From positions 128,001 to 192,000 of the forward strand of contig CAVRJY010000004.1 in assembly GCA_963721805.1 (NCBI GenBank): a DNA stretch of 64,000 nucleotides. Reading direction: 5' to 3'. Within the stretch, counting starts at the first letter, position 1. Each line of letters opens with the position of its first letter. The position numbers and the translations under genes are program-made. This DNA is from Nitrospirota bacterium (GTDB taxonomy: Bacteria > Nitrospirota > Thermodesulfovibrionia > Thermodesulfovibrionales > JdFR-86). Positions 1-64,000 of the stretch are shown here, one piece after another. The notes beneath the pieces are model-generated. The model did no database searches and was not told the origin of the DNA. It saw only the letters and a list, made by a program, of their open reading frames with translations.

Positions 1-1124
1 GCGAGCTCGTCCTCGATCCCTTGCAGTTCTATCGAGCGCTCCTCATATGCACGCCCGGCCGCTGCAGTCTCTGCCGCCAACGTCTCGCGCAAAGTGGCGA
101 TCTCGGCCTTGCGGTCCAGGTTCGCGCTCCGGCGGCTCGCGTTCTCCTCTGACTGCACGCCGAGCCTTACGACGTGCTCCTTGAGGTTCTCGCGCTCCTT
201 GCCGAGCACGGCTAACGCGGTCTCGGCCTCCGAGATCGTCCGCTCAAGCGCAGCCTGCCCGGACATCGAGTCCTGCAGTGCTCGCTCGCGCTCCGCAAGC
301 TCTATGCGGCGCGACTCTATGGCGGTCTCGGACTCCGAGAGCCCGGCCCTCATCAGGGCGTCGCGCTCGTGCTCCGAGGCGAGCGACTCGGTTGCGTCCC
401 TCAGAAGCGTATCGAGCTGCTTGAGTTCGTATCTGGATAGCCTAAGCTCGATCGAGCGCAGCTCGGCCATGAGGCGCTTGTACCGCTCGGCCTTCTTGAC
501 CTGCCGGTCGAGGGAGTTAATCTGGCGGCGGACCTCGTTTACGATATCATTGATGCGCAGGAGGTTCGTGCGCGAGCTTTCGAGCTTGTTCTGGGCCTCG
601 CCGCGCCGGATCTTGTACTTGACGACCCCCGCGATCTCCTCGATTATGAACCGCCGATCCTCGGGCTTCGCAGCCAAGATCGCAGATATGCGATCTTGTT
701 CTAAAATAGAATAGCTCTTGATCTCAAGCCCGGTATCGAGGAACATGTCGCGCACGTCTCTCAGGCGGCACGACTGGCGGTTGATCATGTAGTCGCTCTC
801 GCCGGAGCGGTAGAGGCGGCGGGTAACGGTCGTCGGGGTGTCCTTCCCGTCCTCGGACTGGTTGAGCCCCCGGACGGTCATCGTGACCTCGGACATCCCC
901 TTGGGCTTCCTGCTCTGGGAGCCGACGAAGATGACCTCCTCCATCTTGCCCCCGCGCAGGCTCTTGGCGCTCTGTTCGCCGAGCACCCACTTAAAGGAGT
1001 CCACGACGTTGCTCTTGCCGCAGCCGTTCGGCCCGACAATAGCGGTGATGCCGGGGTGGAGCTGCAGGACAGTCCTCTCCCCGAAGGATTTGAAGCCGTT
1101 TATTTCAAGTTTTTCCACACGCAT
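1..1124 (-). CDS. smc: Chromosome segregation ATPase SMC, N-terminal part (runs off the window start)
   Basis: My translation from the ATG at 1124 reads MRVEKLEINGFKSFGERTVLQLHPGITAIVGPNGCGKSNVVDSFKWVLGEQSAKSLRGGKMEEVIF: SMC Walker A followed by coiled coil. Not in the ORF track because the stop lies outside the window. Confidence 0.96.
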   Translation of the reverse strand, partial: MRVEKLEINGFKSFGERTVLQLHPGITAIVGPNGCGKSNVVDSFKWVLGEQSAKSLRGGKMEEVIFVGSQSRKPKGMSEVTMTVRGLNQSEDGKDTPTTVTRRLYRSGESDYMINRQSCRLRDVRDMFLDTGLEIKSYSILEQDRISAILAAKPEDRRFIIEEIAGVVKYKIRRGEAQNKLESSRTNLLRINDIVNEVRRQINSLDRQVKKAERYKRLMAELRSIELRLSRYELKQLDTLLRDATESLASEHERDALMRAGLSESETAIESRRIELAERERALQDSMSGQAALERTISEAETALAVLGKERENLKEHVVRLGVQSEENASRRSANLDRKAEIATLRETLAAETAAAGRAYEERSIELQGIEDEL

Positions 1125-1199
1125 TAGTGCGCCTCATTATAATGATGCCGGGATAGGTGAATAGTATACTATCATTACTGCCTTTCTATCAATCACAAA

Positions 1200-1985
1200 T
1201 CAGGCAAATCTGCGCTCGAGCGCCTCGCGGGTTTTTATGACCGCCCTTACCGCGTCAGGGTCGCCCTCGATGTGGCCGATATACCGATCGAGGTATCCCC
1301 TCTCAACGAGCATGCGCCAGGTCGATGGGAAGTTGATGTCACGGCACCAGCCCACGATCATGAGGATGATGTCCCGGCTGTTGCGGACCATCGAGAGCGT
1401 CACCTGATGGCCGCCAAGGAGGGTCGAGACGACCTCGGGCGTCGCATGCGGCGCGTCCGGCAGAGAGAGCCCGGCGGCAGAGGCCCGCTCCCAGGGCTGG
1501 ATCTCGAGGTATTCATCGAGGAACACGCGCCAGATGTCGAGCTTGTCCGCATCGCGCACCAGCCTTATGAACGTCTCCGCGCGGGCGTCGCCCAACTCCG
1601 GCACCTTGTTTGCGTTATGGAACTTTACCGCGTCGAGCACGAGCTTGCGGTCCTCCGGGGCCAGCCAGCCCAGCACGCCCTCCCGCTCGATGATCTCCGC
1701 GCCGAGCACGCCGTGGTTTACGCTCTCGCTATCTTTAAACGTGCGGAACTTTTGGTACTGCGGGAACCTTCCGGTGTCGTGCAGGATGCCGGCCGCGGCC
1801 GCAATCTCGAGGTCGTGGCCGTTTAAACCCTCGGACTTCGCGATAGAGAGGATATTTTCGGCCACAAGGCCGGTGTGTCTGATCTTCAGGACGACGTTCC
1901 TGCGGTGCTCGGGCTCGTCTTCCAAAAAACCGGCCGCGTAGGCGGAAAACCACTCGCGCAGCCGGTTTAAATCGTCCCTGCTCAT
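1200..1985 (-). CDS. HD-domain metal-dependent phosphohydrolase
   Basis: KIRHT...ILHDTGRF...NHG...FHN...VRDADKLD HD motifs. Confidence 0.85.
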   Translation of the reverse strand: MSRDDLNRLREWFSAYAAGFLEDEPEHRRNVVLKIRHTGLVAENILSIAKSEGLNGHDLEIAAAAGILHDTGRFPQYQKFRTFKDSESVNHGVLGAEIIEREGVLGWLAPEDRKLVLDAVKFHNANKVPELGDARAETFIRLVRDADKLDIWRVFLDEYLEIQPWERASAAGLSLPDAPHATPEVVSTLLGGHQVTLSMVRNSRDIILMIVGWCRDINFPSTWRMLVERGYLDRYIGHIEGDPDAVRAVIKTREALERRFA

Positions 1986-1989
1986 GGCC

Positions 1990-4459
<2,470 letters not shown>

Positions 4460-4626
4460 TGTAAGTATCCTCCGTTTCGGTGCTTATTGCGAGTTCATCT
4501 GTAGCCTGATATTATAACATTACAGGGGCTCCGGAGGCCTTCCCGGGATCGTGGCGGCTGGACGCCGCCAGGGGTGGAATGACTAAGCTGCCGCCGTTCT
4601 GTTAATATAGTGAACTGACACTTGCT

Positions 4627-5767
4627 ATGAAATTCAGTCCACTCTCGATAAAAGGCATCACGGTTCCCGTCCCGATAGTCCAGGGAGGCATGGGCGTGGG
4701 CGTATCGCTCGCGCCGCTGGCCGGCGCGGTCGCTCGCGAGGGCGGCGTGGGCGTGATATCGAGCGCTTGCATCGACCGGCTAGTCTCGAAGCGCCTCGGC
4801 AGGCGCATGGACATATACGAGGCGGTGCGCGAGGAAGTCTCGCTCGCCCGGCAGCTCTCGGGCGGGCTGGGCGCGATAGGAATAAACATCATGGTAGCGC
4901 TCGGCCGCGATTATGTCGATACGGTGCGCGGCGCGATAGACGCCGGGGTGGACGTCATCATCTCGGGCGCCGGGCTGCCTCTGAGCCTCCCTACAATTCA
5001 GAAGCCGGGCCGCACGGCGCTCGTGCCGATAGTGTCTTCCAGCCGCGCGCTCGAGGTAATATGCCGCAAATGGGAGCGCGTGGGCTACCGCCCTGACGCG
5101 GTCGTGCTCGAAGGCCCGCTGGCCGGAGGCCACCTCGGTTTCTCCCTGGAGCAGGTAAACAGCGACGACCACAAGCTCGAGACACTGCTGCCGCCCGTAC
5201 TTGAGGTCGCGCACAAATACGGCGATATCCCGGTCATCGTCGCGGGCGGCATATACTCACACGCTGACATAGCGAGGTTCATCGCGATGGGGGCCTCCGC
5301 TGTGCAGATGGGCACCCGGTTTCTGGCCACGGTGGAGAGTTCCGCCACGCAGGATTATAAAAATGCGGTCGTGGCCGCGACCGAAGAGGACATACACATA
5401 GCCACGCTGCCGGGCTCGCCCTGCGGCCTGCCCTTCAGGGTGCTTAAGGACTCGCCGATGTACCAGTCCGCGATCCTGAAGCGCCGCCAGCCCAAGTGCG
5501 ACAAGGGCTACGTCCTCACGAAGGGCCAGGAGGGCAGGTACTCGATCTGCCCGGCAAGGGACAACAACGAGGGCCACTTCTGCATATGCAACGGGCTTTT
5601 GAGCTCGGGCGGGTATAACCCCGAGAAGGAAGAGGCCCTCTATACCGTCGGCTCGACCGCTCACCGCATAAAGCGCATAGTCACGCGTGCACGACCTGAT
5701 GGCCGAGCTCACCGCGGCCGAGGTCCACGAGTCCGACGAGCAGGTCTATACCACTCTCTACGCCTGA
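4627..5767 (+). CDS. Nitronate monooxygenase / FabK-like FMN oxidoreductase (probable frameshift near 5685)
   Basis: PIVQGGMGVG, EGPLAGGHLG, AGGI and VQMGTRF motifs. A shifted frame gives a normal C-terminus (VHDLMAEL...) ending at 5767. Confidence 0.85.
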
Positions 5768-5901
5768 TTTAAGCCTGTCTCATACGTCCGCAACTTCCCG
5801 ATATATTAATCATTAAAAGAGCGCCCCGGATAATTCCCCGGCCAATACGCACCCCCCGCCCCCAAACCCCCAGGCTACTTGATACCATCCGGGCAATCCG
5901 A

Positions 5902-5931
5902 CTTGACATGACCCGACTTAAGTTTTATGAT
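5902..5931 (+). promoter_or_regulatory. Sigma70 promoter overlapped by a HAIR-like (HspR) operator
   Basis: TTGACA (5903-5908), 17 nt, TATGAT (5926-5931). CTTGACA-N7-ACTTAAG resembles the HAIR consensus CTTGAGT-N7-ACTCAAG and sits upstream of dnaJ-hspR-clpB. Confidence 0.7.
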
Positions 5932-5951
5932 AAGAAGGACAGGAGGATCGG

Positions 5952-7081
5952 ATGGCCCAGAAGGATTACTATGAGTTGCTCGGCCTTAAAAAGGGCGCGG
6001 CGACGGACGACATAAAAAAGGCTTACCGCAGGCTCGCCCGGAAGTACCACCCGGACCTCAATCCAGGCGACAAAGCTCTGGAGGAGAAGTTCAAGGAGAT
6101 AAACGAGGCCTACGCCGTCCTGAGCGACCCGAAGAAGAAAGAAGAGTACGACAGCTTCGGCAGCGCGGCGGAGCGGCCGGGTTCGACTGGACCGGGGCCG
6201 CCGGTGCGGCCGGATATGGAGGAAAGCCCTATGGTGGCGCGGCCCCCCCGCACGAGGACGTCTTCGAGTTCGGCTTCGGAGACATTCTCTCGGAGATGTT
6301 CGGCGCCGCTGGCGCCGAGGGCCGCCGGGCGCAGACCCCCATGCGGGGCTCGGACCTCGTAAGCGGGATCACGATCTCGCTCGAGGAGGCCTTTACCGGC
6401 ACCACGAAGAAGATGACCCTCTCGCGCGAGGTATCATGCGCGGCCTGCAAGGGCACCGGCATCGAGACCGCCAACACCTGCCCGACCTGCCAGGGCACCG
6501 GCAGGCAGCAGACCTCGAAGGGGTTTTTCCGCACGGCCCAGCGCTGTCCCGACTGCGGCGGCGTCGGCCGCAAGGTGACGAAGGTCTGCCCTCAGTGCAG
6601 CGGCCATGGCAAGAGCTTCGCGGCCGAGACCGCCAACGTCAGGATACCGGCCGGGGTCGATGACGGCTCTACCGTCAGGCTCCGCGGCATGGGCAACGCC
6701 GGAGACGGCGGCGGCCCGGCCGGAGACCTCAGGCTGCGCGTCACCGTGACCCCGCACCCGTTCTTCGAACGCCGGGGAGACGACCTGCGCCTTAAGCTCC
6801 CGGTCACGTTCGGCGAGGCCGCGCTCGGGGCGAAGGTCGAGGTCCCGACGATAGACGGCAAGGCCGTGATGACCATACCGGCCGGGACGCAGAGCGGCCA
6901 GAAGTTCAAGCTCTCCGGCAAGGGCTTCATAAAGCCCGGCACCACGGAGCGCGGCAACATGTACGTCTCGGTCGAGGTCGCGGTGCCCAGGTTCATCGAC
7001 GCCGGCGCCCGGATTGCCATAGACGAGATAGAGCGCGCGTACCCCGAAAACCCGCGCCGCTCCATGGGAGTGCAATCATGA
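5952..7081 (+). CDS. dnaJ: DnaJ chaperone (frameshift near 6170)
   Basis: J domain with HPD in 5952..6362. Four CxxCxGxG repeats and the C-terminal domain in 6296..7081. Confidence 0.9.
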
Positions 7082-7432
7082 TAACCAAACGCAAGGACGA
7101 GCCGGTATACATGATAGGCATCGCAGCGCGCATGCTCGACGTCCACCCCCAGACCCTGCGGCTCTACGACCGCGAGGGCCTGCTCTGCCCGATGCGCCAC
7201 GGCAGGCAGCGGCTGTACTCCGAACGCGACATCGAGGTCCTGCACTTCATCCTGAACCTCACGCGCGACATGGGCGTCAACCGCGCCGGGGTGGACATCA
7301 TCCTGCGCATGCGCCGCCGCCTCGAATCGCTGCAGCGCGAGGTCGAAGAAATGTTAAAGAACATAGACGGCGAAAAACGTGATACATTTGAACAAAAGAT
7401 CCGGCGCATCTTCATTGAGGAGGACACCAACG

Positions 7433-7443
<11 letters not shown>
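7078..7443 (+). CDS. hspR: HspR-like MerR-family heat-shock repressor
   Basis: [27 protein letters not shown]...GVNRAGV. Lies between dnaJ and clpB with an ATGA overlap. Confidence 0.85.
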
Positions 7444-10079
<2,636 letters not shown>

Positions 10080-10096
10080 CCATTAACCGCACACAC

Positions 10097-10129
10097 GGGG
10101 GGAGCCTAGCTCCCCCCCCCTTTCCTTTT
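10097..10129 (+). terminator. Rho-independent terminator after clpB
   Basis: GGGGGGAG-CCTAG-CTCCCCCC hairpin followed by a T-rich tract. Confidence 0.65.
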
Positions 10130-10131
10130 AC

Positions 10132-10423
10132 AAAGCGCTCCAAATCGCTTGATACTGCGTTGGGCTTCTTAAACTCGCCCTCTACTGAAAGCGGCTGCAA
10201 TTGCGTGATACTGCGTCACTGCCTCGGAATTCCTCCCTCGATGTAGCGGTGCTACACCTACGGTCGTTTTCCTCGCCGTTCCTTGTCTGACGCAATATCG
10301 CTCGCTTTCATGGGGATACACCATCGGGCGGTCTTCTCGCCCTGCCTTGTCTGAAGCCGATTTGGGCGCGCTTTCGGGGGAGAGGATGACGTAGCCCCCC
10401 GCACCCCCAAGGTCAACGGCATT
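10132..10423 (-). repeat. Palindromic element copy 1, with a second element nested at 10186..10310
   Basis: Arms AAAGCGCTCCAAATCG / CGATTTGGGCGCGCTTT, GC head hairpin and GGTCAACGGCATT end. The inner element is bounded by TGAAAGCG...CGCTTTCA. Confidence 0.9.
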
Positions 10424-10455
10424 GATTGGTATTTTGCATCAACAATCTTCTAACA

Positions 10456-11051
10456 GTGAAGCTCCCCGTGGCAAGCCACGGGGCATCCGTGGCGCAGCTA
10501 TAAGTCCAGCTGCGCAGGCAATTGCTTCTCTGCTCTGTGGCCGCGTATGTATTTGCGGATCATTTCCGAGGTCAAGCTGTCCCCGACTGTCCGCGCAAAG
10601 TACCCATCCTCCCACAGCTCACCCTTCCATAGTCTTTGCCTCAGCGATGGGTATTGCTTGAACAGCTCACGGGCGCTGATACTTTTCAGGGTTCTGACCA
10701 CCACCCCTATCGAGTACCGTGGCGGGAACGATAGAAATATATGCACATGGTCCTCCGCCACTTCCATCTCCACTATCTCATATTCATACTCTTCAGCTAT
10801 CTCCCTGAAAAGTTCCGCGCACCGCTCGCGCATGTAACTTTGCGCGAACAGTCTCTTGCGATACTTAGGACACCATACCAGATGGTACCCGGTGTCATAT
10901 ACAGCGTGACTCGTCCTGCGTAACCCCATGCCTCATGATAGCCCGCAATTGCCTCGGCGGGAAAGGGGGACTTCCAGCCCCCCTTACATCCCCCCGGCAG
11001 GGATGCCATTCATCCCCGTGGCAAGCCACGGGGCATACTGGCATGGTTTTC
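10456..11051 (-). mobile_element. IS200/IS605-family IS (tnpA only), copy 1, 596 bp
   Basis: Subterminal hairpins CCCCGTGGCAAGCCACGGGG at both ends. Appears identical to 18421..19016. Both copies lie 3' of TAAC on the minus strand with no target duplication. Confidence 0.93.
10498..10929 (-). CDS. tnpA: IS200 Y1 HUH transposase TnpA
   Basis: YHLVWCPKYR, DHVH (HUH), LWEDGYF and IRKYI (catalytic Tyr). Confidence 0.95.
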   Translation of the reverse strand: MGLRRTSHAVYDTGYHLVWCPKYRKRLFAQSYMRERCAELFREIAEEYEYEIVEMEVAEDHVHIFLSFPPRYSIGVVVRTLKSISARELFKQYPSLRQRLWKGELWEDGYFARTVGDSLTSEMIRKYIRGHRAEKQLPAQLDL

Positions 11052-11206
11052 GTTAAAACAGGCTTTTTGTTTCTTTTGCCTGGCTTGTCACCTTTATCAG
11101 TTTTGCATAAGAATATCACTCTATTGTTTTCCTTGACTTCATAAAGGTGGTCAGCGCAAAACGCTTTGCCGCATTGAGAGCACTTTAATATGATTATGTT
11201 ATTCAT
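11052..11206 (-). pseudogene. Small Cys/His (zinc-finger-like) ORF interrupted by IS200
   Basis: CSQCGKAFCADH...C motif in AT-rich DNA. The frame runs into the IS end at ...KKPVL|TKTMP. Confidence 0.4.
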
Positions 11207-11225
11207 ACAAAATCATCTCTACTCG

Positions 11226-11504
11226 TCATTGTTTGTACAAATTTATCTTGCGCAGTATAATCCCAATTATAAAACTCAGTCCCGAGCATACTCCAGCGGA
11301 GAAGGAAAGGAAAGCCGAGGATTCTTTGGTTAGCATTGCAATGCCGGCAAATATTTGAGTTAGACCGAGATAAAATATTATCACATAAAAAAGATTTTTG
11401 TTGTTTTTGAAGTGTGTTCTCTTCAGCGCAAACATACTAATAACCATTGACGCCCCTAAAATAATCACAATAACACCAGCTATGGTGAAAAAATCTATCT
11501 TCAT
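11226..11504 (-). CDS. Small 3-TM membrane protein (AT-rich cargo)
   Basis: Three hydrophobic segments. TGgTATCTT, 6 nt, ATG start at 11504. Confidence 0.6.
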   Translation of the reverse strand: MKIDFFTIAGVIVIILGASMVISMFALKRTHFKNNKNLFYVIIFYLGLTQIFAGIAMLTKESSAFLSFSAGVCSGLSFIIGIILRKINLYKQ

Positions 11505-11586
11505 GAGCCTAAGATACCACAACCGCGTTGAGTATGCCAGAGGATTCTTAGCAGTAGGCAGCGCGCGGATGTGGCTTATCTAATAA

Positions 11587-11763
11587 GCCGTTGACCTTGG
11601 GGGAGCGGGGGTCCAGCGGCAGAGCCGCGACCAACCCCCGAAAGCGCGATAAATCGCGTCAGACTAGGAAGGTCGAGAAGACCGCCCGACGGTGTACTGA
11701 GACGTACTCCGAGGGCGCGTCTTTGATGGCCTGACAACGTATCACGCGACTTTAGCGCGCTTT
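11587..11763 (+). repeat. Palindromic element copy 2 (inverted partner of copy 1)
   Basis: GCCGTTGACC head, GC hairpin, AAAGCGCG...TCAGAC...GTGTAC/GTACTC...GTATCA...GCGCGCTTT. Confidence 0.85.
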
Positions 11764-11775
11764 CAAAAAGGCCCG

Positions 11776-13038
11776 CTAAAGTACCGGCACCTGCCATGAG
11801 GGCTGCGCGGGTACGTGCGCGTTGCCCGGCACATACTGGTATTCCCTAGTCCACGGCTGCGCATGGAGGCCGGGCTTCGCCTGCTTCGTGGCTAATAGCT
11901 GGTTGACAGATATCCAGCCACGCTCGAAGGCGTGCGCGCAGCCTGCCATGTAGATAAGCCATATGCGGTAGCGTTTCTCGCCGACGGCGGCCACGGCCTC
12001 GTCTCTACGCGCCTGAAGCCTCGCGACCCAGTGCATCAGCGTCTGGGCGTAGTGCGGCCTGAGGGATTCCATGTCGAGCACCTCAAGGTCCTGCGCCTCC
12101 ATCTCATAAGCGGTTCGGCTCAGGTGCGGGAGCTCGCCGTCCGGGAAGACGTAGTCCTCGATGAACCGTCCGCCGCTCGGGCTGACGCTCCGGTTGTCCG
12201 GGTCGCGCGTGGTGATGCCGTGGTTGAGCACTAGGCCGTTTTCCTTAAGCAGCCGCCGCATCACGCCGAAATAGACCGGCAGCTTGCGGAGCCCGACGTG
12301 CTCGAACATCCCGACCGAGGAGATCTTGTCGAATACGCCCTCGCCGGGTATGTCGCGGTAGTCTTGCAGCCTCACCTCGACGCGGCCGATGAGCCCCTCG
12401 CGCCCGACGCGTTCGGTCGCATACTCAAACTGCTCGCGGCTGAGCGTTACGCCCAGCGCTTTGACGCCGTAGTGCTTCGCGGCCCAGGTGATCAGCCCGC
12501 CCCAGCCGCAGCCGATGTCCAGCAGCCGCTCGCCGGACCTGAGGCGAAGCTTGCGGCAGATGTGGTCGAGCTTCTGCTCCTGCGCGGTGTGTAGGTCCTC
12601 GTCCCCGCTCCGGAAGTACGCGCAAGAGTAAACCATGTTCCTGTCCAGCCAGAGCGAGTAGAACTCGTTGGACACGTCGTAGTGGCTTTGCACCGAGCGC
12701 GCGTCGCGCCTGCGCGTGTGGCGGAACACGGACAGGCCCGGCAGCAGCCCGGCAGAGTTGCCCCTCGACTCCTCGCCGTTTAACGCCTCGGCTATCTGCA
12801 TCAGGTCCGCAAGCGGGCCGTCGAGGTCGATCTGGCCCTCGACATAAGCCTTCGCGAGGCGGTCCATCGTGGGCCGCAGGAGGATCATCGCGGCCCCCAT
12901 GCTCTTAAATGACATGACCACCGTGGGGTTGGGCCCCAGGTCGATCGCGGAGCCGTCCCAGAGGCGGACCCTGAGCGGCAGTTGCTTGCTTATCAGATTC
13001 TTGCCGAGCCTTGTAAGCAGCGACGTGGTGGAGTTCAT
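11776..13038 (-). CDS. cfa: Cyclopropane-fatty-acyl-phospholipid synthase
   Basis: HYDVSNEFY, YSCAYF, LLDIGCGWG and SVGMFEHVG motifs. Start chosen at 13038 after a GGAGG SD; 13077 is possible. Confidence 0.92.
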   Translation of the reverse strand: MNSTTSLLTRLGKNLISKQLPLRVRLWDGSAIDLGPNPTVVMSFKSMGAAMILLRPTMDRLAKAYVEGQIDLDGPLADLMQIAEALNGEESRGNSAGLLPGLSVFRHTRRRDARSVQSHYDVSNEFYSLWLDRNMVYSCAYFRSGDEDLHTAQEQKLDHICRKLRLRSGERLLDIGCGWGGLITWAAKHYGVKALGVTLSREQFEYATERVGREGLIGRVEVRLQDYRDIPGEGVFDKISSVGMFEHVGLRKLPVYFGVMRRLLKENGLVLNHGITTRDPDNRSVSPSGGRFIEDYVFPDGELPHLSRTAYEMEAQDLEVLDMESLRPHYAQTLMHWVARLQARRDEAVAAVGEKRYRIWLIYMAGCAHAFERGWISVNQLLATKQAKPGLHAQPWTREYQYVPGNAHVPAQPSWQVPVL

Positions 13039-13136
13039 ATTGACCCTCCCTGTGGACAGATGTTCTATATTCCCCATAGTAAGAAAATTCTAGCAGGGAA
13101 TCCGTCTGTCCGCAACTGGTGTAGTTTCATTTCTTT

Positions 13137-13276
13137 AAAGCGCTCCAAATCGTCTTCAGACTAGGAACCGGACGAAAAACGACCGCAGTCGTATATGGAA
13201 TGGACATACGTCAAGGATCGTTTTTCAGACGGTGAAAGGAGAGGGCCAGTCGGCCCTAAGCGATTTGGAGCGCTTT
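13137..13276 (+). repeat. Palindromic element copy 3 (solo, no head)
   Basis: Perfect 16-bp terminal inverted arms AAAGCGCTCCAAATCG / CGATTTGGAGCGCTTT. Inner stem GAAAAACGA / TCGTTTTTC. Confidence 0.9.
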
Positions 13277-13291
13277 GAAGAAAGCGAGCTA

Positions 13292-14629
13292 CTAGCGCCC
13301 AATCCCTCTGTATTCGAACCCTTCGCGCTTGAGGGCTGCGGGGTCATACTGGTTTCTCCCGTCGAATATGACCGCATTGCGCATCGTGCGCTTCATCAAA
13401 GCAAAGTCCGGGTGCCTGAAGCTCTTCCATTCGGTCACGAGCACGAGCGCGTCCGCGCCCTCGATGGCGTCATACTGGTTTTTGGCGAGCGTGAGGCTGC
13501 CGGAGCTGAACCACTGCGCCGGGAGCTCGCGGCGCGCGACGTCCATGGCTATCGGGTCGTATGCGCTCACGGTCGCGCCGGAGGCGATCAGGTGGTATAA
13601 AAGCGTGGTCGCCGGGGCCTCGCGCATGTCGTCCGTGCCGGGCTTGAACGCAAGCCCCCAGAGGCCAATGCGCCTGCCTGTGAGGTCCGCACCGAAGCGC
13701 TCGATGACCTTGTTATAGAGCAGGTGTTTCTGGAGCGAGTTTCTGGCCTCGACCGCGTGCAGCACAGTCGGCTCGAACCCCTCCGTCTCGGCCATGTGGA
13801 TTAACGCCTTAACGTCCTTTGGAAAGCACGAGCCGCCGTAGCCGCAGCCTGGGTATATGAACGAGTAGCCGATGCGGCTATCAGAGCCTATGCCGACGCG
13901 GACGCTCTCGACGTCCACCGAGAGGTGGTCGCAGAGGTTCGCTATCTCGTTCATGAACGAGATCTTCGTGGCGAGCATCGCGTTGGCGGCGTACTTCGTG
14001 AGCTCCGATGCGCGCACGGACATATATATCAGCCGCTCGTGGCTGCGCGTAAACGGGGAGTAGAGCTCGTGCATCAGGGCCTTTGCGCGGCTGCGGCCCT
14101 CCTGGACGCCCACGATGATGCGGTCGGGCTTCATGAAGTCGTCTATCGCCGCGCCCTCTTTGAGGAACTCCGGGTTGCTCACGACGTCGAACTCGACCGA
14201 GGCGCCGCGCGTGCGCAGCTCGGCCTCGATCTCCTCGCGCACGCGCTCCGCGGTGCCGACAGGTACGGTGGATTTCACTACAATGACCGCATATGACGTG
14301 AGCAGGCCGCCGAGCTCGCGGGCGACGCCCAAGACATGGCGCAAATCCGCCGAGCCGTCCTCACCGGGCGGGGTGCCCACGGCGATCATGAATACCTCGC
14401 ACCCTGCGGCCGCCTCTTTTAGCGAGGTCGTAAAGCCGAGCCTGCCCTGGCGCGAGTTTTCGAGCACGATGGCGTCCAGCCCCGGCTCGTATATCGGCAG
14501 CACGCCGCTTTGCAGGCTCGCCACCTTTGCGGCGTCCATGTCCACACAGGTCACGTTATTGCCCATCTCGGCGAAGCACGCGCCCGTAACGAGCCCGACG
14601 TACCCGGTCCCTATAATAGTCAGTTTCAT
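13292..14629 (-). CDS. ugd: UDP-glucose 6-dehydrogenase
   Basis: MKLTIIGTGYVGL, SNPEFLKEG, GYGGSCFPKD and GLAFKPGTDDMRE. SD upstream of the ATG at 14629. Confidence 0.95.
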   Translation of the reverse strand: MKLTIIGTGYVGLVTGACFAEMGNNVTCVDMDAAKVASLQSGVLPIYEPGLDAIVLENSRQGRLGFTTSLKEAAAGCEVFMIAVGTPPGEDGSADLRHVLGVARELGGLLTSYAVIVVKSTVPVGTAERVREEIEAELRTRGASVEFDVVSNPEFLKEGAAIDDFMKPDRIIVGVQEGRSRAKALMHELYSPFTRSHERLIYMSVRASELTKYAANAMLATKISFMNEIANLCDHLSVDVESVRVGIGSDSRIGYSFIYPGCGYGGSCFPKDVKALIHMAETEGFEPTVLHAVEARNSLQKHLLYNKVIERFGADLTGRRIGLWGLAFKPGTDDMREAPATTLLYHLIASGATVSAYDPIAMDVARRELPAQWFSSGSLTLAKNQYDAIEGADALVLVTEWKSFRHPDFALMKRTMRNAVIFDGRNQYDPAALKREGFEYRGIGR

Positions 14630-14677
14630 CTCAGGCAGGTCTCCTTCATGCGAATTCCAACGGTAAATAATAACATA

Positions 14678-14732
14678 TTGACGGTCACTCTCAAGCCGTG
14701 ATAGAGTGTTACGAATAGGAGAATCGTAACAC
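14678..14732 (+). promoter_or_regulatory. nikR promoter with NikR operator
   Basis: TTGACG, 18 nt, TAGAGT. Perfect inverted repeat GTGTTACGA-N9-TCGTAACAC (14706-14732), matching the GTGTTAC-N13-GTAACAC NikR box known from deltaproteobacteria. Confidence 0.8.
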
Positions 14733-14747
14733 GAAAGGGAGCACGCG

Positions 14748-15164
14748 ATGGCGCTGACGAGGTTCGGGATATCGCTGGACGAGGGGCTATTAGCCGGGTT
14801 CGACCGGATGATCTCGGCGCGCGGCTGGGCCAACCGCAGCGAGGCGATCCGCGACCTGATCCGCGACGCCCTCGTGCGCGAGGAGTGGGAGGCAGGCCGG
14901 GAGGAGACCGCCGGCACGATCACGCTCGTCTACTCACACGACACCCGCGAGCTGGCCGAGACCTTAAACGAGATCCAGCACCATCACCATGCGTCCGTAG
15001 TGTCCTCGATGCACATACACCTCGACGAGCACCGCTGCCTGGAGGTGCTCGTAGTGCGCGGGCCGGGGCACACGCTGCGCAGGATCGCGGACCGGCTGAT
15101 CGGGGTGCGCGGGGTCCTGCACGGCAAGCTCACGCTCACGACCACAGGGCAGCATATCAAATAG
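14748..15164 (+). CDS. nikR: Nickel-responsive repressor NikR
   Basis: RHH N-terminus RFGISLD...[11 protein letters not shown]. Ni site QHHH...[11 protein letters not shown]. Confidence 0.95.
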
Positions 15165-15845
15165 ATGCACATCCCTGACGGATACCTCGGGCCTCAGACC
15201 TACGTCCCGCTATGGGGCGCGACCGCGCTGGCATGGGCCGCGGCCTCGCGCAGCTTGAAACGCACGCTCTCGACCCGCAACGTGCCGTACCTCGCGATGG
15301 CATCGGCCTTCTCGTTTTTGATAATGATGTTCAACATCCCGATACCCGGCGGCACGACGGGACATGCGGTAGGTGCGGGGCTGGTGGCGATACTCCTCGG
15401 GCCATGGGCCGCGGTCGCGGCGGTATCTGTCGCGCTCGTGATACAGGCGCTCGTATTCGGCGACGGCGGCATAACCGCGCTCGGGGCCAACTGCTTTAAC
15501 ATGGCGGTCGTGATGCCGTTTATCTCTTACTGGACCTTCAGGCTGCTTCGGGGCGATGCCCTTACGGGCGCGCGCTTCAAGATCGCGGGGTTCCTCTCTG
15601 GGTACCTCGGTCTCGTCGCGGCCGCGGTATGCACCGGGGTGGAGTTCGGCATCCAGCCGCTGATCGCGCATGCGCCGGACGGGACTCCTTTATATGCGCC
15701 CTACCCGCTCTCGGTCGCGCTGCCGGCGATGGCGATAAGCCACATGGCCGTATTCGGGGTCGTGGAGGGCGTGGTCACAATGCTCGTGATCGCACAGTTC
15801 GCCGCCCATGAGCCGGGGATGCTAGGGCGCGGGGCCTCGAAATGA
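15165..15845 (+). CDS. cbiM: ECF Ni/Co transporter substrate subunit NikM/CbiM
   Basis: MHIPDGYL N-terminus, GTTGH and FGDGGITALGAN. Confidence 0.92.
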   Translation: MHIPDGYLGPQTYVPLWGATALAWAAASRSLKRTLSTRNVPYLAMASAFSFLIMMFNIPIPGGTTGHAVGAGLVAILLGPWAAVAAVSVALVIQALVFGDGGITALGANCFNMAVVMPFISYWTFRLLRGDALTGARFKIAGFLSGYLGLVAAAVCTGVEFGIQPLIAHAPDGTPLYAPYPLSVALPAMAISHMAVFGVVEGVVTMLVIAQFAAHEPGMLGRGASK

Positions 15846-16114
15846 AGAAGCGCTTCCAGCGGAATCTATGGATAGGGCTTTTGGTGCTTGCGGCCCTGAG
15901 CCCGCTTGGGATAATCATACCCCGATGGCTCGGCGCTGGCGGCGCGTGGGGCGAGTGGAGCATAGAGAAGCTATGGAGCGCCCCTATCGCAGACTACGGC
16001 CGGGGCGGGATCTTGTGGTACGCCGTCAGCGCGGCCATAGGGCTCGGGGTATGCGCGGCGATAGCCTATGCGATAGGCCGCGCGGTCAGGCGCAGGGGCG
16101 GCAATGGCCGGTAA
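15842..16114 (+). CDS. NikN-like (PDGLE) small membrane subunit
   Basis: LAALSPLG...AWGEWS...WSAPIADY with two TM segments, in the nikM-Q-O operon. Confidence 0.75.
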   Translation: MKKRFQRNLWIGLLVLAALSPLGIIIPRWLGAGGAWGEWSIEKLWSAPIADYGRGGILWYAVSAAIGLGVCAAIAYAIGRAVRRRGGNGR

Positions 16115-16982
16115 CCTCCCGGCGTTTCTGCTCGAGCGCTCAGAGGCGCGGCCTCCTTCAGAGCGGGGTCCTAGATTTCGCACCCCTGTGATAGAGCGCG
16201 GGATAAGGCAGACCGCGTCTCTTATCAGCCGGACGTTTGAGCAGTGGGACACCGCGCGGCGTGACGGCGTGCTCCAGCGTGTCGACGCGCGCGTGAAGCT
16301 CGCCGCACTTATAGCGATGCTCGTGGTCATATCGCTAAAGCGCACCTTGATGCCGCTTGCCGTGGCAGAGGCAGCGCTTCTGGCGGTAGCGGCTCTCTCG
16401 GGCATAGGGTTTATGAACTACGCCAGGCGGGTATTCCTATTCGCGTTCGTCTTTGGGTTTCTGGTAGCCGCCCCATCGGCCTTCATCACGCCCGGAGAGG
16501 GGATCGTCTCTGTGATCGGAAGTTTCGGCATAACGAGGCCGGGCGCGATGGGAGTTGCGATGCTTACGCTGCGCGTGGGCTGCTCTGTCTCGGCCGCGCT
16601 GCTGATACTCTACAGCACCCCGCTGACCGAGCTTCTTCGCAGCTTGAAACTCCTGCGAGTGCCGGATGCGGTCGTGCTGATGATCAGCCTCGCGTACAAA
16701 TACATCTTCCTGCTTAGCTACGGGGTCGAGCGGATGCACCTCGCGGTGATGGCGAGGCTCGGCATGAGGCTGCACTCAGGCGAGGCCCGCCACTGGGCCA
16801 GCGGGCGCATGGCCGCGCTGTTCATCCGCTCCAGGGAGCAGTGCGAGGAGCTCTATAAGGCGATGCTGGCGCGAGGGTTTCGGGGCGAGGTCAGGCTGCG
16901 CTCTGCCGGAAGGCTCGGTATAAGCGATCTCATTGCCGCACTCTTCGCGGCCGCGCTGATCGCGGCGGTGGCGGCGCTATGA
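16104..16982 (+). CDS. cbiQ: ECF transmembrane component CbiQ/NikQ
   Basis: LQRVDARVKL...AMLARGF motifs. Confidence 0.88.
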   Translation: MAGNLPAFLLERSEARPPSERGPRFRTPVIERGIRQTASLISRTFEQWDTARRDGVLQRVDARVKLAALIAMLVVISLKRTLMPLAVAEAALLAVAALSGIGFMNYARRVFLFAFVFGFLVAAPSAFITPGEGIVSVIGSFGITRPGAMGVAMLTLRVGCSVSAALLILYSTPLTELLRSLKLLRVPDAVVLMISLAYKYIFLLSYGVERMHLAVMARLGMRLHSGEARHWASGRMAALFIRSREQCEELYKAMLARGFRGEVRLRSAGRLGISDLIAALFAAALIAAVAAL

Positions 16983-17791
16983 GCGACTGCTTCGCACTCA
17001 AGGACGTGACCTACGGCTACCGCGCGGGCATACAGGCGCTCGACGGCGTTACCCTGAACATACCCGAAGGCAGCCGGTTTGCGGTGATCGGATCGAACGG
17101 ATCGGGGAAGTCCACGCTCTTTCAGGTCCTGGCCGGGTTGATCGAGCCGACCTCCGGCACGGTCGTATTCCGTGACAGGCCTCTTAATGCCGACGCGCTT
17201 GGACGCGCGGAGTTCGTGCGGTATTTCCGCGGCTCGGTGGGGTACGTGTTTCAGGACCCGGACGTGCAGCTCTTCTGCCCGACCGTGATGGACGAACTCA
17301 CGTACGGCCCCCTGCACCTCGGACTCACGGACGACGAGGCGGTCGGCCGCAGCCGCGAGGTGATGCGGTATTTGGAGATAGAATCGCTCGCGGACCGGCC
17401 CTCATACATGCTCTCGGGCGGTGAGAAAAAGCGCGTGGCCATAGGCTCGGTCCTCACGATGAACCCCAATGTGCTGCTGCTCGACGAGCCGACTAATGGA
17501 TTGGACCCGCGCACGCAGAGCTTCGTCGTGGAACTCATGATTGGCCTCTCTGAGGCCGGAAAGACTGTCATCATCGCAACACACGACCTATCGCTGGTAT
17601 ACGAACTCAAGGCGCAGGTCGCTGTCATGGGCGAGGACCACCGCATAGCGGCAACCGGCCCGGCATCGCAGATACTGGCGGACGAGGACCTGCTGCTTCG
17701 TGCCAACCTGATCCACGAGCACCGGCATATACACGAGGGCAGCCCGGAACACGCTCATAGACACTCGCATTTCTTTTTCCATAGGCATTAG
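16979..17791 (+). CDS. cbiO: ECF ATPase CbiO/NikO with His-rich tail
   Basis: GSNGSGKST, LSGGEKKR and LLLDEP motifs. C-terminal HEHRHIH...HAHRHSH. Confidence 0.92.
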   Translation: MSDCFALKDVTYGYRAGIQALDGVTLNIPEGSRFAVIGSNGSGKSTLFQVLAGLIEPTSGTVVFRDRPLNADALGRAEFVRYFRGSVGYVFQDPDVQLFCPTVMDELTYGPLHLGLTDDEAVGRSREVMRYLEIESLADRPSYMLSGGEKKRVAIGSVLTMNPNVLLLDEPTNGLDPRTQSFVVELMIGLSEAGKTVIIATHDLSLVYELKAQVAVMGEDHRIAATGPASQILADEDLLLRANLIHEHRHIHEGSPEHAHRHSHFFFHRH

Positions 17792-17793
17792 GG

Positions 17794-17967
17794 AAAGCGC
17801 GCCAAATCGCTTGATACGTTGTCACCATTTGAAAATCGCCCTCCAGAGTACATCTCGGTACACTTGCGGGCTATTTTCAAATGCTTCCTAGTCTAAAGAC
17901 GATTTGGGCGCGCTTTCGGGGGGCACGGAAAAAGGTCGCCCCCCGCGCCCCCAAGGTCAAAGGCATT
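17794..17967 (-). repeat. Palindromic element copy 4
   Basis: Same arms and head as the other copies. Its long hairpin is the near-exact reverse complement of the one in copy 5. Confidence 0.92.
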
Positions 17968-18014
17968 AATGGATAACTTCCGCACGCGCGTTTTGTTTGA
18001 TATAGAATATAAAC

Positions 18015-18371
18015 ATGGAGCTGTTATATGACTTTGCGCGCGTGACCAGCCGCCAGCCGTTCATGGTCCCGGCGGTGCTCTTCCTCATCCTCTCCGTGCC
18101 GATAGCCTTTGGATGGGTGCCCCGCAACCGGTGGTATGGGATGAGGACGCGCCGGACGCTTGCTAACGATCTCGTTTGGTACGCCTCGAACCGCTTCTGC
18201 GGAATTGCGCTGATCGCGTCGAGCGTCGTTTACCTGTCTGTAGCCGCGATAGTGCCTTACCGCTCGCCAGCCGATGACTTCGATATATGGCTTATCCACG
18301 CGGCCACATTCGTGCTCACGAACGCAGCGAGCTTAATAGCCACTATCGTCTATTCGAGGAGGATAAAATGA
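18015..18371 (+). CDS. SdpI/YhfL-family immunity membrane protein
   Basis: VPRNRWYGMRTRRTLANDLVWYASNRFCG, the SdpI signature (N.xYGxRT...W...NR..G). Confidence 0.85.
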   Translation: MELLYDFARVTSRQPFMVPAVLFLILSVPIAFGWVPRNRWYGMRTRRTLANDLVWYASNRFCGIALIASSVVYLSVAAIVPYRSPADDFDIWLIHAATFVLTNAASLIATIVYSRRIK

Positions 18372-18420
18372 TGTCCTTTACCTTGGCGTCCTACTGAAGC
18401 GGTCCCCTTTTATAACAATA

Positions 18421-19016
18421 GTGAAGCTCCCCGTGGCAAGCCACGGGGCATCCGTGGCGCAGCTATAAGTCCAGCTGCGCAGGCAATTGCTTCTCTGCTC
18501 TGTGGCCGCGTATGTATTTGCGGATCATTTCCGAGGTCAAGCTGTCCCCGACTGTCCGCGCAAAGTACCCATCCTCCCACAGCTCACCCTTCCATAGTCT
18601 TTGCCTCAGCGATGGGTATTGCTTGAACAGCTCACGGGCGCTGATACTTTTCAGGGTTCTGACCACCACCCCTATCGAGTACCGTGGCGGGAACGATAGA
18701 AATATATGCACATGGTCCTCCGCCACTTCCATCTCCACTATCTCATATTCATACTCTTCAGCTATCTCCCTGAAAAGTTCCGCGCACCGCTCGCGCATGT
18801 AACTTTGCGCGAACAGTCTCTTGCGATACTTAGGACACCATACCAGATGGTACCCGGTGTCATATACAGCGTGACTCGTCCTGCGTAACCCCATGCCTCA
18901 TGATAGCCCGCAATTGCCTCGGCGGGAAAGGGGGACTTCCAGCCCCCCTTACATCCCCCCGGCAGGGATGCCATTCATCCCCGTGGCAAGCCACGGGGCA
19001 TACTGGCATGGTTTTC
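18421..19016 (-). mobile_element. IS200/IS605-family IS, copy 2
   Basis: Same 596-bp sequence and same terminal hairpins as 10456..11051. Confidence 0.93.
18463..18894 (-). CDS. tnpA: IS200 transposase TnpA
   Basis: Protein identical to 10498..10929. Confidence 0.95.
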   Translation of the reverse strand: MGLRRTSHAVYDTGYHLVWCPKYRKRLFAQSYMRERCAELFREIAEEYEYEIVEMEVAEDHVHIFLSFPPRYSIGVVVRTLKSISARELFKQYPSLRQRLWKGELWEDGYFARTVGDSLTSEMIRKYIRGHRAEKQLPAQLDL

Positions 19017-19528
19017 GTTAGTTGAAAACGCACGGGCATCAATTTTTACTATTAACTTCGGTTTATATATAAACCAAAGTATCGCATTGTTTGTTGTATA
19101 GTGGTGCTATGAGCAAGATAATCGCATATCCAATGGGCGGGGCAACGAATGAAGCGGGCATCGACGCGTTTTCGGAGGCAGGGTCGAAAACCGCGCGAAT
19201 TATTCGAACATCCGAACAGCGCCGGACTCGGAAAAACGATGTTTTCCAGGGGCTTATCCGCGTATTTGCCTCAAACATCCGAACACATAAAATAAAACGC
19301 GCGCGCGCGGTATGCATATATATGCCTATGATCGGGCCTCAAACCATGCCTTTGACCTTGTGGGGCGCGGGGGGCGGGGCCGACTGGCCCCCTTCTTTCC
19401 CCCCGAAAGCGCGCCCAAATCGTCTTCAGACTAGGAAGCATTTGAAAATAGCCCGCAAGTGTACTGAGATGTACTCTGGAGGGCGATTTTCAAATGGTGA
19501 CGACGTATCAAGCGATTTGGTGCGCTTT
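19017..19528 (+). repeat. Palindromic element copy 5 (core 19346..19528) with long 5' extension
   Basis: The extension (GGTTTATATATAAACC palindrome, two AACATCCGAACA, CGCGCGCG) is shared with 40476..40825 and 61539..61942. Confidence 0.9.
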
Positions 19529-19542
19529 CAAAGAGGCTGCAT

Positions 19543-20007
19543 ATGAGATTTCTTGCGGACGCCATGTTGGGCCGCCTAGCCCGCCGCATGCGCCTGATGG
19601 GGCTGGATACGGTCTATATGCGCGACACTTCGGACGCCGAGGTGCTCAAAGTGGCCCGCGCCGAGGGCCGCATGCTCCTTACGCGCGACGCCGAACTCGC
19701 GGCCCGCCCGAACCCGGCCGGGACCCTGCACCTGCGTGCCAACGACACCGACGGCCAGCTTGCCGAGTTTATGGGGAGGTTCGGTCTTTTATTAGAGGGG
19801 ACCGTGTCCCCGCCCAGATGCCCGCGCTGCAACGGAGAGCTGCGCTTGACGGCCTCGCGGGCCGAGGTCGAGGGCCGCGTGCCGGAGCACGTACTGCACA
19901 GCTACGGGCGGTTTTTTATTTGCTCTGGATGTGGTAATGTCTACTGGGAGGGCACACAGCACGAGGCGATGAGGGAAATGCTCGAAAAATTCCGGGGCCG
20001 CGGATGA
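19543..20007 (+). CDS. Mut7-C RNase (PIN-like) domain protein
   Basis: RFLADAMLGRLARRMRLMGLDT...LLTRD...RCPRCN...CSGCGNVYWEG. Confidence 0.9.
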   Translation: MRFLADAMLGRLARRMRLMGLDTVYMRDTSDAEVLKVARAEGRMLLTRDAELAARPNPAGTLHLRANDTDGQLAEFMGRFGLLLEGTVSPPRCPRCNGELRLTASRAEVEGRVPEHVLHSYGRFFICSGCGNVYWEGTQHEAMREMLEKFRGRG

Positions 20008-21050
20008 GGGCGCCCGGCGAGGGCCGCGACCCCTTCCGCAAGCACAAGCGCACGATGCTCTACTCGGCGCTGCTCATAGGCTCGGTGCTCGCCGTGGGCA
20101 CGGCCGGCTACACGCTCATCGAGGGCTGGAACTGGTTCGACTCGCTCTACATGACCGTTATCACGATGACCACGATCGGCTATCAGGAGGTGCACAACCT
20201 CTCGACGGCCGGGCGGGTATTCACCGTGCTTTTCATATTCCTCAGCGTCGGGGCGGTGCTCTATACGTTTAACAACGCCGCGCGCCTGATAGTCGAGGGC
20301 GAACTCAATGACATCTTCGGGAGGCGCAAATTGCAATCGAGGATACAGAAGCTAAGCGGGCATTACATCATATGCGGCTACGGCCGCATGGGCCGGATCA
20401 TCTGCAAGGAACTCCTCACCGAGGGCTCGAAGTTCGTGGTGATCGAAAAGACGCCGTCGCCGGAATTCAGCGAGATCACGGAGTTTCCGGTTATGGTCGG
20501 CGACGCCACGATAGACGAGACGCTGAAGCTGGCCGGTATCGACCGCGCCGCCGGGCTAATCTCGGTCCTGCCCTCGGACGCCGAGAACCTGTTCGTCGTG
20601 CTGAGCGCGCGCGGGCTCAACCCGGGCCTCTTCATCGTCGCGCGCGCGGTGCTCGAAGACAGCGAAAAGAAGCTCATGCGAGCAGGCGCCAGCCGCGTCG
20701 TATCGCCCTACCACATCGGGGGGCTGCGCATCGCGCACACGATCATCAAGCCCGCTGTCGTGGACTTCATCGAGTTTACGACGAACTCCGGCAACATCGA
20801 CCTGCAGATGGAGGAGATCAAGGTCTCGGCCGGCTCGCAGCTCGTCTCGCGCACGATCAGCGAAAGCGGCATCGGCCGCGACCTCGGCGTCATCGTCGTC
20901 TCGATCAAGAACAACGACGGCCGGATGCAGCTGAGCCCCAACAACAGCACCGTGATCAACGAGGGCGATACGCTGATCGTGCTCGGCGAGCAGTCGAAGG
21001 TCACGACTCTTGAGAAGATGGCCAAGGGGGCGACTGCCCCCCTCCTGTAA
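20004..21050 (+). CDS. Potassium channel with TrkA-N/TrkA-C (RCK) domains
   Basis: TMTTIGY filter, GYGRMG Rossmann motif and C-terminal TrkA-C. Confidence 0.9.
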   Translation: MRAPGEGRDPFRKHKRTMLYSALLIGSVLAVGTAGYTLIEGWNWFDSLYMTVITMTTIGYQEVHNLSTAGRVFTVLFIFLSVGAVLYTFNNAARLIVEGELNDIFGRRKLQSRIQKLSGHYIICGYGRMGRIICKELLTEGSKFVVIEKTPSPEFSEITEFPVMVGDATIDETLKLAGIDRAAGLISVLPSDAENLFVVLSARGLNPGLFIVARAVLEDSEKKLMRAGASRVVSPYHIGGLRIAHTIIKPAVVDFIEFTTNSGNIDLQMEEIKVSAGSQLVSRTISESGIGRDLGVIVVSIKNNDGRMQLSPNNSTVINEGDTLIVLGEQSKVTTLEKMAKGATAPLL

Positions 21051-21116
21051 AGACCCGGGCGGGCCGTTCCTGTAGGCGGGATGAATCCGTGGCCTCATAA
21101 GGCGTAAAATATATAA

Positions 21117-22370
21117 ATGCCCAATATTAAGATAATCGGCATCGACATACCTCTAAACCTCTTCGGCCGCGAGGCCATCCGCGCACTCTCCCGCAACAAG
21201 ATGCGAAGCGCGCTCTCGGCCATCGGGATCGCGGTAGGGATCGCGGCCGTCGTCTGCGTGGTGGCGATCGGCAACGCCGGATCGAGGCGCGCCGAGCAGC
21301 AGCTGCAGGACCTCGGGGACAACCTCGTATGGATCGAGGCCGGCTCGCGCAACGTCAACGGCGTGCGCTCCGGCAGCCACGGGATGAACTCCCTTACGAT
21401 GGGGGACGCCGAGGCGATCCGCAACGAGGTGCCGCTGATCAAGAGCGTCTCCCCGAACGTGGACGGCCACGTGCTTATCGCGTTTGGGAACCGCAACTGG
21501 ACGACGCACTACCGCGGCGTCACCCCCGAGTACTTCGATATCAAGCGCTGGGACATGGCCGAGGGGGACGTCTTCGCGGACGACGACGTGGCGCATGCCG
21601 CCAACGTCGTCGTGCTCGGCCAGACCGTGCGGCAGCAGGTGTTCGGGGCCGGGCCCGCGGTCGGTCAGGACGCCCGGATCAACAGCCAGCTCTTCCGGGT
21701 GATAGGCGTGCTCGCGCCGAAGGGCCAGACCACGACCGGCTATGACCAGGACGACACCGTAGTGATGCCCTACACCACCGTGCTTAAGAAGATCCGGGGG
21801 CAGGGTTTCATATGGCTCGACGACATCCTGACCTCGGCCGTCTCGCTCGATGCCGCCGAGCCCGCGATAGCGCAGATCAACGCGCTGCTCAGGGACCGGC
21901 ACCACATCCGCCCCGGTGAGGCGGACGACTTCAACATCCGCCACCCGGAGGACGTGATCAAGGCCCAGATCGCGGCGAACCGGACGCTCGCCATCCTGCT
22001 TATAAGCGTGGCCTCGATATCGCTGCTGATCGGCGGCATCGGGATCATGAACGTGATGCTCGTCTCGGTGACGCAGCGGACGAAGGAGATCGGCCTGCGC
22101 CTCGCCGTAGGGGCCACGGCGTGGGCCATACAGGTCCAGTTCCTCGGCGAGGCCGTGATCCTGAGCCTCTTTGGCGGGCTGGCCGGGGTATTCATCGGCG
22201 TGGCGGGCTCTTTCATCATCGGCTCCGTGCTCGGATGGCCGGTTTCGATCCCCCCCGAGGCCCTGGTCCTCGCCCCGGTATTCGCCATAGGGGTCGGGAT
22301 CTTCTTCGGCTTCTATCCGGCATGGCGGGCCACCCAGCTAAACCCGATCACCGCGCTGCGCAACGAGTAG
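21117..22370 (+). CDS. MacB-like ABC transporter permease
   Basis: GGIGIMNVMLVSVTQRTKEIGLRLAVGA and FGFYPAWRA..LNPI.ALR.E motifs. No ATPase gene adjacent. Confidence 0.9.
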   Translation: MPNIKIIGIDIPLNLFGREAIRALSRNKMRSALSAIGIAVGIAAVVCVVAIGNAGSRRAEQQLQDLGDNLVWIEAGSRNVNGVRSGSHGMNSLTMGDAEAIRNEVPLIKSVSPNVDGHVLIAFGNRNWTTHYRGVTPEYFDIKRWDMAEGDVFADDDVAHAANVVVLGQTVRQQVFGAGPAVGQDARINSQLFRVIGVLAPKGQTTTGYDQDDTVVMPYTTVLKKIRGQGFIWLDDILTSAVSLDAAEPAIAQINALLRDRHHIRPGEADDFNIRHPEDVIKAQIAANRTLAILLISVASISLLIGGIGIMNVMLVSVTQRTKEIGLRLAVGATAWAIQVQFLGEAVILSLFGGLAGVFIGVAGSFIIGSVLGWPVSIPPEALVLAPVFAIGVGIFFGFYPAWRATQLNPITALRNE

Positions 22371-22439
22371 GGGGCCGCGCCTTCTATGTGCTAAGATAGT
22401 ATCCAGCGCATCTCGGGCGCCCTGGGGGGTGTATAGAGC

Positions 22440-24929
22440 ATGGCTGACAAACCGGCTGAAGAGCAGCTTCCCGTCTCACCGACGCCCTACCCTGACGCCG
22501 GCTCCTGCGGGCCGGAGATGGGCAAGCTCTACCGCCTCATCGTCTCGATGCTCTGCAACGACTACCGCCCGCCGCGCAAGGACACGTTCTATAACGGCCT
22601 CGCATACTACGTCCGCGAGCGGCTCATCGACAGATGGATAGCGGCCCAGCGCCTCTCGTACGCGCGAGAGGCCAAGCGCGTCTACTACCTCTCGATGGAG
22701 TTCCTGCCGGGGCCGTTCCTGAAGAGCTACATCACGAACCTCGATATGGCGGATGAGTGCAAGCGCGCGCTGGACTGCTCCGGGTTCACGGTCGACGGCC
22801 TGGCGCCAGAGGAGGCCGAGCCCGGCCTCGGCAACGGCGGCCTGGGGCGGCTCGCGTCGTGCTACATGGACTCGATGGCCACGCTCGGCATATCCGGCTA
22901 CGGCTACGGCATCCGCTACGAGTACGGGATATTCAACCAGCGCATCTCAAACGGCTGGCAGGTCGAGGAGTCCGACAACTGGCTCCAGAAGACCAACCCC
23001 TGGGAGATCGGCCGGCGCGGGTTTCCCTTCGCGCTCAAGTTCTATGGCCGCTCCGAGGCCTACACCGACGAGCAGGGCAACAGGCGCTACCGCTGGGTCG
23101 ACACCGAGACCGTAAACGCGGTGGCCAACGACATCCTGATCCCCGGCTACGGCAACGAGACCGTAAACAACATGCGGCTGTGGTCCGCCGTGTCGAGCAA
23201 GGAATTCAACCTGCAGTTTTTCAACCGCGGCGACTACATCCGCGCGATGGAGGCCAAGGTCCTTACCGAGAACATCTCGAAGGTCCTCTACCCCAGCGAC
23301 GAGCCGGAGCAAGGCAAGACGCTGCGCCTCAGGCAGCAGTACTTCCTCGTGGCCGCGACGTTCCAGGACATCATGCGGCGGTTCCGCAAGCTCCCGATGT
23401 ACATCCGCGACCTGCCGCGCTACGTCGCGGTGCAGCTCAACGACACGCACCCGGCCATCAGCATCCCGGAGCTCATGCGCATCCTCCTGGACGAGGAGGG
23501 CATGGGCTGGGACGAGGCCTGGCAGGTATGCGTCGAGACCTTCGCGTACACCAACCACACCGTCATGCCCGAGGCGCTTGAGCGCTGGCCGGTGAGGCTG
23601 TTCATCAAGCTCTTCCCGCGCCACCTGGAGATCATATACGAGATCAACCGGCGGTTCCTCGAAGAGGTCGCGGCCAAGTATCCGGGTGACGCCGACCGCC
23701 TCCGCCGCATGTCGATCATCGAGGAGGGCGCTGAGAAAAAGGTCCGCATGGCGCACTTAGCTATTGTCGGCAGCCACCGCGTAAACGGCGTGGCCGCGCT
23801 CCATACCCATATCCTCAAGACGCGCCTGTTTAAGGACTTCGACGAGTTCTTCCCCGGCCGCATCATCAACGTCACGAACGGCATCACCCCGCGCCGCTGG
23901 CTCATGCAGGCCAACCCACCGCTTGCGGCGCTCATCACCAGCACTATCGGGCCGGGCTGGACCACGAACCTCTACGACCTGCGCTGGCTCGAGCCGCACG
24001 CCGAGAACCAGGCATTCCGCGCGTCGTGGCGCAAGGTCAAGCGCGAGAACAAGAAGCGCCTCGCCGAGTACATCCTTCAAGTGACCGGCATAACCGTGGA
24101 CGCCGACTCGATGTTCGACATCCAGACGAAGCGCATCCACGAGTACAAGCGCCAGCTTTTAAACGTCCTGCACGTCATCACGCTCTATAACCGCATGCGC
24201 AAGGAGCCGCGCGCCAAGTACGTCCCGCGCACCGTTATCATCGCCGGGAAGGCCGCGCCCGGCTACTACATGGCCAAGCTCCTGATCAAGCTCGTCAACT
24301 CGGTGGCCGACGTAGTAAACAACGACCCCGCGATCAAGGGCCGCTTAAAACTCGTCTTCCTGCCCAACTACAACGTCTCGCAGGCCGAGAAGGTCGTCGC
24401 CGCCGCGGACGTCTCGGAGCAGATATCGACCGCGGGCATGGAGGCCTCCGGCACCGGGAATATGAAGTTCTCCCTAAACGGCGCTGCCATCGTGGGGACG
24501 CTCGACGGCGCTAACGTCGAGATCCGAGACGAGGTCGGCGAGCGCAATATCTTTATCTTCGGGCTCACCGAGGACGAGGTACAGGGCCTGCGCACCTCGG
24601 GCTACAACCCCTGGCACTTCTACCACTCGGACCCCGAACTGCGCGAGGCCGTGGACATGATCACCTCGGGCCGCTTCAGCCCGGAGGAGCGCGACCTGTT
24701 TAGGCCGATCACGCAGTCGATCCTCGATCAGGGCGACTACTACATGGTGCTCTCTGACTACCGCGCGTTCATCAACGTGCAGGACGAGGTCGACCGCGCG
24801 TACCGCGACATCGAGGGCTGGACACGCCGGTCCATACTCAACACCGCACGGATGGGCAAGTTTTCGAGCGACAGGGCGGTCAAGGAATATGCAGAAAAGA
24901 TATGGGGACTGGGACAGGTCGGAATATAA
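22440..24929 (+). CDS. glgP: Glycogen/starch phosphorylase
   Basis: GLGNGGLGRLA, QLNDTHP, KRIHEYKRQ and EASGTGNMK (PLP lysine). Confidence 0.97.
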   Translation: MADKPAEEQLPVSPTPYPDAGSCGPEMGKLYRLIVSMLCNDYRPPRKDTFYNGLAYYVRERLIDRWIAAQRLSYAREAKRVYYLSMEFLPGPFLKSYITNLDMADECKRALDCSGFTVDGLAPEEAEPGLGNGGLGRLASCYMDSMATLGISGYGYGIRYEYGIFNQRISNGWQVEESDNWLQKTNPWEIGRRGFPFALKFYGRSEAYTDEQGNRRYRWVDTETVNAVANDILIPGYGNETVNNMRLWSAVSSKEFNLQFFNRGDYIRAMEAKVLTENISKVLYPSDEPEQGKTLRLRQQYFLVAATFQDIMRRFRKLPMYIRDLPRYVAVQLNDTHPAISIPELMRILLDEEGMGWDEAWQVCVETFAYTNHTVMPEALERWPVRLFIKLFPRHLEIIYEINRRFLEEVAAKYPGDADRLRRMSIIEEGAEKKVRMAHLAIVGSHRVNGVAALHTHILKTRLFKDFDEFFPGRIINVTNGITPRRWLMQANPPLAALITSTIGPGWTTNLYDLRWLEPHAENQAFRASWRKVKRENKKRLAEYILQVTGITVDADSMFDIQTKRIHEYKRQLLNVLHVITLYNRMRKEPRAKYVPRTVIIAGKAAPGYYMAKLLIKLVNSVADVVNNDPAIKGRLKLVFLPNYNVSQAEKVVAAADVSEQISTAGMEASGTGNMKFSLNGAAIVGTLDGANVEIRDEVGERNIFIFGLTEDEVQGLRTSGYNPWHFYHSDPELREAVDMITSGRFSPEERDLFRPITQSILDQGDYYMVLSDYRAFINVQDEVDRAYRDIEGWTRRSILNTARMGKFSSDRAVKEYAEKIWGLGQVGI

Positions 24930-24944
24930 TCTCCTGTTCTTCTT

Positions 24945-25130
24945 AAAGCGCTCCAAATCGCTTGATACGTCGTCACCGTCCGAAAAACGATCCTCGAAGT
25001 ATGTCCATATACTACTGCGGTCGTTTTTCGTCCGGTTCCTAGTCTGAAGACGATTTGGCGCGCTTTCGGGGGTGTGGAAAAAGGGGGGGCCAGTCGGCCC
25101 GCCCCCCGGGCCCCCGTGGTCAAAGGCATT
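24945..25130 (-). repeat. Palindromic element copy 6 (unpaired, between convergent genes)
   Basis: Same arms and head. Its inner stem belongs to the copy-3 subfamily. Confidence 0.9.
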
Positions 25131-25134
25131 ATTT

Positions 25135-25160
25135 AAAAAAGGGGCCTTTCGGCCCCTTTT
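25135..25160. terminator. Bidirectional intrinsic terminator
   Basis: AAAAAAGGGGCC-TTTC-GGCCCCTTTT between convergent glgP and the cytochrome gene. Confidence 0.75.
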
Positions 25161-25191
25161 CATATTAGATTAACGGTGCCCGCCTCATCAT

Positions 25192-26844
25192 CTAGAAGGG
25201 ATAGCGGTGGCACTCCACGCAGCCTATCTGCTGGCCCTTGGCGAAGGTCACTTTACTCCTACCCTTGACACGGAAGGTGCGCTGGCTGGACGCCTTCGAT
25301 AGCGCGGTGCCCGCGAAATTGACGCCATGGCAGCGGGCGCAGGCGGCCGCGTTCAGGGCATATTTCTTGTGATGGTCCACCATGGCCTGCCCTATTGTAT
25401 GCATGCCGTGAGGCCCGCTGCTTGCGGTCAGCGGGACCTTGCGATGGCATACCGAGCACTCCGCGAGCGTGCCGGCGTAGCCCTGAAGCGCGATGCTCTG
25501 GACGTTGTCGTTGGGCTCGGGCGTGGGCCATTCGGCGTGCGTAGAGCCGTGGCAGCCCTCGCACTGGACGCCCCCGTGCTCGTCGCGGACCTTATAGAGG
25601 CTGCCATCCGTCGTAAATACGCTTGGCTCATCCGTCACCACGCCTGGGGCCGCAAAGACCGTGGTGTTTCTTATATACGTGCCGTCCGCTGCGGTGTAAT
25701 GACATCCCTGGCACGTCGGCAGGTCAAGCCATCCCCGCCTGTCGGCCGAGCCTACGATCGACATCTTCCCGTGGCAGTCCTGGCACTGGATCAGCATGTT
25801 GCCTTCGGCGTCTTTGGCGTTGCCCATCACGCCTCTGAGGCACTGGGTCGTCGAGCCGGGGTGGCAATAATAGCATACGGAGCGGCTCGTCGTATCATCC
25901 ATGGGCATCCCGGTGTTGTCGTCCATGGCCTTCGTGGCATGCCATGAGTGCATCGAGGTAGTCAGCTGCTTGACCCCGGCGGCCCCCGGAGTGCCGAGGG
26001 CGTTTGAGGGGTGGCAACGTGCGCACAGCACCGGCATGCCGCCTGAAGCGGTATTGGACAGGCCGCTCAGGTCGTATCCCATCTGGTCGAGGGCGGCGTT
26101 ATAGATGTCATTGCCGATGTTCTTGTCGTCATGGATCAGGAGGATGTTCTCCTTCCAGTCCTTCTCTGGGTCGGGGTCGTTCACCCATCCGGCAAGGGGC
26201 TCTGCCATCGGGTCCCCGGTGTACGAGGCATGGCAGTGCACGCAGGTTATCTCGTCGCTGACAGGCAGCACGACGCTGGTCGACGCGAGCGTGCGACCAC
26301 TGCGGTCCTTGACGACGACCTTCACCATCGGGTAGTAATTCGCGTTGAGGTTGTCGTCATACGGGGTCAGCGGTATGCCCTCGGCCTTCCAGTAACCCAT
26401 CAGGGGGTCATAGCTCATCAAGGCCGGGGTCTTGCCCGGCGCACGGTTGCCCGTAAGCCCGGCGTTTTCGTCCGGCTGGACCCCGAAGAGGTCCAGCGCC
26501 CAGTCCCAGAAGTCCGTCTTCCCTATGCTCGTGGAGTTCATCGAGCCGTGCGTGTCCACGGCCGCCTTGTATGACACGGTGATCCCGGAGGTGACGAGCC
26601 TCCCGGTCTTCCGGTTTATAACCTGTGCGTGGAGGTTATTGTAAGGCGGCAGGATCGCGAAGACCGAGTAGCTATGGTCAATGCAGTGCATCCCAAGGTC
26701 GTTCCAGGCATATACGGCATACTTGTCGTTGCCCGACGCTACGCTGGATGCGAAACAAACGCCCGCAGTAACGCCACATGACAGCCACACCACAAGCAAA
26801 AATACCGGAAACCATTTCGAAAAAGCTAGCCTTGACCTCTCCAT
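25192..26844 (-). CDS. Secreted multiheme c-type cytochrome (9 CxxCH)
   Basis: Signal peptide and WNDLGMHC motif. Heme motifs CVHCH, CARCH, CYYCH, CQDCH, CQGCH, CEGCH, CSVCH, CARCH, CVECH. Confidence 0.9.
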   Translation of the reverse strand: MERSRLAFSKWFPVFLLVVWLSCGVTAGVCFASSVASGNDKYAVYAWNDLGMHCIDHSYSVFAILPPYNNLHAQVINRKTGRLVTSGITVSYKAAVDTHGSMNSTSIGKTDFWDWALDLFGVQPDENAGLTGNRAPGKTPALMSYDPLMGYWKAEGIPLTPYDDNLNANYYPMVKVVVKDRSGRTLASTSVVLPVSDEITCVHCHASYTGDPMAEPLAGWVNDPDPEKDWKENILLIHDDKNIGNDIYNAALDQMGYDLSGLSNTASGGMPVLCARCHPSNALGTPGAAGVKQLTTSMHSWHATKAMDDNTGMPMDDTTSRSVCYYCHPGSTTQCLRGVMGNAKDAEGNMLIQCQDCHGKMSIVGSADRRGWLDLPTCQGCHYTAADGTYIRNTTVFAAPGVVTDEPSVFTTDGSLYKVRDEHGGVQCEGCHGSTHAEWPTPEPNDNVQSIALQGYAGTLAECSVCHRKVPLTASSGPHGMHTIGQAMVDHHKKYALNAAACARCHGVNFAGTALSKASSQRTFRVKGRSKVTFAKGQQIGCVECHRYPF

Positions 26845-27068
26845 ATCCTTTGCCTCCTTCGAATAATCCTCCCTGAGAAAATTCTATCAGACAATGCGCC
26901 GATGTCAAATTGTAGCTTTAGGGCATTTGCCTTGGATAGCGAGATGCCGCGAGGGCCGGGGAGGACGGAGTACGGGCGGGCGGCCACCGGTGATTGACGC
27001 GTTCCGCATTTTGAAATACACTCTGGATTGAGATGGACCAATCCAGAGTGACATGCAAGGGGGGGCCG

Positions 27069-27614
27069 ATGAAGATTCCCGCCGGAAAGGGATTGCGCGC
27101 ACTGATTGTATCTATGTTGCTGTCGCTCATAACCGCATCGGCCTGCTACGCCGGGGGCGGCAACGAGGTCGGCGCGGGGATCGGGATGAACTTCGAAAGC
27201 CAGAACGTCAGGCAGGAGTTTATATACGTAGCTCACTGGTGGGACTCTGCAAAGTACGACTTCCTCAGCTACCGCCTCGAGGCGAGCGCGGACGTAATCG
27301 CCAACGGCAGCTCCATAGTAATCGGCACGCTCTTGCCGGCCGCGAGGTTCTACGTGCCGGCCGGCCCGGCCTGGCGGCCGTTCTTCGATATCGGGGCCGG
27401 GGTGAGCCTCAAGCACGGCAACCTCGTGGGCGGCAGGCACCTGTCCGGCCCTATCGCCTTCACCCTCATGGACGCCATAGGGGTCGAGTACAAGACCGCG
27501 TCAGGCCGCAGGCTCTCGCTCTCCACCCGGTTTAAGCACATCTCGAACTCAGGCCTCTACAGGCGCAACGAGGGCTTCAACGCCCAGTACATCGTATTGG
27601 CCGTGGGATTTTGA
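27069..27614 (+). CDS. PagL/acyloxyacyl hydrolase-family outer-membrane beta-barrel
   Basis: Signal peptide, FKHISNSGL..RNEG catalytic-type motif and terminal Phe. Confidence 0.8.
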   Translation: MKIPAGKGLRALIVSMLLSLITASACYAGGGNEVGAGIGMNFESQNVRQEFIYVAHWWDSAKYDFLSYRLEASADVIANGSSIVIGTLLPAARFYVPAGPAWRPFFDIGAGVSLKHGNLVGGRHLSGPIAFTLMDAIGVEYKTASGRRLSLSTRFKHISNSGLYRRNEGFNAQYIVLAVGF

Positions 27615-27635
27615 TTGGCCCGGGCCGAGGGGCTG

Positions 27636-30176
27636 ATGAGTGGGGGCCAGCAGGCCCCGCCGTTCTGGCAACAGGGCCTCGCCCCGCTCCTTGAGTCTCT
27701 CGGCGCGACCGCCTCCGGGCTCGCGGCCGATGAGGCGGCCTCTCGCCTCGCACGGTTCGGGCCCAACCTCCTGCACCCGCCCAAGAGGCGTATGCTGCTC
27801 CTGCAGTTCCTCTCGAAGTTCCTCAGCCCCCTTGTGCTCATACTCCTGGCCGCGAGCTTCGTACTGGCCCTCACGGGGGACATGGCGAGTTTCATCATAA
27901 TCTCCATGATAGTCCTGATGAGCGTGACGCTGGATTTCGTGCAGGAGCACCGCGCGGGACAGGCGGCCGAGCGCCTGCGCCAGTCGGTCGCGGTGCGCGT
28001 GCAGGCCCTGCGCGGCGGCAGGCCGCTCGATGTCCCGATAGCGGACCTGGTGCCGGGGGACATCGTGCTTCTGGCCGCCGGGGACCTGGTCCCAGGCGAC
28101 GCCCGCGTGCTCGAGGCGAAGGACTTCTTCGTAAACCAGGCGCTCCTGACCGGAGAGCCCTATCCCGTCGAGAAGGCGCCGGGTGAATCGCCCGCCGAGG
28201 CGGAGGTCCTGGCCTCGACGAACACGGTGCTCATGGGGACCTCGGTGATCAGCGGCTCGGCCCGCGTCCTGATCTGCCGCACCGGGGCCGACACCACACT
28301 CGGAGAGATCTCCGACACGCTCATAACCAAGCCCCCTCCCACCTCGTTCGAGACCGGCACGCGCCGCTTCGGGATGCTCATCATGCGCCTGACGATCATA
28401 ATGGTGCTCTTCGTCCTGCTGATGAACGCGGTCTTCCACAGGCCGTGGCTTCAATCGTTCCTGTTCGCTGTCGCGCTCGCCGTCGGCCTGACCCCCGAGC
28501 TCCTGCCGATGGTGATCTCGGTGACGCTCGCTCGCGGGGCGCAGCGCATGGCCGCCAAGAAGGTGATCGTCAAGCGTCTGCAGGCGATCCAGAACCTCGG
28601 GAGCATGGACGTCCTGTGCACGGACAAGACCGGCACGCTCACCGAGGCGCGGATCACCCTGGAGCGCCACGTCGACAGCTCCGGGCATGACAGCAAACGC
28701 GTGCTGCAGCTCGCTTACCTCAACAGCTTCTTCGAGACCGGCCTGAAGAGCCCGCTCGACAACGCGATACTCGAGCACGTCGAGGTCGATATAAAGGGCT
28801 GGAACAAGATCGACGAATGCCCGTTCGATTTCGAGCGCAGGCGGGTCTCGGTGCTCGCCGACGACGGCCGGACGCGGCTGCTCGTGGTCAAGGGCGCGCC
28901 CGAGGATATCCTCAGGCTCTCGACCCAATATGAGGGGACGAGTGAGACCGACCTTCATCCCATGGACACTACCGCGATGGCCGCGGTCCACTCACTGTTT
29001 GAGTCCCTCGGCCGCGAGGGTTTTCGCGTGCTTGGCGTGGCATGGCGGGCCGTCGGGGCTGACCATCCCCATGCGGTCGTAAGCGACGAGACCGAACTCG
29101 TATTCGCCGGGTTCGCGGCCTTCCTCGACCCGCCCAAGGCGAGCGCCGGGCAGGCCCTTGCGAACCTCGCCGCAAGCGGCGTAGCGCTCAAGATCGTCAC
29201 GGGCGATAACGAGCTCGTGACCGAGCACGTCTGCCGCCAGCTCGGGCTGCCGATCACCGGGGTGCTCACCGGCGATGAGATCCACCTGATGGACGAGCAG
29301 GCGCTTGCCGTGAGGGTTGAGGGCGCAAACCTCTTCTGCCGCGTAAACCCGGCCCAGAAAAACAGGATCATCCTGGCGCTCAAAAAGCGGGGCCACGCGG
29401 TCGGATACCTGGGCGACGGGATCAACGACGCCCCCTCGCTGCACTCGGCGGACATCGGCATCTCGGTCGACAGCGCCGTGGACGTCGCAAAGGGGGCGGC
29501 CGAGATGATACTGCTCGAACACGACCTGGGCGTCCTTTACGACGGCGTGCTCGAGGGCCGCCGCACCTTCGGCAACGTCATGAAGTACATCATGATGGGC
29601 ACGAGCTCGAATTTCGGCAACATGTTCAGCATGGCCGGGGGGTTTCTCTTCCTGCCGTTCATCCCGATGCTCCCGGCGCAGATACTGCTCAACAACATGC
29701 TCTATGACCTCTCGGAGGTCCCGATCCCCTTAGACAACGTCGACGAGGAATACCTGAGCCGCCCGAGGCAGTGGGACATAGACTTCGTCCGGAGGTTCAT
29801 GCTCGCGGTCGGGCCGGTCAGCTCCATATTCGATTTCCTGACCTTCTACGTCATGCTGAGGCTCTTTAACGCCAATGAGGCGCTCTTCCATACCGGTTGG
29901 TTCGTGGAATCCCTGGCCACGCAGGTGCTCGTGATATTCATTATCCGCACCCACAGAAACCCTCTAAGGAGCAGCCCGAACCCCTGGCTGACAGGCGTCT
30001 CCCTCGCGGTCGTGGCCATAGCCATCGCCCTGCCCTTCAGCCCGCTGGCCGGGTACCTCGGGTTCGAGCCGCTCCCTCCGCTGTTCTTCCTCGTGCTGGG
30101 CGGCATGGTGGCGTTTTACCTGCTGATCGTGGAGCAGGTGAAGCAGGCGTTCTTCCGCCATTTCGCGATGAGGTGA
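27636..30176 (+). CDS. mgtA: Mg2+-transporting P-type ATPase
   Basis: AVGLTPELLP, DKTGTLT, PFDFERRR, GDGINDAP and SSNFGNMFS. Confidence 0.93.
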   Translation: MSGGQQAPPFWQQGLAPLLESLGATASGLAADEAASRLARFGPNLLHPPKRRMLLLQFLSKFLSPLVLILLAASFVLALTGDMASFIIISMIVLMSVTLDFVQEHRAGQAAERLRQSVAVRVQALRGGRPLDVPIADLVPGDIVLLAAGDLVPGDARVLEAKDFFVNQALLTGEPYPVEKAPGESPAEAEVLASTNTVLMGTSVISGSARVLICRTGADTTLGEISDTLITKPPPTSFETGTRRFGMLIMRLTIIMVLFVLLMNAVFHRPWLQSFLFAVALAVGLTPELLPMVISVTLARGAQRMAAKKVIVKRLQAIQNLGSMDVLCTDKTGTLTEARITLERHVDSSGHDSKRVLQLAYLNSFFETGLKSPLDNAILEHVEVDIKGWNKIDECPFDFERRRVSVLADDGRTRLLVVKGAPEDILRLSTQYEGTSETDLHPMDTTAMAAVHSLFESLGREGFRVLGVAWRAVGADHPHAVVSDETELVFAGFAAFLDPPKASAGQALANLAASGVALKIVTGDNELVTEHVCRQLGLPITGVLTGDEIHLMDEQALAVRVEGANLFCRVNPAQKNRIILALKKRGHAVGYLGDGINDAPSLHSADIGISVDSAVDVAKGAAEMILLEHDLGVLYDGVLEGRRTFGNVMKYIMMGTSSNFGNMFSMAGGFLFLPFIPMLPAQILLNNMLYDLSEVPIPLDNVDEEYLSRPRQWDIDFVRRFMLAVGPVSSIFDFLTFYVMLRLFNANEALFHTGWFVESLATQVLVIFIIRTHRNPLRSSPNPWLTGVSLAVVAIAIALPFSPLAGYLGFEPLPPLFFLVLGGMVAFYLLIVEQVKQAFFRHFAMR

Positions 30177-30289
30177 AACAGCGCCGCTTATGCGACACTT
30201 ACGATTTCAGGGTGAGAAGGGGGCAGTCGCCCACAGTTGCACCTAGCGCATCTGGGTGGATCGCGATATACTTAGATCAAGAGGACCCC

Positions 30290-31568
30290 ATGCTAAAGCA
30301 ACTCACGACAAATTTCGGCAATACACTGCTGGCTCTCTCGGATTCCATCGAGCTGGCGAGCCCCGAGATCGCGACGCATCAGCTGAGGGTAGCGTACGTC
30401 GCGTGGCAGATCGCCGAGGCCGCCGAATTGCCCAAAAAGAGGGTCGAGGACCTGTTCATCGGCGGGCTGTTCCACGACATCGGGGCCCTGACGCTCGAAG
30501 ACAAGATCCTGATACACCGCTCCGAGATGCAGGACGTCGCACAGCACTGCCTGCTCGGGGAATCGCTCTTTGAGCTCTACCCGTCGCTCTTCGGACAGGC
30601 CAAGGACTCCGTCAGGTTCCACCATACGGCGTGGTCGGCATGGAAGGTGCCGATAGACCGGCCCCTGGCCTTCGACTCCCAGATACTGCACCTGGCGGAC
30701 TTCCTCGAGCGGCAGATAGACCGGGAGGTGTATATCCTCGAGCAGACCGAGGCGCTCGACAGCGAGGTGCTGAGCTGCTCCGGGGATGAGTTGCACCCGG
30801 ACGTCATCGCGCTTTATATGGGGCTCTCCAGGCGAGAGAGCTTCTGGCTGGACCTGGTATCGCCCAGGCTCTACAACATCCTGCTTAGCCAGGGCCCGCT
30901 CAGGGGCATCGAGATAACTACCGCCGACCTGCTCTCGATCGCGCAGATGGTCAGCCACATCATCGACTTCAAAAGCAGGTTCACGGCCACCCACACGGCA
31001 GGAGTGGCCGAGTGCGCAACGATCCTCGCGCAGACATACGGGATTCCCGAAGACGACATCATGCGTATAAGGATAGCCGCGTTCTTTCACGACCTCGGCA
31101 AGCTCTCGGTCCCGAACGCAATTCTGGAGAAGCCCGCGAGGCTCACCAAGGCCGAGTTCGCTGTCATGCGGCAGCACACTTACCACACGCATGCGACGCT
31201 GAGCGCGATAGGCGGGCTGGAGCGGATACCGGAATGGGCCGCGTTTCACCACGAGAGGCTCGACGGCTCGGGCTACCCCTTTCATGTCACGGGCAACAGG
31301 ATCAGCATCGAGGCGAGGATACTCGCGATCTCGGACATCTTCACCGCGCTCTCGGAGAACAGGCCCTACCGCCCCGGCATGGCATGGAAGGAGATCGAGG
31401 AGCTGCTGTAACGAACACTGCTCAAAGAGCACCATCGACAAGGGCATAGCAAAGCTCATCGTCGACGACCACGTCGCGATCCGCGCCAGGGTGATGGACG
31501 CGCAGGACAGGTCCGAGGCCCTGTTCATGGAGAAGTTCTCGAGGGCCGACCGCGGCGGCATACTGTAA
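30290..31568 (+). CDS. Double HD-domain / HD-GYP phosphodiesterase (1-nt insertion near 31409)
   Basis: Two HD domains, HHERLDGSGYP and RPYR. The C-terminus continues in the 31284..31568 frame. Confidence 0.85.
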
Positions 31569-31670
31569 TTTTCGGCGTGCGCCTCCAATCCGTGTCGGAT
31601 TGTGATAATATCCATATGTTGCGCCGCGCGCGGCAGCACCGATCACTCACACCTCAGGAGGCTTCGCAAT

Positions 31671-33034
31671 TTGATCGAACCCAAGATATTCCGCCAGTAC
31701 GACATCCGGGGCGTATGGGGCAAGGACTTCACGGTCGAGGCCGTGCGCGCCATCGCGGCCGCTTATCGCCGTGCACCTCAAAGACGCGATCAAGAAGGAC
31801 GCGCTTACGGTCACGATAGGCCGCGACGCGCGCCTGAGCTCCCCCGAGATCGACGACGCGCTCACGGACGTCCTGACCCACAGCGGCATAAACGTCATCA
31901 ACATCGGCATGTGCCCCACGCCGTTGCAGTACTTCTCGCTCTACCACCTGGAGGCCGACGGCGGCATCATGATCACCGGGAGCCACAACCCGCCGCAGTA
32001 CAACGGCCTGAAGCTCAGCGTCGGGCGCGAGACGCTCTACGGCGACAAGATACAGGACATCCTCCGCCTGATCCAGAGCGGCCGCAAGATCGGCCGGCTC
32101 GGGCACCTCGCGCCCCTATGACATCATCACCGACTACATAGCGTTCCAGGTAGATCAGTTCAAGCAGGGTTTCAAGGGCCTCAAGGTCGTGATCGACGCC
32201 GGAAACGGCGTGGGCGGGATGGTCGGCGGCCCGATATTGAAGGCCCTCGGGGCCGAGGTCACGGAGCTTTTCTGCGAGCCCGACGGCAGGTTCCCCAACC
32301 ACCACCCCGACCCGGTCGTGGCCGAGAACCTTCGCTTCCTGATACCGAAGGTCAAGGAGACCGGCGCGCACGTGGGGATCGGGTATGACGGCGACGCTGA
32401 CCGCATCGGCGTCGTCGACGAGGACGGGGGCGTGATCTGGGGCGACAGCCTGATGATCATCTTCAGCCGCGACATTCTTAAAACCAACCCCGGCGCGAAG
32501 GTGATCGGCGAGGTCAAGTGCTCGCAGAACCTCTATGACGACGTCGCGTTGCACGGAGGCGAGCCGATCATGTGGATGACCGGCCACTCGCTGATCAAAA
32601 AGAAGATGAAGGACTCAGGCGCCCTGCTGGCCGGAGAGATGAGCGGACATATATTCTTCGCGGACCGCTACTTCGGGTATGACGACGCCATATACGCGAG
32701 CCTGCGGCTCCTGGAGATCATGCGCAATGAAGGTCAGCCCTACTCCGTAAAGAAGCTCCTGGCCGACGTGCCGAAGCTCTACAGCACGCCCGAGATCCGG
32801 TTCGATACGCCCGACGAGAAGAAGTTCCAGATCGTCGAGCGCGTGAAGGCCGCCTTTAAAGGCTACGACGTGATCGAGATCGACGGCGTGCGCGTGAAGT
32901 TCCCTGACGGCTGGGGCCTGATCCGCGCCTCGAACACCCAGCCGGCGCTCGTGATGAGGTTCGAGGCCACGAGCCCGGAAGCCCTCGCGCGCATCCGCGC
33001 GTTCGTCGAGGGGGAGCTTAACAAGCTCCTATAG
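31671..33034 (+). CDS. Phosphomannomutase/phosphoglucomutase (two frameshifts near 31765 and 32100)
   Basis: IFRQYDIRG, ITGSHNP, DGDADR, GEMSGH and RASNTQP spread over three consecutive frames. Confidence 0.9.
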
Positions 33035-33063
33035 GAAAGCGCGCGAAACATGGAGGCAAATAC

Positions 33064-33477
33064 ATGAAGACGAAGGCTCTGCTATTGACGGTGCTGGCGT
33101 TGCTTTTTGCCGCGAGCGCGGCGTTCGCGGCCGATTCGTTCATGGTCATGAAGGACCCGAAGGGAGGCTCCTACCTGGCCGACTCACAGGGCCTGCCGCT
33201 TTATTCCCTGAACAACGACCTGCCGGGCATGAGCATATGCGCCGGTGAATGCGCGGCGAACTGGCCCCCCTTCTATGCGCCCAAGCCGGTCATCCCCAAG
33301 GGGCTCGACCCGAAGGACTTCGACTCGATCTTCCGCGATGACAACACCCTGCAGTCCACCTTCAGGGGCATGCCCCTGTATCACTACTCGGGCGACAAGA
33401 AAAAGGGCGACCTCAACGGCAGGGCGTTTCGGAAAAACTGGTCGACGATCGATCCTGCGACCTTCAGGAACAAGTAG
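33064..33477 (+). CDS. COG4315 / Lipoprotein_15-repeat secreted protein
   Basis: Signal peptide, LADSQG.PLY...C.GECAANWPPF and G.PLY.Y.GD.K.GD.NG. Confidence 0.85.
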   Translation: MKTKALLLTVLALLFAASAAFAADSFMVMKDPKGGSYLADSQGLPLYSLNNDLPGMSICAGECAANWPPFYAPKPVIPKGLDPKDFDSIFRDDNTLQSTFRGMPLYHYSGDKKKGDLNGRAFRKNWSTIDPATFRNK

Positions 33478-33648
33478 GGGCAGCGGGCCATCGGCCCCTC
33501 GATCCGTGACCTGCAAGTGAGCGATGCCGCCCGGCACCGCGAATATGAAAAGGTGCCCGTGGCACCCCGGCTTAACATCCCCCGCGATCTGTGATAGGAT
33601 TTTTTTAGGCGCCTGCGTGCGCACACATCCAAAGGAGGTTTTTCAGAT

Positions 33649-34065
33649 ATGAGGATGAGGGTTCTGCTGGTGGCAGCTCTGGGATTGATGTTCGCCGCAA
33701 GCGCGGCGTTCGCGGCCGATTCCGTGACGGTCATGAAGGACATGAACGGGGCTTCTTACCTCGCCGACTCAAAGGGCATGGCGCTCTACACGTTTAAGAA
33801 CGACAAGCCGGGCACGAGCACGTGCACCGGCGGCTGCGCTGCGAACTGGCCGGCCTTCTACGCCGGGAAAGCCATGCTCCCCAAGGGGCTCGACGCCAAG
33901 GACTTCGGCTCGATCAAGCGCGAGGACGGCAAGATGCAGACCACGTTTCGTGGGATGCCGCTCTATTACTTCGTGGGTGACAAGAAAAAGGGCCAGCTTG
34001 ACGGACGCGGGGTAATGGACCTCTGGTTCACGGCCGATCCCACCAAGGGCGAGAAGGCGTGGTAG
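33649..34065 (+). CDS. COG4315 secreted protein, tandem paralog
   Basis: Clearly homologous to 33064..33477 (FAASAAFAADS, CAANWP, PKGLD.KDF, TFRGMPLY). Confidence 0.85.
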   Translation: MRMRVLLVAALGLMFAASAAFAADSVTVMKDMNGASYLADSKGMALYTFKNDKPGTSTCTGGCAANWPAFYAGKAMLPKGLDAKDFGSIKREDGKMQTTFRGMPLYYFVGDKKKGQLDGRGVMDLWFTADPTKGEKAW

Positions 34066-34257
34066 GGAGCAGCGCCCCCGCGCTCCTATTCGAGGGGTCA
34101 TGGACCCCTCTCACTATTCGCGCAATAGCGCTCATCTTTAAATCAATGCCCTTGCCATTGTGAATTATAAAGGGGGCCATCCGGCCCCCCTTATTTGTGT
34201 GTTTTTGTGAGAGGCGTCATGTGCGCCTCGAATATTGAAGGGGGCCAGTCGGCCCCC

Positions 34258-34533
34258 CTATTTTTTTACCGCGTCCTTGAGTTCCTTGCCTGCCGTGAAC
34301 TTCGGGGCCTTGCGTGCGGCGATCTTGATGGCCTCGCCGGTCTTGGGATTGCGGCCTTTGCGGGCCTTCCTCTTCGTGACCGAGAACGTCCCGAACCCGA
34401 CGAGCGTGACCTTCTGGCCCTTCTTCAGAGACGCCTTCACCGCATCGACGACGGTGTCTATAACCGCGTTTGCGTCCTTGGCCGAAAGCCCCGCCCCGTC
34501 GGCCACCTTCTCGACAAGCTCTTTTTTGTTCAT
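34258..34533 (-). CDS. hup: DNA-binding protein HU
   Basis: MNKKELV...LVGFGTF...RKGRNPKTGE...PKFTAGKELKDAV. Confidence 0.96.
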   Translation of the reverse strand: MNKKELVEKVADGAGLSAKDANAVIDTVVDAVKASLKKGQKVTLVGFGTFSVTKRKARKGRNPKTGEAIKIAARKAPKFTAGKELKDAVKK

Positions 34534-34628
34534 CCAAATCCCTCCCTCAGCGTTTTTATTTTATGCGCCTGCAAATTTTCCGTCTTATGCCGCCGCTAAT
34601 CCGAGCAATGCGGGAATTAGCGGCGAGC

Positions 34629-35180
34629 CTATTTTATGCGCCTTGAGATCGCCTTGAACTCCTCGGTCCCGGCGCGCCTCAAAAGCTGGAACAACGCGGC
34701 CTCTGTGGATGTTACCACCGCACCCGCATCGCGCGCAACCCCCAGGGCCGTCAGGTGGTCGTCTTTTTTCCTCGAACAGACCGCGTCGGCCACGACGTGC
34801 ACCGCGTAGCCGTCCTTCAAAAGCCCGACCACGCTCTGCAGCACGCAGACGTGCGTCTCCATCCCGGCCACGATAATGATCCGCCTGTCGAGCCCTGCTA
34901 TCAGGTCGTTGAACCCCGGCTCGTCGCAGCAGCCGAAGTGGACCTTCTCAAACGGCTTGTATTCAGGCAGCGCGGACTTTATCCCCTCTATTGTGGGGCC
35001 CAGCCCCTTTGGGTACTGCTCGGTCACGACGACCGGCAGGCCGAGGAGCCTGGCCGCCTCGATCAGGTGCAGCGTGTTTTCCACCACGCGCTCGCGCTTG
35101 GACATCACGGCAGCGAGCCGCTCCTGTATGTCCACGACGAGCAGCGCCGCGTCAGCCCTCTCGAGCAGGAATGCCCTCAC
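34629..35180 (-). CDS. Isochorismatase-family hydrolase (YcaC-like)
   Basis: VVDIQERL, TEQYPKGLGPT and GMETHVCVLQ. Confidence 0.9.
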   Translation of the reverse strand: MRAFLLERADAALLVVDIQERLAAVMSKRERVVENTLHLIEAARLLGLPVVVTEQYPKGLGPTIEGIKSALPEYKPFEKVHFGCCDEPGFNDLIAGLDRRIIIVAGMETHVCVLQSVVGLLKDGYAVHVVADAVCSRKKDDHLTALGVARDAGAVVTSTEAALFQLLRRAGTEEFKAISRRIK

Positions 35181-35276
35181 GACTAACTTATCCCCGCCGA
35201 GCGGCGCGTTGCCGCTAAGACGCTGCGCATGACTGCCCGGCGCAAATACGAGCGCAGCGGGAATTTGCGCCGCATC

Positions 35277-37250
<1,974 letters not shown>

Positions 37251-37304
37251 CGCGCCTAGCCTCCTTCATGTATATATGATTGCTTAATTAGCCGGGTTAG
37301 GGCG

Positions 37305-37468
37305 TGCAAGTAAGGTGCCAGTCAACTCCAATCCATGCCCCTCAGGCCCTGCGTGGCGCGGTTAAGCCACGCGCGGCCCAACAGCATACCCCATACAATA
37401 CCCGCATACAGTTTAGATGTTACAAAAAGTTACCGCAATGCGCAAGCTATTTCTAACATAATGTAACA
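37305..37468 (-). promoter_or_regulatory. Sigma54 promoter of acs with candidate upstream activator sites
   Basis: The minus strand reads CTGGCACCTTACTTGCA (37321-37305), matching the -24/-12 consensus. TGTTACA...TGTAACA boxes at 37418-37468. Confidence 0.75.
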
Positions 37469-37589
37469 GTGGGCAGCGCCCCCGTTCCTATTCGCGGGGT
37501 CATAGACCCCCTCACCTATTCGCTTCGCTCACATATTCACGGGGTGCCACGGACAGTCCTAATAAATACTGTTGGCCTTGTGAAGCGGG

Positions 37590-37626
37590 GTGCCCTGACG
37601 CCGCATCGAGCGATTTGGAGCGCTTT
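37590..37626 (+). repeat. 3' fragment of the palindromic element
   Basis: GCATCGAGCGATTTGGAGCGCTTT with no matching 5' arm. Confidence 0.7.
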
Positions 37627-37677
37627 CAAACAGCCCACTTAATTGAAATCTCTGCGCCAACTTTGGTATTTTATCCC

Positions 37678-38562
37678 ATGCCAGCGAAAACCAGGGTATT
37701 GAAATTCGGTCTCCCGAAGGGGAGCTTGCAGGAAGCCACGCTCAAGCTGTTTCGGAAGGCCGGCTACCAGATTGCGGTCTCGAGCCGCTCTTACTACCCC
37801 ACGTGGGACGACCCGGAGATCACCTCGATGCTCATCCGCGCGCAAGAGATGGCCGGGTACGTCGAAAACGGGATCATCGACTGCGGCCTGACCGGCCGCG
37901 ACTGGATACTGGAGCAGGGCGCGGAAGTACACGAGGTCGCGGAGCTGATATACGGCAAGGAGGGCCGCCGTCCGGTCCGCTGGGTGCTCGCGGTGCCGAA
38001 CGACTCGAAGATCAAGTCGGTCAAAGACCTGCAAGGCAAGCGCATCGCGACCGAGCTCGTCGGCTATACGAAGCGCTACCTCAAGGAGCACGGCGTGAAG
38101 GCGCAGGTCGATTTCTCCTGGGGCGCGACCGAGGTCAAGCCCCCCATGCTCTGCGACGCTATCGTCGAGCTGACCGAGACCGGAAACTCGCTGCGCGCCA
38201 ACAACCTGCGCATCGTCGAGACGCTGTTTGAGTCCACGACGCGCTTTATCGTGAACAAGCAGGCCTGGAAGGACAAGTGGAAGCGCCAGAAGATCGAGAA
38301 CCTCGTGATGCTGCTTCAGGGCGCGCTCGCGGCCGAGGACAAGGTCGGCCTGAAGATGAACGTCCCCAAGAAGACCCTAAAACACGTGCTCGGCATACTG
38401 CCTTCGCTGCACTCACCCACGATCTCGCCGCTTACGGACGAGGGCTGGGTGGACCTCGACGTCATATTGGACGAGCGCACGGTGCGCGACATGATCCCGC
38501 TGCTGAAGAAGGCCGGGGCCACGGGCATCGTCGAGTACCCGCTCAATAAAGTCATACCCTAG
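37678..38562 (+). CDS. hisG: ATP phosphoribosyltransferase (long form)
   Basis: [37 protein letters not shown] and the C-terminal regulatory domain. Confidence 0.95.
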
Positions 38563-38649
38563 CCCCCAAAAGCCACTAGACGGCTCCCCTGAGGTGTGAT
38601 AGGATTTTCTTCAGATGCCCTTGATTGGGCCTGAAAGGAGATTCAAATC

Positions 38650-39024
38650 ATGCTAGAACTCAACGGAATCTACAAATGCGACGTATGCGGCAATATGGTC
38701 GAGGTCGTGCGCGCCAAGGACGGCGAGCTCGTATGCTGCGGCAAGCCTATGGTCCTACTCGTGGCCAACACCGTGGACGCATCGAAGGAAAAACACGTCC
38801 CGGTGATCGAGAAGACCGCCACGGGCGTGAAGATCAAGGTCGGCTCGGCCCCGCACCCGATGGAGGAGAAGCACTACATCGAGTGGATCGAGTGCATCGC
38901 GGACGGCGTGGTGCACAGGAAGTACCTCAAACCGGGCGACGCCCCGGAGGCGGAGTTCTGCGTCTCGGCCAAGCAGATCACGGCACGCGAGCACTGCAAT
39001 CTGCACGGGCTCTGGAAGGCCTGA
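38650..39024 (+). CDS. dfx: Desulfoferrodoxin (2Fe superoxide reductase)
   Basis: YKCDVCGN...CCG, EKHVP, HPM...HYI and CNLHG. Confidence 0.95.
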
Positions 39025-39114
39025 CAGCCTCCTTTCCCTTTAAAGGCACGCGGTGGCCCGGATTATGCATTAGATTTCGTGTGCGGTTAAGGTTCTAAGA
39101 AAAGGAGAACAATC

Positions 39115-39267
39115 ATGGGTACCATACTGCTTGTCATCCTGATCCTCATGTTGATCGGAGCACTTCCGACATGGCCACACAGTAAGAGTTGGGGATACTA
39201 CCCCAGCGGCGGACTCGGATTGATCCTTCTGATCCTGCTCATCCTGCTGCTGCTTGGGCGGATATGA
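39115..39267 (+). CDS. DUF3309-family small membrane protein (50 aa)
   Basis: Not in the ORF track. MGTILLVILILMLIGALPTWPHSKSWGYYPSGGLGLILLILLILLLLGRI with an AGGAG SD. Confidence 0.88.
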   Translation: MGTILLVILILMLIGALPTWPHSKSWGYYPSGGLGLILLILLILLLLGRI

Positions 39268-39294
39268 AGATGAAGTGAGACCGTATTTGCGGTG

Positions 39295-39493
39295 AAAGCG
39301 CTCCAAATCGCTTGATGCTGCGTTGGACTTCAAAGACTCGCCCTCTATGAACGCCCAAGTACACCATCGGGGTGCCACGGGCACCTCTTTCCAAGGAGAG
39401 GGGCCAACCGGCCCCCCTTGCCTGAAGACGATTTGGGCGCGCTTTCGGGGGGCACGGAAGAAGGTCGCCCCCAGCGCCCCGGTGGTCAAAAGC
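39295..39493 (-). repeat. Palindromic element copy 8
   Basis: Same arms and head, with extra small hairpins in one arm. Confidence 0.88.
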
Positions 39494-39799
39494 TTTGATA
39501 AGAATTGCCGCCATGCGTTCGCATCGGGGCTGGCACAGGCGATTACATTGCTTGCAGTGCTCAGTTTGGTAATATGCATTGGTGGACCTGTATTATTTGT
39601 CTGCGGTCATTAAGCAATTATTGATTGGTCTAATACTCTTACCGCCCTCCCCATGGATATATTCCTCAGGGCGTTTTTTTGCGCTCTAGCGGATTCTATT
39701 CTGTCTATCTATTGCGCTGACGATTACTTGAGAAATCCTAGCGCGCCATGCTTCCCTTCTTTGCGGGAACAAGTTACAATAGAGCATATGGAGGTGTGT

Positions 39800-40102
39800 A
39801 TGGCCGATTCGCTGACTGAAATACGCACAGAGCTCAAGAGACACAAACGGGAAATCATCAGGAAGTACAAGGTGCGGGAGATCGGCATCTTCGGCTCCTT
39901 TGTCCGCGGTGAGCAAAAAACGAGAAGCGATGTCGACGTGCTGGTTGAATTCGATGAGGAGGATATACCGAGCCTCCTTGAGTTCATTGCCTTTGAGCGG
40001 CACCTGGCTGACATCCTCCACAAGAAAGTGGATTTAGTCCGCAAAGAGGCAATCCGCCCTGAGTTACGGGAGGACATCATGCGGGAAGTTGTCTACATTT
40101 GA
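39800..40102 (+). CDS. MNT (minimal nucleotidyltransferase) antitoxin
   Basis: GSFVRGEQ..RSDVDVLVEF (GSx10DxD) and VDLV. GGAGG SD. Confidence 0.92.
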   Translation: MADSLTEIRTELKRHKREIIRKYKVREIGIFGSFVRGEQKTRSDVDVLVEFDEEDIPSLLEFIAFERHLADILHKKVDLVRKEAIRPELREDIMREVVYI

Positions 40103-40437
40103 AGCGGGATTACAAGCTCTTTGTACAGGACATCCTCGATGCCATAAAGCGCATAGAGGAGTTTGTGGGCGAGATGAGCTTTGAGGAATTCATTGCCGAT
40201 GCTAAAACAGCGAGCGCCACAGTCTTACAGGTTCAGATTATCGGAGAAGCTACAAAGAATATTCCCGCAAAACTCAGGAACCGGTATGCCGGCATCCCCT
40301 GGAAAGATATGGCCGCCATGCGGGATAAGGTAACACATTTCTATTTCGGGGTTGACTATAAAATCGTCTGGCGGGTAATTAAAAAGGACTTGCCTGTTAT
40401 CAGGCCTCAGATAGAAAGAATTCTCGCTGAACTATAG
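40099..40437 (+). CDS. HEPN (DUF86/HepT) RNase toxin
   Basis: IIGEA...IPWKDMAAMRDKVTHFYFGVD (Rx4H). Overlaps the MNT stop codon. Confidence 0.92.
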   Translation: MKRDYKLFVQDILDAIKRIEEFVGEMSFEEFIADAKTASATVLQVQIIGEATKNIPAKLRNRYAGIPWKDMAAMRDKVTHFYFGVDYKIVWRVIKKDLPVIRPQIERILAEL

Positions 40438-40475
40438 TATCTGCTACTTAAACTGTTACTCCTGCGCGCCCCTAC

Positions 40476-41016
40476 ATTAACTAAAGTTAGCCGTAAGTTA
40501 GTAGAAAACGCACAGGCATCAATTTTTCCTATCAACTTTGGTTTATATATAAACCAAAGTTTGGCGTCCTTTGGTGTATAGTGGTGCGATGAGCATGATA
40601 GGATCATATTTGATGGGCGGGGCAACAAAGGAAGCGGGCCTCAACGCGCGTTCGGAGGCAGGGTCTAAAACCGGGCGACATATCCGAACATCCGAACAGC
40701 GCCGGACTCGGAAAAGCAATGTTTTTCAGATGGTTATCCGCGTATTTGCCTCAAACATCCGAACACTTAAAATAAAACGCACGCGCGCGGAATGCGTAAC
40801 TATACCTAAGCGGGAACATCAGAACATGCCTTTGACCACGTGGGGCGCGGGGGGCGTCCTTCTTCCGTGCCCCCCGAAAGCGCGCCCAAATCGTCTTCAG
40901 ACAAGGGGGCAGTGGCCTCTCCGGGAGAAGACCCGGCACCCCGATGGTGTACTTGGGCGTACATAGAGGGCGAGTCTTTGAAGCCCAACGCAGTATCAAG
41001 CGATTTGGTGCGCTTT
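40476..41016 (+). repeat. Palindromic element copy 9 (core 40826..41016) with long 5' extension
   Basis: Homologous to 19017..19528. Perfect 28-bp palindrome at 40534..40561. Confidence 0.9.
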
Positions 41017-41024
41017 GAAAGAAG

Positions 41025-42707
41025 CTACTTAATCAGCTTCATGCCTTGTACTGCGCGCAAATGGAGGGTTTGGAGTTTCAAGGCCCGCTCAAAGCTCACC
41101 TTCGCGCGAAGCGGCATGCCGAGCGCCACGTAAACGTGTCCGATCTCGGCCTGATAGTCGGGGTTTGCGGGGTCCAGCGCTATGGCCCTCTGCAACGCGC
41201 GCTCGGCCTCTTTGTGCCTGCCCAGCCGCGTGAGCGACAGGCCGTACGCATAATGGTATTTCACTACGGCATCGTTGAGCGCCACGGCCTCCTTAAAACA
41301 GTCCGCGGCCTCGGCCTGCCTGCCCTTTTTCCAGTTGGCCTCGCCTTCAACGAACTTCGCGTCGGCCTTGTACACGTCGCCGGAGCCGGCGGCGCTCGTG
41401 CTGCCGTCATATTCGCGCCTGGCCTCCTGGTCCATCAGGGTGGAGTAGGACTTGGTCAGGAAGTTAAAGACGCTTTCGAGTTTTTTCCTCGCATCAGGCG
41501 GAAGATAGAAGTGGCGGTCGGGGTGGAAGGCCTTGCCTTTAAGGTAGTACGCGCGTTCTATCTCGGCGGGCGTGGCATCGCGCTGCACGCCGAGCGCGCC
41601 GTAATAGCCCAGCGAGCCCAGGTTCGCGCACATGAACTCCAGCTCGGGCATGAAAGCGGAGGGGTCGACCTGGTATGGCTGGCCCACCACGATATCCTCT
41701 ATCGTCGGCGTATAGTGGCGATCGAACTGCTCGCCGGCCCCGATATGGTCGATCGTGCGGGTGCTGAGCAGGGCGTATACAGTCTGGTACGTGCGGAGTT
41801 CCCCAAGGGGAGAGGCCGCCATGACCTCCTGCATCGTGCGTCTGCCGTCTATCAGGGTGAGCAGCGCGCGTTCGTCGTCCCCAAGGACGACCGCCTGAAA
41901 GAGGTTCAGCGGCTCGGTCGAGATTATAAGGACCGAATCCGGGGGAGGGCAGAGCGAGGAAAGCCGCCCGGTGTCTGTAATCCGCCTGATGCCGACGCGG
42001 GTGATGTTGCCGATCTGGAGGCTCAGGCCCTCGGCCCTGCCCATCGGGACGTTGCCGTCGCGGTAGTTGAAGTCCGCCTCCTCGAGCCCGAAGAGCCCGG
42101 TGATTATCGACTCGATATTGGCCAGGACGACCGCGTCAGCCTCGGTGGAGTCCATCACCCTCATCTCGACGAGCACCGCCTGCGGCCGCTTCCTCATGTT
42201 GATGACCGCGTCGTTGGCCCTCATGTACCTGGGCCTGTCGATGCGGCCCCACTCCAGCAGCATGTCGAGGAGCCTGTCCTGCTGGGCGTTGGATGTCGCG
42301 TGCACGATGTCGGAGTTCTCGAAGAACACGGACTTCTGGATCGGGCCGGATGTCACGTTCAGCACCCCGGTCAGCCCCCGGCGCTGAAGGCCGAGCATGA
42401 CGTCCGCGAAATTATAGTACTTGAGGCTGCCCTGAAGCACGCCCTGCTTCCTGATGCCGGCAAGCAGCAGCCCGTCGGGCCCCCTGCGTATCCAGACGAC
42501 CTTGCCCGCGCCGCTGAGCTTCTTGTGCTCCGGCAGCTCAACCATGAGCGTATCGCCGAGCTTCAGAGGCGGCACGCCCCTGATCCCGAGCTTAATGCCG
42601 TCGAAGGCGTAGTCTAACAGCGTGGCGTGGAATGGCTTGCCCTGGATCGGGAGCTGGAAGTCGTACCTGAGTTCATGCCTCGTGAATGATCGCTTGTCCT
42701 TGAGCAT
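41025..42707 (-). CDS. PilZ-like + DUF4388-like + DnaJ + TPR multidomain protein
   Basis: N-terminal RSFTR/DYAFDG, GSL...TGVL segment, J-domain YYGALGV...FHPDR, and C-terminal TPRs. Confidence 0.75.
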   Translation of the reverse strand: MLKDKRSFTRHELRYDFQLPIQGKPFHATLLDYAFDGIKLGIRGVPPLKLGDTLMVELPEHKKLSGAGKVVWIRRGPDGLLLAGIRKQGVLQGSLKYYNFADVMLGLQRRGLTGVLNVTSGPIQKSVFFENSDIVHATSNAQQDRLLDMLLEWGRIDRPRYMRANDAVINMRKRPQAVLVEMRVMDSTEADAVVLANIESIITGLFGLEEADFNYRDGNVPMGRAEGLSLQIGNITRVGIRRITDTGRLSSLCPPPDSVLIISTEPLNLFQAVVLGDDERALLTLIDGRRTMQEVMAASPLGELRTYQTVYALLSTRTIDHIGAGEQFDRHYTPTIEDIVVGQPYQVDPSAFMPELEFMCANLGSLGYYGALGVQRDATPAEIERAYYLKGKAFHPDRHFYLPPDARKKLESVFNFLTKSYSTLMDQEARREYDGSTSAAGSGDVYKADAKFVEGEANWKKGRQAEAADCFKEAVALNDAVVKYHYAYGLSLTRLGRHKEAERALQRAIALDPANPDYQAEIGHVYVALGMPLRAKVSFERALKLQTLHLRAVQGMKLIK

Positions 42708-42789
42708 GCCTATGTCATTATCGCATAAGGGCGCGCGGCTTTGCCAAGCCAAGTATGAAATCACAGCTTGAGCGGTGTTAGTATAAGCA

Positions 42790-43098
42790 ATGCAACGCTT
42801 CATACCCGAGGCCTCGGACGAGGAAATAAGGCGCGAGAAGGCCCGCGCCCGCGAGCTCCGGTCCACCCCCTGGTGGAAGCGCAAGTGCGCCTCGGGCCGG
42901 TGTCACTACTGCGGCGGAACGTTCAAGCCCTCGGAGCTGACGATGGACCACCTCGTGCCGGTCGTGCGCGGCGGCAAGTCCGTCAAGGCCAACCTGGTGC
43001 CATCGTGCAAGGACTGCAACAACAAAAAGAAATACCTGCTGCCGTCGGAGTGGGAAGAGTACCTCGAAAGGCTCAAGGACGAGGAGATACCGGACTAG
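42790..43098 (+). CDS. Small HNH endonuclease-family protein
   Basis: CHYC...MDHLVP..RGG....NLVPSCKDCN. Confidence 0.9.
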   Translation: MQRFIPEASDEEIRREKARARELRSTPWWKRKCASGRCHYCGGTFKPSELTMDHLVPVVRGGKSVKANLVPSCKDCNNKKKYLLPSEWEEYLERLKDEEIPD

Positions 43099-43820
43099 GC
43101 CGTCCGCACTACGGATCCGCCCGGCACAAGGGCAATCAGCTTCGCCATCGCCTCGTCAACCACGGCCGCGTCGGTGCCCTCTATAGTGACGATCACCTTA
43201 TAGTCCGGCAGCCCGAGCTTGGGGTACGAGCCCACAGAGAGCATCGGATACCGGGCCGCGACCTCGGTGATGCTCGGGGCGAGCAAGCACTCCTCCTCGC
43301 TCAGATACACCTGCCTGAGCACGAACGGGCGCGAGCGGAACCGCTCGCGGAGCGCATGGAACTTGCGCCTGAGGTACTCCGGTATGCCGGGGAATATGTA
43401 GACGTTGCGCATCACCACGGGCGGAAACCGCGAGCCCTCGGCCTCGACTATCTCCGAGCCCTCCGGGACCTCGGCCATCTTGCGCACCGCCTCGTCGGCT
43501 GGTCCGTCGCACAGCCCGCAGAGCCGCTCGAGCAGCCCCGCGTCCGCCACCGTGGCCACGCCGAATGCCCTCGCCACTCCCTCCATCGTCACGTCGTCGT
43601 GCGTAGGGCCGACGCCGCCCGAGGTGAAGACGAAGTCGTACGCGCCGGAGCAGTCCGCGACCTCTGCCGCGATTACGTCGATCTCGTCCGGGATCACAGC
43701 GATGCGGCGCAGGTCGACGCCCAGCTCGCGCAGCTCCGAGGCGAGAAACGGCGAGTTGCAGTCCGCGACCTTCCCGGAGAGGACCTCGTTACCTATTATT
43801 ATGACCGCGGCTGTCTTCAT
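43095..43820 (-). CDS. Molybdopterin-binding (CinA N-terminal-like) protein
   Basis: IGNEVLSG..D.N, SGGVGPTHDD.T, FPGIP and GSYP. Confidence 0.88.
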   Translation of the reverse strand: MKTAAVIIIGNEVLSGKVADCNSPFLASELRELGVDLRRIAVIPDEIDVIAAEVADCSGAYDFVFTSGGVGPTHDDVTMEGVARAFGVATVADAGLLERLCGLCDGPADEAVRKMAEVPEGSEIVEAEGSRFPPVVMRNVYIFPGIPEYLRRKFHALRERFRSRPFVLRQVYLSEEECLLAPSITEVAARYPMLSVGSYPKLGLPDYKVIVTIEGTDAAVVDEAMAKLIALVPGGSVVRTA

Positions 43821-43856
43821 GGCGATGGGAAAAGTATACCACAGGTATGCGGCGTG

Positions 43857-44642
43857 CTAGACGGGGTTGATGAAGGCCGCGAAGATCCTGTTTTTAGGCA
43901 TGTGCGCGACCGGGTCTTTCTCCGCGACCACGCGCGCGTCGCGGCCGTTCGTCAGGACGTCGACGATGCGGTCGAGCGACTTCTGGTGCAGCGCGGCCAG
44001 CTTCTTCTTCCGCGCGCCCTGTGTGACCCATCCCAGCTCGACCATGTCCATCATGCGGCCCGTCGTATGGTGCAGGAACGAGAGCGCGACCGAACCCTTG
44101 TATATCGCGGCGTTGGTCGTGAAGGTGAATATCACAGGGTCGATCGAGCGGCCGAGGAACTCGTCACCCCGGCGCCGGACCTTGCGGCTGATGGCCATAG
44201 CGCTCAGCCAGAGCATCGGGTGCACCGCGCTGTCGGCCCTGATCTCCTTGATCGCATGGCCAAGCCCCCGGTCGCCCTCGGTGAACTTGCCGTGGGCCAC
44301 GGTGTCCGCGGCGAGGTGGCTCAGATACCCGTAGCAAAACGCGCGCTCCGCGTCCGTCCCGGCCGACTCCAGCAGCCGGAAGCCGGTCTCCCAGCTATGC
44401 GAGTGGACGTCGTCCTCCATGTACTTCTTGGCGAGGACGGTGTCGGCCATGAGGTTGCCGTAGAGGAAATCCTGGCGGAATTTCTTGATCAGGCGGTAGA
44501 CGCCCGCCGGAAGGAGCGAGCCGAGGTAGAAGACCTCGGTGCCCAGGTACATATGAGTTAGCGGGCCCCACGCGAAGGCTAAGGCTGGCAGAGCCACGAT
44601 CCAAAGCACAACGATGAAGATTAAACCTAGTTTGTTGCGCAT
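43857..44642 (-). CDS. Zinc-dependent phospholipase C-family protein
   Basis: Signal peptide then AWGPLTH, HSH and GYLSHLAADTVAH. The longer ORF to 45059 only reads through the repeat. Confidence 0.85.
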   Translation of the reverse strand: MRNKLGLIFIVVLWIVALPALAFAWGPLTHMYLGTEVFYLGSLLPAGVYRLIKKFRQDFLYGNLMADTVLAKKYMEDDVHSHSWETGFRLLESAGTDAERAFCYGYLSHLAADTVAHGKFTEGDRGLGHAIKEIRADSAVHPMLWLSAMAISRKVRRRGDEFLGRSIDPVIFTFTTNAAIYKGSVALSFLHHTTGRMMDMVELGWVTQGARKKKLAALHQKSLDRIVDVLTNGRDARVVAEKDPVAHMPKNRIFAAFINPV

Positions 44643-44687
44643 GTTGTAGTTTAACAATTCGGCCCCCGCCAGTACAAACAGGGGGTG

Positions 44688-45100
44688 AAAGCGCTCCAAA
44701 TCGCTTGATACTGCGTTGGGCTGCGAAGACTCGCCCTCTATGTACGTCACATCAGTCCGCTTGGTCAAGCGTCCGGGGCTTTCTACAAAGCGCTCCAAAT
44801 CGCTTGATACGTCGTTGGGTTGCGAAGACTCGCCCTCTATGTACGCCCAAGTACACCATCGGGCGGTCTTCTCGCCCCGCCTTGTCTGAAGCCGATTTGG
44901 GCGCGCTTTCGGGGGGCACGGACGAAGGACGCCCCCCGCGCCCCACAAGGTCAAAGGTATTGATATATATACATACTTATCGCGTGCGCGTGCGCGCGCG
45001 CATATTTTAGAGCGTTCAAGTGAACGTGCCGGTCGCGCCTCTAACCCCTTGGAAAACATCGTTTATTCGGCCTCCCCCATGTTCATGCGTTCAGAAACGT
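44688..45100 (-). repeat. Palindromic element copy 10 (full 44787..44961 + half copy 44688..44786) with diverged extension
   Basis: Same 1.5-copy arrangement as 61266..61538. The extension shares AAACGATGTTTTCCA.GGG and CGCG runs with copy 5. Confidence 0.88.
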
Positions 45101-45193
45101 TTTCCGCGCATGATAAGCCCTCCTGTAGTCGTATTTTATACGGAGAACTCTCTCTGCGCATGGCCTAGTTTTCAGGGGTAAGATCGACAGGAA

Positions 45194-45460
45194 TCACTCT
45201 GTTCGACAAATCCGATAGAATCCTGTTTCTACTCGGTCGGCACTATCACGGGCAGGGTAAAGAGATGGCGCAATGGGGATATGGTGCAGCGATGGGCGGT
45301 TTCCGCATTGTTTTGGGCCGAGAGCAAGTTCAAGCGCATAAAGGGCTACACTCAAATACCATCGTTACTGGTTGCCCTTGCAAAGAAGAATATTGACAGA
45401 AAGTAGCTGGCGGCGTAAGCTAATGCAGTTGAGTCCTTAGAGCTTCAACGGAAGCAAGGG
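45194..45460 (+). pseudogene. IS256-family transposase C-terminal remnant and right end
   Basis: My translation reads SLCSTNPIESCF...RVKRWRNGDMVQRWAVSALFWAESKFKRIKGY..., typical of an IS256/Mutator C-terminus. Confidence 0.8.
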
Positions 45461-45497
45461 CATGGGCTGCAGATATTATTCCAGAAAGGAGGTATTC

Positions 45498-45719
45498 ATG
45501 ACAAAGCTAATTCGTATTTTCACCATGAAAAAAGCTATATTCATTCTCGCGATAGCCAGCTTAACGGTCGGTTACTTACTGATCACGCACACGCATGCGT
45601 CGGCCGGTGGCCATGACCAACTTTGTCTAGACAACTATAATCAATGCATAAAAGGTTGTGATGGAGCGACATCATGCAGCAATCAATGCAAAACTAACTA
45701 CGACGCTTGTATGCGTTAA
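45498..45719 (+). CDS. Small secreted six-cysteine peptide
   Basis: AGGAGG SD, signal peptide ending ASA, and C-X6-C-X3-C-X5-C-X3-C-X6-C. Confidence 0.75.
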   Translation: MTKLIRIFTMKKAIFILAIASLTVGYLLITHTHASAGGHDQLCLDNYNQCIKGCDGATSCSNQCKTNYDACMR

Positions 45720-45769
45720 TGAATCAAATACTCAGTTTCCCCAAATCTAGGGGGTGGAGTCTCAAGCGA

Positions 45770-45953
45770 GACTTTGCCCCCTACCTTCTTTTGACAAGCC
45801 ATGTAGGTAAGTCTGGAATCTTGGATACGACGCAAAAAAAAGATAATGCCGTATAAATTAAACTTGCAAATAAAACATTGACAGGAAGAAACTTGCGGTG
45901 TAATCTAATGGCGATTGAGTCCGAGGGATCTAAACGGAATCTGGGGCAAAGTC
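45770..45953 (+). mobile_element. Possible IS256-derived miniature element carrying a promoter
   Basis: 11-bp inverted ends GACTTTGCCCC / GGGGCAAAGTC. Its right part resembles the IS256 end at 45393-45452. No target duplication seen. Confidence 0.45.
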
Positions 45954-45984
45954 CATAAAGTCCATCTTGAAGGAAGAGGTTCAT

Positions 45985-46590
45985 GTGAAAAGATATTTGT
46001 TTGTTGCGATACTTATCCTGCTATCAGGGTGTGCATCAACCCCGATAAGCCTGACAGGAGATGATCACATAATTGTTCCAGGAGAACGTGTCGGCCCCAT
46101 TCGTCTTGGCATGTCCGAGCAAGATTTGCTTAAGCTTGGAACGTCAGAAGGACCTTTTCCGTCACCGTTATACATAACGTCCCTATATGGTGGTGGATCG
46201 TCCTCTGGGATTCCAGGCATTCTATATAAATTTGGCGGAAAAATGATCTGGGTTTATTTGGAGCGAAGTAGCCATCGAGTCGTTCAGATAGACCTTGGTT
46301 ATCATGGTGATTGCGGTGTTTATCATACAGCAGAGCGTGTCAGTTGTGGGTCTTCAGACTATTACAGCATAGTTGGTGCGTTAGGCGATCCGGATAAGCG
46401 GCGTAACTGGGATTTTGGGCACCATCAATTGATGCGGATTACGTACTTTAACAGTATTCATTCACCCAGTTCATTGACAGTTTTTAATTTTGACCCTGGA
46501 AGTGATATGAGCGTAGCTCCCGTCGATAATCTGCAAGATATAAGTATGTTTGAAGGCGAGTATGGTAATTATTTTCGCGCTGGTAATTAG
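45985..46590 (+). CDS. Hypothetical lipoprotein
   Basis: MKRYLFVAILILLSGC lipobox, then IIVPGERVGPIRLGMS. Confidence 0.8.
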   Translation: MKRYLFVAILILLSGCASTPISLTGDDHIIVPGERVGPIRLGMSEQDLLKLGTSEGPFPSPLYITSLYGGGSSSGIPGILYKFGGKMIWVYLERSSHRVVQIDLGYHGDCGVYHTAERVSCGSSDYYSIVGALGDPDKRRNWDFGHHQLMRITYFNSIHSPSSLTVFNFDPGSDMSVAPVDNLQDISMFEGEYGNYFRAGN

Positions 46591-46752
46591 TAAATACTGC
46601 AAAGTTCCGCAACCCTCATGGCCAGATTTTGCACAAGCCCTACAAGGCTGCTGAGTGAAGAAAAACAATTCATCTCTAAAGTGGTATCAAGCATTACCTT
46701 AGGGATCCGGAAGTGGTGGTCAAAACAAGGCTCTTGATAAGCTCGTAATGAT

Positions 46753-46852
46753 AAGATAATGCTTTGCAAATAAAACTTGCAAATAAACATTGACAGGAAG
46801 AAACTTGCGGTGTAGTCTAATGGCGATTGAGTCCGAGGGACTTCAACGGAAT
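46753..46852 (+). repeat. ~100-bp direct repeat of 45840..45940 containing a sigma70 promoter
   Basis: Near-identical AACTTGCAAATAAA..CATTGACAGGAAGAAACTTGCGGTGTA.TCTAATGGCGATTGAGTCCGAGGGA. Confidence 0.85.
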
Positions 46853-46972
46853 ACAGGAGAAACCTTCAATTAACCAGCCAGAAATAGTACTTCCTGTTGA
46901 GTCAGGTATCGTACCTGTAGTCGTACCAGTTTCTGATTTTATTCAGGACTTAATAACTATGGAGGCTGCCCA

Positions 46973-47140
46973 ATGGCTAAAACTTATTTTGCACTCCTAT
47001 GTGTCTCGATAATAATGATATTGGCTGGATGTGCAAGCGTGACTAGCGTATCAGATGCTGATCTGCAAATGCGGCAACAAGCTGTGGCAAGAACGGATAG
47101 GCTTATCGTCCCCGGCGGGCAGGCGATGAGGATTTTGTAG
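46973..47140 (+). pseudogene. Truncated lipoprotein, paralog of 45985..46590
   Basis: Not in the ORF track. GGAGG SD, then MAKTYFALLCVSIIMILAGCAS...DRLIVPG and an early stop. Confidence 0.55.
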
Positions 47141-47411
47141 ATGATGCGGAAGAGTTATTTGATCTCCTCCAGCCTAGGGTCGCAATCTATGAGGAAACTC
47201 TCGCAAAGCACGGTTTAGAACTGCCATATCCGGGGCCAGTGATCGAGAAGAGTTAGAGCCATATTATCGATGGTTCGGGGACGAAGGACTAAGGGTAATC
47301 CGATACCGCATATTCTGGTTAGGGCCATTACAAGGACAAGATTATTGCCTCTATTTTTTGGAGTGCTGTTGTTGGCGAACTGAGTGACACATTCAACTTA
47401 AGGAGCTAAGG

Positions 47412-47936
47412 ATGTTTAGTAGTGGCGAGAGTAGAATACCGGACGTAACTACGCATAAGGGGTTAGCGCAAGCTCTCCGATGGGCTGAGGAAGCTGCAAA
47501 AACTCCAAACACAGAGGTGCAGTTCTCGGGGGTGAGGGCATGCGTATTAACAAATGTACAGATAGATTTTAATCTTTTCTATCGGCTCCTTAAAATCAAA
47601 CCAGGGCTGCCCCACAGCAAGGGTAGCCATTACATAAGACGAACGGTAGAATTCTCAGAAATTCTGGCTGAAAGAGGTATTGAGGACACAGCTGAAAACC
47701 GTCAGAAACTTGAAAATGATATTCATAACCTTATGTGTAGTATATCGATGAAGTCTGACAAAGGAGCGGCTATGTTCACGTTAATAGACAGGTATATTCG
47801 ACAGACGCATATAGTCCAGTTTGCAGCCTTTACATGCATTGATGATGTTGCTGCAAAGCTCCAAGAAACTGGAATGGATGCCCGGGATTACTTCAAGGTG
47901 CTTTTGAGCGCTTCCAAAAACCAGCCACTCTTTTGA
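47412..47936 (+). CDS. Hypothetical protein
   Basis: 174-aa ORF with an AGGAG SD in the AT-rich island. No motif recognised. Confidence 0.6.
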   Translation: MFSSGESRIPDVTTHKGLAQALRWAEEAAKTPNTEVQFSGVRACVLTNVQIDFNLFYRLLKIKPGLPHSKGSHYIRRTVEFSEILAERGIEDTAENRQKLENDIHNLMCSISMKSDKGAAMFTLIDRYIRQTHIVQFAAFTCIDDVAAKLQETGMDARDYFKVLLSASKNQPLF

Positions 47937-47998
47937 ACGCTAATACGGTTTAATCTTTTCACGCTGGATCATGCGCGACTCGGTGAAACCTCCTTTGT

Positions 47999-48565
47999 TT
48001 ATCTAAACAAAGCTCCCGACAGAAGTACAATGTCCACGACAATTAGCCCTGCCACCGCTAATCCTACCAGCGGATCAAGCATTGCCGCCAGCCATCCTAT
48101 GTATTGCAGCCCGAAGCCCGCGAGTATGCCTAACACATAACCAGCTGAAAGCCCCGCAACACCTGTCAGCAGGCCATGAAAGAGGGTATAGTGTTCAAGC
48201 GTACTGATGAAAATCCCGGCAGACAGCCCTGCGAATACGAAGAAAAAAAAGAAGCCTACAAGAAAACCGGCATAAGACGGAGATTCTCCCCATCTGGACG
48301 AGATGCTCATGACGAGCAGTGCCAGAATTCCCGCCATGCCAATGCCGCTGGCTATCCAGCCTACAATTGATCCTTGTGAGAGTCCTGCTGGGACACCTAT
48401 GGCTATAAGGATGGTACAAACTGCTAAGGCGATGTAGAATTCAGTAAACGAGCTGAAACCTGACTTCGACTCTTGATTAGGACGAATCCGGCTCCACAGG
48501 AATGCGGGAAAGAAGCGGGCATGGAATTCAACGGATAAGAACCTCGGAGGATTACTATCTACCAT
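47999..48565 (-). CDS. Hypothetical multi-TM membrane protein
   Basis: About five hydrophobic segments. AAGGAG SD before MVDSNPP. Confidence 0.65.
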   Translation of the reverse strand: MVDSNPPRFLSVEFHARFFPAFLWSRIRPNQESKSGFSSFTEFYIALAVCTILIAIGVPAGLSQGSIVGWIASGIGMAGILALLVMSISSRWGESPSYAGFLVGFFFFFVFAGLSAGIFISTLEHYTLFHGLLTGVAGLSAGYVLGILAGFGLQYIGWLAAMLDPLVGLAVAGLIVVDIVLLSGALFR

Positions 48566-48814
48566 ATTGTCTCCTTTTACCGTTACCATGTGAACTTGAT
48601 AGAGTATGCCGCTACTCATAGTCCTAAAGCAACAATATACGGATATCGCGCCGTAGCCTCCCATCTTCTCTCAGATGGTATCTTGGCACTCTCGCCTGTG
48701 ACAGGGGCTAATTGCTAATTCTCACCCCTCCCACTTGGGGATGAGCCGCACTTATCAATGCCGTTTACCGCTCGCACGATTCCACATCAGCAACTTAAAG
48801 CGCGAGATCAATTT

Positions 48815-48992
48815 AATGCCGTTGACATTGGGGTGCGGGGTCCAGCGGCTGTGCCGCGTCTAACCCCGCAAAGCGCGCCCAAATTGTCTTCAGACAAGGC
48901 AGGGCGAGAAGACCGCCCGATGGTGTACTGTGACGTACATAGAGGGCGAGTCTTTGATGCCCAACGAAGTATCAAGCGATTTGGCGCGCTTT
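48815..48992 (+). repeat. Palindromic element copy 11 (inverted partner of copy 10)
   Basis: AATGCCGTTGAC head, GC hairpin and long hairpin with the standard arms. Confidence 0.9.
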
Positions 48993-48998
48993 CATCTC

Positions 48999-49277
48999 TT
49001 AACTTTTGTATACCTCATCATGGCTGCCCACATCGAGAAGTATGATCTCACCGTCCCCGATCAAAACGGTAAGCGCAATCCTGTAGCTGCCGGTGATGCT
49101 GACCGCCTGTATCCCCTTCAGCTTTCCCCCCAATGGGTGAAGCGCCAGGCTGGGTGCGAATGGGTCTCGCTCCAGTTGGCGGAGCGTGGCGGCGAACCTG
49201 GCGTTCAGGTCGGGGTGCTTCTTCATGAACTTCCGGGCCGCGCGGACAAAGGACGCCGTCCATACGAGTTTAAACAC
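48999..49277 (-). CDS. RelE/YafQ-family mRNA interferase toxin
   Basis: FVRAARKF...DPF.PSL.LHPL.GKL.G...SI...YRI...DVGSHDEVY. Overlaps the antitoxin stop codon. Confidence 0.88.
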   Translation of the reverse strand: MFKLVWTASFVRAARKFMKKHPDLNARFAATLRQLERDPFAPSLALHPLGGKLKGIQAVSITGSYRIALTVLIGDGEIILLDVGSHDEVYKS

Positions 49278-49536
49278 CCTCAAGCCCCAGCTCCTTGATT
49301 AAATCCTTTGCCGTCCCGCGCTTTACCCTCCCGGCCTTGACGTCCTTGAGCGATGCCGCAAGCCGCGCGGCATAGGCCTCGCCCTCGGCCTCGGTGAGTT
49401 CACGGTAACGCTCCTCGGTCAGGACGACGTACTGAAGCTGGTTGTTCTTTATGATGTGTACAGCGCCGTCCTTGATGATATCGTCAACGGCGGAGATGCC
49501 CCTCCTCTTTATGTCCTGCGCCGCCAGGGTATTCAT
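49270..49536 (-). CDS. Phd/YefM-like antitoxin
   Basis: MNTLAAQDIKRRG...VHIIKNN...YVVL. Upstream imperfect palindrome GTACT-ATTAAA-AGTAT. Confidence 0.82.
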   Translation of the reverse strand: MNTLAAQDIKRRGISAVDDIIKDGAVHIIKNNQLQYVVLTEERYRELTEAEGEAYAARLAASLKDVKAGRVKRGTAKDLIKELGLEGV

Positions 49537-49630
49537 ATCGGTACTCCTTTCGATACTTTTAATAGTACCTTAAATATATCATTAGCGCAGCTAAATATCA
49601 AGCCTTGATAGAGCCCTGTATAATTGAAAT

Positions 49631-50224
49631 ATGAGCCCCTTATTAGCCTTCATCGTCAAATACGCCTACCTGGGCATCTTCGTTGCCTTGGGGTTGGGAA
49701 TCGTGGGCCTGCCCGTCCCCAACGAAACCGTCCAGGCGTTTGCAGGGTATCTCTGCTACAAGGGCGAGCTGAGCCTCGCCCCGGCGATCCTTGCCGGGTT
49801 CCTCGGCACCTCGTTTGGCATCACTGTGGGCTTCGCGGCAGGAAGGCTCTACGGCCGTTCGCTGCTCGAGAGACACCTGCGGCGGCTGCACATCAGCCCG
49901 GAGCGCCTCAGCAGGGCGCGGCAGTGGTATGCGCGCTACGGCGGGACGATGCTGTTTTTCGGGTACTTCGTCCCCGGCGTGAGGCACCTCGTCGCTATCG
50001 TCTCGGGGCTCTCGCTCACCCCGTTTCGCACCTTCGCCCTGATCGCATACACCGGGGGGATGCTCTGGACGCTGCTGTTTACCGGCCTCGGGTACTACCT
50101 CGGCGAGAATTGGCAGGGCATGGAGCATTACCTCTACGGCCATATAATCCCGATCGCGCTGGCCCTGCTGCTGGTCTCGCCCCTGATCGCGATGTGGCTC
50201 ACGAGGGCCCGCACAAGGCGCTGA
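49631..50224 (+). CDS. DedA-family membrane protein
   Basis: GLPVPNE...GYFVPGVRH motifs. Confidence 0.92.
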   Translation: MSPLLAFIVKYAYLGIFVALGLGIVGLPVPNETVQAFAGYLCYKGELSLAPAILAGFLGTSFGITVGFAAGRLYGRSLLERHLRRLHISPERLSRARQWYARYGGTMLFFGYFVPGVRHLVAIVSGLSLTPFRTFALIAYTGGMLWTLLFTGLGYYLGENWQGMEHYLYGHIIPIALALLLVSPLIAMWLTRARTRR

Positions 50225-50302
50225 AAAACAAACCGGGCGCCGGCCCTCTCGGAACCGGCACCCAGTTTGCTTCTCACACGGGCGCGTTAGGGCGGTTAGC
50301 CC

Positions 50303-51448
50303 TTACTGCTGCCCGTGGCAGAGGGTGTTGTTGAAGCAGTCGTATTTCTTCCCCGCGGGGAGGGGTGAAACGCCGTGGCAGAGAGCGCACACCACGGCGT
50401 TCGCCCTTGAGGTATTGGTATGGGTATAGACGTCATCCCTCCAGGGCGACAGCGGATGAGGCGTGCCCAAGCCGCCGTGGCAGGAATAACAATCTTGTCC
50501 TGATTGTCCGCCGTTTAAGGTATCACCGTGGCAGCTCTGGCAGGTGATGAAGCTCTGTATCGCGTTGTCAGCGTTCGGAGCGGGCGCAAGCTTCGCGGCG
50601 ATGCCGTGCGGCTGCGGGTCGCCTTCGGCGGCGTTCCAGCCGTCCGGGTGCGGGTCGATGACGCTGTGGCAGAGCGTGTTGTTAAAACATTCAGAGGGCA
50701 CGTCGAGCGGCACCCCGGCCCCGGAATCGTCCCGGTGGCAAAATGCGCATACGGGCGCGTTAGCGGTATCGGTGGTTATGTGCCTAAGCACATTGGGCCC
50801 CGGGTCTTGATCGTCGACAGGCCCCCATGGCGGGGTATCCGAATGCGGGGCGTCGAGGCCGTGGCAGCCGAAGCATGATGGGGCGAAGGCCGTGCCCGTG
50901 ACCACGCCATCGAAGGCGACTCCGTGGCATGCCGGAGTATTGCACGAGGCGAACCCCAGAAACTCGCTGCCGTCGGGCCTGGCCTTCGCGGCCGCGCCGT
51001 GCTGGTCGCGGTCCAGCCAGTCTCTTGGGTGGACGTGGCAGAGCGTGGCGTTGAAGCACCCGATCTCGGTGCCATCAGGGGCCGGGGCCGGGTTATTGTT
51101 GTGATGGCAGAGGGCGCATACCGGGGCATTGCCCTCGTTCGTGTTAGTGTGCTCAGCGAGCCAGACCTCGGCCTCGGGATGAGGAGCCGGCACGCCGTGG
51201 CAGCCGAAGCAAGACACCTCAGAGCTGCCGCCGCTGAAATCCGAGCCGTGGCAGGCCTCGCATGCCGCGAAACCGTCGTTAGCGGTGGGCGCCTCTTTGG
51301 CTACCTTCCCGTGGTCGTCGAGCCAGTCGCCGACGTGTTTGCCGGTATCGGGGTTGTTGTGGGAGCTGCCGTTTTTGGTGCTGCAGGCCGTCAGCGCGGC
51401 TATCGCCAGGGCTACGAGCATTATCTTAAAGAGTGTCTTTATCATCAT
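50303..51448 (-). CDS. Lipoprotein multiheme cytochrome (up to 12 hemes, three internal repeats)
   Basis: Lipobox LTAC. Eight CxxCH, three CFNxTLCH (CX5CH) and one CNTPACH (CX4CH). Confidence 0.88.
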   Translation of the reverse strand: MMIKTLFKIMLVALAIAALTACSTKNGSSHNNPDTGKHVGDWLDDHGKVAKEAPTANDGFAACEACHGSDFSGGSSEVSCFGCHGVPAPHPEAEVWLAEHTNTNEGNAPVCALCHHNNNPAPAPDGTEIGCFNATLCHVHPRDWLDRDQHGAAAKARPDGSEFLGFASCNTPACHGVAFDGVVTGTAFAPSCFGCHGLDAPHSDTPPWGPVDDQDPGPNVLRHITTDTANAPVCAFCHRDDSGAGVPLDVPSECFNNTLCHSVIDPHPDGWNAAEGDPQPHGIAAKLAPAPNADNAIQSFITCQSCHGDTLNGGQSGQDCYSCHGGLGTPHPLSPWRDDVYTHTNTSRANAVVCALCHGVSPLPAGKKYDCFNNTLCHGQQ

Positions 51449-51885
51449 CTGTGGCACGCCTTGCACCGCGCGTTGTTGCCCCTGCCGTGGCACCTGAAGC
51501 AGGGCGCGGGGTCTATCTGCGCGTCTATCATGTGCCTGCTGACGTAGTCGCCCCTGTGCGGCATGTCCATGTCGGGCGAGTCCTTATGCTTGTCGCTGGG
51601 CTTGATCTCTTCCTTGGTGGCATGGCAGTCGGCGCAGAAGGCCTCGAGATGGCATGCGCCGCAGACGAGAGGGTTTTGGCGCGCGCGGAACTTGTGCATC
51701 GTCGACCAGTCCGAGGCGTGGTCCATCTCGGGCCACTTGTCCGGATGGCACGAGCTGCATATCGGCATCGTCGTCAGCTCTATCGGGTGCTTCTGGATCG
51801 CGAATGAGGTGCCGTAAAGCGCGGCGACCGCGACGAATGCAAGAGCCGAGATGAACAGAAACTTTATGCGGGCTGATTTATTCAC
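51445..51885 (-). CDS. Pentaheme c-type cytochrome
   Basis: Signal peptide. CSSCH, CGACH, CADCH, CFRCH, CKACH. Confidence 0.9.
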   Translation of the reverse strand: MNKSARIKFLFISALAFVAVAALYGTSFAIQKHPIELTTMPICSSCHPDKWPEMDHASDWSTMHKFRARQNPLVCGACHLEAFCADCHATKEEIKPSDKHKDSPDMDMPHRGDYVSRHMIDAQIDPAPCFRCHGRGNNARCKACHR

Positions 51886-51888
51886 CCC

Positions 51889-53184
51889 TTACCCCTTTCC
51901 GAACTTGTATATGAATTTCAGCATGCCCCTGACGTCCTCATCGAAGTAGGGGCTCTTTTCAAACTCGACGTCGCCCGCCAGCCGGATATTTTTCGTGAAG
52001 TTATACCCGAGCGAGCCGACGATTGCATACGCGTCAGAGACGCGGTTTATCTTCCTGTCATAGTTCACGTCCAGGAGGTCGGCCGTGAGGTCGAAGTTGT
52101 ATAGCTTCCCGGTCGCGTACGTCCGGTACTGGTTGTACCTGAGCCCGTCCTCGTTGCCGTCCATCCTGTCTACCGAGACCCCGGCCGTGAAATTGTCACC
52201 CAGCATGTACTTTATCGTGCCGCCAAAGTTCTGGGCCGAGCCCGAGACCTTGTAATCGTAATTTTTATACCTGAACGTGAAGCTCAGCTCCTCGATCACG
52301 AAGAACTCGACGCTGCCGCCGCCCATGTCGTAAGTCTCCTTGGGGTTGAGGTTCAGGCGGTCAAACGCGCTCAGCGTCGTCGCGGCGAAGTAGTACCTGT
52401 AATCGACGTGCGAATAATCCCCGCCGAAGCGGACCTTGTCGAGCACCTTCACGCCGTCGATCTCGGGGACAGAGAACGGGCCGAGGGTCAGGTGGTAGGT
52501 GTGCTCCATCCAGCCCTCGTCCCTGACGTTGTAGTTGGAGTTGCCCTGGATGTCGAGGAATGAGATCGGGCGGACCCAGGAGTCGATCCCGGCCTCTTCC
52601 CTGAACGCATGGCTGTCACTCTGCTCCTGAAGGTAGGACGCCCCTATCTTGAAATACTTGTCCATCCCGTACGCGACCCTGCCGCCGTAAATGAAGTCGC
52701 CCCGGCGGCTGGTGGGGTCGGCGTAAAGGTTGACCGGCGAGCCGGTATACGCCGAGATGTCGAGGCCCTTGACCGGCTCGACCCTGGCGTAGGCGCCGTC
52801 AACCTGCTCGGCCGCGACGCCCTCGAACACGTATAGCCTGCCGAGCCTGAAGCGGGACTTGATGGCGTCGACCCCGAGGTCAAGGTAGGCGTAGTTGAGG
52901 TCGTCGTTAAACCTGTCCTCCGCCCTCCTGTCGCCGAGGTCCTCCCTGACCCAGCCGTTAATATGGAAGGACAGGTCCTGCCCGGCGATGTTGTCGACGT
53001 TGAAGGTCAGGTATTCATAAAACGGGACGAGGTGGTCGCCGTTGAACGCCTCGCGGGCCATCAGATACGAGCTGGATTCGCCCGAATAGTCCATGGCCCT
53101 GGCCATGCCGGGGACTAGCAAAAACAGCATGGCCGCTATAACCATACAGCTTTTCTGAACTTTTCGACTCTTTTGTGTCTCCAT
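51889..53184 (-). CDS. Outer-membrane beta-barrel of a porin-cytochrome complex
   Basis: Signal peptide, alternating aromatic beta-strands and terminal ...FIYKF. First gene of the cytochrome operon. Confidence 0.8.
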   Translation of the reverse strand: METQKSRKVQKSCMVIAAMLFLLVPGMARAMDYSGESSSYLMAREAFNGDHLVPFYEYLTFNVDNIAGQDLSFHINGWVREDLGDRRAEDRFNDDLNYAYLDLGVDAIKSRFRLGRLYVFEGVAAEQVDGAYARVEPVKGLDISAYTGSPVNLYADPTSRRGDFIYGGRVAYGMDKYFKIGASYLQEQSDSHAFREEAGIDSWVRPISFLDIQGNSNYNVRDEGWMEHTYHLTLGPFSVPEIDGVKVLDKVRFGGDYSHVDYRYYFAATTLSAFDRLNLNPKETYDMGGGSVEFFVIEELSFTFRYKNYDYKVSGSAQNFGGTIKYMLGDNFTAGVSVDRMDGNEDGLRYNQYRTYATGKLYNFDLTADLLDVNYDRKINRVSDAYAIVGSLGYNFTKNIRLAGDVEFEKSPYFDEDVRGMLKFIYKFGKG

Positions 53185-53367
53185 TCACAGTTTATACATA
53201 ATTATGCCCGGCTTGTCAAGAAAAAATATCCTCATGAAAATAAATTTTAGCGCAGCCCTATTATCGTTATAATCCGGCCATCCGCGGCAGCCCCGGCGCG
53301 TTCCCGGCGGATGGGGTTTTATCCCGATTAGTGCTGCCGCGCGGGCATGTGCTAAAATAGCAGCCCT

Positions 53368-54915
53368 ATGCCGAAATCTGATGGAATCGTATACCTGGTC
53401 GGGGCCGGTCCCGGCGACATCGGCCTCCTTACTATAAAAGGACTCCGCTGCCTGAGCCGCGCCGATGTCGTTGTCTACGACTTCCACCTCAACGCCCAGG
53501 TGCTCAACTACATCCGCCACGACGCCGAGTTCATCTACGCCGGCAAGCGCGGCGGCCACCACACGATGACCCAGGACGACATAAACGCCGTGCTCGTCGA
53601 GAAGGCCAAAGAGGGCAAGCGCGTATGCCGCCTCAAGGGCGGCGACCCGTTCGTCTTCGGCCGGGGGGGCGAGGAGGCCGAGGCGCTGGCGGCCGAGGGC
53701 CTCGCGTTCGAGGTCGTCCCCGGCGTGAGCTCGTCGGTCGCGGCCCCGGCGTATGCCGGAATCCCGCTTACGCACCGCCGCCTGAGCTCGTCCTTCGCGG
53801 TCGTGCCGGGCTATGAGGACATGACCCGTAAGGACGTCTCCGCGATAGACTGGTCGAAGCTCGCAACCGGCGTCGGCACGCTCGTATTTCTGATGGCCGT
53901 AAAAAACATAACCGAACTGATGAACAAGCTGATCGAGCACGGCCGCCCGATAGATACGCCAGTGGCGGTCATACGCTGGGGCACGCGCGCCGACCAGCGG
54001 ACGCTCGTAAGCACGCTCGGGCGCATAGCGGCCGAGGTCAAGGAAAACGACATCAGGCCCCCGGCCGTCATGGTCGTAGGCGAGGTCGTGCGGCTCAGAG
54101 AGACGCTCAACTGGTTCGAGAAAAAACCGATGTTCGGCCAGCGCGTGCTCGTAACCCGCGAACACTCAGGCGGCTTCGACCTGCTTGAAGACCTCGGCGC
54201 GGAGGTCATAGAGTTCCCGACCATCCGCATCGCCCCGCCTGAAAGCTGGGCCGAGGTGGACCGGGCCCTTGATAATATTGCCGCGGGCCGGGCCCCCTAC
54301 GGCTGGGCGGTATTCACGAGCGCAAACGGGGTGAAGTATTTCTTTAATCGCATGACCGAGACCGGCGGCGACATCCGCGACCTAAAGGGCGTCAAGCTCT
54401 GCGCGATCGGAGAGAAGACCGCCGAGCGGCTGCGCTCGATGGGGCTGCGCGTCGATATGGTCCCCGAGGAGTTCAACGCCGAGGGGCTCACCGAGGCTTT
54501 CCTTAAACTGACAAAGAACAATAACTTCGAGGGCATGCGCTTCCTGCTGCCGCGCGCCGAGGAGGCCCGCGAGAAATTCCCCGATGCGGTGCGCAAGCTC
54601 GGCGGACATATAGACACGGTCACGGCATACCGGGCCGCGCTCCCTGAGCGCCACCCCAGACGGCTTAAGCGCTTCCTCAAAGAGGGCCGCATCTCGATAG
54701 CCACGTTTACGAGCGCCGCGACGTTCAGGAACTTCATCACCCTGATGGATGAGGGGCTCGAGCCCCTAAAAGACGTAACCATCGCAGCGATCGGGCCGGT
54801 GACGAAGCGCGCGATAGAGCGCGAAGGTCTAAAGGTCACGATCATGCCGGAGAAGGCCACTGTCGATGCCATGGTCGAGGCGATCCGCGTCTGGGCCACA
54901 TCCCCCAAAAAATAA
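53368..54915 (+). CDS. cobA: Fused uroporphyrinogen-III C-methyltransferase / synthase
   Basis: YLVGAGPGD, RLKGGDPFVFGRGGEE, then a HemD domain (FTSANGV, AIG.KT, FTS). Confidence 0.95.
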   Translation: MPKSDGIVYLVGAGPGDIGLLTIKGLRCLSRADVVVYDFHLNAQVLNYIRHDAEFIYAGKRGGHHTMTQDDINAVLVEKAKEGKRVCRLKGGDPFVFGRGGEEAEALAAEGLAFEVVPGVSSSVAAPAYAGIPLTHRRLSSSFAVVPGYEDMTRKDVSAIDWSKLATGVGTLVFLMAVKNITELMNKLIEHGRPIDTPVAVIRWGTRADQRTLVSTLGRIAAEVKENDIRPPAVMVVGEVVRLRETLNWFEKKPMFGQRVLVTREHSGGFDLLEDLGAEVIEFPTIRIAPPESWAEVDRALDNIAAGRAPYGWAVFTSANGVKYFFNRMTETGGDIRDLKGVKLCAIGEKTAERLRSMGLRVDMVPEEFNAEGLTEAFLKLTKNNNFEGMRFLLPRAEEAREKFPDAVRKLGGHIDTVTAYRAALPERHPRRLKRFLKEGRISIATFTSAATFRNFITLMDEGLEPLKDVTIAAIGPVTKRAIEREGLKVTIMPEKATVDAMVEAIRVWATSPKK

Positions 54916-54994
54916 CGCTTCACACCAAACCGTTTCCATACTATACTTTGCTATGGAAGGCCCCCTTTGTCCGTCCGGGATCAGGAGGCAACAC

Positions 54995-55258
54995 ATGGCA
55001 AGGCTCGATGTGGAAAAGTACAGGGAGATGTACCTCAAGGAAGTAGAGAAGCGCATAATGTCCCGCAAGGACAAGGTCCCGCACTTCTCACCACAGCTCC
55101 TCTCGGACGCGATCCGCGAGGAGATGAACCGGGCAAACCCCGACACCTGGGAGGTCGACGTCCCCGACGACAGGGAAAAGGCCATCGCCGAGGCCGAAAA
55201 GAGGATCCTCAGCATCATGGCGGTCAACAAGGACGTCGGCCTAGGCAAGTCCTTTTAG
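54995..55258 (+). CDS. Hypothetical protein
   Basis: AGGAGG SD before MARLDVEKY. Host-like codon pattern. Confidence 0.6.
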   Translation: MARLDVEKYREMYLKEVEKRIMSRKDKVPHFSPQLLSDAIREEMNRANPDTWEVDVPDDREKAIAEAEKRILSIMAVNKDVGLGKSF

Positions 55259-55472
55259 GGACCACCCAACACTCACTGACGGCGGCTCGGCCGTCACCAC
55301 CAGAACGGACGGACATCGGGGGCGCTTATTTATCCCGTGGCCTCGGCCACGCGTTCATCACGGGGCGCAGGATGGCGGGCGGATTAAATGCCGCTGCCAA
55401 TCCGGGCTCAGCGGGAATTTGTAGCGCTTTATATTGCAAAGCCCCGGCGCGAGCCGCTATAATCCGGGACGT

Positions 55473-55718
55473 ATGGTCCGCATAACCTTCTACAGCAAGG
55501 ACGGCTGCTGGCTCTGCGACGCGGCAAGAGAGATGCTCAACGGGCTTAAGGAGCGCCATGACATCAGGCTCACGGACGTCGACATCGCCTCCACGGAGGA
55601 GCTCTACGAACTCTACCGCTTCGACGTCCCGGTGCTGGAGTTCAAAGACGGCTCGACCCTCCACGGCCATATCAGGAAATCCCATCTCATGAGGAAGCTC
55701 GATGAACATAAGGAATGA
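55473..55718 (+). CDS. Glutaredoxin-like (DUF836) protein
   Basis: FYSKDGCWLCD...VDI...DVPVL. Confidence 0.85.
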   Translation: MVRITFYSKDGCWLCDAAREMLNGLKERHDIRLTDVDIASTEELYELYRFDVPVLEFKDGSTLHGHIRKSHLMRKLDEHKE

Positions 55719-55992
55719 GGACGTACGCTCGATCACGGTCGAGATACCGGAGGGCCACCACCACCTGCGCAGCACCCTGCTGCTCAATGACGGCACGGAG
55801 CTGACATTGCAGGAGGCCACGGTTGCGAACCTCGTGCGCGCGTTTCTGGGCGTCAAGACCCATCCCACGCGGCGGCGTATGGCGCTCTCGGGCCGCGAGG
55901 TCGCCGAGGGCCTAAAACACGGCTTCGCCCAGTGGCAGCTGCTGGAGCCCGAAGAAGGAGGCGGCTTACATGCCAATACCAAGGCTGTTTAA
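55702..55992 (+). CDS. Hypothetical protein
   Basis: Overlaps both neighbours. EIPEGHHHLR...QEATVANLVRAF..VKTHP. Confidence 0.7.
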   Translation: MNIRNEDVRSITVEIPEGHHHLRSTLLLNDGTELTLQEATVANLVRAFLGVKTHPTRRRMALSGREVAEGLKHGFAQWQLLEPEEGGGLHANTKAV

Positions 55993-56329
55993 CTTGCGGA
56001 CGCTCTCTATAGAGGCCGGCGGCGAGTACGTCCTCGGCCTCAGGGACCTCGACACGCACGCCTGCTACATGATCTACGGCACTGTCCTGCCTGGCGCGGC
56101 GCCGCGCCTCATCAAGCCAGGCGACGGGCACGAGGAGATCATCCTCTGCGTAAGCGGGGAGTTTACGGTCACCGGCCACTTCAGCGGAACGCTCAAGGAA
56201 GGCGAGGCCTTCCACATCAGGGAAGAGGCCGAGTGCTATCTCTCGAACCCGACCACCAACCCCGCGGTATATGTCGCCGCGGGCGGCCACTCAGAGACGG
56301 GCCACCACGGCCACAGCCACGCACACTGA
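55970..56329 (+). CDS. Cupin-fold protein with His-rich tail
   Basis: GHEEII...G...L.EG beta-rich pattern and C-terminal GHHGHSHAH. Confidence 0.65.
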   Translation: MPIPRLFNLRTLSIEAGGEYVLGLRDLDTHACYMIYGTVLPGAAPRLIKPGDGHEEIILCVSGEFTVTGHFSGTLKEGEAFHIREEAECYLSNPTTNPAVYVAAGGHSETGHHGHSHAH

Positions 56330-56449
56330 GGGGCCGAATGGCCCCTATCCGCGCAGCTATCGCTCCGCTCACACGAACAGCGGTTGCGCTATCTGTGGCG
56401 CGTATGATTTATCCCGCATGACAGGCCGATTAACAGGATCGAGACATCC

Positions 56450-56947
56450 ATGACCGAAGAGCCCCCGGATAATGTGCTGCCCATCAGGGAAGCCTCTGCC
56501 GGCGACATCCCCGAACTGGCGAGGCACCACAGGGAGATGTTCGAGGAGGTATGGGAGGCGATGGGCAAGTCGGTCGAGAGCTCGCAGGCAGGTACGCTCG
56601 AAGAGGCTTACGCACGAAAGCTGCGCGCACAGCTCAATGGCGCGTGCAAGGCCTGGGTGATCGAGGCCGGGGGCAGAGCAATCGCAAGCGGCGCGATCTC
56701 GATCGTAAGCTACGTCCCCACCCCGCTTGACCCGCACAGTGACGTCGCGTACCTGCACAGCATGTTCACCGAGAAGCGCTACAGGGGCAGGCGCTGCGCG
56801 AGCAGGATAATCCAGGAGGCGTTAAATTATTGCAGGGCCAGAGGGATCAAGAGGGTCATGCTCTTTGCGAGCGAAGCGGGGAGGCCTCTATATGAGCAGA
56901 TAGGGTTCAGCCCGGTCCCGAACATGATGCGGCTGATACTTGAGTGA
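56450..56947 (+). CDS. GNAT acetyltransferase
   Basis: MFTEKRYRGRRCA...LFASEAGRPLYEQIGF. Confidence 0.88.
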   Translation: MTEEPPDNVLPIREASAGDIPELARHHREMFEEVWEAMGKSVESSQAGTLEEAYARKLRAQLNGACKAWVIEAGGRAIASGAISIVSYVPTPLDPHSDVAYLHSMFTEKRYRGRRCASRIIQEALNYCRARGIKRVMLFASEAGRPLYEQIGFSPVPNMMRLILE

Positions 56948-56964
56948 CTTTCTGATACCTGCCG

Positions 56965-58086
56965 CTAAGGCATCGTGATCGAGCCGAGCACAACGCGCTC
57001 GCGCGCCCCGGTGGCGGCCGGTACGTTGGAGGGCCGCCCAGAGAGGGTCTCGTTGGCGAGCACCGCAAAGCAGAGGGCTTCGCGCGCGGCCGAGGGTATG
57101 CCGTAGCGTTCGGTCGTCCCTATGACAACCGCGCCCATCGCATCCTGTATCAGCCCCATCAGATAGGCGTTCTCGGTGCCGCCACCCGCAAAGACTATCT
57201 CGGCGGGCCGCGTCACCGGGAAAACGAACCTCTCGTAGGCCTCGGCGATGCTCCGGGCGGTGAAGTGCGCGAGCGTGCAAAGCAGGTCCTCGGGCCTGAG
57301 CCTGCGCCCGCCGAGCATCGCATCGACCGCGCCCAGGTTGAACGTCTCGCGGCCAGTGGACTTCGGGGGGTGCGTCTTCAGGTACGGCATCGACATGAGC
57401 TTACGAAGCAGGGCCTCGTCCGGCCTGCCGCGCCGCGCAACAGCGCCGTTTCTATCGCATGGTTTCTTCAGGTATGCCGCTGAGGCCTCGTCCATCAGGC
57501 AGTTGCCAGCGCCGGTGTCAAACGCGATCATGTCTTCCAACTTCGGCGTGACCAGCGTGAGGTTCGATATCCCGCCTATGTTGTGCACGGCTATGGCGCG
57601 CTGGCCCCCGCCGAATATCACCCAGTCCGCAAAGGGCACGAGCGGCGCGCCCTGCCCCCCGGCCGCGATGTCCGCGCTGCGGAAGTTCGATACCACAGGC
57701 CGCAGGGTCCGCCTCGCGATCACCGCGGGCTCGCCTATCTGGAGCGTGGAGCCGGCCCTGCCCCGGGCGCGCGGGACATGGCATATGGTCTGGCCGTGCG
57801 ATGCGATGGCCGCGATATCGCGCATCGGCACCCTGGCCTCCGACGCGCACCTGATCGCGGCCTGGGCGAACGCCTCGCCCATGGCGAAGTTCAGCTCGCA
57901 TATCTGGCGCGTACTGCCGTCGAACGCGGCGGCGATCGAGCGCCTCAGCGCCGCAGGGTGGGGCATGTGGGCGTGGTGAAAGAGGCGGGGTGCACCGCCG
58001 TCACTGCCGAACCCGGCAATGACGGCGTCCGTACCGTCGTGCGACGTCCCTGACATGAGGCCGAGAATCAGCCTCGGCCCGGTCAC
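56965..58086 (-). CDS. anmK: Anhydro-N-acetylmuramic acid kinase
   Basis: GLMSGTSHDG, SHGQT, GGQGAPLVP, NIGGISN and PKSTGRE. Confidence 0.95.
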   Translation of the reverse strand: MTGPRLILGLMSGTSHDGTDAVIAGFGSDGGAPRLFHHAHMPHPAALRRSIAAAFDGSTRQICELNFAMGEAFAQAAIRCASEARVPMRDIAAIASHGQTICHVPRARGRAGSTLQIGEPAVIARRTLRPVVSNFRSADIAAGGQGAPLVPFADWVIFGGGQRAIAVHNIGGISNLTLVTPKLEDMIAFDTGAGNCLMDEASAAYLKKPCDRNGAVARRGRPDEALLRKLMSMPYLKTHPPKSTGRETFNLGAVDAMLGGRRLRPEDLLCTLAHFTARSIAEAYERFVFPVTRPAEIVFAGGGTENAYLMGLIQDAMGAVVIGTTERYGIPSAAREALCFAVLANETLSGRPSNVPAATGARERVVLGSITMP

Positions 58087-58766
58087 GAGATAAGTTCTTT
58101 GTTTACGGTGATCTTAAGCCCGCTCTTGAGCCCGTTGACATATGACTTGAGCGCGGCCTGGCGCTTCATGTCCAGCAGTTCCGTCAGGATCGTCTCCCTG
58201 AGCTTGGGGTCGGTGGCCGAGGCGGCCAGCGTGTCCTGCTCGTAGGGGCTCAGCTCGACCGAGTCCTCGACCGCGCGCCTGATCTTCTCCGCCAGCAGCT
58301 CGTTGCGCCGCGACTCCTCGAACCTCGCCGGGGTCAGGTGGTTGAGCTCCAGCGTGCGCAGGTAGACCTCTTTGTTGAAGGCGCCGTTGCGCACGAACGA
58401 CGGGTCTGAGGTGATCGCCTCCTGGAGCTCGTCGTCAGAGACCGTGAAGCCCTCGGCGCGGGCCGCGACGAGCAGGACGCGGTTGTCTATTATGCTGTCG
58501 AGGACCTGGGTCTTGAGTTCGTCGCGCATCTTCTGGTCGAACTTCTCCTTGTACGTCTCGCGGTAGACCTCGGTCATGCGGTCATAGGTGCGCCAGTAGT
58601 CCTCGACCGGCACCTTCTCGGCGCCGACCTCGGCGAGGTACTGCACCTGCTTCTTTCCGCCGTTTTGGCGGTCAACGCTGCCCACGCCCCAGAAGATGAA
58701 CGAAAGGATAACGACGATGAACAGAACGTAAAAATACCTGGCGTGTTTCCGCATTCCCTGAAGCAT
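58083..58766 (-). CDS. SurA N-terminal domain (PpiD-like) protein
   Basis: MLQGMRK + TM (SFIFWGVG), then VSDDEL...F...G.F..E.Y. Confidence 0.82.
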   Translation of the reverse strand: MLQGMRKHARYFYVLFIVVILSFIFWGVGSVDRQNGGKKQVQYLAEVGAEKVPVEDYWRTYDRMTEVYRETYKEKFDQKMRDELKTQVLDSIIDNRVLLVAARAEGFTVSDDELQEAITSDPSFVRNGAFNKEVYLRTLELNHLTPARFEESRRNELLAEKIRRAVEDSVELSPYEQDTLAASATDPKLRETILTELLDMKRQAALKSYVNGLKSGLKITVNKELIS

Positions 58767-58771
58767 ATGTC

Positions 58772-59167
58772 CTAATACCTCCCTGAAAAGTAGTCTTCGA
58801 GTATCCTCGCGTGGTCAAACGCGATATCCCCGGGCAGCGCGCCGCGCTGAAAAACCCCGGCATCCGCGGCATCGTCGCCGGCCCGGAGTTCGCCCGAACC
58901 CTCGGCCACGAACACGACCGATACGGTGTGTCCCCTCGGGTCACGCGCCGGATCGGAATACGCGTGCATCTGGCGGATGAGCCTGATCCGCAGTCCGGTC
59001 TCCTCGCGGGCCTCGCGCACCGCCGCATCCTCGAGCGTCTCGCCGGTCTCGACGAACCCGCCGGGGATCGCCCATCCGGGCGGAGGATACCTGCGCTTGA
59101 CCAGCACGATCCCGCCCCCGAACTCGATGATAGCGTCGACGGTGAGCCGTGGCCCCCTCGGTTCCAT
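58772..59167 (-). CDS. NUDIX hydrolase
   Basis: [24 protein letters not shown]udix box. Confidence 0.93.
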
Positions 59168-59225
59168 TGATTAATATTTTACAGCAATCGCATTGCAAAA
59201 GGGAACTTCTGAAAGCGCGCCATAA

Positions 59226-59909
59226 CTACAGCAACCCGCGTTCCCTGAAACTGTAGTGCCCCGCACTGCCGATAATGAGGTGGTCCAGCACGCGCAGGCT
59301 CATGCCCCTGGCCAGGCGCGCGAGTTCGGCGGTGAGCGCCTTGTCGTGCTCGGAGGGCTTGGCCGCGCCGCCCGGATGGTTATGGACGAAGATCACCCCG
59401 GTGGCGTTGTTGGCGAGCGCCCGCTCGATGATCTTGCGCGGGTATACCGCCGACTCGTCCACCGTGCCCTCGTGCACGACCTCGTCGGCGATGACCTCGT
59501 TGGCCGAGTTCAGGAACACGACCCTGAACTGCTCGTCGCGCAGGCCGGACATCTTAAGCGTGCAGTACTCGATCAGGGCCCCGGTGGAGGATACGGCCTT
59601 CCCCGCCCTGGCCGTGTCGCGCAGGTAGAGGGCTCCGCACTCCTTCACCGCCTTGATGAGCACGGCCGCGTTGCTGCCGATGCCCTTCACCGCGGTGAGC
59701 TCGTCCACGCTTGCGTCGATGACACCCCTGAAGCCGCCGAAGCGCTTCAGCAGGTCCTTCGCGAGGGGCTTTACGTCGCGCCTTGGGATGGCGTACATGA
59801 GCAGGAGCTCGATGGCCTCGTAGTCGTGCATGGCCTCCGCTCCGGCGCGGAGGAACCGGGCCCTGAGGCGTTGCCTGTGGCCGGCGTAATGGGGCTGCTG
59901 GTCGTCCAT
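59226..59909 (-). CDS. radC: RadC/JAB domain protein
   Basis: GHRQRLR, HhH motif, HNHPGG...PS..D and LDHLII. Confidence 0.93.
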   Translation of the reverse strand: MDDQQPHYAGHRQRLRARFLRAGAEAMHDYEAIELLLMYAIPRRDVKPLAKDLLKRFGGFRGVIDASVDELTAVKGIGSNAAVLIKAVKECGALYLRDTARAGKAVSSTGALIEYCTLKMSGLRDEQFRVVFLNSANEVIADEVVHEGTVDESAVYPRKIIERALANNATGVIFVHNHPGGAAKPSEHDKALTAELARLARGMSLRVLDHLIIGSAGHYSFRERGLL

Positions 59910-59936
59910 ACGCAGGGATTATAACACCGGGGGCGG

Positions 59937-61190
59937 TTAGGAGTCGGCTGGTATCTGCAGTCTCTGCCCCGGCTTGAGGCGCGTGGAGCGGTTAATGTCG
60001 TTGGCGTCGATGATGTCCTGCGTGTCGATGCCGTTTCGGCGCGCTATGCTCCAGAGGTTGTCGCCCTTCTTCACGACGTACCGCTTCGAGCCCGCGGCGC
60101 GCTTCGCGCCTGCCTGCTGCCTCGACGCGACGGCCTTTCTCTTGCGCGTGTGCCTGGCCGAGGCGTATTCGTCCTTGCCGGGGGCCGAGGCATGGTCCGG
60201 CATGTTTGCGATGAACGCCGCACGCGTGCCGACCGGGAGCTTCAGCACGTAATCGTCACCCGGCGGGGTGCGCTGCTTCTTGAGTTCGGGGTTCAGTTCC
60301 TTGATGGCCTCCGGCTCGACCCCAGCGGCCTGCCCGATGTCCGCAAGCGAGAGCTGATAGGGGATGTGCACTTCCTCGTACTGGAGGCCGTCCTCGTACT
60401 GGAGGTCCTCAAACCCGTAGGCCTCCGGGTCGTCCGCGATCAGCTTGGCCGCGATAAAGCGCGGGACGTACTCCTTGGTCTCGTTCTTGATCTGGCGCGT
60501 AGAGGCTATCGCCCAGAAGTCGTTGGAGTTCGTGTGGTCTATGGCGCGCGCGATCTTCATCTCCCCGGCGTTATAGGCCGCCATCGCAAGCTCCCACGAG
60601 TTGAACATCCCGTAGAGGTCCTTCATGTAGTGCGCCGCGGCGTGCGTGGACTTCACCGGGTCTCTGCGTTCGTCGACCCACTTGTCGATGCGCAGGCCGT
60701 AGCGCTTGCCGGTCTCGGGGATGAACTGCCAGGGCCCGGCCGCCTTCTTGGGCGAGAGCGCCTTGGTAGAGAAGCCGCTCTCGATCATCGACATGAAGAC
60801 GATGTCCGAGGGGATGCCCTCTTTTTTGAGGATGTCGGTCATGACCGTGATGTAGCGGCCCGAGCGCTGCAGGTAGAGCGCGAAGCGCTTCTTGATCGCC
60901 TCGGAAAACAGCTCGATGTTGCGCCTCACGGCAATCACGGCCATCGGGTTTTGCCGGAATTCGCTCATGCTCCGAAGGCCGATGTAGCCGGGTATGTCCA
61001 CGACGTCGCTCATCGGGTAGTTGTCGTCCGTCAGGCAGAGGCCGGGGTCGTGCGGCTCGCGCCCCAGCAGTATCGACGCCGAGGGGCTGGCCTGCACCCC
61101 GAACAGCTCGGCCGCGTTATTGGCGCTGGCAAGAGTCGCGGTGCCCAGAAGCAACACCCCGAGCGTCAGGGAAACCAGAACTTTTTGCAT
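59937..61190 (-). CDS. mltD: MltD-like lytic transglycosylase with LysM
   Basis: Signal peptide from 61190, IESGF, AGPWQF, AAYNAG and a C-terminal LysM. Confidence 0.88.
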   Translation of the reverse strand: MQKVLVSLTLGVLLLGTATLASANNAAELFGVQASPSASILLGREPHDPGLCLTDDNYPMSDVVDIPGYIGLRSMSEFRQNPMAVIAVRRNIELFSEAIKKRFALYLQRSGRYITVMTDILKKEGIPSDIVFMSMIESGFSTKALSPKKAAGPWQFIPETGKRYGLRIDKWVDERRDPVKSTHAAAHYMKDLYGMFNSWELAMAAYNAGEMKIARAIDHTNSNDFWAIASTRQIKNETKEYVPRFIAAKLIADDPEAYGFEDLQYEDGLQYEEVHIPYQLSLADIGQAAGVEPEAIKELNPELKKQRTPPGDDYVLKLPVGTRAAFIANMPDHASAPGKDEYASARHTRKRKAVASRQQAGAKRAAGSKRYVVKKGDNLWSIARRNGIDTQDIIDANDINRSTRLKPGQRLQIPADS

Positions 61191-61265
61191 GGTAAGATAA
61201 TCGCCCATTCGCCCCAAAAAGTCAAGGGGGCGAGGGATACTTTTACCTATATCGGCGTCTCTTCC

Positions 61266-61942
61266 AAAGCGCTCCAAATCGCTTGATACTGCGTTGGGCT
61301 TCAAAGACTCGCCCTCTATGTACGTCACATCAGTCCGCTTGGTCAAGCGTCCGGGGCCTTTTTCAAAGCGCTCCAAATCGTTTGATACTGCGTTGGGCTT
61401 CAAAGACTCGCCCTCTATGTACGCCCAAGTACACCATCGGGCGGTCTTCTCGCCCTGCCTTGTCTGAAGACGATTTGGGCGCGCTTTCGGGGGGCACGGA
61501 CAAAGGCCGCCCCCCGCGCCCCACAAGGTCAACGGCATGATTTGAGGCATGTTCTGATGCTCGCGCTTAGGTATAGTTACGCATTCCGCGCGCGTGCGCG
61601 CGCGTTTTTGCGTCTTTTGTTCGGATGTTGGGCAAGAATATGGCGATAATATCTTGAAAACACTCATTTGTTTGTCAGCCCTCTGTTCGGATGTTCGGAT
61701 AAAAGACGCGTTTTCTGGCCCATCATCCGAACACGCGGCGCTTGTCGAACACGCAGAACACTTCGGCTCCGCGCTGAGTGCTTGATGGCCTCTTGTCTTC
61801 CCTTTCAAATACATACCTAACTTACTCATCGCACCACTATACACCAAAGAAGGCCAAACTTTGGTTTATATATAAACCGAAGATAATAGGAAAAATTTAG
61901 GTTCGTGCGTTTTCTATTAACTTACGATTAACTATGGTTAAT
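61266..61942 (-). repeat. Palindromic element copy 12 (half copy + full copy 61365..61538) with long extension
   Basis: 1.5-copy core like 44688..44961. The extension is homologous to 40476..40825. Confidence 0.9.
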
Positions 61943-62226
61943 AAGCGCTCACCTACATCAGACACACGACACCGTCAAATTCAATGCACTGAACTTTGGA
62001 CACGCACGGACGCGGTTTGTTAATTTGGCTTCTAGCCTGGGTTTTCTCGCAACGAGTTGATTACATATAGAAAATAACCATTCTGTTATATTCAATCATT
62101 ACTGTATTTTCTGCCTTTTCATACCGCTTCTGCTACAATTTTGCTCCAGTCAGAAAGCCTCTAATATATAATTGCAAAGATTAATATTTTGGTGCTTCTG
62201 ATATAATTATTGCGGTAATAACTATC

Positions 62227-64000
62227 ATGACCACTCAGCCTGATTTACTCGCTAAGATAGTAACACCGCAACTGAAAAAACAGTTACGAGAGATTTGCGC
62301 GTTCGCTGAGAAGTTCTGGGAAAAGCCTTTTCTTTACTGGTTTACTAATCATGACGTAGAACATTCTAAGGAAATTATCCGGCGCATAGAACAAATAATC
62401 GTCCCGCTTGAGGGTACTGATAAGGCACTTAATGAGCACGAGACTTTCATACTCCTAGCCTCGGCTTATCTGCATGATATTGGCATGCAATATCTAAAAT
62501 ATGAGGGCAAATCTCCGGAAAACTTCACAGCTCAAGATTATAATGCAATACGGAAACTGCACGCTCAGTCAAGCTATGAACTTATCCGCAAGGGTATTAC
62601 AGCAAAGCTAGATAGAGACGATGTACACTTCCCGGATTTAAGCAAGCAATATATCCCCATTATTGCCCTAGTCTCGAAAGGCCACTCTGGCGACTTCTTT
62701 GAGGAGGTAGTAAATCACTTTGAAAAAACCCCCTATTCTCCAGACAACTGCGAAGTCAGAGGGGGACTTCTCACTGCGCTTCTACTCATAGCCGACGAGC
62801 TTGACCTTCATGCACGGCGCGCAAACTTCGATAATCTGAAGAACTATACCCCTTCCAGCTATACGTTTTCACACTGGTACAGACACCATTACGTGGAGCA
62901 CGTCGCTGTCGTTGAATCGTCTGTAAAGTTATTATTTGAGTTTCCGGACAATGCTGGTGATTACGCATCGCTGGTTATTTCTGCTATAGAGACGAAGATA
63001 GAGCAACAGATTTCATTCGTAGAGGATACGATCCGAAAAGCTACCGGAAGGATTCTGCTTAATCGCAAAGTTGAGATCAATCAGCGAGTAAATCCTGAAA
63101 CACATCGTCGTTCTATGCCAGAGGGTGTGCAGGCTGAGTTTCGCAAATTGCTTGACGATAAAGCAGTGCAAGCTAAATCTGCCTCCGGCTCTCCACCCAC
63201 TATAGCATCGTCTTCCTATACAATAGTTCCTCCCGAAAAACCTGTTAGTATATTTACCGGACGCAAGGAAGACTTGGAGCGGTTCAAATCTGCGCTTGCT
63301 GCCTCACCCATTATCTCCATAGAAGGTATCGGCGGCATTGGTAAAACCCAGTTCGCAGCTAAATGTATTGCAGATTTGTTCAATACGGAAAAGGTGGTTT
63401 GGTTTAAATGCACTACGGATACGCAGCTTGACTCACTAATCGAGGCATCAGGTTTTCCAGATGTCCTAAAGGGTGAGAATAAGACAGAGCTTGCAAGGTA
63501 TGCTGGGTTTCTGTCACTAATTGAGAAGCACGAAAAAATCATTTTTGTTGATGACTTTCAAGAAGTCACTGACAAATCGTTTGCCGAGTTTATCAGATTT
63601 GCACATGCGCGACTTGAAAAGGCCAAGATTGTTCTTATAGATCGAGAGCACCCGAATATCTCGGGTGTACACATTGCTCCTGTTCAGCTTGAGGGGCTTG
63701 GAAGCGCGGCATTAGAGTACGCGAAGAATTTCTGTAGCACATACTATCAAGGCATAACGATCGATAATGATACATTGCAAGGGCTTTGTGACAAGGCTGA
63801 CGGACACCCGCTCTCAATAGGGTTTGCAATTCAGCTGCTCAGTTACGGTGCGTTATCTGATGACATTATTGTGGCCATGATGGGAACTAAGCAGGGAGAC
63901 GAGTTGAGTAAGCGTCTACTTGCTATGGTATTCGATCATCCTCTAAGTACTGAGGCGGAGCGCGCATTCATGCTAACAATGTCGGTCTTGCGTGGATCGT
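62227..64000 (+). CDS. HD-phosphohydrolase (HD-CE-like) fused to a STAND/NB-ARC NTPase, partial
   Basis: Not in the ORF track (no stop inside the window). My translation gives FTNHDVEHS, AYLHDIG, LIADELDL, then FTGR..DL, GIGGIGKT (Walker A, 63325-63348), IIFVDD (Walker B) and GHPL. Confidence 0.85.
   Translation, partial: MTTQPDLLAKIVTPQLKKQLREICAFAEKFWEKPFLYWFTNHDVEHSKEIIRRIEQIIVPLEGTDKALNEHETFILLASAYLHDIGMQYLKYEGKSPENFTAQDYNAIRKLHAQSSYELIRKGITAKLDRDDVHFPDLSKQYIPIIALVSKGHSGDFFEEVVNHFEKTPYSPDNCEVRGGLLTALLLIADELDLHARRANFDNLKNYTPSSYTFSHWYRHHYVEHVAVVESSVKLLFEFPDNAGDYASLVISAIETKIEQQISFVEDTIRKATGRILLNRKVEINQRVNPETHRRSMPEGVQAEFRKLLDDKAVQAKSASGSPPTIASSSYTIVPPEKPVSIFTGRKEDLERFKSALAASPIISIEGIGGIGKTQFAAKCIADLFNTEKVVWFKCTTDTQLDSLIEASGFPDVLKGENKTELARYAGFLSLIEKHEKIIFVDDFQEVTDKSFAEFIRFAHARLEKAKIVLIDREHPNISGVHIAPVQLEGLGSAALEYAKNFCSTYYQGITIDNDTLQGLCDKADGHPLSIGFAIQLLSYGALSDDIIVAMMGTKQGDELSKRLLAMVFDHPLSTEAERAFMLTMSVLRGS

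Follow-up and report, generated by a model that had tools for sequence, protein, structure and literature searches.

The dif modules of Acinetobacter plasmids are bounded by inversely oriented pdif sites for XerC/XerD, as outlined in the reports at hand (PMC6449649, PMC13141974, PMC10132070). Further systems to be considered are the REP and REPIN repeats with their RAYT transposases, the REPs being also known as targets of insertion sequences (IS) (PMC3116915, PMC3337134, PMC8450116), and the mobile insertion cassettes and TIME-generated mosaic transposons (PMC4133298, PMC5444012). The 64,000-nt stretch of a Nitrospirota genome analysed here, referred to as the window, contains AT-richer DNA bracketed by facing copies of a polar hairpin element (arm), each with a short conserved sequence (head) at its inner end; a separate iteron-rich module (X) adjoins some of the heads.

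Like the dif modules, as far as their published outlines go, these are small accessory modules without a recombinase of their own, bounded by inverse repeats resembling recombination sites; the sites are targeted by IS, and by analogy an enzyme acting in trans may be presumed. Unlike in the dif modules so outlined, the bounding unit is a structured arm of approximately 180 nt rather than a 28-bp site, each junction has one head and no 11-6-11 dyad (the chromosomal dif was not located), and the slots lie at about 50 dispersed chromosomal loci instead of plasmid arrays, often with the 430-nt iteron module on one side. The cargo also resembles integron cassettes in being small, promoter-poor, and rich in genes without a known family and in toxin–antitoxin (TA) genes, which occur among dif-module cargo as well. 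Similarly to attC, an imperfect hairpin of approximately 60–140 nt with a short conserved core forms the boundary, and at one locus (L027) the cassettes are separated by cores in direct orientation. However, the hairpin lies outside the core instead of containing it, the arms form inverted pairs scattered over about 50 loci and not one direct array beside an integrase, and no integrase adjoins any slot (seven PF00589 genes were checked for position). With REPINs, as characterized in the literature found, the arms share the abundant intergenic hairpin of two inverted halves, often located just past stop codons, the spread without duplications and the use of the repeat as an IS target; in contrast to them, the element is 123–180 nt with a polar head, has no RAYT in this genome, and brackets cargo in a fixed orientation, which that literature does not report for REPINs. 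Transposase-free passenger genes between two inverted short repeats are common to the mobile insertion cassettes and TIME-generated transposons, but those, by the available descriptions, move whole and leave target duplications, while here neither a duplication nor a repeated unit nor a cognate autonomous element was found. Finally, X resembles an asymmetric end for transposase or integrase binding, since a short motif recurs in it at intervals and only to one side of the junction; in this it may be likened to the multi-site ends of Tn7 and Mu and the arm-type sites of lambda-type attP. The overall layout looks like no described system.

Anatomy and distribution of the arms

The genome was assembled from an uncultured organism and comprises nine contigs. 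A profile was built from ten window copies and then used to map the repeat genome-wide, which revealed 232 copies. Their core is a 123-nt rod-like hairpin, behind which a GC hairpin and then the conserved head of approximately 20 nt usually follow, the whole unit being approximately 180 nt. The fold is backed by covariation, as 78% of the cells in the hairpin alignment are paired compared with 35–45% when the partners are slid, and 21 of the 44 pairs vary on both sides, a value reached in none of the 500 shuffles. The arm-holding 206-nt stretch at 61355–61560 adopts a long rod-like fold (z −3.1 as DNA and −3.9 as RNA). The arm is a repeated intergenic hairpin formed from two inverted halves, as would be expected of a REPIN-type element, and no T run was seen 3′ of the long hairpin or of the GC hairpin.

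The hairpin family was absent from the RNA and repeat catalogues searched; the Rfam covariance models gave no match in the window at the gathering score and nothing on 61200–62100 at E ≤ 5, while the copy of a relative gave matches at chance level. The family extends from Nitrospirota-like bacteria as far as Acidobacteriota and MAGs labelled as Proteobacteria. Among relatives, the core of the hairpin lies within MITE-like elements having terminal inverted repeats, and other phyla carry it as a symmetric MITE with neither head nor cargo; no head was detected beyond this genome in the sequences searched. The hairpin of relatives has no GC polarity either, its inner side being lower in GC in 11 of 20 cases and below 0.52 in none of the 20.

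The outer end points toward the 3′-end of a host gene in 131 of 200 arms (median gap, 16 nt), and 105 of those 131 lie at −5 to +60 nt from the stop codon. The remaining 69 face a gene start or another context, as seen in the window for pairs B and D and for the fifth locus (see below). Arm-to-arm matches of at least 93% identity (n = 469) ended at the hairpin in 297 cases and at the head in about 93; what is copied is mainly the hairpin by itself or together with the head, not arm-cargo-arm.

The iteron-rich, non-coding module X of approximately 430 nt accompanies one arm in at least 20 of 52 pairs, and no pair has it at both arms. The full-length copy of the window starts with a terminator-like GC hairpin (61587–61604) and a T run, directed inward from the head, after which five copies of a 9–10-nt iteron and, at the cargo border, two short perfect palindromes follow. 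The iterons and palindromes are kept in 12 X copies that are otherwise approximately 70–80% alike. No second end matching X was found.

Arm pairs in the window

The initial annotation had noticed four head-to-head pairs (A–D) and a fifth, left-hand copy, and both the repeat search and the profile of the ten window copies placed all of them at the same positions. As it had described, the head end points inward in every pair, around an interior with a GC content of 0.46–0.53 compared with 0.61–0.64 in the flanks. As a correction, the left arm of pair A (10132–10430, + strand, head core 10406–10427; repeat search and profile) proved to be composite, consisting of a partial hairpin (10132–10184), a full hairpin (10188–10315), and a half hairpin with GC hairpin and head (10315–10430). 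An IS200 copy (10431–11100, −; Y1 transposase ORF 10498–10929 by Pfam), one of six near-identical copies (99.8–100%), begins 1 nt past the left head and is followed by low-GC cargo (11101–11577, −); two small ORFs (10895–11206 and 11226–11522) had no convincing family match in Pfam. The right arm (11578–11763, −, head 11584–11601) ends 13 nt off the stop codon of the host gene at 11776–13077 (−), and a solitary hairpin-only copy, headless and cargo-free, lies at 13137–13276 (−).

In pair B, the left arm (17794–17974, +, head 17950–17970) opens 3 nt past the stop codon of the host gene at 16979–17791. The cargo is an SdpI-family gene (18015–18371, +), beyond which the second IS200 copy (18417–19020, −) sits in the inner tail of an X module (19017–19363, −) that reads inward from the right head and is truncated by the IS200 at its inner end. 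The right arm (19340–19528, −, head 19341–19360) is 97% complementary to the left one, and the two are mutually the closest copies in the genome (rank 1–2), which bears out their reported near-identity. A solitary arm with head (24945–25137, +, head 25113–25134) and a small GC hairpin behind is found directly past the stop codon of the host gene at 22440–24929; the GC content on its head side is 0.63, that is, not low.

In its distal half, the left arm of pair C (39295–39502, +, head 39479–39499) contains an additional, inserted small hairpin. The interior comprises an MNT nucleotidyltransferase and HepT (HEPN) TA pair (39653–40437, +) and an X module (40476–40831, −) reading inward from the right head. 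The outer end of the right arm (40819–41016, −; profile) is 9 nt off the stop codon of the host gene at 41025–42884 (−), and both this pair and pair A are placed between convergent host genes. In pair D, a partial copy (44688–44751) precedes the full arm with head (44787–44967) within the left arm (44688–44967, +), and the start of a variant, X2-type module (44943–45103, +) adjoins the left head. The cargo (45104–48810, no strand assigned, GC 0.43–0.51) extends to the right arm (48811–48992, −, head 48814–48832). None of its 15 ORFs had a Pfam match at E ≤ 0.01, and the IS256 remnant previously assigned to it could not be confirmed, while Pfam agreed with the assignment of IS200 in pairs A and B, SdpI in B, MNT-HEPN in C, and HD-STAND after the fifth copy.

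At this fifth locus, 61266–61942 had been considered one copy. The arm itself was verified (61266–61544, +), with a partial copy at 61266–61329 and a full arm with head at 61365–61544 (head 61524–61543), but it extends only to 61544 and the rest belongs to the separate, approximately 430-nt full-length module X (61521–61945, +) with its GC hairpin, iterons, and palindromes. The 1150-aa HD-CE/STAND NTPase-TPR gene (+; Pfam) starts at 62227 and runs through the window end at 64000 to the window-equivalent position 65676; the low-GC DNA stops near 65900. A partner closing this island beyond 64000 had been called for and was detected by the profile 6.0 kb on, at G000:C4:195564–195744 (−), equivalent to 67564–67744. 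In agreement with the initial annotation, the window contained no tRNA and flanking duplications were not found.

Orientation of the arms and contents of the slots

Heads-inward orientation was observed in 45 of the 79 inter-copy intervals of 150–3000 nt (p = 1.7 × 10−9), and neighbouring copies less than 3 kb apart were heads-inward in 52 cases versus 7 tails-inward. Among low-GC intervals, 37 of 41 were heads-inward, while the shuffle null had a mean of 10.2 and a maximum of 21; low GC lay on the head side in 87 of 200 arms and on the outer side in 2 of 200. The orientation relative to low-GC cargo is not random genome-wide, the pattern being far beyond chance; randomness had been named earlier as an outcome that would refute the proposal. 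At least one border of 59 of the 122 low-GC islands has a head-in arm; counted by borders (n = 244), a head-in arm was found at 76 (31%) and a tail-in arm at 3. Since arms occur at only 49 of the 1776 host-gene 3′-ends far from islands (2.8%), their frequency at island borders is approximately 11 times that at ordinary gene ends. The 76:3 orientation bias is a strong regularity, and the literature found reports no such bias for REP- or MITE-type repeats. Low GC inside was similarly frequent with arms that have a detectable head (73/140) and arms that do not (25/59, p = 0.22), a comparison in which the head model misses degenerate heads.

The cargo differs at every locus compared and includes TA, R-M, Abi, KAP, and STAND genes along with many unknowns. 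In the best 45 of 111 matches, the only DNA common to the interiors was IS481-like, IS200, and module X sequence, and non-IS cargo shared by two loci did not appear among these longest interior matches. Three IS families are concentrated in or beside the elements: all six IS200 copies are located on the head side at distances of up to 970 nt, and so are 8 of the 10 IS481-like copies at up to 521 nt. The IS200, IS481-like, and IS30-like elements inside pairs have their own ends, which are unlike the arms. Seven pairs are empty, with arms 8–100 nt apart, one of them having two inverted heads at a distance of 8 nt. At L027, four cassettes are arranged with arm-less heads in direct orientation between them, the pattern expected from repeated insertion at one site. 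As arm-less heads are rare (11 of 160, some of which are spurious), this direct-head array represents a single locus and not a rule.

Genes for possible enzymes were also surveyed. The genome has no RAYT-type gene, its PF01797 matches being the six equally scoring IS200 copies only, and three further carriers of the hairpin (G002, G003, and G006; 96%, 99%, and 92% complete) had no Y1 match. None of the seven tyrosine recombinases (PF00589) and the one serine recombinase in the genome adjoins an arm, and no IS110-type gene was detected. One cargo ORF showed a weak TniB-like match below the family cut-off.

Explanations for the arm-bounded islands

The explanation that we prefer, at somewhat less than an even chance, is that the arm-plus-head units are resident in the genome as polar landing pads, at which a trans-acting enzyme inserts foreign DNA. 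The multi-copy boundary unit, made up of rod-like hairpin, GC hairpin, and head, abuts a host gene with its hairpin end, mostly just past the stop codon, and turns its head toward the intergenic space. The head would be the docking point, beside which a recombinase or transposase encoded elsewhere would join the foreign DNA, and two facing units would make a slot. Enzymatic, site-specific insertion at the head and binding of the enzyme to X are our inferences; the module may serve the reaction as protein-binding platform and, at the same time, act as a transcriptional insulator. Insertion sequences would accumulate in the slots later. Several findings count against docking. None of the tyrosine and serine recombinase genes adjoins an arm, and arms with and without a detectable head do not differ in low GC inside. 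Among the relatives, which are distant, no slot was seen in an empty or filled version, nor did an excision junction appear in the one, shallow run that contains the organism. The junctions show a single conserved head followed by variable DNA, whereas a classical tyrosine recombinase would leave a pair of inverted half-sites. Furthermore, 63 of the 122 low-GC islands are armless, so that arms are dispensable for gene acquisition.

Alternatively, the arms may have arrived after the cargo, if the hairpin-plus-head unit inserts in a fixed orientation at an AT-rich edge or is selected there as an insulator, the long hairpin and the inward terminator-like hairpin of X shielding the host genes from foreign transcription. 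Recent copying has mainly involved the hairpin alone, with copies up to 99% identical at different islands, and cargo-free arms are present at the 49 ordinary gene ends; the outer ends facing gene 3′-ends, the terminator-like opening of X, and the fold held by compensatory changes also point this way. Nevertheless, we know of no mechanism that senses an island border and sets a 76:3 orientation, heads-inward pairs without cargo exist, and the four-cassette array with heads between is unlike border-seeking insertion. The long hairpin and the GC hairpin also lack a T run, and the hairpin of relatives is without GC polarity; we regard this explanation as rather unlikely. The initial annotation had offered composite non-autonomous (REPIN-like) elements as one possibility, in which, as in mobile insertion cassettes and TIME, a transposase in trans would move arm-cargo-arm as a whole. 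Transposase-free cargo between inverted arms at about 50 loci, the nearly identical arms of pair B, and the MITE-like context of the core in relatives are in line with it. It is not supported in view of the absence of target duplications, as the longest shared flank word averaged 5.48 nt around 56 pairs compared with 5.54 nt in the null, and 6.82 versus 6.81 at single arms (at least 11 nt in 2 of 199), and of the unrelatedness of partner arms, whose median rank was 86.5 of 199 and whose mean identity was 0.779 compared with 0.765 for all pairs. Together with the copying of the hairpin alone, the interiors sharing no more than IS and X DNA in the best 45 of 111 matches, the different ends of the transposases within pairs, and the lack of any RAYT or of Y1 genes other than the six IS200 copies, this makes the composite explanation improbable.

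Even less probable is a coincidence of two independent habits, a repeat preferring the space after stop codons and foreign DNA landing between convergent genes, with no link between repeat and cargo. The many outer ends close to stop codons and the convergent neighbours of pairs A and C would agree with it, but arms would not then be so unequally distributed between island borders and gene 3′-ends, nor would 69 of the 200 arms face a gene start or another context. An assembly artefact, with repeats acting as false joins that stitch in foreign fragments, could be imagined for a nine-contig assembly of an uncultured organism, and the one sequencing run found yields 200–300-nt contigs that bridge nothing. 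It is hardly credible, since about 50 false inserts would each need correctly oriented arms at both ends, some 130 copies are crossed by contigs as long as 1.5 Mb, and cleanly bounded IS copies lie inside the slots.

Resident docking sites correspond to the other possibility raised in the initial annotation, insertion hotspots that take up defence and immunity cargo, which is the best fit to the orientation at island borders (76 heads-in versus 3 tails-in) and their approximately 11-fold enrichment in arms, with further basis in the empty pairs, the single four-cassette locus, and the IS on the head side. A more specific version, which is possible but doubtful, is that the arm-head-X units constitute the chromosomal sites at which a cassette-exchange system not yet described operates. 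An enzyme in trans would recognise the head, the hairpin and the iteron module would be architectural, and promoter-poor defence or TA cassettes would be inserted, and perhaps swapped, at about fifty dispersed, insulated slots. Such a system would correspond to an integron whose sites are scattered and inverted, with a hairpin conserved across phyla as its basis.

Should the slots indeed serve as docking sites, this bacterium would have a way to take up and organise defence and TA genes without an integrase, tRNA, or phage in the island, which would help to account for the many small defence islets that have no visible mobility genes. One member of a cross-phylum hairpin family would also be assigned a function. 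On the more modest reading of the arms as border-seeking insulator repeats, the 76:3 bias at island borders would still be a notable regularity.

Structure of the arm and orientation of its genomic copies

The repeat search recovered a single repeat family at every element position claimed in the initial annotation, and the aligned copies formed one polar unit, as had been proposed. In this unit, called the arm, an imperfect hairpin of 123 nt leads in most copies into a short GC hairpin and then into a conserved, roughly 20-nt head. The linker differs in a second arm type, whose head is the same. The 206-nt arm-bearing stretch that was folded adopts a long rod-like structure (z -3.1 as DNA and -3.9 as RNA of the opposite strand). 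In 33 diverse copies, pairing was preserved in 78.4% of the hairpin cells versus 35-45% when the partners were slid, 21 of the 44 base pairs were altered on both sides, and the observed covariation was matched by none of 500 shuffles; these values were counted on the structure of one copy, RNAalifold having missed the long stem on the raw MAFFT alignment. Rfam contained no family matching the hairpin element, and no tRNA was present in the window. The head was also considered as a sigma-70 promoter, to which it gave no convincing match.

A profile built on ten window copies produced 240 matches in the genome under study (G000; 2.78 Mb in nine contigs, GC 0.60, the window being G000:C4:128001-192000), which were reduced to 232 once overlaps were removed: 133 with the head region, 67 classified as hairpin-only by the profile model, and 32 partial. 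Neighbouring copies lay heads-inward 71 times, with 52 of these pairs at less than 3 kb, and tails-inward 69 times, with only seven that close. Heads-inward arrangements made up 45 of the 79 intervals of 150-3000 nt (binomial against 0.25, p=1.7e-9), and the 65 heads-inward pairs closer than 8 kb had a mean interior GC of 0.478 versus 0.615 in the flanks. The suspected link between orientation and low-GC cargo held in the permutation check, where 37 of the 41 low-GC intervals were heads-inward (shuffle null mean 10.2, maximum 21 in 10,000 shuffles), while none of the seven tails-inward intervals, and none of 31 when intervals up to 8 kb were included, was low-GC.

The same polarity was seen at the islands of low-GC foreign genes. 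At least one border carried a head-in arm in 59 of the 122 islands (both borders in 17, one in 42, none in 63), and the 244 borders included 76 with a head-in arm and three with a tail-in arm. Since 49 of 1776 host-gene 3′ ends far from islands bear an arm, island borders carry arms roughly 11 times as often as ordinary gene ends do. Counted from the arms, low-GC DNA lay on the head side in 87 of 200 and on the outer side in two of 200. A closing partner of the fifth copy, the arm that opens the HD-STAND island near the end of the window, was also sought beyond the window, and the closing arm was present at the window-equivalent position 67564-67744, enclosing an interval of 6.0 kb whose first 4.4 kb is low-GC.

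The head side and its cargo

According to a small head profile, 149 of 160 heads were joined to an arm, and 11 were arm-less, some of these being spurious. In a control, low-GC DNA lay inside 73 of 140 arms in which a head was recognized and 25 of 59 in which none was (p=0.22), with the limitation that degenerate heads escape the head model. The head was followed by module X, an iteron-bearing non-coding stretch, in 35 cases (low-GC DNA further in for 17), by arrays of small GC hairpins in 25 (none), and by other DNA in 100 (52). The arrays, found after heads without cargo (25 heads genome-wide, e.g., G000:C1:350579-350690 and C4:195450-195563), consist of two to four GC-rich tetraloop hairpins with a constant short linker between them, and the same small hairpins are also inserted in some arms (window 39372-39415). 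Module X, about 430 nt long, opens with a terminator-like GC hairpin pointing inward, contains five copies of a 9-10 nt iteron, and has two short perfect palindromes at its end on the cargo border. These blocks did not vary in 12 copies whose remaining sequence is about 70-80% alike. Of 52 pairs, at least 20 had module X on one side and none had it on both; because the cases are few, this one-sidedness is suggestive and not significant.

Seven pairs were empty, with 8-100 nt between the arms, and in one of them the inverted heads stood 8 nt apart. Locus L027 (G000:C1:1054944-1060320) contained four cassettes (PemK-type, MNT/HepT, ParE-type, and unknown), two of which begin with paralogous small genes. 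Arm-less heads in direct orientation lie between the cassettes, and the locus is bordered by an arm at the left and by module X, a head, and an arm at the right.

The 58 pairs whose arms stand more than 150 nt apart contain 200 ORFs of 45 aa or longer, of which 154 reach 70 aa. A Pfam search of 150 of these 154 found no family for 82. The recognizable cargo includes MNT/HepT (three loci), MazE, PemK, ParE, Phd, Gp49 with an HTH partner, and DUF2442/DUF4160; MmeI, an N6/N4 methylase fused to an Mrr nuclease, and HNH; KAP NTPase, Abi_C, a Cthe_2314-type HEPN, SRAP, and an HD-CE STAND protein; and three insertion sequences. Four wide pairs enclose housekeeping genes (e.g., RuvB and RuvC) at host GC, which are probably chance neighbours. 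The only DNA common to the interiors of 52 pairs, judged from the 45 longest among 111 matches of 250 nt or more, was that of IS481-like elements, IS200, and module X; thus, the cargo compared differs at each locus. In the cargo of pair D, an AT-rich direct repeat of about 110 nt (window 45831-45940 and 46744-46852, 80-86% identical) precedes two ORFs and may be a duplicated promoter region. Elsewhere in the window, two adjacent paralogous genes of 137-138 aa (33064-33363 and 33649-33948, 75% DNA identity) lie in host-GC sequence.

Copied unit, insertion sequences, and candidate enzymes

The initial annotation had offered the pairs as ends of composite non-autonomous, REPIN-like elements, and this composite-transposon reading failed on four tests. 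No direct repeat was detected in the flanks of 56 pairs (the longest word in common averaging 5.48 nt versus 5.54 in mismatched flanks) or around single arms (6.82 versus 6.81, with two of 199 reaching at least 11 nt). Partner arms were unrelated (median rank 86.5 of 199, identity 0.779 versus 0.765 for all pairs), pair B being the exception. The 469 matches between arms at 93% identity or higher had their outer edge at the hairpin base and their inner edge either at the hairpin end (297) or just beyond the head (about 93); what is copied is thus the hairpin, alone or with the head, and never arm-cargo-arm. Finally, RAYT/IS200 was rejected as the mobiliser, since the only Y1 genes of the genome are those of six near-identical IS200 copies (99.8-100%), and three hairpin-carrying relatives have none. 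These results argue against a unit of the REPIN/RAYT or MIC type. A clear duplication, exact over 16 nt, flanks a single arm, at G000:C5:73520-73700.

The genome encodes seven tyrosine recombinases and one serine recombinase, none of them located next to an arm, and no gene for an IS110-type bridge recombinase was found in it. Each of the six IS200 copies is situated on an arm's head side, at most 970 nt away, as are eight of the ten IS481-like copies, within 521 nt, the other two being beside empty pairs. The IS481-like transposase was rejected as the enzyme of module X, because the element carries terminal repeats of its own and inserts next to a distinct array of palindromic repeats. Beside most IS481-like copies, in a variant module termed X2-type, a 12-nt perfect palindrome occurs in three to four tandem copies with 14-nt spacing (e.g., G000:C1:964400-964500), and these look like binding sites of a dimeric protein. 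A 1.1 kb IS30-like element appears to target the hairpin, which it splits at one fixed position in five of seven copies (G000:C1:649314-650413, C1:387250-388349, C1:759627-760726, C2:367110-368205, and C2:397054-398153). An apparent 23-nt duplication at the split hairpin proved to be alignment overlap, the element merely interrupting the hairpin.

The hairpin core in other genomes and the accounts of the island borders

A covariance model located the hairpin core in six of 30 relatives (G002, G003, G006, G011, G013, and G024). Among the matches listed in a cross-phylum search, which used a pattern taken from the hairpin's distal half, it occurred as many near-identical copies in two Terriglobia MAGs and was also present in two MAGs labelled Proteobacteria, at least 21 loci in all. 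In the copies read (G002, G003, G013, and the Terriglobia MAGs), the core forms the centre of a symmetric palindromic element of about 180 nt with lineage-specific outer stems; no head was seen in these copies and GC polarity was absent (inner side lower-GC in 11 of 20, none below 0.52). A BLASTN-level search of a sample of 400 further genomes of the phylum, in which two candidates were scored for each genome, did not find the combination of head and module X. As far as searched, the association with cargo therefore goes with the head-bearing form of the genome studied here. By eye, the core directly follows an apparent tRNA 3′ end in L082, a locus (about 739-858) on a contig labelled Proteobacteria from a low-GC genome. 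Also by eye, it lies inside MITE-like elements with differing terminal inverted repeats in G002 (L088-L099) and G003 (L100-L105), where TA borders most copies, which hints at mobilization by an IS630/mariner-type transposase.

The nearest genomes compared belong to other genera (64-79% DNA identity among the matches listed) and showed no synteny around the pairs. A metagenome scan with a 619-aa flank protein returned no relative. A public run containing the organism (share 0.08) gave only contigs of 200-300 nt at depth 2-4 over 34000-53999 of the window, none of which spans a junction or skips the cargo; the joints listed from this run are placed within a conserved host gene and originate from other organisms. 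In the portions of the literature returned by full-text searches, no account appeared of structured repeats bracketing cargo with fixed polarity. As far as these portions describe them, the systems that come closest are dif modules, integron cassettes, REPINs, and MIC/TIME elements, and each of them differs in one or more of the defining features that were tested.

That the arrangement is a by-product of repeat placement with no link to cargo fails on the enrichment of arms at island borders, and an origin of the pattern in assembly is unlikely. The main rival reverses the order of events: the unit would insert, or be retained, at island edges after the cargo has arrived, which we consider less probable than the account given next. 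The simplest account, preferred tentatively and at somewhat less than even confidence, is that the head side is the place where foreign DNA is inserted. It draws on the resident arms, the roughly 11-fold border enrichment, the 76 to 3 facing, the empty slots, and the one multi-cassette array. The arms are resident in the genome and spread independently. On this account, foreign DNA would enter at the head side of the unit by means of an enzyme encoded elsewhere, and module X would act as a binding platform and insulator.

Follow-up and report, generated by a model that had tools for sequence, protein, structure and literature searches.

The 541-base stretch at positions 40476-41016 of the window (the whole stretch of DNA that was analysed, 64,000 nucleotides) is one of 20 full-length copies of a dispersed repeat; 13 further copies are partial or diverged, and the whole family of about 30 module copies is known from one genome alone. 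The repeat is a mosaic of a 350-base 5' module and a 190-base hairpin repeat (SRE), and its best reading is that of a lineage-specific, non-autonomous element. We consider it possible, at a probability of roughly 0.45, that the element is a dispersed promoter cassette, the open reading frame (ORF) of which is kept open so that translation can cross the structured repeat and reach the next gene. Observed directly were the anatomy of the element, its conservation, a depletion of stop codons with controls, and a position upstream of co-directional genes.

Anatomy, copies and distribution of the repeat

Comparison of the element with its own 2.78-Mb genome (blastn) gave 191 HSPs, which comprise 20 full-length copies, 52 copies of the last ~190 nt only (solo SREs), shorter 3' pieces, and pieces of the first ~80 nt only; the 3' end is common to all copies, and the SRE without the 5' module occurs about 100 times in the genome. 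The units are 190-560 nt in length and present in multiple copies, contain no transposase gene, and carry ORFs without a Pfam family. The copies are 68-88% identical to the query (blastn), and the divergence between a full copy and its nearest relative is 12-26% (median, 17.7%). The common ends of the 20 full copies are sharp and their flanks unrelated, with about ten semi-conserved bases (gcCCctnttc) directly upstream of the 5' terminal region. The true 3' end, as obtained from 147 aligned ends, is GCGCTTT followed by an 8-nt tail (sAArAArG); the stretch delimited in the earlier note is real, and its end lies at 41024, 8 nt beyond 41016.

The 28-bp palindrome, the TATAGT-6 nt-ATG arrangement, the ATCCGAAC repeats and the CG run that the earlier note had listed were all found at the focal stretch. 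The features of the focal copy and of the other copies in the window are summarized in Table 1.

Table 1. Positions of the repeat features in the window.
Feature	Position	Strand	Remarks
5' terminal region	40476..40533	+	ATTAAC..GTTAG motifs, AGAAAACGCAC, AATTTTTCC; abrupt start of homology in 20 copies
28-bp perfect palindrome	40534..40561	.	also a blastn self-match
Conserved core of the palindrome, GGTTTATATATAAACC	40540-40555	.	16-mer, GGTTT-N6-AAACC
Third half-site, CTTTGGTGTATA	40569-40580	.	extends into the -10 box
-10-like hexamer TATAGT	40577..40582	+	6 nt before the ATG at 40589
ORF from the invariant ATG	40589..40966	+	125 codons in the focal copy
GTTCGGA...ATCCGAAC-ATCCGAAC, inverted and tandem octamer motif	40650..40697	+	from the alignment; octamers at 40682-40689 and 40690-40697, with GTTCGGA as their complementary partner
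Third ATCCGAAC octamer	40757..40764	+	read as NIRT or TSEQ depending on the subfamily
CG-run	40778..40790	-	shortened in the focal copy by a 7-nt deletion (alignment)
3' hairpin domain (SRE)	40826..41024	+	GC-rich, with GCGCTTT up to 41016; includes the 8-nt A-rich tail GAAAGAAG
Inverted solo SRE	39295..39504	-	flanks, together with the focal copy, an MNT/HepT toxin-antitoxin pair (39653-40437)
IS200-like element	18420-19016		sits in the 5' end of the copy at 19017
Second full-type copy	19017..19536	+	5' end truncated by the IS200-like insertion
ORF of the second copy	19109-19546		4-nt overlap (ATGA) with the Mut7-C start
Third full copy	61258..61942	-	additional tandem tail unit

The tandem 17-mer of ATCCGAAC has 33 occurrences in the own genome. 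No terminal inverted repeats are present; a scan of 40440-41040 gave five inverted pairs, none of which links both termini. Among the 20 full copies, only the focal one has a word of at least 8 nt in common between its flanks (GCTACTTAA, 40443-40451 and 41024-41032); the null frequency is 1.5% per pair. Most copies carry an A-run and a hairpin of seven base pairs, all of them GC; read on the antisense strand, this is a hairpin followed by TTTTT and thus terminator-like; the terminator tool called a terminator in the copy 61266-61942 (61587-61604 on the + strand of the window), and made no call in the focal copy with its 7-nt deletion in the CG-run. The focal ORF stops 58 nt short of the element end, following a frameshift in the hairpin domain, and the element end abuts the stop codon (41025-41027) of a convergent DnaJ/TPR gene. 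Since its frame is shifted inside the SRE and its antisense terminator is degraded, the focal copy is probably a partly decayed member of the family.

A structured RNA had also been suggested for the 5' module; this was not borne out, as the consensus RNA fold of the module is weak and its mismatches are not compensated. The consensus fold of the SRE comprises 55 pairs, of which 95% are canonical and 14 are changed on both sides; a strand test of this fold gave 123 G-U versus 32 A-C cells, with two positions dominating the result. Rfam gave no match at gathering score in the whole window, and a permissive Rfam search gave just four weak matches (E-values 0.75 to 8.2).

A comparison of the repeat family (blastn) confirmed that the 5' extension is common to three copies in the window. 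The copy at 19017 is real; the apparent start of its homology at 19017 reflects the IS200-like element that occupies its 5' end. The TTAAC-like motifs of the 5' terminal region are the insertion target in two of the six IS200-like copies, and the Y1_Tnp matches in the genome are these six identical copies, each with its own end hairpins. An origin of the repeat from the IS200-like element was rejected, for the end hairpins are unrelated and the insertion sequence only inserts into the module. Similarly, a retro-type spread from the 3' end was discarded (no RVT_1 in the genome; promoter inside the copied unit).

Outside this genome, the whole element gave no match at the DNA level in 40 relatives (10 of the same family and 30 of the same order). 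An exact 24-mer of the SRE was found in none of the genome contigs and none of the metagenome contigs in a search from which records of the own genome were possibly left out, and a 17-mer of the module (at most one mismatch) gave four single one-mismatch matches in 400 other genomes of the phylum versus two for a control, i.e. chance level. The flanking MNT and DnaJ genes are represented by exact pieces in a DNA run of a freshwater-sediment metagenome (one study, which may be the source sample), in which diverged copies of the element are also numerous; no contig of this run spans the focal locus without the element.

Promoter-like signal and stop-free reading frame

The 16-mer core of the palindrome has 31 occurrences in the genome at no more than two mismatches, 25 of them exact and all of them within module copies, whereas the module surroundings of the palindrome are only 74-88% identical. 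This conservation, far above that of the surroundings, argues for a putative protein-binding site, be it an operator or a recombinase site as proposed earlier. With respect to the A of the ATG, the palindrome is centred 41.5 nt upstream.

The ATG is retained in all 20 full copies. In 14 of these it is preceded by TATAGT or TATATT, ending 5-6 nt before the ATG (5 nt in one copy); in the remaining six copies a 10-nt insertion bears TGnTTCAAT, and 5 nt separate the end of this motif from the ATG, so that the spacing between hexamer and ATG is kept though the sequence differs. No Shine-Dalgarno or GGAGG-like motif was seen before the ATG (by eye, in the alignment of the copies), and the geometry, i.e. 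a -10 box 5-6 nt before the ATG and no Shine-Dalgarno sequence, is of the leaderless type. A match to a -35 box is absent, for which reason a simple consensus promoter scan gives no call at the -10 box; we count both against the reading as a promoter cassette.

In all three window copies the frame of this ATG reaches MPLT..WGAGG..PPKARPNRLQTR, as the earlier note had described. The conservation of the frame is beyond chance: 13 of the 20 full copies have no frame-0 stop anywhere between the ATG and the 3' end, versus 0, 0, 0, 0 and 1 of 20 for the other five frames. Nine distinct lengths occur between the ATG and the end, and in 12 of the 20 copies the length is a multiple of three (binomial p=0.013); the copies are related and gene conversion between them is possible, so that Poisson-type p-values overstate independence, and this value and that of the pooled comparison below are upper bounds on significance. 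Single gap runs are multiples of three in 12 of 39 cases, which is no enrichment and counts against the cassette.

Stop triplets occupy 12 distinct alignment columns in frame 0, compared to 36 in frame 1 and 35 in frame 2, and nearly all frame-0 stops are conserved off-frame triplets that were brought in frame by a frameshift. For rare stops, with an expectation built from the column frequencies of the alignment, 6 were observed versus 31.5 expected in frame 0, 44 versus 37.4 in frame 1, and 41 versus 38.9 in frame 2. The frame-0 depletion extends over both parts of the mosaic (observed/expected, 6/23.1 in the 5' module and 0/8.4 in the SRE part), and it is absent from the same SRE frame in the 52 solo SREs (17/22.0), which are without promoter and ATG.

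When the copies were split by promoter type, which is independent of the ORF state, the frame-0 stops were 0 versus 21.6 expected for the TATAGT type (n=14) and 6 versus 9.9 expected for the TTCAAT type (n=6). The split was repeated with 13 further modules located via the palindrome: all three modules of the TATAGT type have intact ORFs (154-175 aa), and of the nine modules of the TTCAAT type three are intact and six broken; one further module is without an ATG. The three intact TTCAAT-type modules represent a third subfamily, the interior of which is unrelated. When both sets are combined, 16 of 17 TATAGT-type and 6 of 15 TTCAAT-type modules have an ORF of at least ~114 codons (Fisher p=0.0017, again an upper bound on significance). 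The objection that other copies might be freely frameshifted thus fails for the TATAGT type and holds for the TTCAAT type, which is a decaying subfamily.

These counts support the interpretation that the stop-free frame is kept by selection. What stands of the leaderless unit that had been proposed is a -10 box at leaderless distance, an invariant ATG, and an open frame that appears to be selected. The ORF usually exits the element, with a length of 115-180 codons, and stops in flanking DNA near the next gene, so that the C-termini differ from locus to locus.

Genomic context and the possible function of the open frame

The context figures rest on a purpose-made, crude gene caller. On the 3' side, a co-directional gene adjoins 16 of the 20 full copies versus 13 of the 52 solo SREs (Fisher p=3e-5); an alternative rule for the 3'-side neighbour places 15 of the 20 full copies upstream of host genes. 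The gaps to the co-directional gene are 14-228 nt as measured from GCGCTTT, with one called start inside the element. For solo SREs the 3'-side gene is convergent in 39 of 52 cases, and its stop codon is located at -2 to +31 nt in 30 of these 39. The genes downstream of full copies encode, for example, ArsR, an ABC-F ATPase, Iso_dh, a MurA-like protein, a radical-SAM protein, two SLT transglycosylases, GroES, Mut7-C, and a HAD hydrolase. Six full copies have a divergent gene upstream, and there most of the downstream gene's promoter region is taken up by the element; examples are the murA-like gene, at 42 nt past the element end, and a radical-SAM gene, at 76 nt. Four of the 20 full copies, the focal one included, face a convergent gene and cannot drive a downstream gene; this is counted against the reading as a cassette.

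Where a read-through copy has a co-directional neighbour (11 copies), the position of the ORF stop was compared to that of the next start. The two overlap in two copies (-4 and -8 nt) and are separated by +8, +11, +22, +39, +123, +151 and +223 nt in seven, and in two copies the ORF is fused in frame to a host gene (MltD-like and alanine-dehydrogenase-like). Two of these junctions had been noted earlier in the window and were borne out, i.e. the ATGA overlap with Mut7-C in the copy at 19017, and the in-frame continuation of the ORF of the third copy into an SLT+LysM (MltD-like) gene. Read-through ORFs are found in 11 of the 16 copies with a co-directional and in two of the four with a convergent neighbour; there is no clear difference, and this also counts against the cassette.

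Accessory genes lie on the 5' side, with MNT/HepT in the window and HicA, Phd/YefM, DUF4160 and DUF559 elsewhere. The order of the islet in the window is SRE(-) at 39295-39504, MNT/HepT, 5' module, and SRE(+), and in eight of the 20 full copies the nearest upstream repeat is an inverted SRE partner within 12 kb. Such an arrangement, with the module on the islet (cargo) side of the SRE and beside MNT/HepT, HicA, Phd/YefM or DUF4160, would be expected if the 5' module acted as DNA, i.e. as a docking, recombination or replication-type end of SRE-bracketed accessory islets, with the palindrome as a recombinase site, the ATCCGAAC octamers as protein-binding repeats, and the open frame as a side effect of the module having been copied or converted from a small number of open masters. 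Sites of the Xer/dif type consist of two 11-bp arms and a 6-bp centre and are bound by a tyrosine recombinase, and the focal 28-bp palindrome can be written as 11-6-11. The palindrome is also much more conserved than its surroundings and unique to the module, the sequence to the left of it is common to all subfamilies and the right side differs, and the octamers are conserved as nucleotides rather than codons. We nevertheless regard this explanation as unlikely, since it leaves unexplained that the absence of stops is limited to the ATG frame, to one strand, and to copies with a canonical -10 box at 12-26% divergence, as well as the constant hexamer-to-ATG spacing across a 10-nt insertion. Furthermore, no recombinase gene was noted as a consistent neighbour of the copies, the sole Y1 transposase belongs to a separate IS200-like element with its own ends, and direct repeats of 8 nt or more flank just one of the 20 copies.

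A second alternative is that the ORF encodes a real small, basic, disordered protein (e.g. a nucleic-acid-binding or element-maintenance factor) that is loosely constrained, with about 20 paralogues expressed from a common regulated promoter. The stop depletion is confined to promoter-linked copies and the ATG is invariant, and the avoidance of stops as such is compatible with a loosely constrained disordered protein as well, which weighs against the cassette. The relatives of the ORF product are only four paralogues and one metagenome protein, the latter from an intact 172-aa ORF on an independent ENA metagenome contig; IRTSEQ, KRARTRAEC and PPKARPNRLQTR recur in the protein alignment. Against these points, pairwise dN/dS, when pooled, does not set the ORF phase apart (0.92, versus 0.89 for each of phases 1 and 2). 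The shared 'peptide' motifs are nucleotide motifs, the bases of which are conserved and the reading frame is not: NIRT in one subfamily and TSEQ in another are encoded by the third ATCCGAAC octamer, following a +1/-7 indel pair by which the frame is restored. The third subfamily is open despite its unrelated interior, and the C-termini are locus-specific with a stop codon that is usually outside the element.

The composition of the ORF differs likewise from that of host genes. Its GC content by codon position is.53/.54/.57 versus.61/.44/.83 for host genes, i.e. there is no codon bias though the GC3 of the genome is 83%, and its per-codon usage score is -0.29 versus +0.27±0.10 for 643 small called genes. 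AlphaFold2, with an alignment of 17 sequences, gave no confident fold (pLDDT 50.3, pTM 0.15), and a Pfam search of the element ORFs returned no family. The conserved small protein that had been considered earlier is thus not supported; the ORF does not look like a gene in the usual sense, being open and frame-conserved with unconstrained amino acids and codons, and we rate a protein product as rather improbable.

An ordinary decaying MITE/REP-like repeat without own function, in which the promoter-like box and the open frame are inherited chance, would agree with old (68-88% identical to the query), Pfam-negative, intergenic copies and with the fortuitous ORFs and promoter-like boxes of many repeat families (available text of PMC3184786 and PMC10969869), but is very unlikely given that no new stops arose after 12-26% divergence whereas solo SREs and the other frames acquire stops at the rate expected, that 25 of the 31 palindromes are exact, and that orientation is biased toward co-directional genes.

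The reading as a promoter cassette accommodates these observations as follows. The 5' module would be a portable transcription unit, with a palindromic regulator site, a -10 box without -35, and a leaderless AUG; the palindrome at -41.5 would bind a regulator, and the third half-site would cover the -10 box. The ORF from this AUG would run across the rest of the module and the SRE, usually to the flank near the next gene, and ribosomes trailing the polymerase may prevent ~0.45 kb of structured RNA, which would otherwise not be translated, from folding or triggering Rho-dependent termination (Rho is encoded in the genome), so that the repeat-borne promoter could feed the downstream host gene. 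As stops are avoided and amino acids and codons are unconstrained, we infer that the act of translation would be the function of the ORF; in the same way, transcription from the repeat promoter, leaderless initiation and the anti-polarity role are put forward here as a possible meaning of the signals described.

A wider form of this reading, which we hold to be doubtful, is that the ~30 repeat promoters with one palindromic operator constitute a mobile regulon under a single putative regulator, with a leaderless 'escort ORF' that is selected only for openness and the translation of which is a portable anti-polarity or anti-folding device across a recombination-prone hairpin repeat. The murA-like gene, groES, the genes for the ABC-F ATPase and ArsR, and those for cell-wall hydrolases, all unrelated, would then be wired to this one regulator. 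If the cassette reading is true, the copies offer about 20 natural replicates for the passage of RNA polymerase through long structured leaders, the sequence-defined operator offers a route to the regulator, and a mobile repeat can rewire essential genes. For annotation, the family calls for caution with ORFs that are open and conserved in frame, yet are not usual protein genes.

Comparison with known intergenic repeats

REP/BIME-RAYT systems consist of palindromic units of 20-40 nt and a single RAYT gene flanked by such units. The SRE resembles REP/BIME elements and REPINs in its abundance and hairpin formation, in its location at gene ends, in its inverted pairing, and in being targeted by insertion sequences. 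It differs by its length (190 nt versus 20-40 nt), and the Y1 transposases of the genome are not RAYTs flanked by the repeat, their end hairpins being unrelated.

Promoter-donating intergenic repeats are already known; for a long ORF that is selected to be open with an unconstrained product, no described case was found. The combination of leaderless geometry with an 'open but unconstrained' ORF was not found in the available text of PMC3184786 and PMC10969869 or in a literature search, and the word 'leaderless' is absent from the available text of the MITE review (PMC10969869). Correia/NEMIS elements and promoter MITEs are, in the portions of that review at hand, likewise abundant, structured intergenic repeats and insertion-sequence targets, and may supply promoters and terminator-like hairpins to their neighbours (PMC10969869). 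Unlike the present element, in which no terminal inverted repeats were found and direct repeats of 8 nt or more flank one of 20 copies, Correia elements possess terminal inverted repeats together with TA duplications (PMC10969869, in part); a selected open frame is not described for them in the same portions of PMC10969869.

Rickettsia palindromic elements (Ogata et al. 2000, per PMC10969869, available text) are comparable as hairpin repeats with one frame open that is translatable within host proteins. They insert inside genes and encode a conserved peptide (same source, in part), whereas the present element has its own start and promoter-like signal and no peptide constraint. Mycobacterial MIRUs (Supply et al. 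1997, per the available text of PMC3184786) contain ORFs that are oriented with, and overlap, the polycistronic genes flanking them; they are thus similar as intergenic repeats with ORFs, which suggests that translation across the repeat matters. They differ as tandem units of 40-100 bp inside operons and without an own promoter (PMC3184786, in part), and in the present element overlaps or in-frame fusions occur in only four of the 11 read-through copies.

The closest likeness in layout is to the contact-regulated promoter repeats of Neisseria (REP2) and to IR-A of Borrelia, which according to the available text of PMC3184786 place a promoter and a ribosome-binding site, as well as an ATG, upstream of genes. 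Like these, the present element is a dispersed intergenic repeat without terminal inverted repeats and with internal stem-loops, and it presents a promoter-like signal, an ATG and an open frame directly upstream of host genes (PMC3184786, in part). REP2 is ~120-150 bp in length and has a ribosome-binding site (same source, in part), whereas the present element has no Shine-Dalgarno sequence and leaderless spacing. In comparison to what this text describes for REP2, the present unit is furthermore fused to a separate 190-nt hairpin repeat, the sequences of the two are unrelated, and its ORF of 115-180 codons is held open with unconstrained amino acids.

Direct repeat and neighbours of the focal copy

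The full-length repeat copy under study (window 40476-41024, plus strand) is flanked, together with 24 nt of upstream sequence, by a 9-bp direct repeat, GCTACTTAA, the right-hand unit of which contains the stop codon of the convergent DnaJ/TPR gene. At least five other copies of the repeat also carry CTACTTA after the tail; instead of being a duplication, the 9-bp sequence may therefore reflect a target preference or belong to the element. The convergent gene encodes PilZ, DUF4388, DnaJ and TPR domains joined in a single protein. On the other side, the MNT/HepT toxin-antitoxin pair constitutes the whole cargo between the focal element and an inverted SRE (the 190-nt 3' hairpin repeat). Window 39000-41800 was compared with a metagenome from freshwater sediment (a single study, perhaps the source sample): error-free pieces of both flanking genes, MNT and DnaJ, are present there at low depth, alongside many diverged copies of the repeat.

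Features in the window, with one further genomic locus
Feature	Position	Strand
MNT (NTP_transf_2)/HepT toxin-antitoxin pair	39653-40437	
9-bp direct repeat	40443-40451; 41024-41032	
Convergent neighbour gene (619 aa)	41028-42884	minus
Solo SREs (examples)	39295-39504; 44688-44963; 17794-17975	
Extra tandem SRE units	61266-61441; 44688-44863; genome C1:456398-456661	
5'-truncated copy, TTCAAT-type (decaying) subfamily	44962-45120	minus
IS200-like element (~600 nt)	10455-11051; 18420-19016	minus

Solo SREs, tandem units and a truncated copy

Genome-wide, solo SREs lie with the tail against a convergent gene in 39 of 52 cases, usually less than 31 nt from its stop codon; the A-rich tail is often followed directly by the reverse complement of this stop codon (CTA, TTA or TCA). 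Behind some copies there are extra tandem units, which comprise the 3'-terminal ~77 nt of the SRE and lie ~99 nt apart, and one locus holds an array of four SRE-end units at a spacing of ~80 nt. The 'diverged extension' mentioned in the earlier note is the truncated TTCAAT-type copy, which contains neither the palindrome nor the ATG.

IS200-like element

Six copies of an IS200-like element, 100% identical, are present in the genome. The element encodes a Y1 transposase of 144 aa, its ends are identical hairpins (CCCCGTGGC-TT-GCCACGGGG), and it inserts after the word TAAC/TTAAC, without duplication. Copies of the full-length repeat carry two of the six within their TTAAC-rich 5' terminus.

What the first reader, a model, noticed from the sequence alone, without database searches (positions are those of the whole stretch)
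62227..64000. Unannotated NLR-like protein: intact HD phosphohydrolase effector fused to a STAND NTPase
Seen: an AT-rich ORF of about 590 codons, open to the window edge and missed by the ORF track. It has H...HD...H...D metal ligands (TNHD..H, LHDIG, ADELD) followed by an NB-ARC-type module (FTGR, GIGGIGKT, IFVDD, GHPL). Established: prokaryotic STAND proteins (Avs, bNACHT) couple phage sensing to N-terminal effectors, and HD-CE domains occur in conflict systems, often with HSP90-like ATPases. Inference: an antiphage sensor whose effector may deplete nucleotides or degrade a nucleotide signal. This effector-STAND pairing is not one I know as characterised.
Basis: partly seen in the sequence, partly recalled or inferred. 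Interest (0 to 1): 0.72.

Follow-up and report, generated by a model that had tools for sequence, protein, structure and literature searches.

The report
HD-effector NLR-like immune sensor gene
The window edge cuts through a complete 1,150-residue gene for a bacterial relative of animal and plant NLR immune sensors; the sensor type is known, but its weapon, an unstudied metal-dependent HD hydrolase, and its zinc-knuckle tail have not been characterised.

Summary
An ATG-started frame opens at 62227 and runs off the window. In the genome it continues to a stop, giving 1,150 aa. It is a low-GC gene (0.37-0.47) in a 0.6-GC genome.

Architecture:
- HD-CE phosphohydrolase (Pfam E 4e-31)
- disordered linker
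- NB-ARC-like STAND NTPase
- about ten 40-residue TPRs
- C-terminal SEC-C zinc motif

All catalytic and NTPase motifs are conserved across 30 full-length relatives.

The same STAND-TPR-SEC-C chassis, at similar NTPase identity, carries TIR, SIR2, calcineurin-like phosphoesterase or GT4-conflict heads in other organisms. This is the effector swapping typical of NLR-like immunity.

The gene is rare and patchy: 2 of 40 close relatives and 0 of 300 further genomes of the phylum have it. It matches no PADLOC Avs model. I found no paper on an HD-headed STAND.

New context: the gene sits in a "cargo slot" bounded by the structured repeat and the ATCCGAACA module that this scan described earlier on other pieces of this genome. 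Among 23 other slots scanned, 10 hold restriction, toxin-antitoxin or other defence genes. The scan had not met this protein before.

Verdict: an Avs-like single-gene immune sensor (about 0.8). The effector's substrate is unresolved. New variant of a known kind.

The parts
61253..61324 (+). Partial copy (72 nt) of the genome's abundant structured repeat (SRE)
   Evidence: family D2: 93% identical to 61352-61423; matches the SRE query.
61352..61540 (+). Full SRE copy, the left boundary of the cargo slot. Its inverted partner lies outside the window at L002:7572-7753 (C4:195572-195753).
   Evidence: 102 genome hits of >=150 nt. The partner is 80% identical over 184 nt on the opposite strand.
61541..61945 (+). 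Non-coding 'module X' with ATCCGAACA motifs, lying between the SRE and the cargo gene
   Evidence: 4 exact motif copies at L002 1618, 1684, 1692 and 1725 (0.12 expected); 52 further genome matches, full-length ones 68-76% identical; 34 cargo-side ends of this module in the genome.
62227..64000 (+). HD-CE-STAND-TPR-SEC-C gene. The first 591 of 1,150 codons are in the window; the gene continues to L002:5679, which is 65679 in extrapolated window coordinates.
62227..63174 (+). HD-CE effector domain, residues 1-316 (Pfam match 39-230). Proposed metal ligands are H46, H83, D84, H112, H153 and D190.
   Evidence: AF2 pLDDT 93.1; HD-superfamily fold, Z up to 12.6.
63175..63261 (+). Disordered linker, residues 317-345
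   Evidence: pLDDT below 50 for residues 312-334.
63262..63999 (+). STAND nucleotide-binding domain and the start of its helical arm, residues 346-591. Walker A is at 63325-63348, Walker B at 63538-63555, GHPL at 63802-63813.
   Evidence: PDB 6mfv E 2.5e-13. K373, D442 and P528 kept in 30 of 30 relatives; alternating strand-helix pattern.

Best explanation
This is a single-gene, horizontally acquired NLR-like (Avs-type) immune sensor.

**Proposed mechanism (all steps inferred, none shown here):**
1. The C-terminal array of about ten 40-residue TPRs, together with the SEC-C zinc knuckle, holds the protein closed until it binds a trigger, most likely a phage protein.
2. Binding lets the NB-ARC-like STAND module exchange nucleotide and oligomerise.
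3. Oligomerisation clusters the N-terminal HD-CE domains, which hang on a roughly 30-residue flexible linker.
4. The clustered domains switch on a metal-dependent phosphodiesterase. Six invariant ligands (H..HD..H..H..D) are the pattern I recall for two-metal HD enzymes.
5. The enzyme most likely degrades nucleic acid and aborts the infection.

**Shown here:** domain order, intact and conserved motifs, effector swapping on the same chassis, patchy distribution, foreign base composition, and a position in a slot type that often holds defence genes.

**Inferred:** the trigger, oligomerisation, the substrate, and abortive infection.

My odds: about 0.8 that it is an immune or conflict STAND, and within that about 0.45 for nucleic acid as the target. 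The figure below is for the whole statement.
For: **Architecture**
- HD-CE E 4e-31, TPR_12 E 2.8e-51, SEC-C E 1.3e-8.
- The STAND module matches PDB 6mfv at E 2.5e-13 by sequence and E 2.4e-15 by fold.

**Models**
- HD-CE alone: pLDDT 93.1.
- Whole protein: pLDDT 86.2, with a disordered linker at 312-334.

**Conservation**
- In 55 HD-CE sequences H46, H83, D84, H112, H153, D190 and R198 are invariant.
- In 30 full-length relatives K373, D442 and P528 are kept in 30 of 30, and the four SEC-C cysteines in 27-28 of 30.

**Effector swapping**
- I scanned 18 proteins that match only the STAND part at 30-49% identity. Their heads were TIR in 5, SIR2 in 4, Metallophos in 5, GT4-conflict in 2 and none recognised in 2. 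Seven of the 18 end in SEC-C.
- Two more TIR-headed proteins and one more Metallophos-headed protein turned up.
- These heads match Thoeris ThsA (E 1.9e-20), ThsB (E 6.2e-59), PDC-S60 and a CBASS effector model labelled endonuclease.

**HD-CE in other conflict architectures**: EAD7, FGE-sulfatase, ABC-type ATPase, WD40, NACHT-named proteins and HATPase_c_3.

**Patchiness**
- 2 of 40 relatives carry it, at 41-46% identity.
- 0 of 300 other genomes of the phylum match.
- Full-length relatives occur in Planctomycetota, Brocadiaceae, Smithella, Nitrospinota and Armatimonadetes.

**Composition**: GC 0.37-0.47 against 0.56-0.70 in the flanks.

**Neighbours of relatives**: 4 of 11 loci have defence neighbours. 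L011 has JetABCD directly downstream, L007 has mad3-like, TIR and PDC-M51A genes, L014 has a type II/IIG methylase, and L008 has PDC-S09 and PDC-S03.

**Own genome**: the gene fills one of 34 module-X slots. Among 23 other slots scanned, 10 hold restriction, HEPN/MNT, KAP-NTPase, SIR2-like or similar genes.
Against: - No experiment exists, and no RNA data were found.
- In its own genome the flanks outside the slot read as housekeeping genes. I named them by eye and did not scan them.
- 7 of 11 homologue loci show no convincing defence neighbour.
- The closest solved structures are signalling STANDs (PH0952, MalT), not Avs proteins.
- The HD-CE fold has no close solved relative. Foldseek found nothing at E<=1e-3. 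The best VIA match, Z 12.6, is the C-terminal domain of exopolyphosphatase. That score is within the range common for helical folds, so the substrate cannot be read from structure.
- The slot scan chose low-GC ORFs, which favours foreign genes of any kind.
- That six ligands imply two metals is recalled knowledge, not tested here.
Confidence: 0.5

Rival explanations
1. Same immune chassis and activation route, but the HD-CE head hydrolyses free nucleotides rather than nucleic acid. It would either deplete dNTP/NTP, as SAMHD1 and the bacterial dGTPase defence do, or destroy a nucleotide signal (cyclic or linear oligonucleotide, alarmone).
For: Fold matches include GppA/PPX, class I cyclic-nucleotide phosphodiesterases (Z about 10), HD-GYP (8.8), PgpH (8.4), Rel and small alarmone hydrolases (8.1-8.8) and SAMHD1 (7.5). 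Sister heads on the chassis (TIR, SIR2) act on a small nucleotide, NAD+. PADLOC gives a weak match to a CARF-HD model, E 7e-4.
Against: Triphosphohydrolases of the SAMHD1/dGTPase type use the four-ligand H..HD..D site as I recall it; this family keeps six. No sequence match to any solved HD enzyme, even with a profile. HD-CE also pairs with ABC-type ATPases, whose usual partners are nucleases (recalled).
Confidence: 0.3
2. It is not an immune gene. It would be a signalling STAND of the MalT/PH0952 kind that couples a cellular cue sensed by the TPRs to a housekeeping HD phosphodiesterase, for example turnover of a second messenger.
For: The closest solved structures are PH0952 (E 2.4e-15) and MalT. 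NCBIfam MalT aligns to residues 431-911, E 1.8e-12, though far below its cut-off. Distant hits join similar STAND-TPR modules to adenylate cyclase (PF00211). 7 of 11 homologue loci lack defence neighbours.
Against: Effector swapping with TIR, SIR2 and GT4-conflict heads at the same NTPase identity. HD-CE is fused to EAD7 and FGE-sulfatase. The gene is extremely patchy and foreign in composition. It sits in a slot type rich in restriction and toxin-antitoxin genes. No DNA-binding output domain was found.
Confidence: 0.12
3. It is cargo that serves the mobile slot rather than the host, acting as an addiction or exclusion module, or it is a decaying relic with no present function.
For: It lies inside an SRE/module-X slot. 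Other slots hold toxin-antitoxin pairs. A broken flavin-reductase-like frame lies just downstream.
Against: The frame is intact over 1,150 codons and every motif is kept. Relatives in other phyla show no sign that they depend on these repeats; I did not search their loci for the repeats.
Confidence: 0.05

Closest known systems
Avs / AVAST antiviral STAND NTPases (Avs1-5; expanded to at least 90 families in Lee et al., Nature 2026, PMC13581612; I read the abstract and section 5 and searched its main text and its readable supplements)
   Same: Single polypeptide with an N-terminal enzymatic effector, a central STAND NTPase and a C-terminal TPR-like sensor. Effector swapping, horizontal spread and large size are shared.
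   Different: No PADLOC v2.0 Avs model matches (best Avs1b, E 0.005). The head is HD-CE, which I found in no paper as a STAND effector. The sensor is a regular canonical TPR_12 array ending in a SEC-C zinc motif. No trigger or activity is known. Whether it belongs to one of the 198 defence clades of the 2026 catalogue could not be checked.
PH0952 of Pyrococcus horikoshii (PDB 6MFV), a STAND ATPase with a TPR sensor
   Same: Closest solved relative of the NTPase-TPR part: sequence E 2.5e-13 and fold E 2.4e-15 over 738 columns.
   Different: The match covers only the STAND-TPR part. PH0952 is 641-653 residues long, and nothing or 71 aligns it to the HD head or the SEC-C tail. It is titled a signal-transduction ATPase, not an immune protein.
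Pfam PF24391 HD-CE domain family
   Same: Member: 109-110 bits against a cut-off of 27, with all invariant residues kept.
   Different: The family has no solved structure detectable by sequence. My searches found no paper that uses the name, so its biochemistry is unknown.
Uncharacterised metagenomic siblings: TIR-, SIR2-, Metallophos- and GT4-conflict-STAND-TPR-SEC-C proteins (e.g. P0137, P0128, P0145, P0108)
   Same: Same NTPase (37-43% identical for these four), the same TPR type and often the same SEC-C tail.
   Different: A different N-terminal head. None is named beyond 'TPR repeat protein'.
MalT-type STAND transcription activators
   Same: NOD plus a TPR-like sensor. Fold match 8bob, TM 0.71 on the target; NCBIfam alignment to residues 431-911.
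   Different: No DNA-binding output domain. The score of 46 bits is far below MalT's cut-off of 537.

Membership tests
HD-CE (Pfam PF24391), HD superfamily | Profile match above the curated cut-off | tested here: met
   E 4e-31, 109.1 bits against 27, residues 39-230.
HD-CE (Pfam PF24391), HD superfamily | H..HD..D metal ligands present and conserved | tested here: met
   H46, H83, D84, H112, H153 and D190 are invariant in 55 sequences and present here.
HD-CE (Pfam PF24391), HD superfamily | HD-superfamily helical fold | tested here: met
   The AF2 model has pLDDT 93.1. The 50 entries shown are mostly HD-superfamily enzymes (PPX/GppA C-terminal domain Z 12.6, phosphodiesterases about 10, HD-GYP 8.8). 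The scores lie in the range the tool calls common for helical folds.
HD-CE (Pfam PF24391), HD superfamily | Metal-dependent phosphohydrolase activity | not testable with these tools
   Needs biochemistry.
STAND NTPase (NB-ARC / AP-ATPase-like) | Walker A GxxGxGK[ST] and Walker B hhhhDD | tested here: met
   GIGGIGKT at 367-374 and IIFVDD at 438-443. K373 and D442 are kept in 30 of 30 relatives.
STAND NTPase (NB-ARC / AP-ATPase-like) | Helical arm with the GxP (GLPL-like) motif, followed by a winged helix | tested here: met
   GHPL at 526-529, with P528 in 30 of 30. The model shows helices 514-570 and then a helix-strand-strand-helix unit at 576-637. Calling that unit a winged helix is my reading of the secondary structure.
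STAND NTPase (NB-ARC / AP-ATPase-like) | Profile match to a curated STAND family | tested here: inconclusive
   NB-ARC 14.4 bits against 23.5, and nSTAND6 17.2 against 27.7. However, PDB 6mfv matches at E 2.5e-13, and the sibling P0145 reaches NB-ARC at 36.6 bits.
Avs1-5 (PADLOC v2.0 models) | Match to a family model over most of its length | tested here: not met
   Only Avs1b, E 0.005, 12.1 bits, residues 438-547. None at E<=1e-3 for five siblings either.
Avs in the broad sense (antiviral STAND) | Tripartite layout: effector, STAND, repeat sensor | tested here: met
Avs in the broad sense (antiviral STAND) | Protection against phage, and activation by a phage protein | not testable with these tools
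   No experiment. No RNA holder was listed.
Avs families 7-21 and the defence clades of Lee et al. 2026 | Placement in one of the published clades | not tested
   The readable supplements hold neither HD or SEC-C terms nor six accession numbers of relatives. Two supplements were too large to read.
bacterial NACHT (bNACHT) | NACHT-type NTPase | tested here: not met
   No NACHT family is among the 8 Pfam families listed for residues 1-591, the part that holds the NTPase domain, at E<=1. The weak matches there are to NB-ARC, nSTAND and AAA families.
MalT-type regulators | C-terminal DNA-binding output domain and a score above the curated cut-off | tested here: not met
   46.1 bits against 537. 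No DNA-binding family is among the 25 best of 35 Pfam families shown.
SEC-C motif (PF02810) | CxC..C[CH] zinc-binding tail above the cut-off | tested here: met
   35 bits against 20.4, residues 1130-1146. C1134, C1136, C1145 and C1146 are present.

The most novel reading that the evidence does not exclude
HD-CE is a new immune effector chemistry that is switched on by NLR-type oligomerisation. The conserved SEC-C zinc knuckle at the end of the TPR array is a functional part of sensing: either a latch or a tether to a host machine such as the ribosome, which SecA's SEC-C tail is recalled to bind. On that reading this chassis would guard a host process rather than bind a phage structural protein. 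In this genome it would also be delivered as cargo by an undescribed repeat-bounded slot system that collects defence genes.
Probability: 0.2. Interest if true: 0.72.

Novelty: new variant of a known kind. Interest (0 to 1): 0.5.

Why it matters
NLR-like STAND sensors are now seen as a main arm of bacterial immunity, but only a few heads (nucleases, proteases, SIR2, TIR) have been studied. This gene adds three things.

- **An unstudied effector.** HD-CE is a well-conserved head with no solved relative and no known substrate.
- **A defined chassis.** The NB-ARC-like NTPase, regular TPR_12 array and SEC-C zinc tail carry at least five different heads. The natural TIR and SIR2 versions give ready-made controls.
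- **A concrete example** that the repeat-bounded slots of this genome collect defence genes.

None of this overturns current ideas. It extends them and is easy to test.

Tried and rejected
- **HD-CE against solved structures by sequence.** A single-sequence search gave only a chance row, E 0.21. A 55-sequence profile gave 0 hits at E<=1.
- **Foldseek on the HD-CE model.** Nothing at E<=1e-3.
- **Complex prediction, two copies of HD-CE residues 1-320.** No verdict, score 0.00. This is neither for nor against.
- **Empty-site test.** LptD orthologues in 5 family relatives (31-33% identical) have none of the other flank genes within about 12 kb, so synteny is too eroded to show an insertion.
- **Rfam on L002 1000-7000.** No match at E<=0.1.
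- **Promoter and terminator scan.** Counts are near the shuffles and no site is usefully placed at the gene's ends.
- **Flanking inverted repeats I3 and I6**. One arm of each lies inside the coding region, so I judged them chance.
- **Plasmid and phage collections.** No tblastn match.
- **Sequencing runs.** No RNA holder was listed.
- **ESM Atlas.** It only returned HD-CE clusters.
- **Literature.**
  - 'HD-CE' as a whole word gave 19 papers, none biological.
  - 'nSTAND' + 'HD domain' + 'effector' gave 2 papers.
  - 'STAND NTPase', 'HD phosphohydrolase', 'TPR', 'conflict systems' gave 11 papers, 9 listed; none of those listed holds the HD term together with 'STAND NTPase'.
  - 'HD domain', STAND, antiphage, effector, Avs gave 108 papers, 20 listed; two reviews in that listing hold all five terms and I did not open them.
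  - 'SEC-C motif' with defence terms gave 0 occurrences in the 12 papers listed.
  - Searched passages of Kaur 2020, Kaur 2021 and Kibby 2022 list many STAND effectors but no HD head for bacterial STANDs.
  - So 'not in print' rests on these searches of an open-access library only.
- **Earlier notes of this scan.** None by place or by sequence for this protein.
Full report
**1. The observation**

The frame 62227..63999 (+) starts with ATG and has no stop before the window ends. It holds 591 codons. It is listed only when frames running off the source are allowed, which is a likely reason an ORF track missed it; I could not see that track.

GC falls from 0.59-0.69 (54000-61499) to 0.39-0.46 (62000-63999).

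The window is G000:C4:128001-192000. I fetched the continuation as L002, which is C4:188001-207000. There the frame runs to a stop at L002:5677-5679, giving 1,150 aa, stored as P0002. So the gene is not truncated. The low-GC stretch covers L002 1501-6000 (0.37-0.47), against 0.56-0.70 around it.

**2. What the protein is**

Pfam on the whole protein gives:
- HD-CE (PF24391), E 4e-31, residues 39-230;
- a strong TPR signal (TPR_12 E 2.8e-51, TPR_10, TPR_MalT E 5.7e-13) over about 680-1060;
- a SEC-C zinc motif, E 1.3e-8, 35 bits against a cut-off of 20.4, residues 1130-1146.

The middle part gives only sub-threshold STAND matches: AAA_14, nSTAND6 and NB-ARC. However, residues 331-680 match the solved STAND-TPR protein PH0952 (PDB 6mfv) at E 2.5e-13.

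An AlphaFold2 model of the whole protein, built on 30 relatives, has pLDDT 86.2. It shows these parts in order:
- a helical head with a small sheet (1-316);
- a disordered linker (pLDDT below 50 at 312-334);
- an alternating strand-helix nucleotide-binding domain (346 to about 510);
- a helical arm and a small helix-strand unit (514-640);
- about twenty paired helices (642-1065);
- the poorly defined tail.

Foldseek puts 6mfv first, E 2.4e-15 over 738 columns. Plain TPR proteins follow, then MalT (8bob). No Avs structure is among the rows shown.

The TPR units are very regular. Five tandem 120-nt units are 64-74% identical at the DNA level (family D1).

**3. The HD head**

In 55 HD-CE sequences H46, H83, D84, H112, H153, D190 and R198 are invariant, and H42, E191 and H216 nearly so.

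A model of residues 1-330 is confident: pLDDT 93.1, pTM 0.91. Sequence searches of the PDB find nothing, whether with the single sequence or with the profile. Foldseek finds nothing at E<=1e-3.

The search independent of Foldseek lists mostly HD-superfamily enzymes:

| Match | Z |
|---|---|
| C-terminal domain of PPX/GppA | 12.6-10.1 |
| class I phosphodiesterases | about 10 |
| YhaM | 9.5 |
| HD-GYP | 8.8 |
| Rel | 8.8 |
| PgpH | 8.4 |
| SAMHD1 | 7.5 |

The tool warns that such scores are common for helical folds. So I take from this only that the fold is of the HD superfamily and has no close solved relative.

Six conserved ligands are, as I recall, the pattern of two-metal HD phosphodiesterases and nucleases rather than of one-metal triphosphohydrolases. 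This is recalled knowledge, not a test.

**4. Relatives and effector swapping**

A word-indexed search gave 94 proteins at E<=1e-3. The 42 best after the query itself (P0003-P0044, E<=7.5e-134, 29-45% identical) are the same architecture. Of these, 40 list PF24391. Sources name them only 'tetratricopeptide repeat protein' or 'HD domain-containing protein'.

An exhaustive phmmer search with the 591 window residues gave 1,622 hits at E<=1e-3 and 120 at E<=1e-30. The hits fall into three groups: whole-length matches, matches to the head only, and matches to the NTPase only.

*NTPase-only proteins.* I scanned 18 of them. TIR_2 heads 5, SIR2_2 heads 4, Metallophos heads 5 and GT4-conflict heads 2; 2 have no recognised head. 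Seven of the 18 end in SEC-C at E<=1e-7. Their NTPase identity to this protein is 30-49%, and the 5 of the 18 above 40% overlap the HD-headed family (43-52% over residues 335-680). One search adds two more TIR-headed proteins and one more Metallophos-headed protein.

PADLOC recognises these heads as ThsA-like SIR2 (E 1.9e-20), ThsB-like TIR (E 6.2e-59), PDC-S60 (E 2.7e-61) and a CBASS effector model labelled endonuclease (E 9.2e-31). It recognises no Avs model for the chassis.

*Head-only proteins.* I scanned 21 proteins carrying HD-CE. HD-CE is joined to FGE-sulfatase, a HAD hydrolase, an ABC-type ATPase (AAA_15/AAA_21), EAD7, WD40 propellers, TPRs and other P-loop modules. One search adds proteins named NACHT-domain proteins, and three that combine PF24391 with HATPase_c_3.

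This two-way modularity is the standard signature of conflict systems.

In 30 aligned full-length relatives:
- K373, D442 and P528 are kept in 30 of 30;
- H83 and D84 in 29 of 30;
- a CxC..C[CH] tail in 28 of 30.

**5. Distribution and neighbourhoods**

Among 40 relatives of the same order, 2 have a match, at 41% and 46% identity. Among 300 other genomes sampled from the phylum, none has a match at E<=1e-20. The genome holds one copy, plus one distant STAND (23% identical) at C4:241506-242453.

A scan of one genome per species found 190 relatives and kept 80. Full-length ones come from Planctomycetota (including Brocadiaceae), Pseudomonadota, delta-proteobacterial MAGs (Smithella), Nitrospinota and Armatimonadetes. 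Weaker matches, many of them to the head only, include several methanogen and other archaeal MAGs.

I scanned 69 neighbouring ORFs in 11 of these loci against PADLOC:
- L011 has a complete JetABCD directly downstream.
- L007 has a mad3-like ATPase, a TIR protein and PDC-M51A.
- L014 has a type II/IIG methylase.
- L008 has PDC-S09 and PDC-S03.
- L006 has a DpdF/RecQ-like helicase, which may be housekeeping.
- L010 and L013 gave only weak or irrelevant hits.
- L015, L024, L012 and L005 gave none.

That makes 4 of 11 loci with convincing defence neighbours. There was no match in the plasmid or phage collections.

**6. The slot in its own genome**

Earlier notes of this scan, made on other pieces of the same genome, describe two elements. 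One is an abundant hairpin repeat of about 180-190 nt (SRE) that brackets low-GC islets. The other is a roughly 360-nt module with ATCCGAACA motifs that lies between the cargo and one repeat arm. I tested this here.

The motif occurs 4 times at L002 1618-1733, where 0.12 are expected. The region upstream of the gene reads as follows:

| L002 coordinates | Element |
|---|---|
| 1253-1324 | partial SRE |
| 1352-1540 | full SRE (102 genome hits of >=150 nt) |
| 1541 to about 1945 | the ATCCGAACA module (full-length copies elsewhere 68-76% identical) |
| 2227-5679 | the HD-CE-STAND gene |
| 7572-7753 | an inverted SRE, 80% identical over 184 nt |

Between the gene and the inverted SRE lie a broken flavin-reductase-like frame, a 62-aa ferredoxin-like ORF and a hemerythrin-domain ORF (Pfam E 5.9e-9).

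The genome has 34 cargo-side ends of this module. In 22 of 34 the first kilobase beyond the end has GC<=0.53, against 0.58-0.62 for the contigs.

I picked 43 ORFs of 100 aa or more from 23 of the 32 other loci and scanned them with Pfam and PADLOC. I chose them for GC at or below about 0.55, with two at 0.58. Ten of the 23 loci hold conflict genes:
- NgoMIV-type restriction enzyme with Vsr
- an MmeI-type IIG enzyme (PADLOC E 0)
- a Gp49/HigB-like protein
- an HNH protein
- HepT or HepT+MNT (three loci)
- a KAP NTPase (PDC-S20/PifA/QatA)
- a Cthe_2314-type HEPN protein
- a SIR2-like protein

Other loci hold a sulfotransferase, a histidine kinase with a radical-SAM protein, a GNAT, an SRAP protein or unknowns. 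Choosing by low GC favours foreign genes, so this shows association, not enrichment.

**7. How it most likely works**

By analogy with characterised Avs and NLR proteins, I propose the following. The TPR array, with the SEC-C tail, keeps the protein closed. A phage product opens it. The NTPase oligomerises. The flexible linker lets the HD-CE heads cluster and become active as a two-metal phosphodiesterase. That enzyme destroys nucleic acid, or less likely free nucleotides or a nucleotide signal, and stops the infection at the cost of the cell.

The shown steps are the parts list, its conservation and its comparative context. Every dynamic step is inferred.

The main rival on function is a non-immune signalling STAND, and the nearest structures are of that kind. 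The swapping with TIR, SIR2 and GT4-conflict heads, the patchiness and the slot argue against it.

**8. Comparison with what is known, and novelty**

The kind is known: an effector-STAND-repeat sensor. The protein fails sequence membership in Avs1-5 as modelled by PADLOC v2.0.

I could not place it in the 589 clades (198 of them defence-associated) of Lee et al. 2026. That paper's main text has no 'HD domain', 'phosphohydrolase' or 'SEC-C'. Its readable supplements hold neither those terms nor six accession numbers of relatives. Two supplements were too large to read, so the clade may well be catalogued there.

Kibby et al. 2022 list calcineurin-like phosphoesterases and GT4 among the effectors of bacterial NACHT proteins. 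The list contains no HD head in the passages I read.

Pfam already names the head a distinct family, HD-CE. I therefore rate the finding a new variant of a known kind. The unstudied points are the head's chemistry and the conserved SEC-C tail, which also ends some CBASS E2 and PDC-S12 models.

**9. Verdict**

I put about 0.8 on an immune or conflict STAND. The substrate is open. Interest is moderate (0.5).

Noticed in passing
window 10501-10929 and 18466-18894 (C4:138501-138929 and C4:146466-146894); four more copies on C1: A 143-aa IS200-like Y1 transposase (Pfam Y1_Tnp, E 6.7e-42) occurs in 6 copies, identical at the protein level. It sits inside a 601-bp unit that is identical in all six. 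Every copy lies within about 1.3 kb of an SRE copy, and three lie beside a module-X end.
   Followed up: partly
window 39653-40434, with module X at window 40476-40831: A HepT (HEPN) toxin with an MNT nucleotidyltransferase (PADLOC PDC-S09, E 4.6e-29) fills another module-X slot inside this window.
   Followed up: partly
genome-wide: 34 module-X ends, loci L100-L131: The slots marked by module X often hold defence or toxin-antitoxin cargo: NgoMIV+Vsr, an MmeI-type enzyme, a KAP NTPase, a SIR2-like protein and HEPN proteins. That is 10 of 23 loci scanned. The ORFs were chosen for low GC, so this is an association only.
   Followed up: partly
L002:5816-6266 (-), just beyond the window: Two overlapping minus-strand frames of 83 and 97 aa read like the two halves of a flavin-reductase-type protein. 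I recognised this by eye and did not scan them. It is probably a frameshifted remnant directly downstream of the sensor gene.
   Followed up: no
L002:6449-6637 (+) and L002:6647-7096 (+): A 62-aa ferredoxin-like ORF (cysteine pattern recognised by eye) and a hemerythrin-domain ORF (Pfam E 5.9e-9) lie between the sensor gene and the right-hand SRE. Their GC is about 0.58, so they may be older cargo or native genes.
   Followed up: partly
window 59937-61847 (-): The 636-aa minus-strand frame is over-extended. Its upstream third runs through the SRE copies and module X, which explains the repeated peptide. The real gene probably starts near 61190 at a signal-peptide-like sequence. I judged this by eye.
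   Followed up: no
C4:241506-242453 (outside the window): This is the only other detectable relative of the STAND module in the genome: 23% identical, E 2e-9.
   Followed up: no
L007 and L009 (Planctomycetota and Brocadiaceae MAGs): The two homologue loci share the same run of downstream minus-strand ORFs (285, 205 and 492 aa, then about 245 aa). In L007, the only one of the two I scanned, the 205-aa ORF is TIR-like and the 492-aa ORF is PDC-M51A-like. This may be a conserved companion set or just kinship between the genomes.
   Followed up: no
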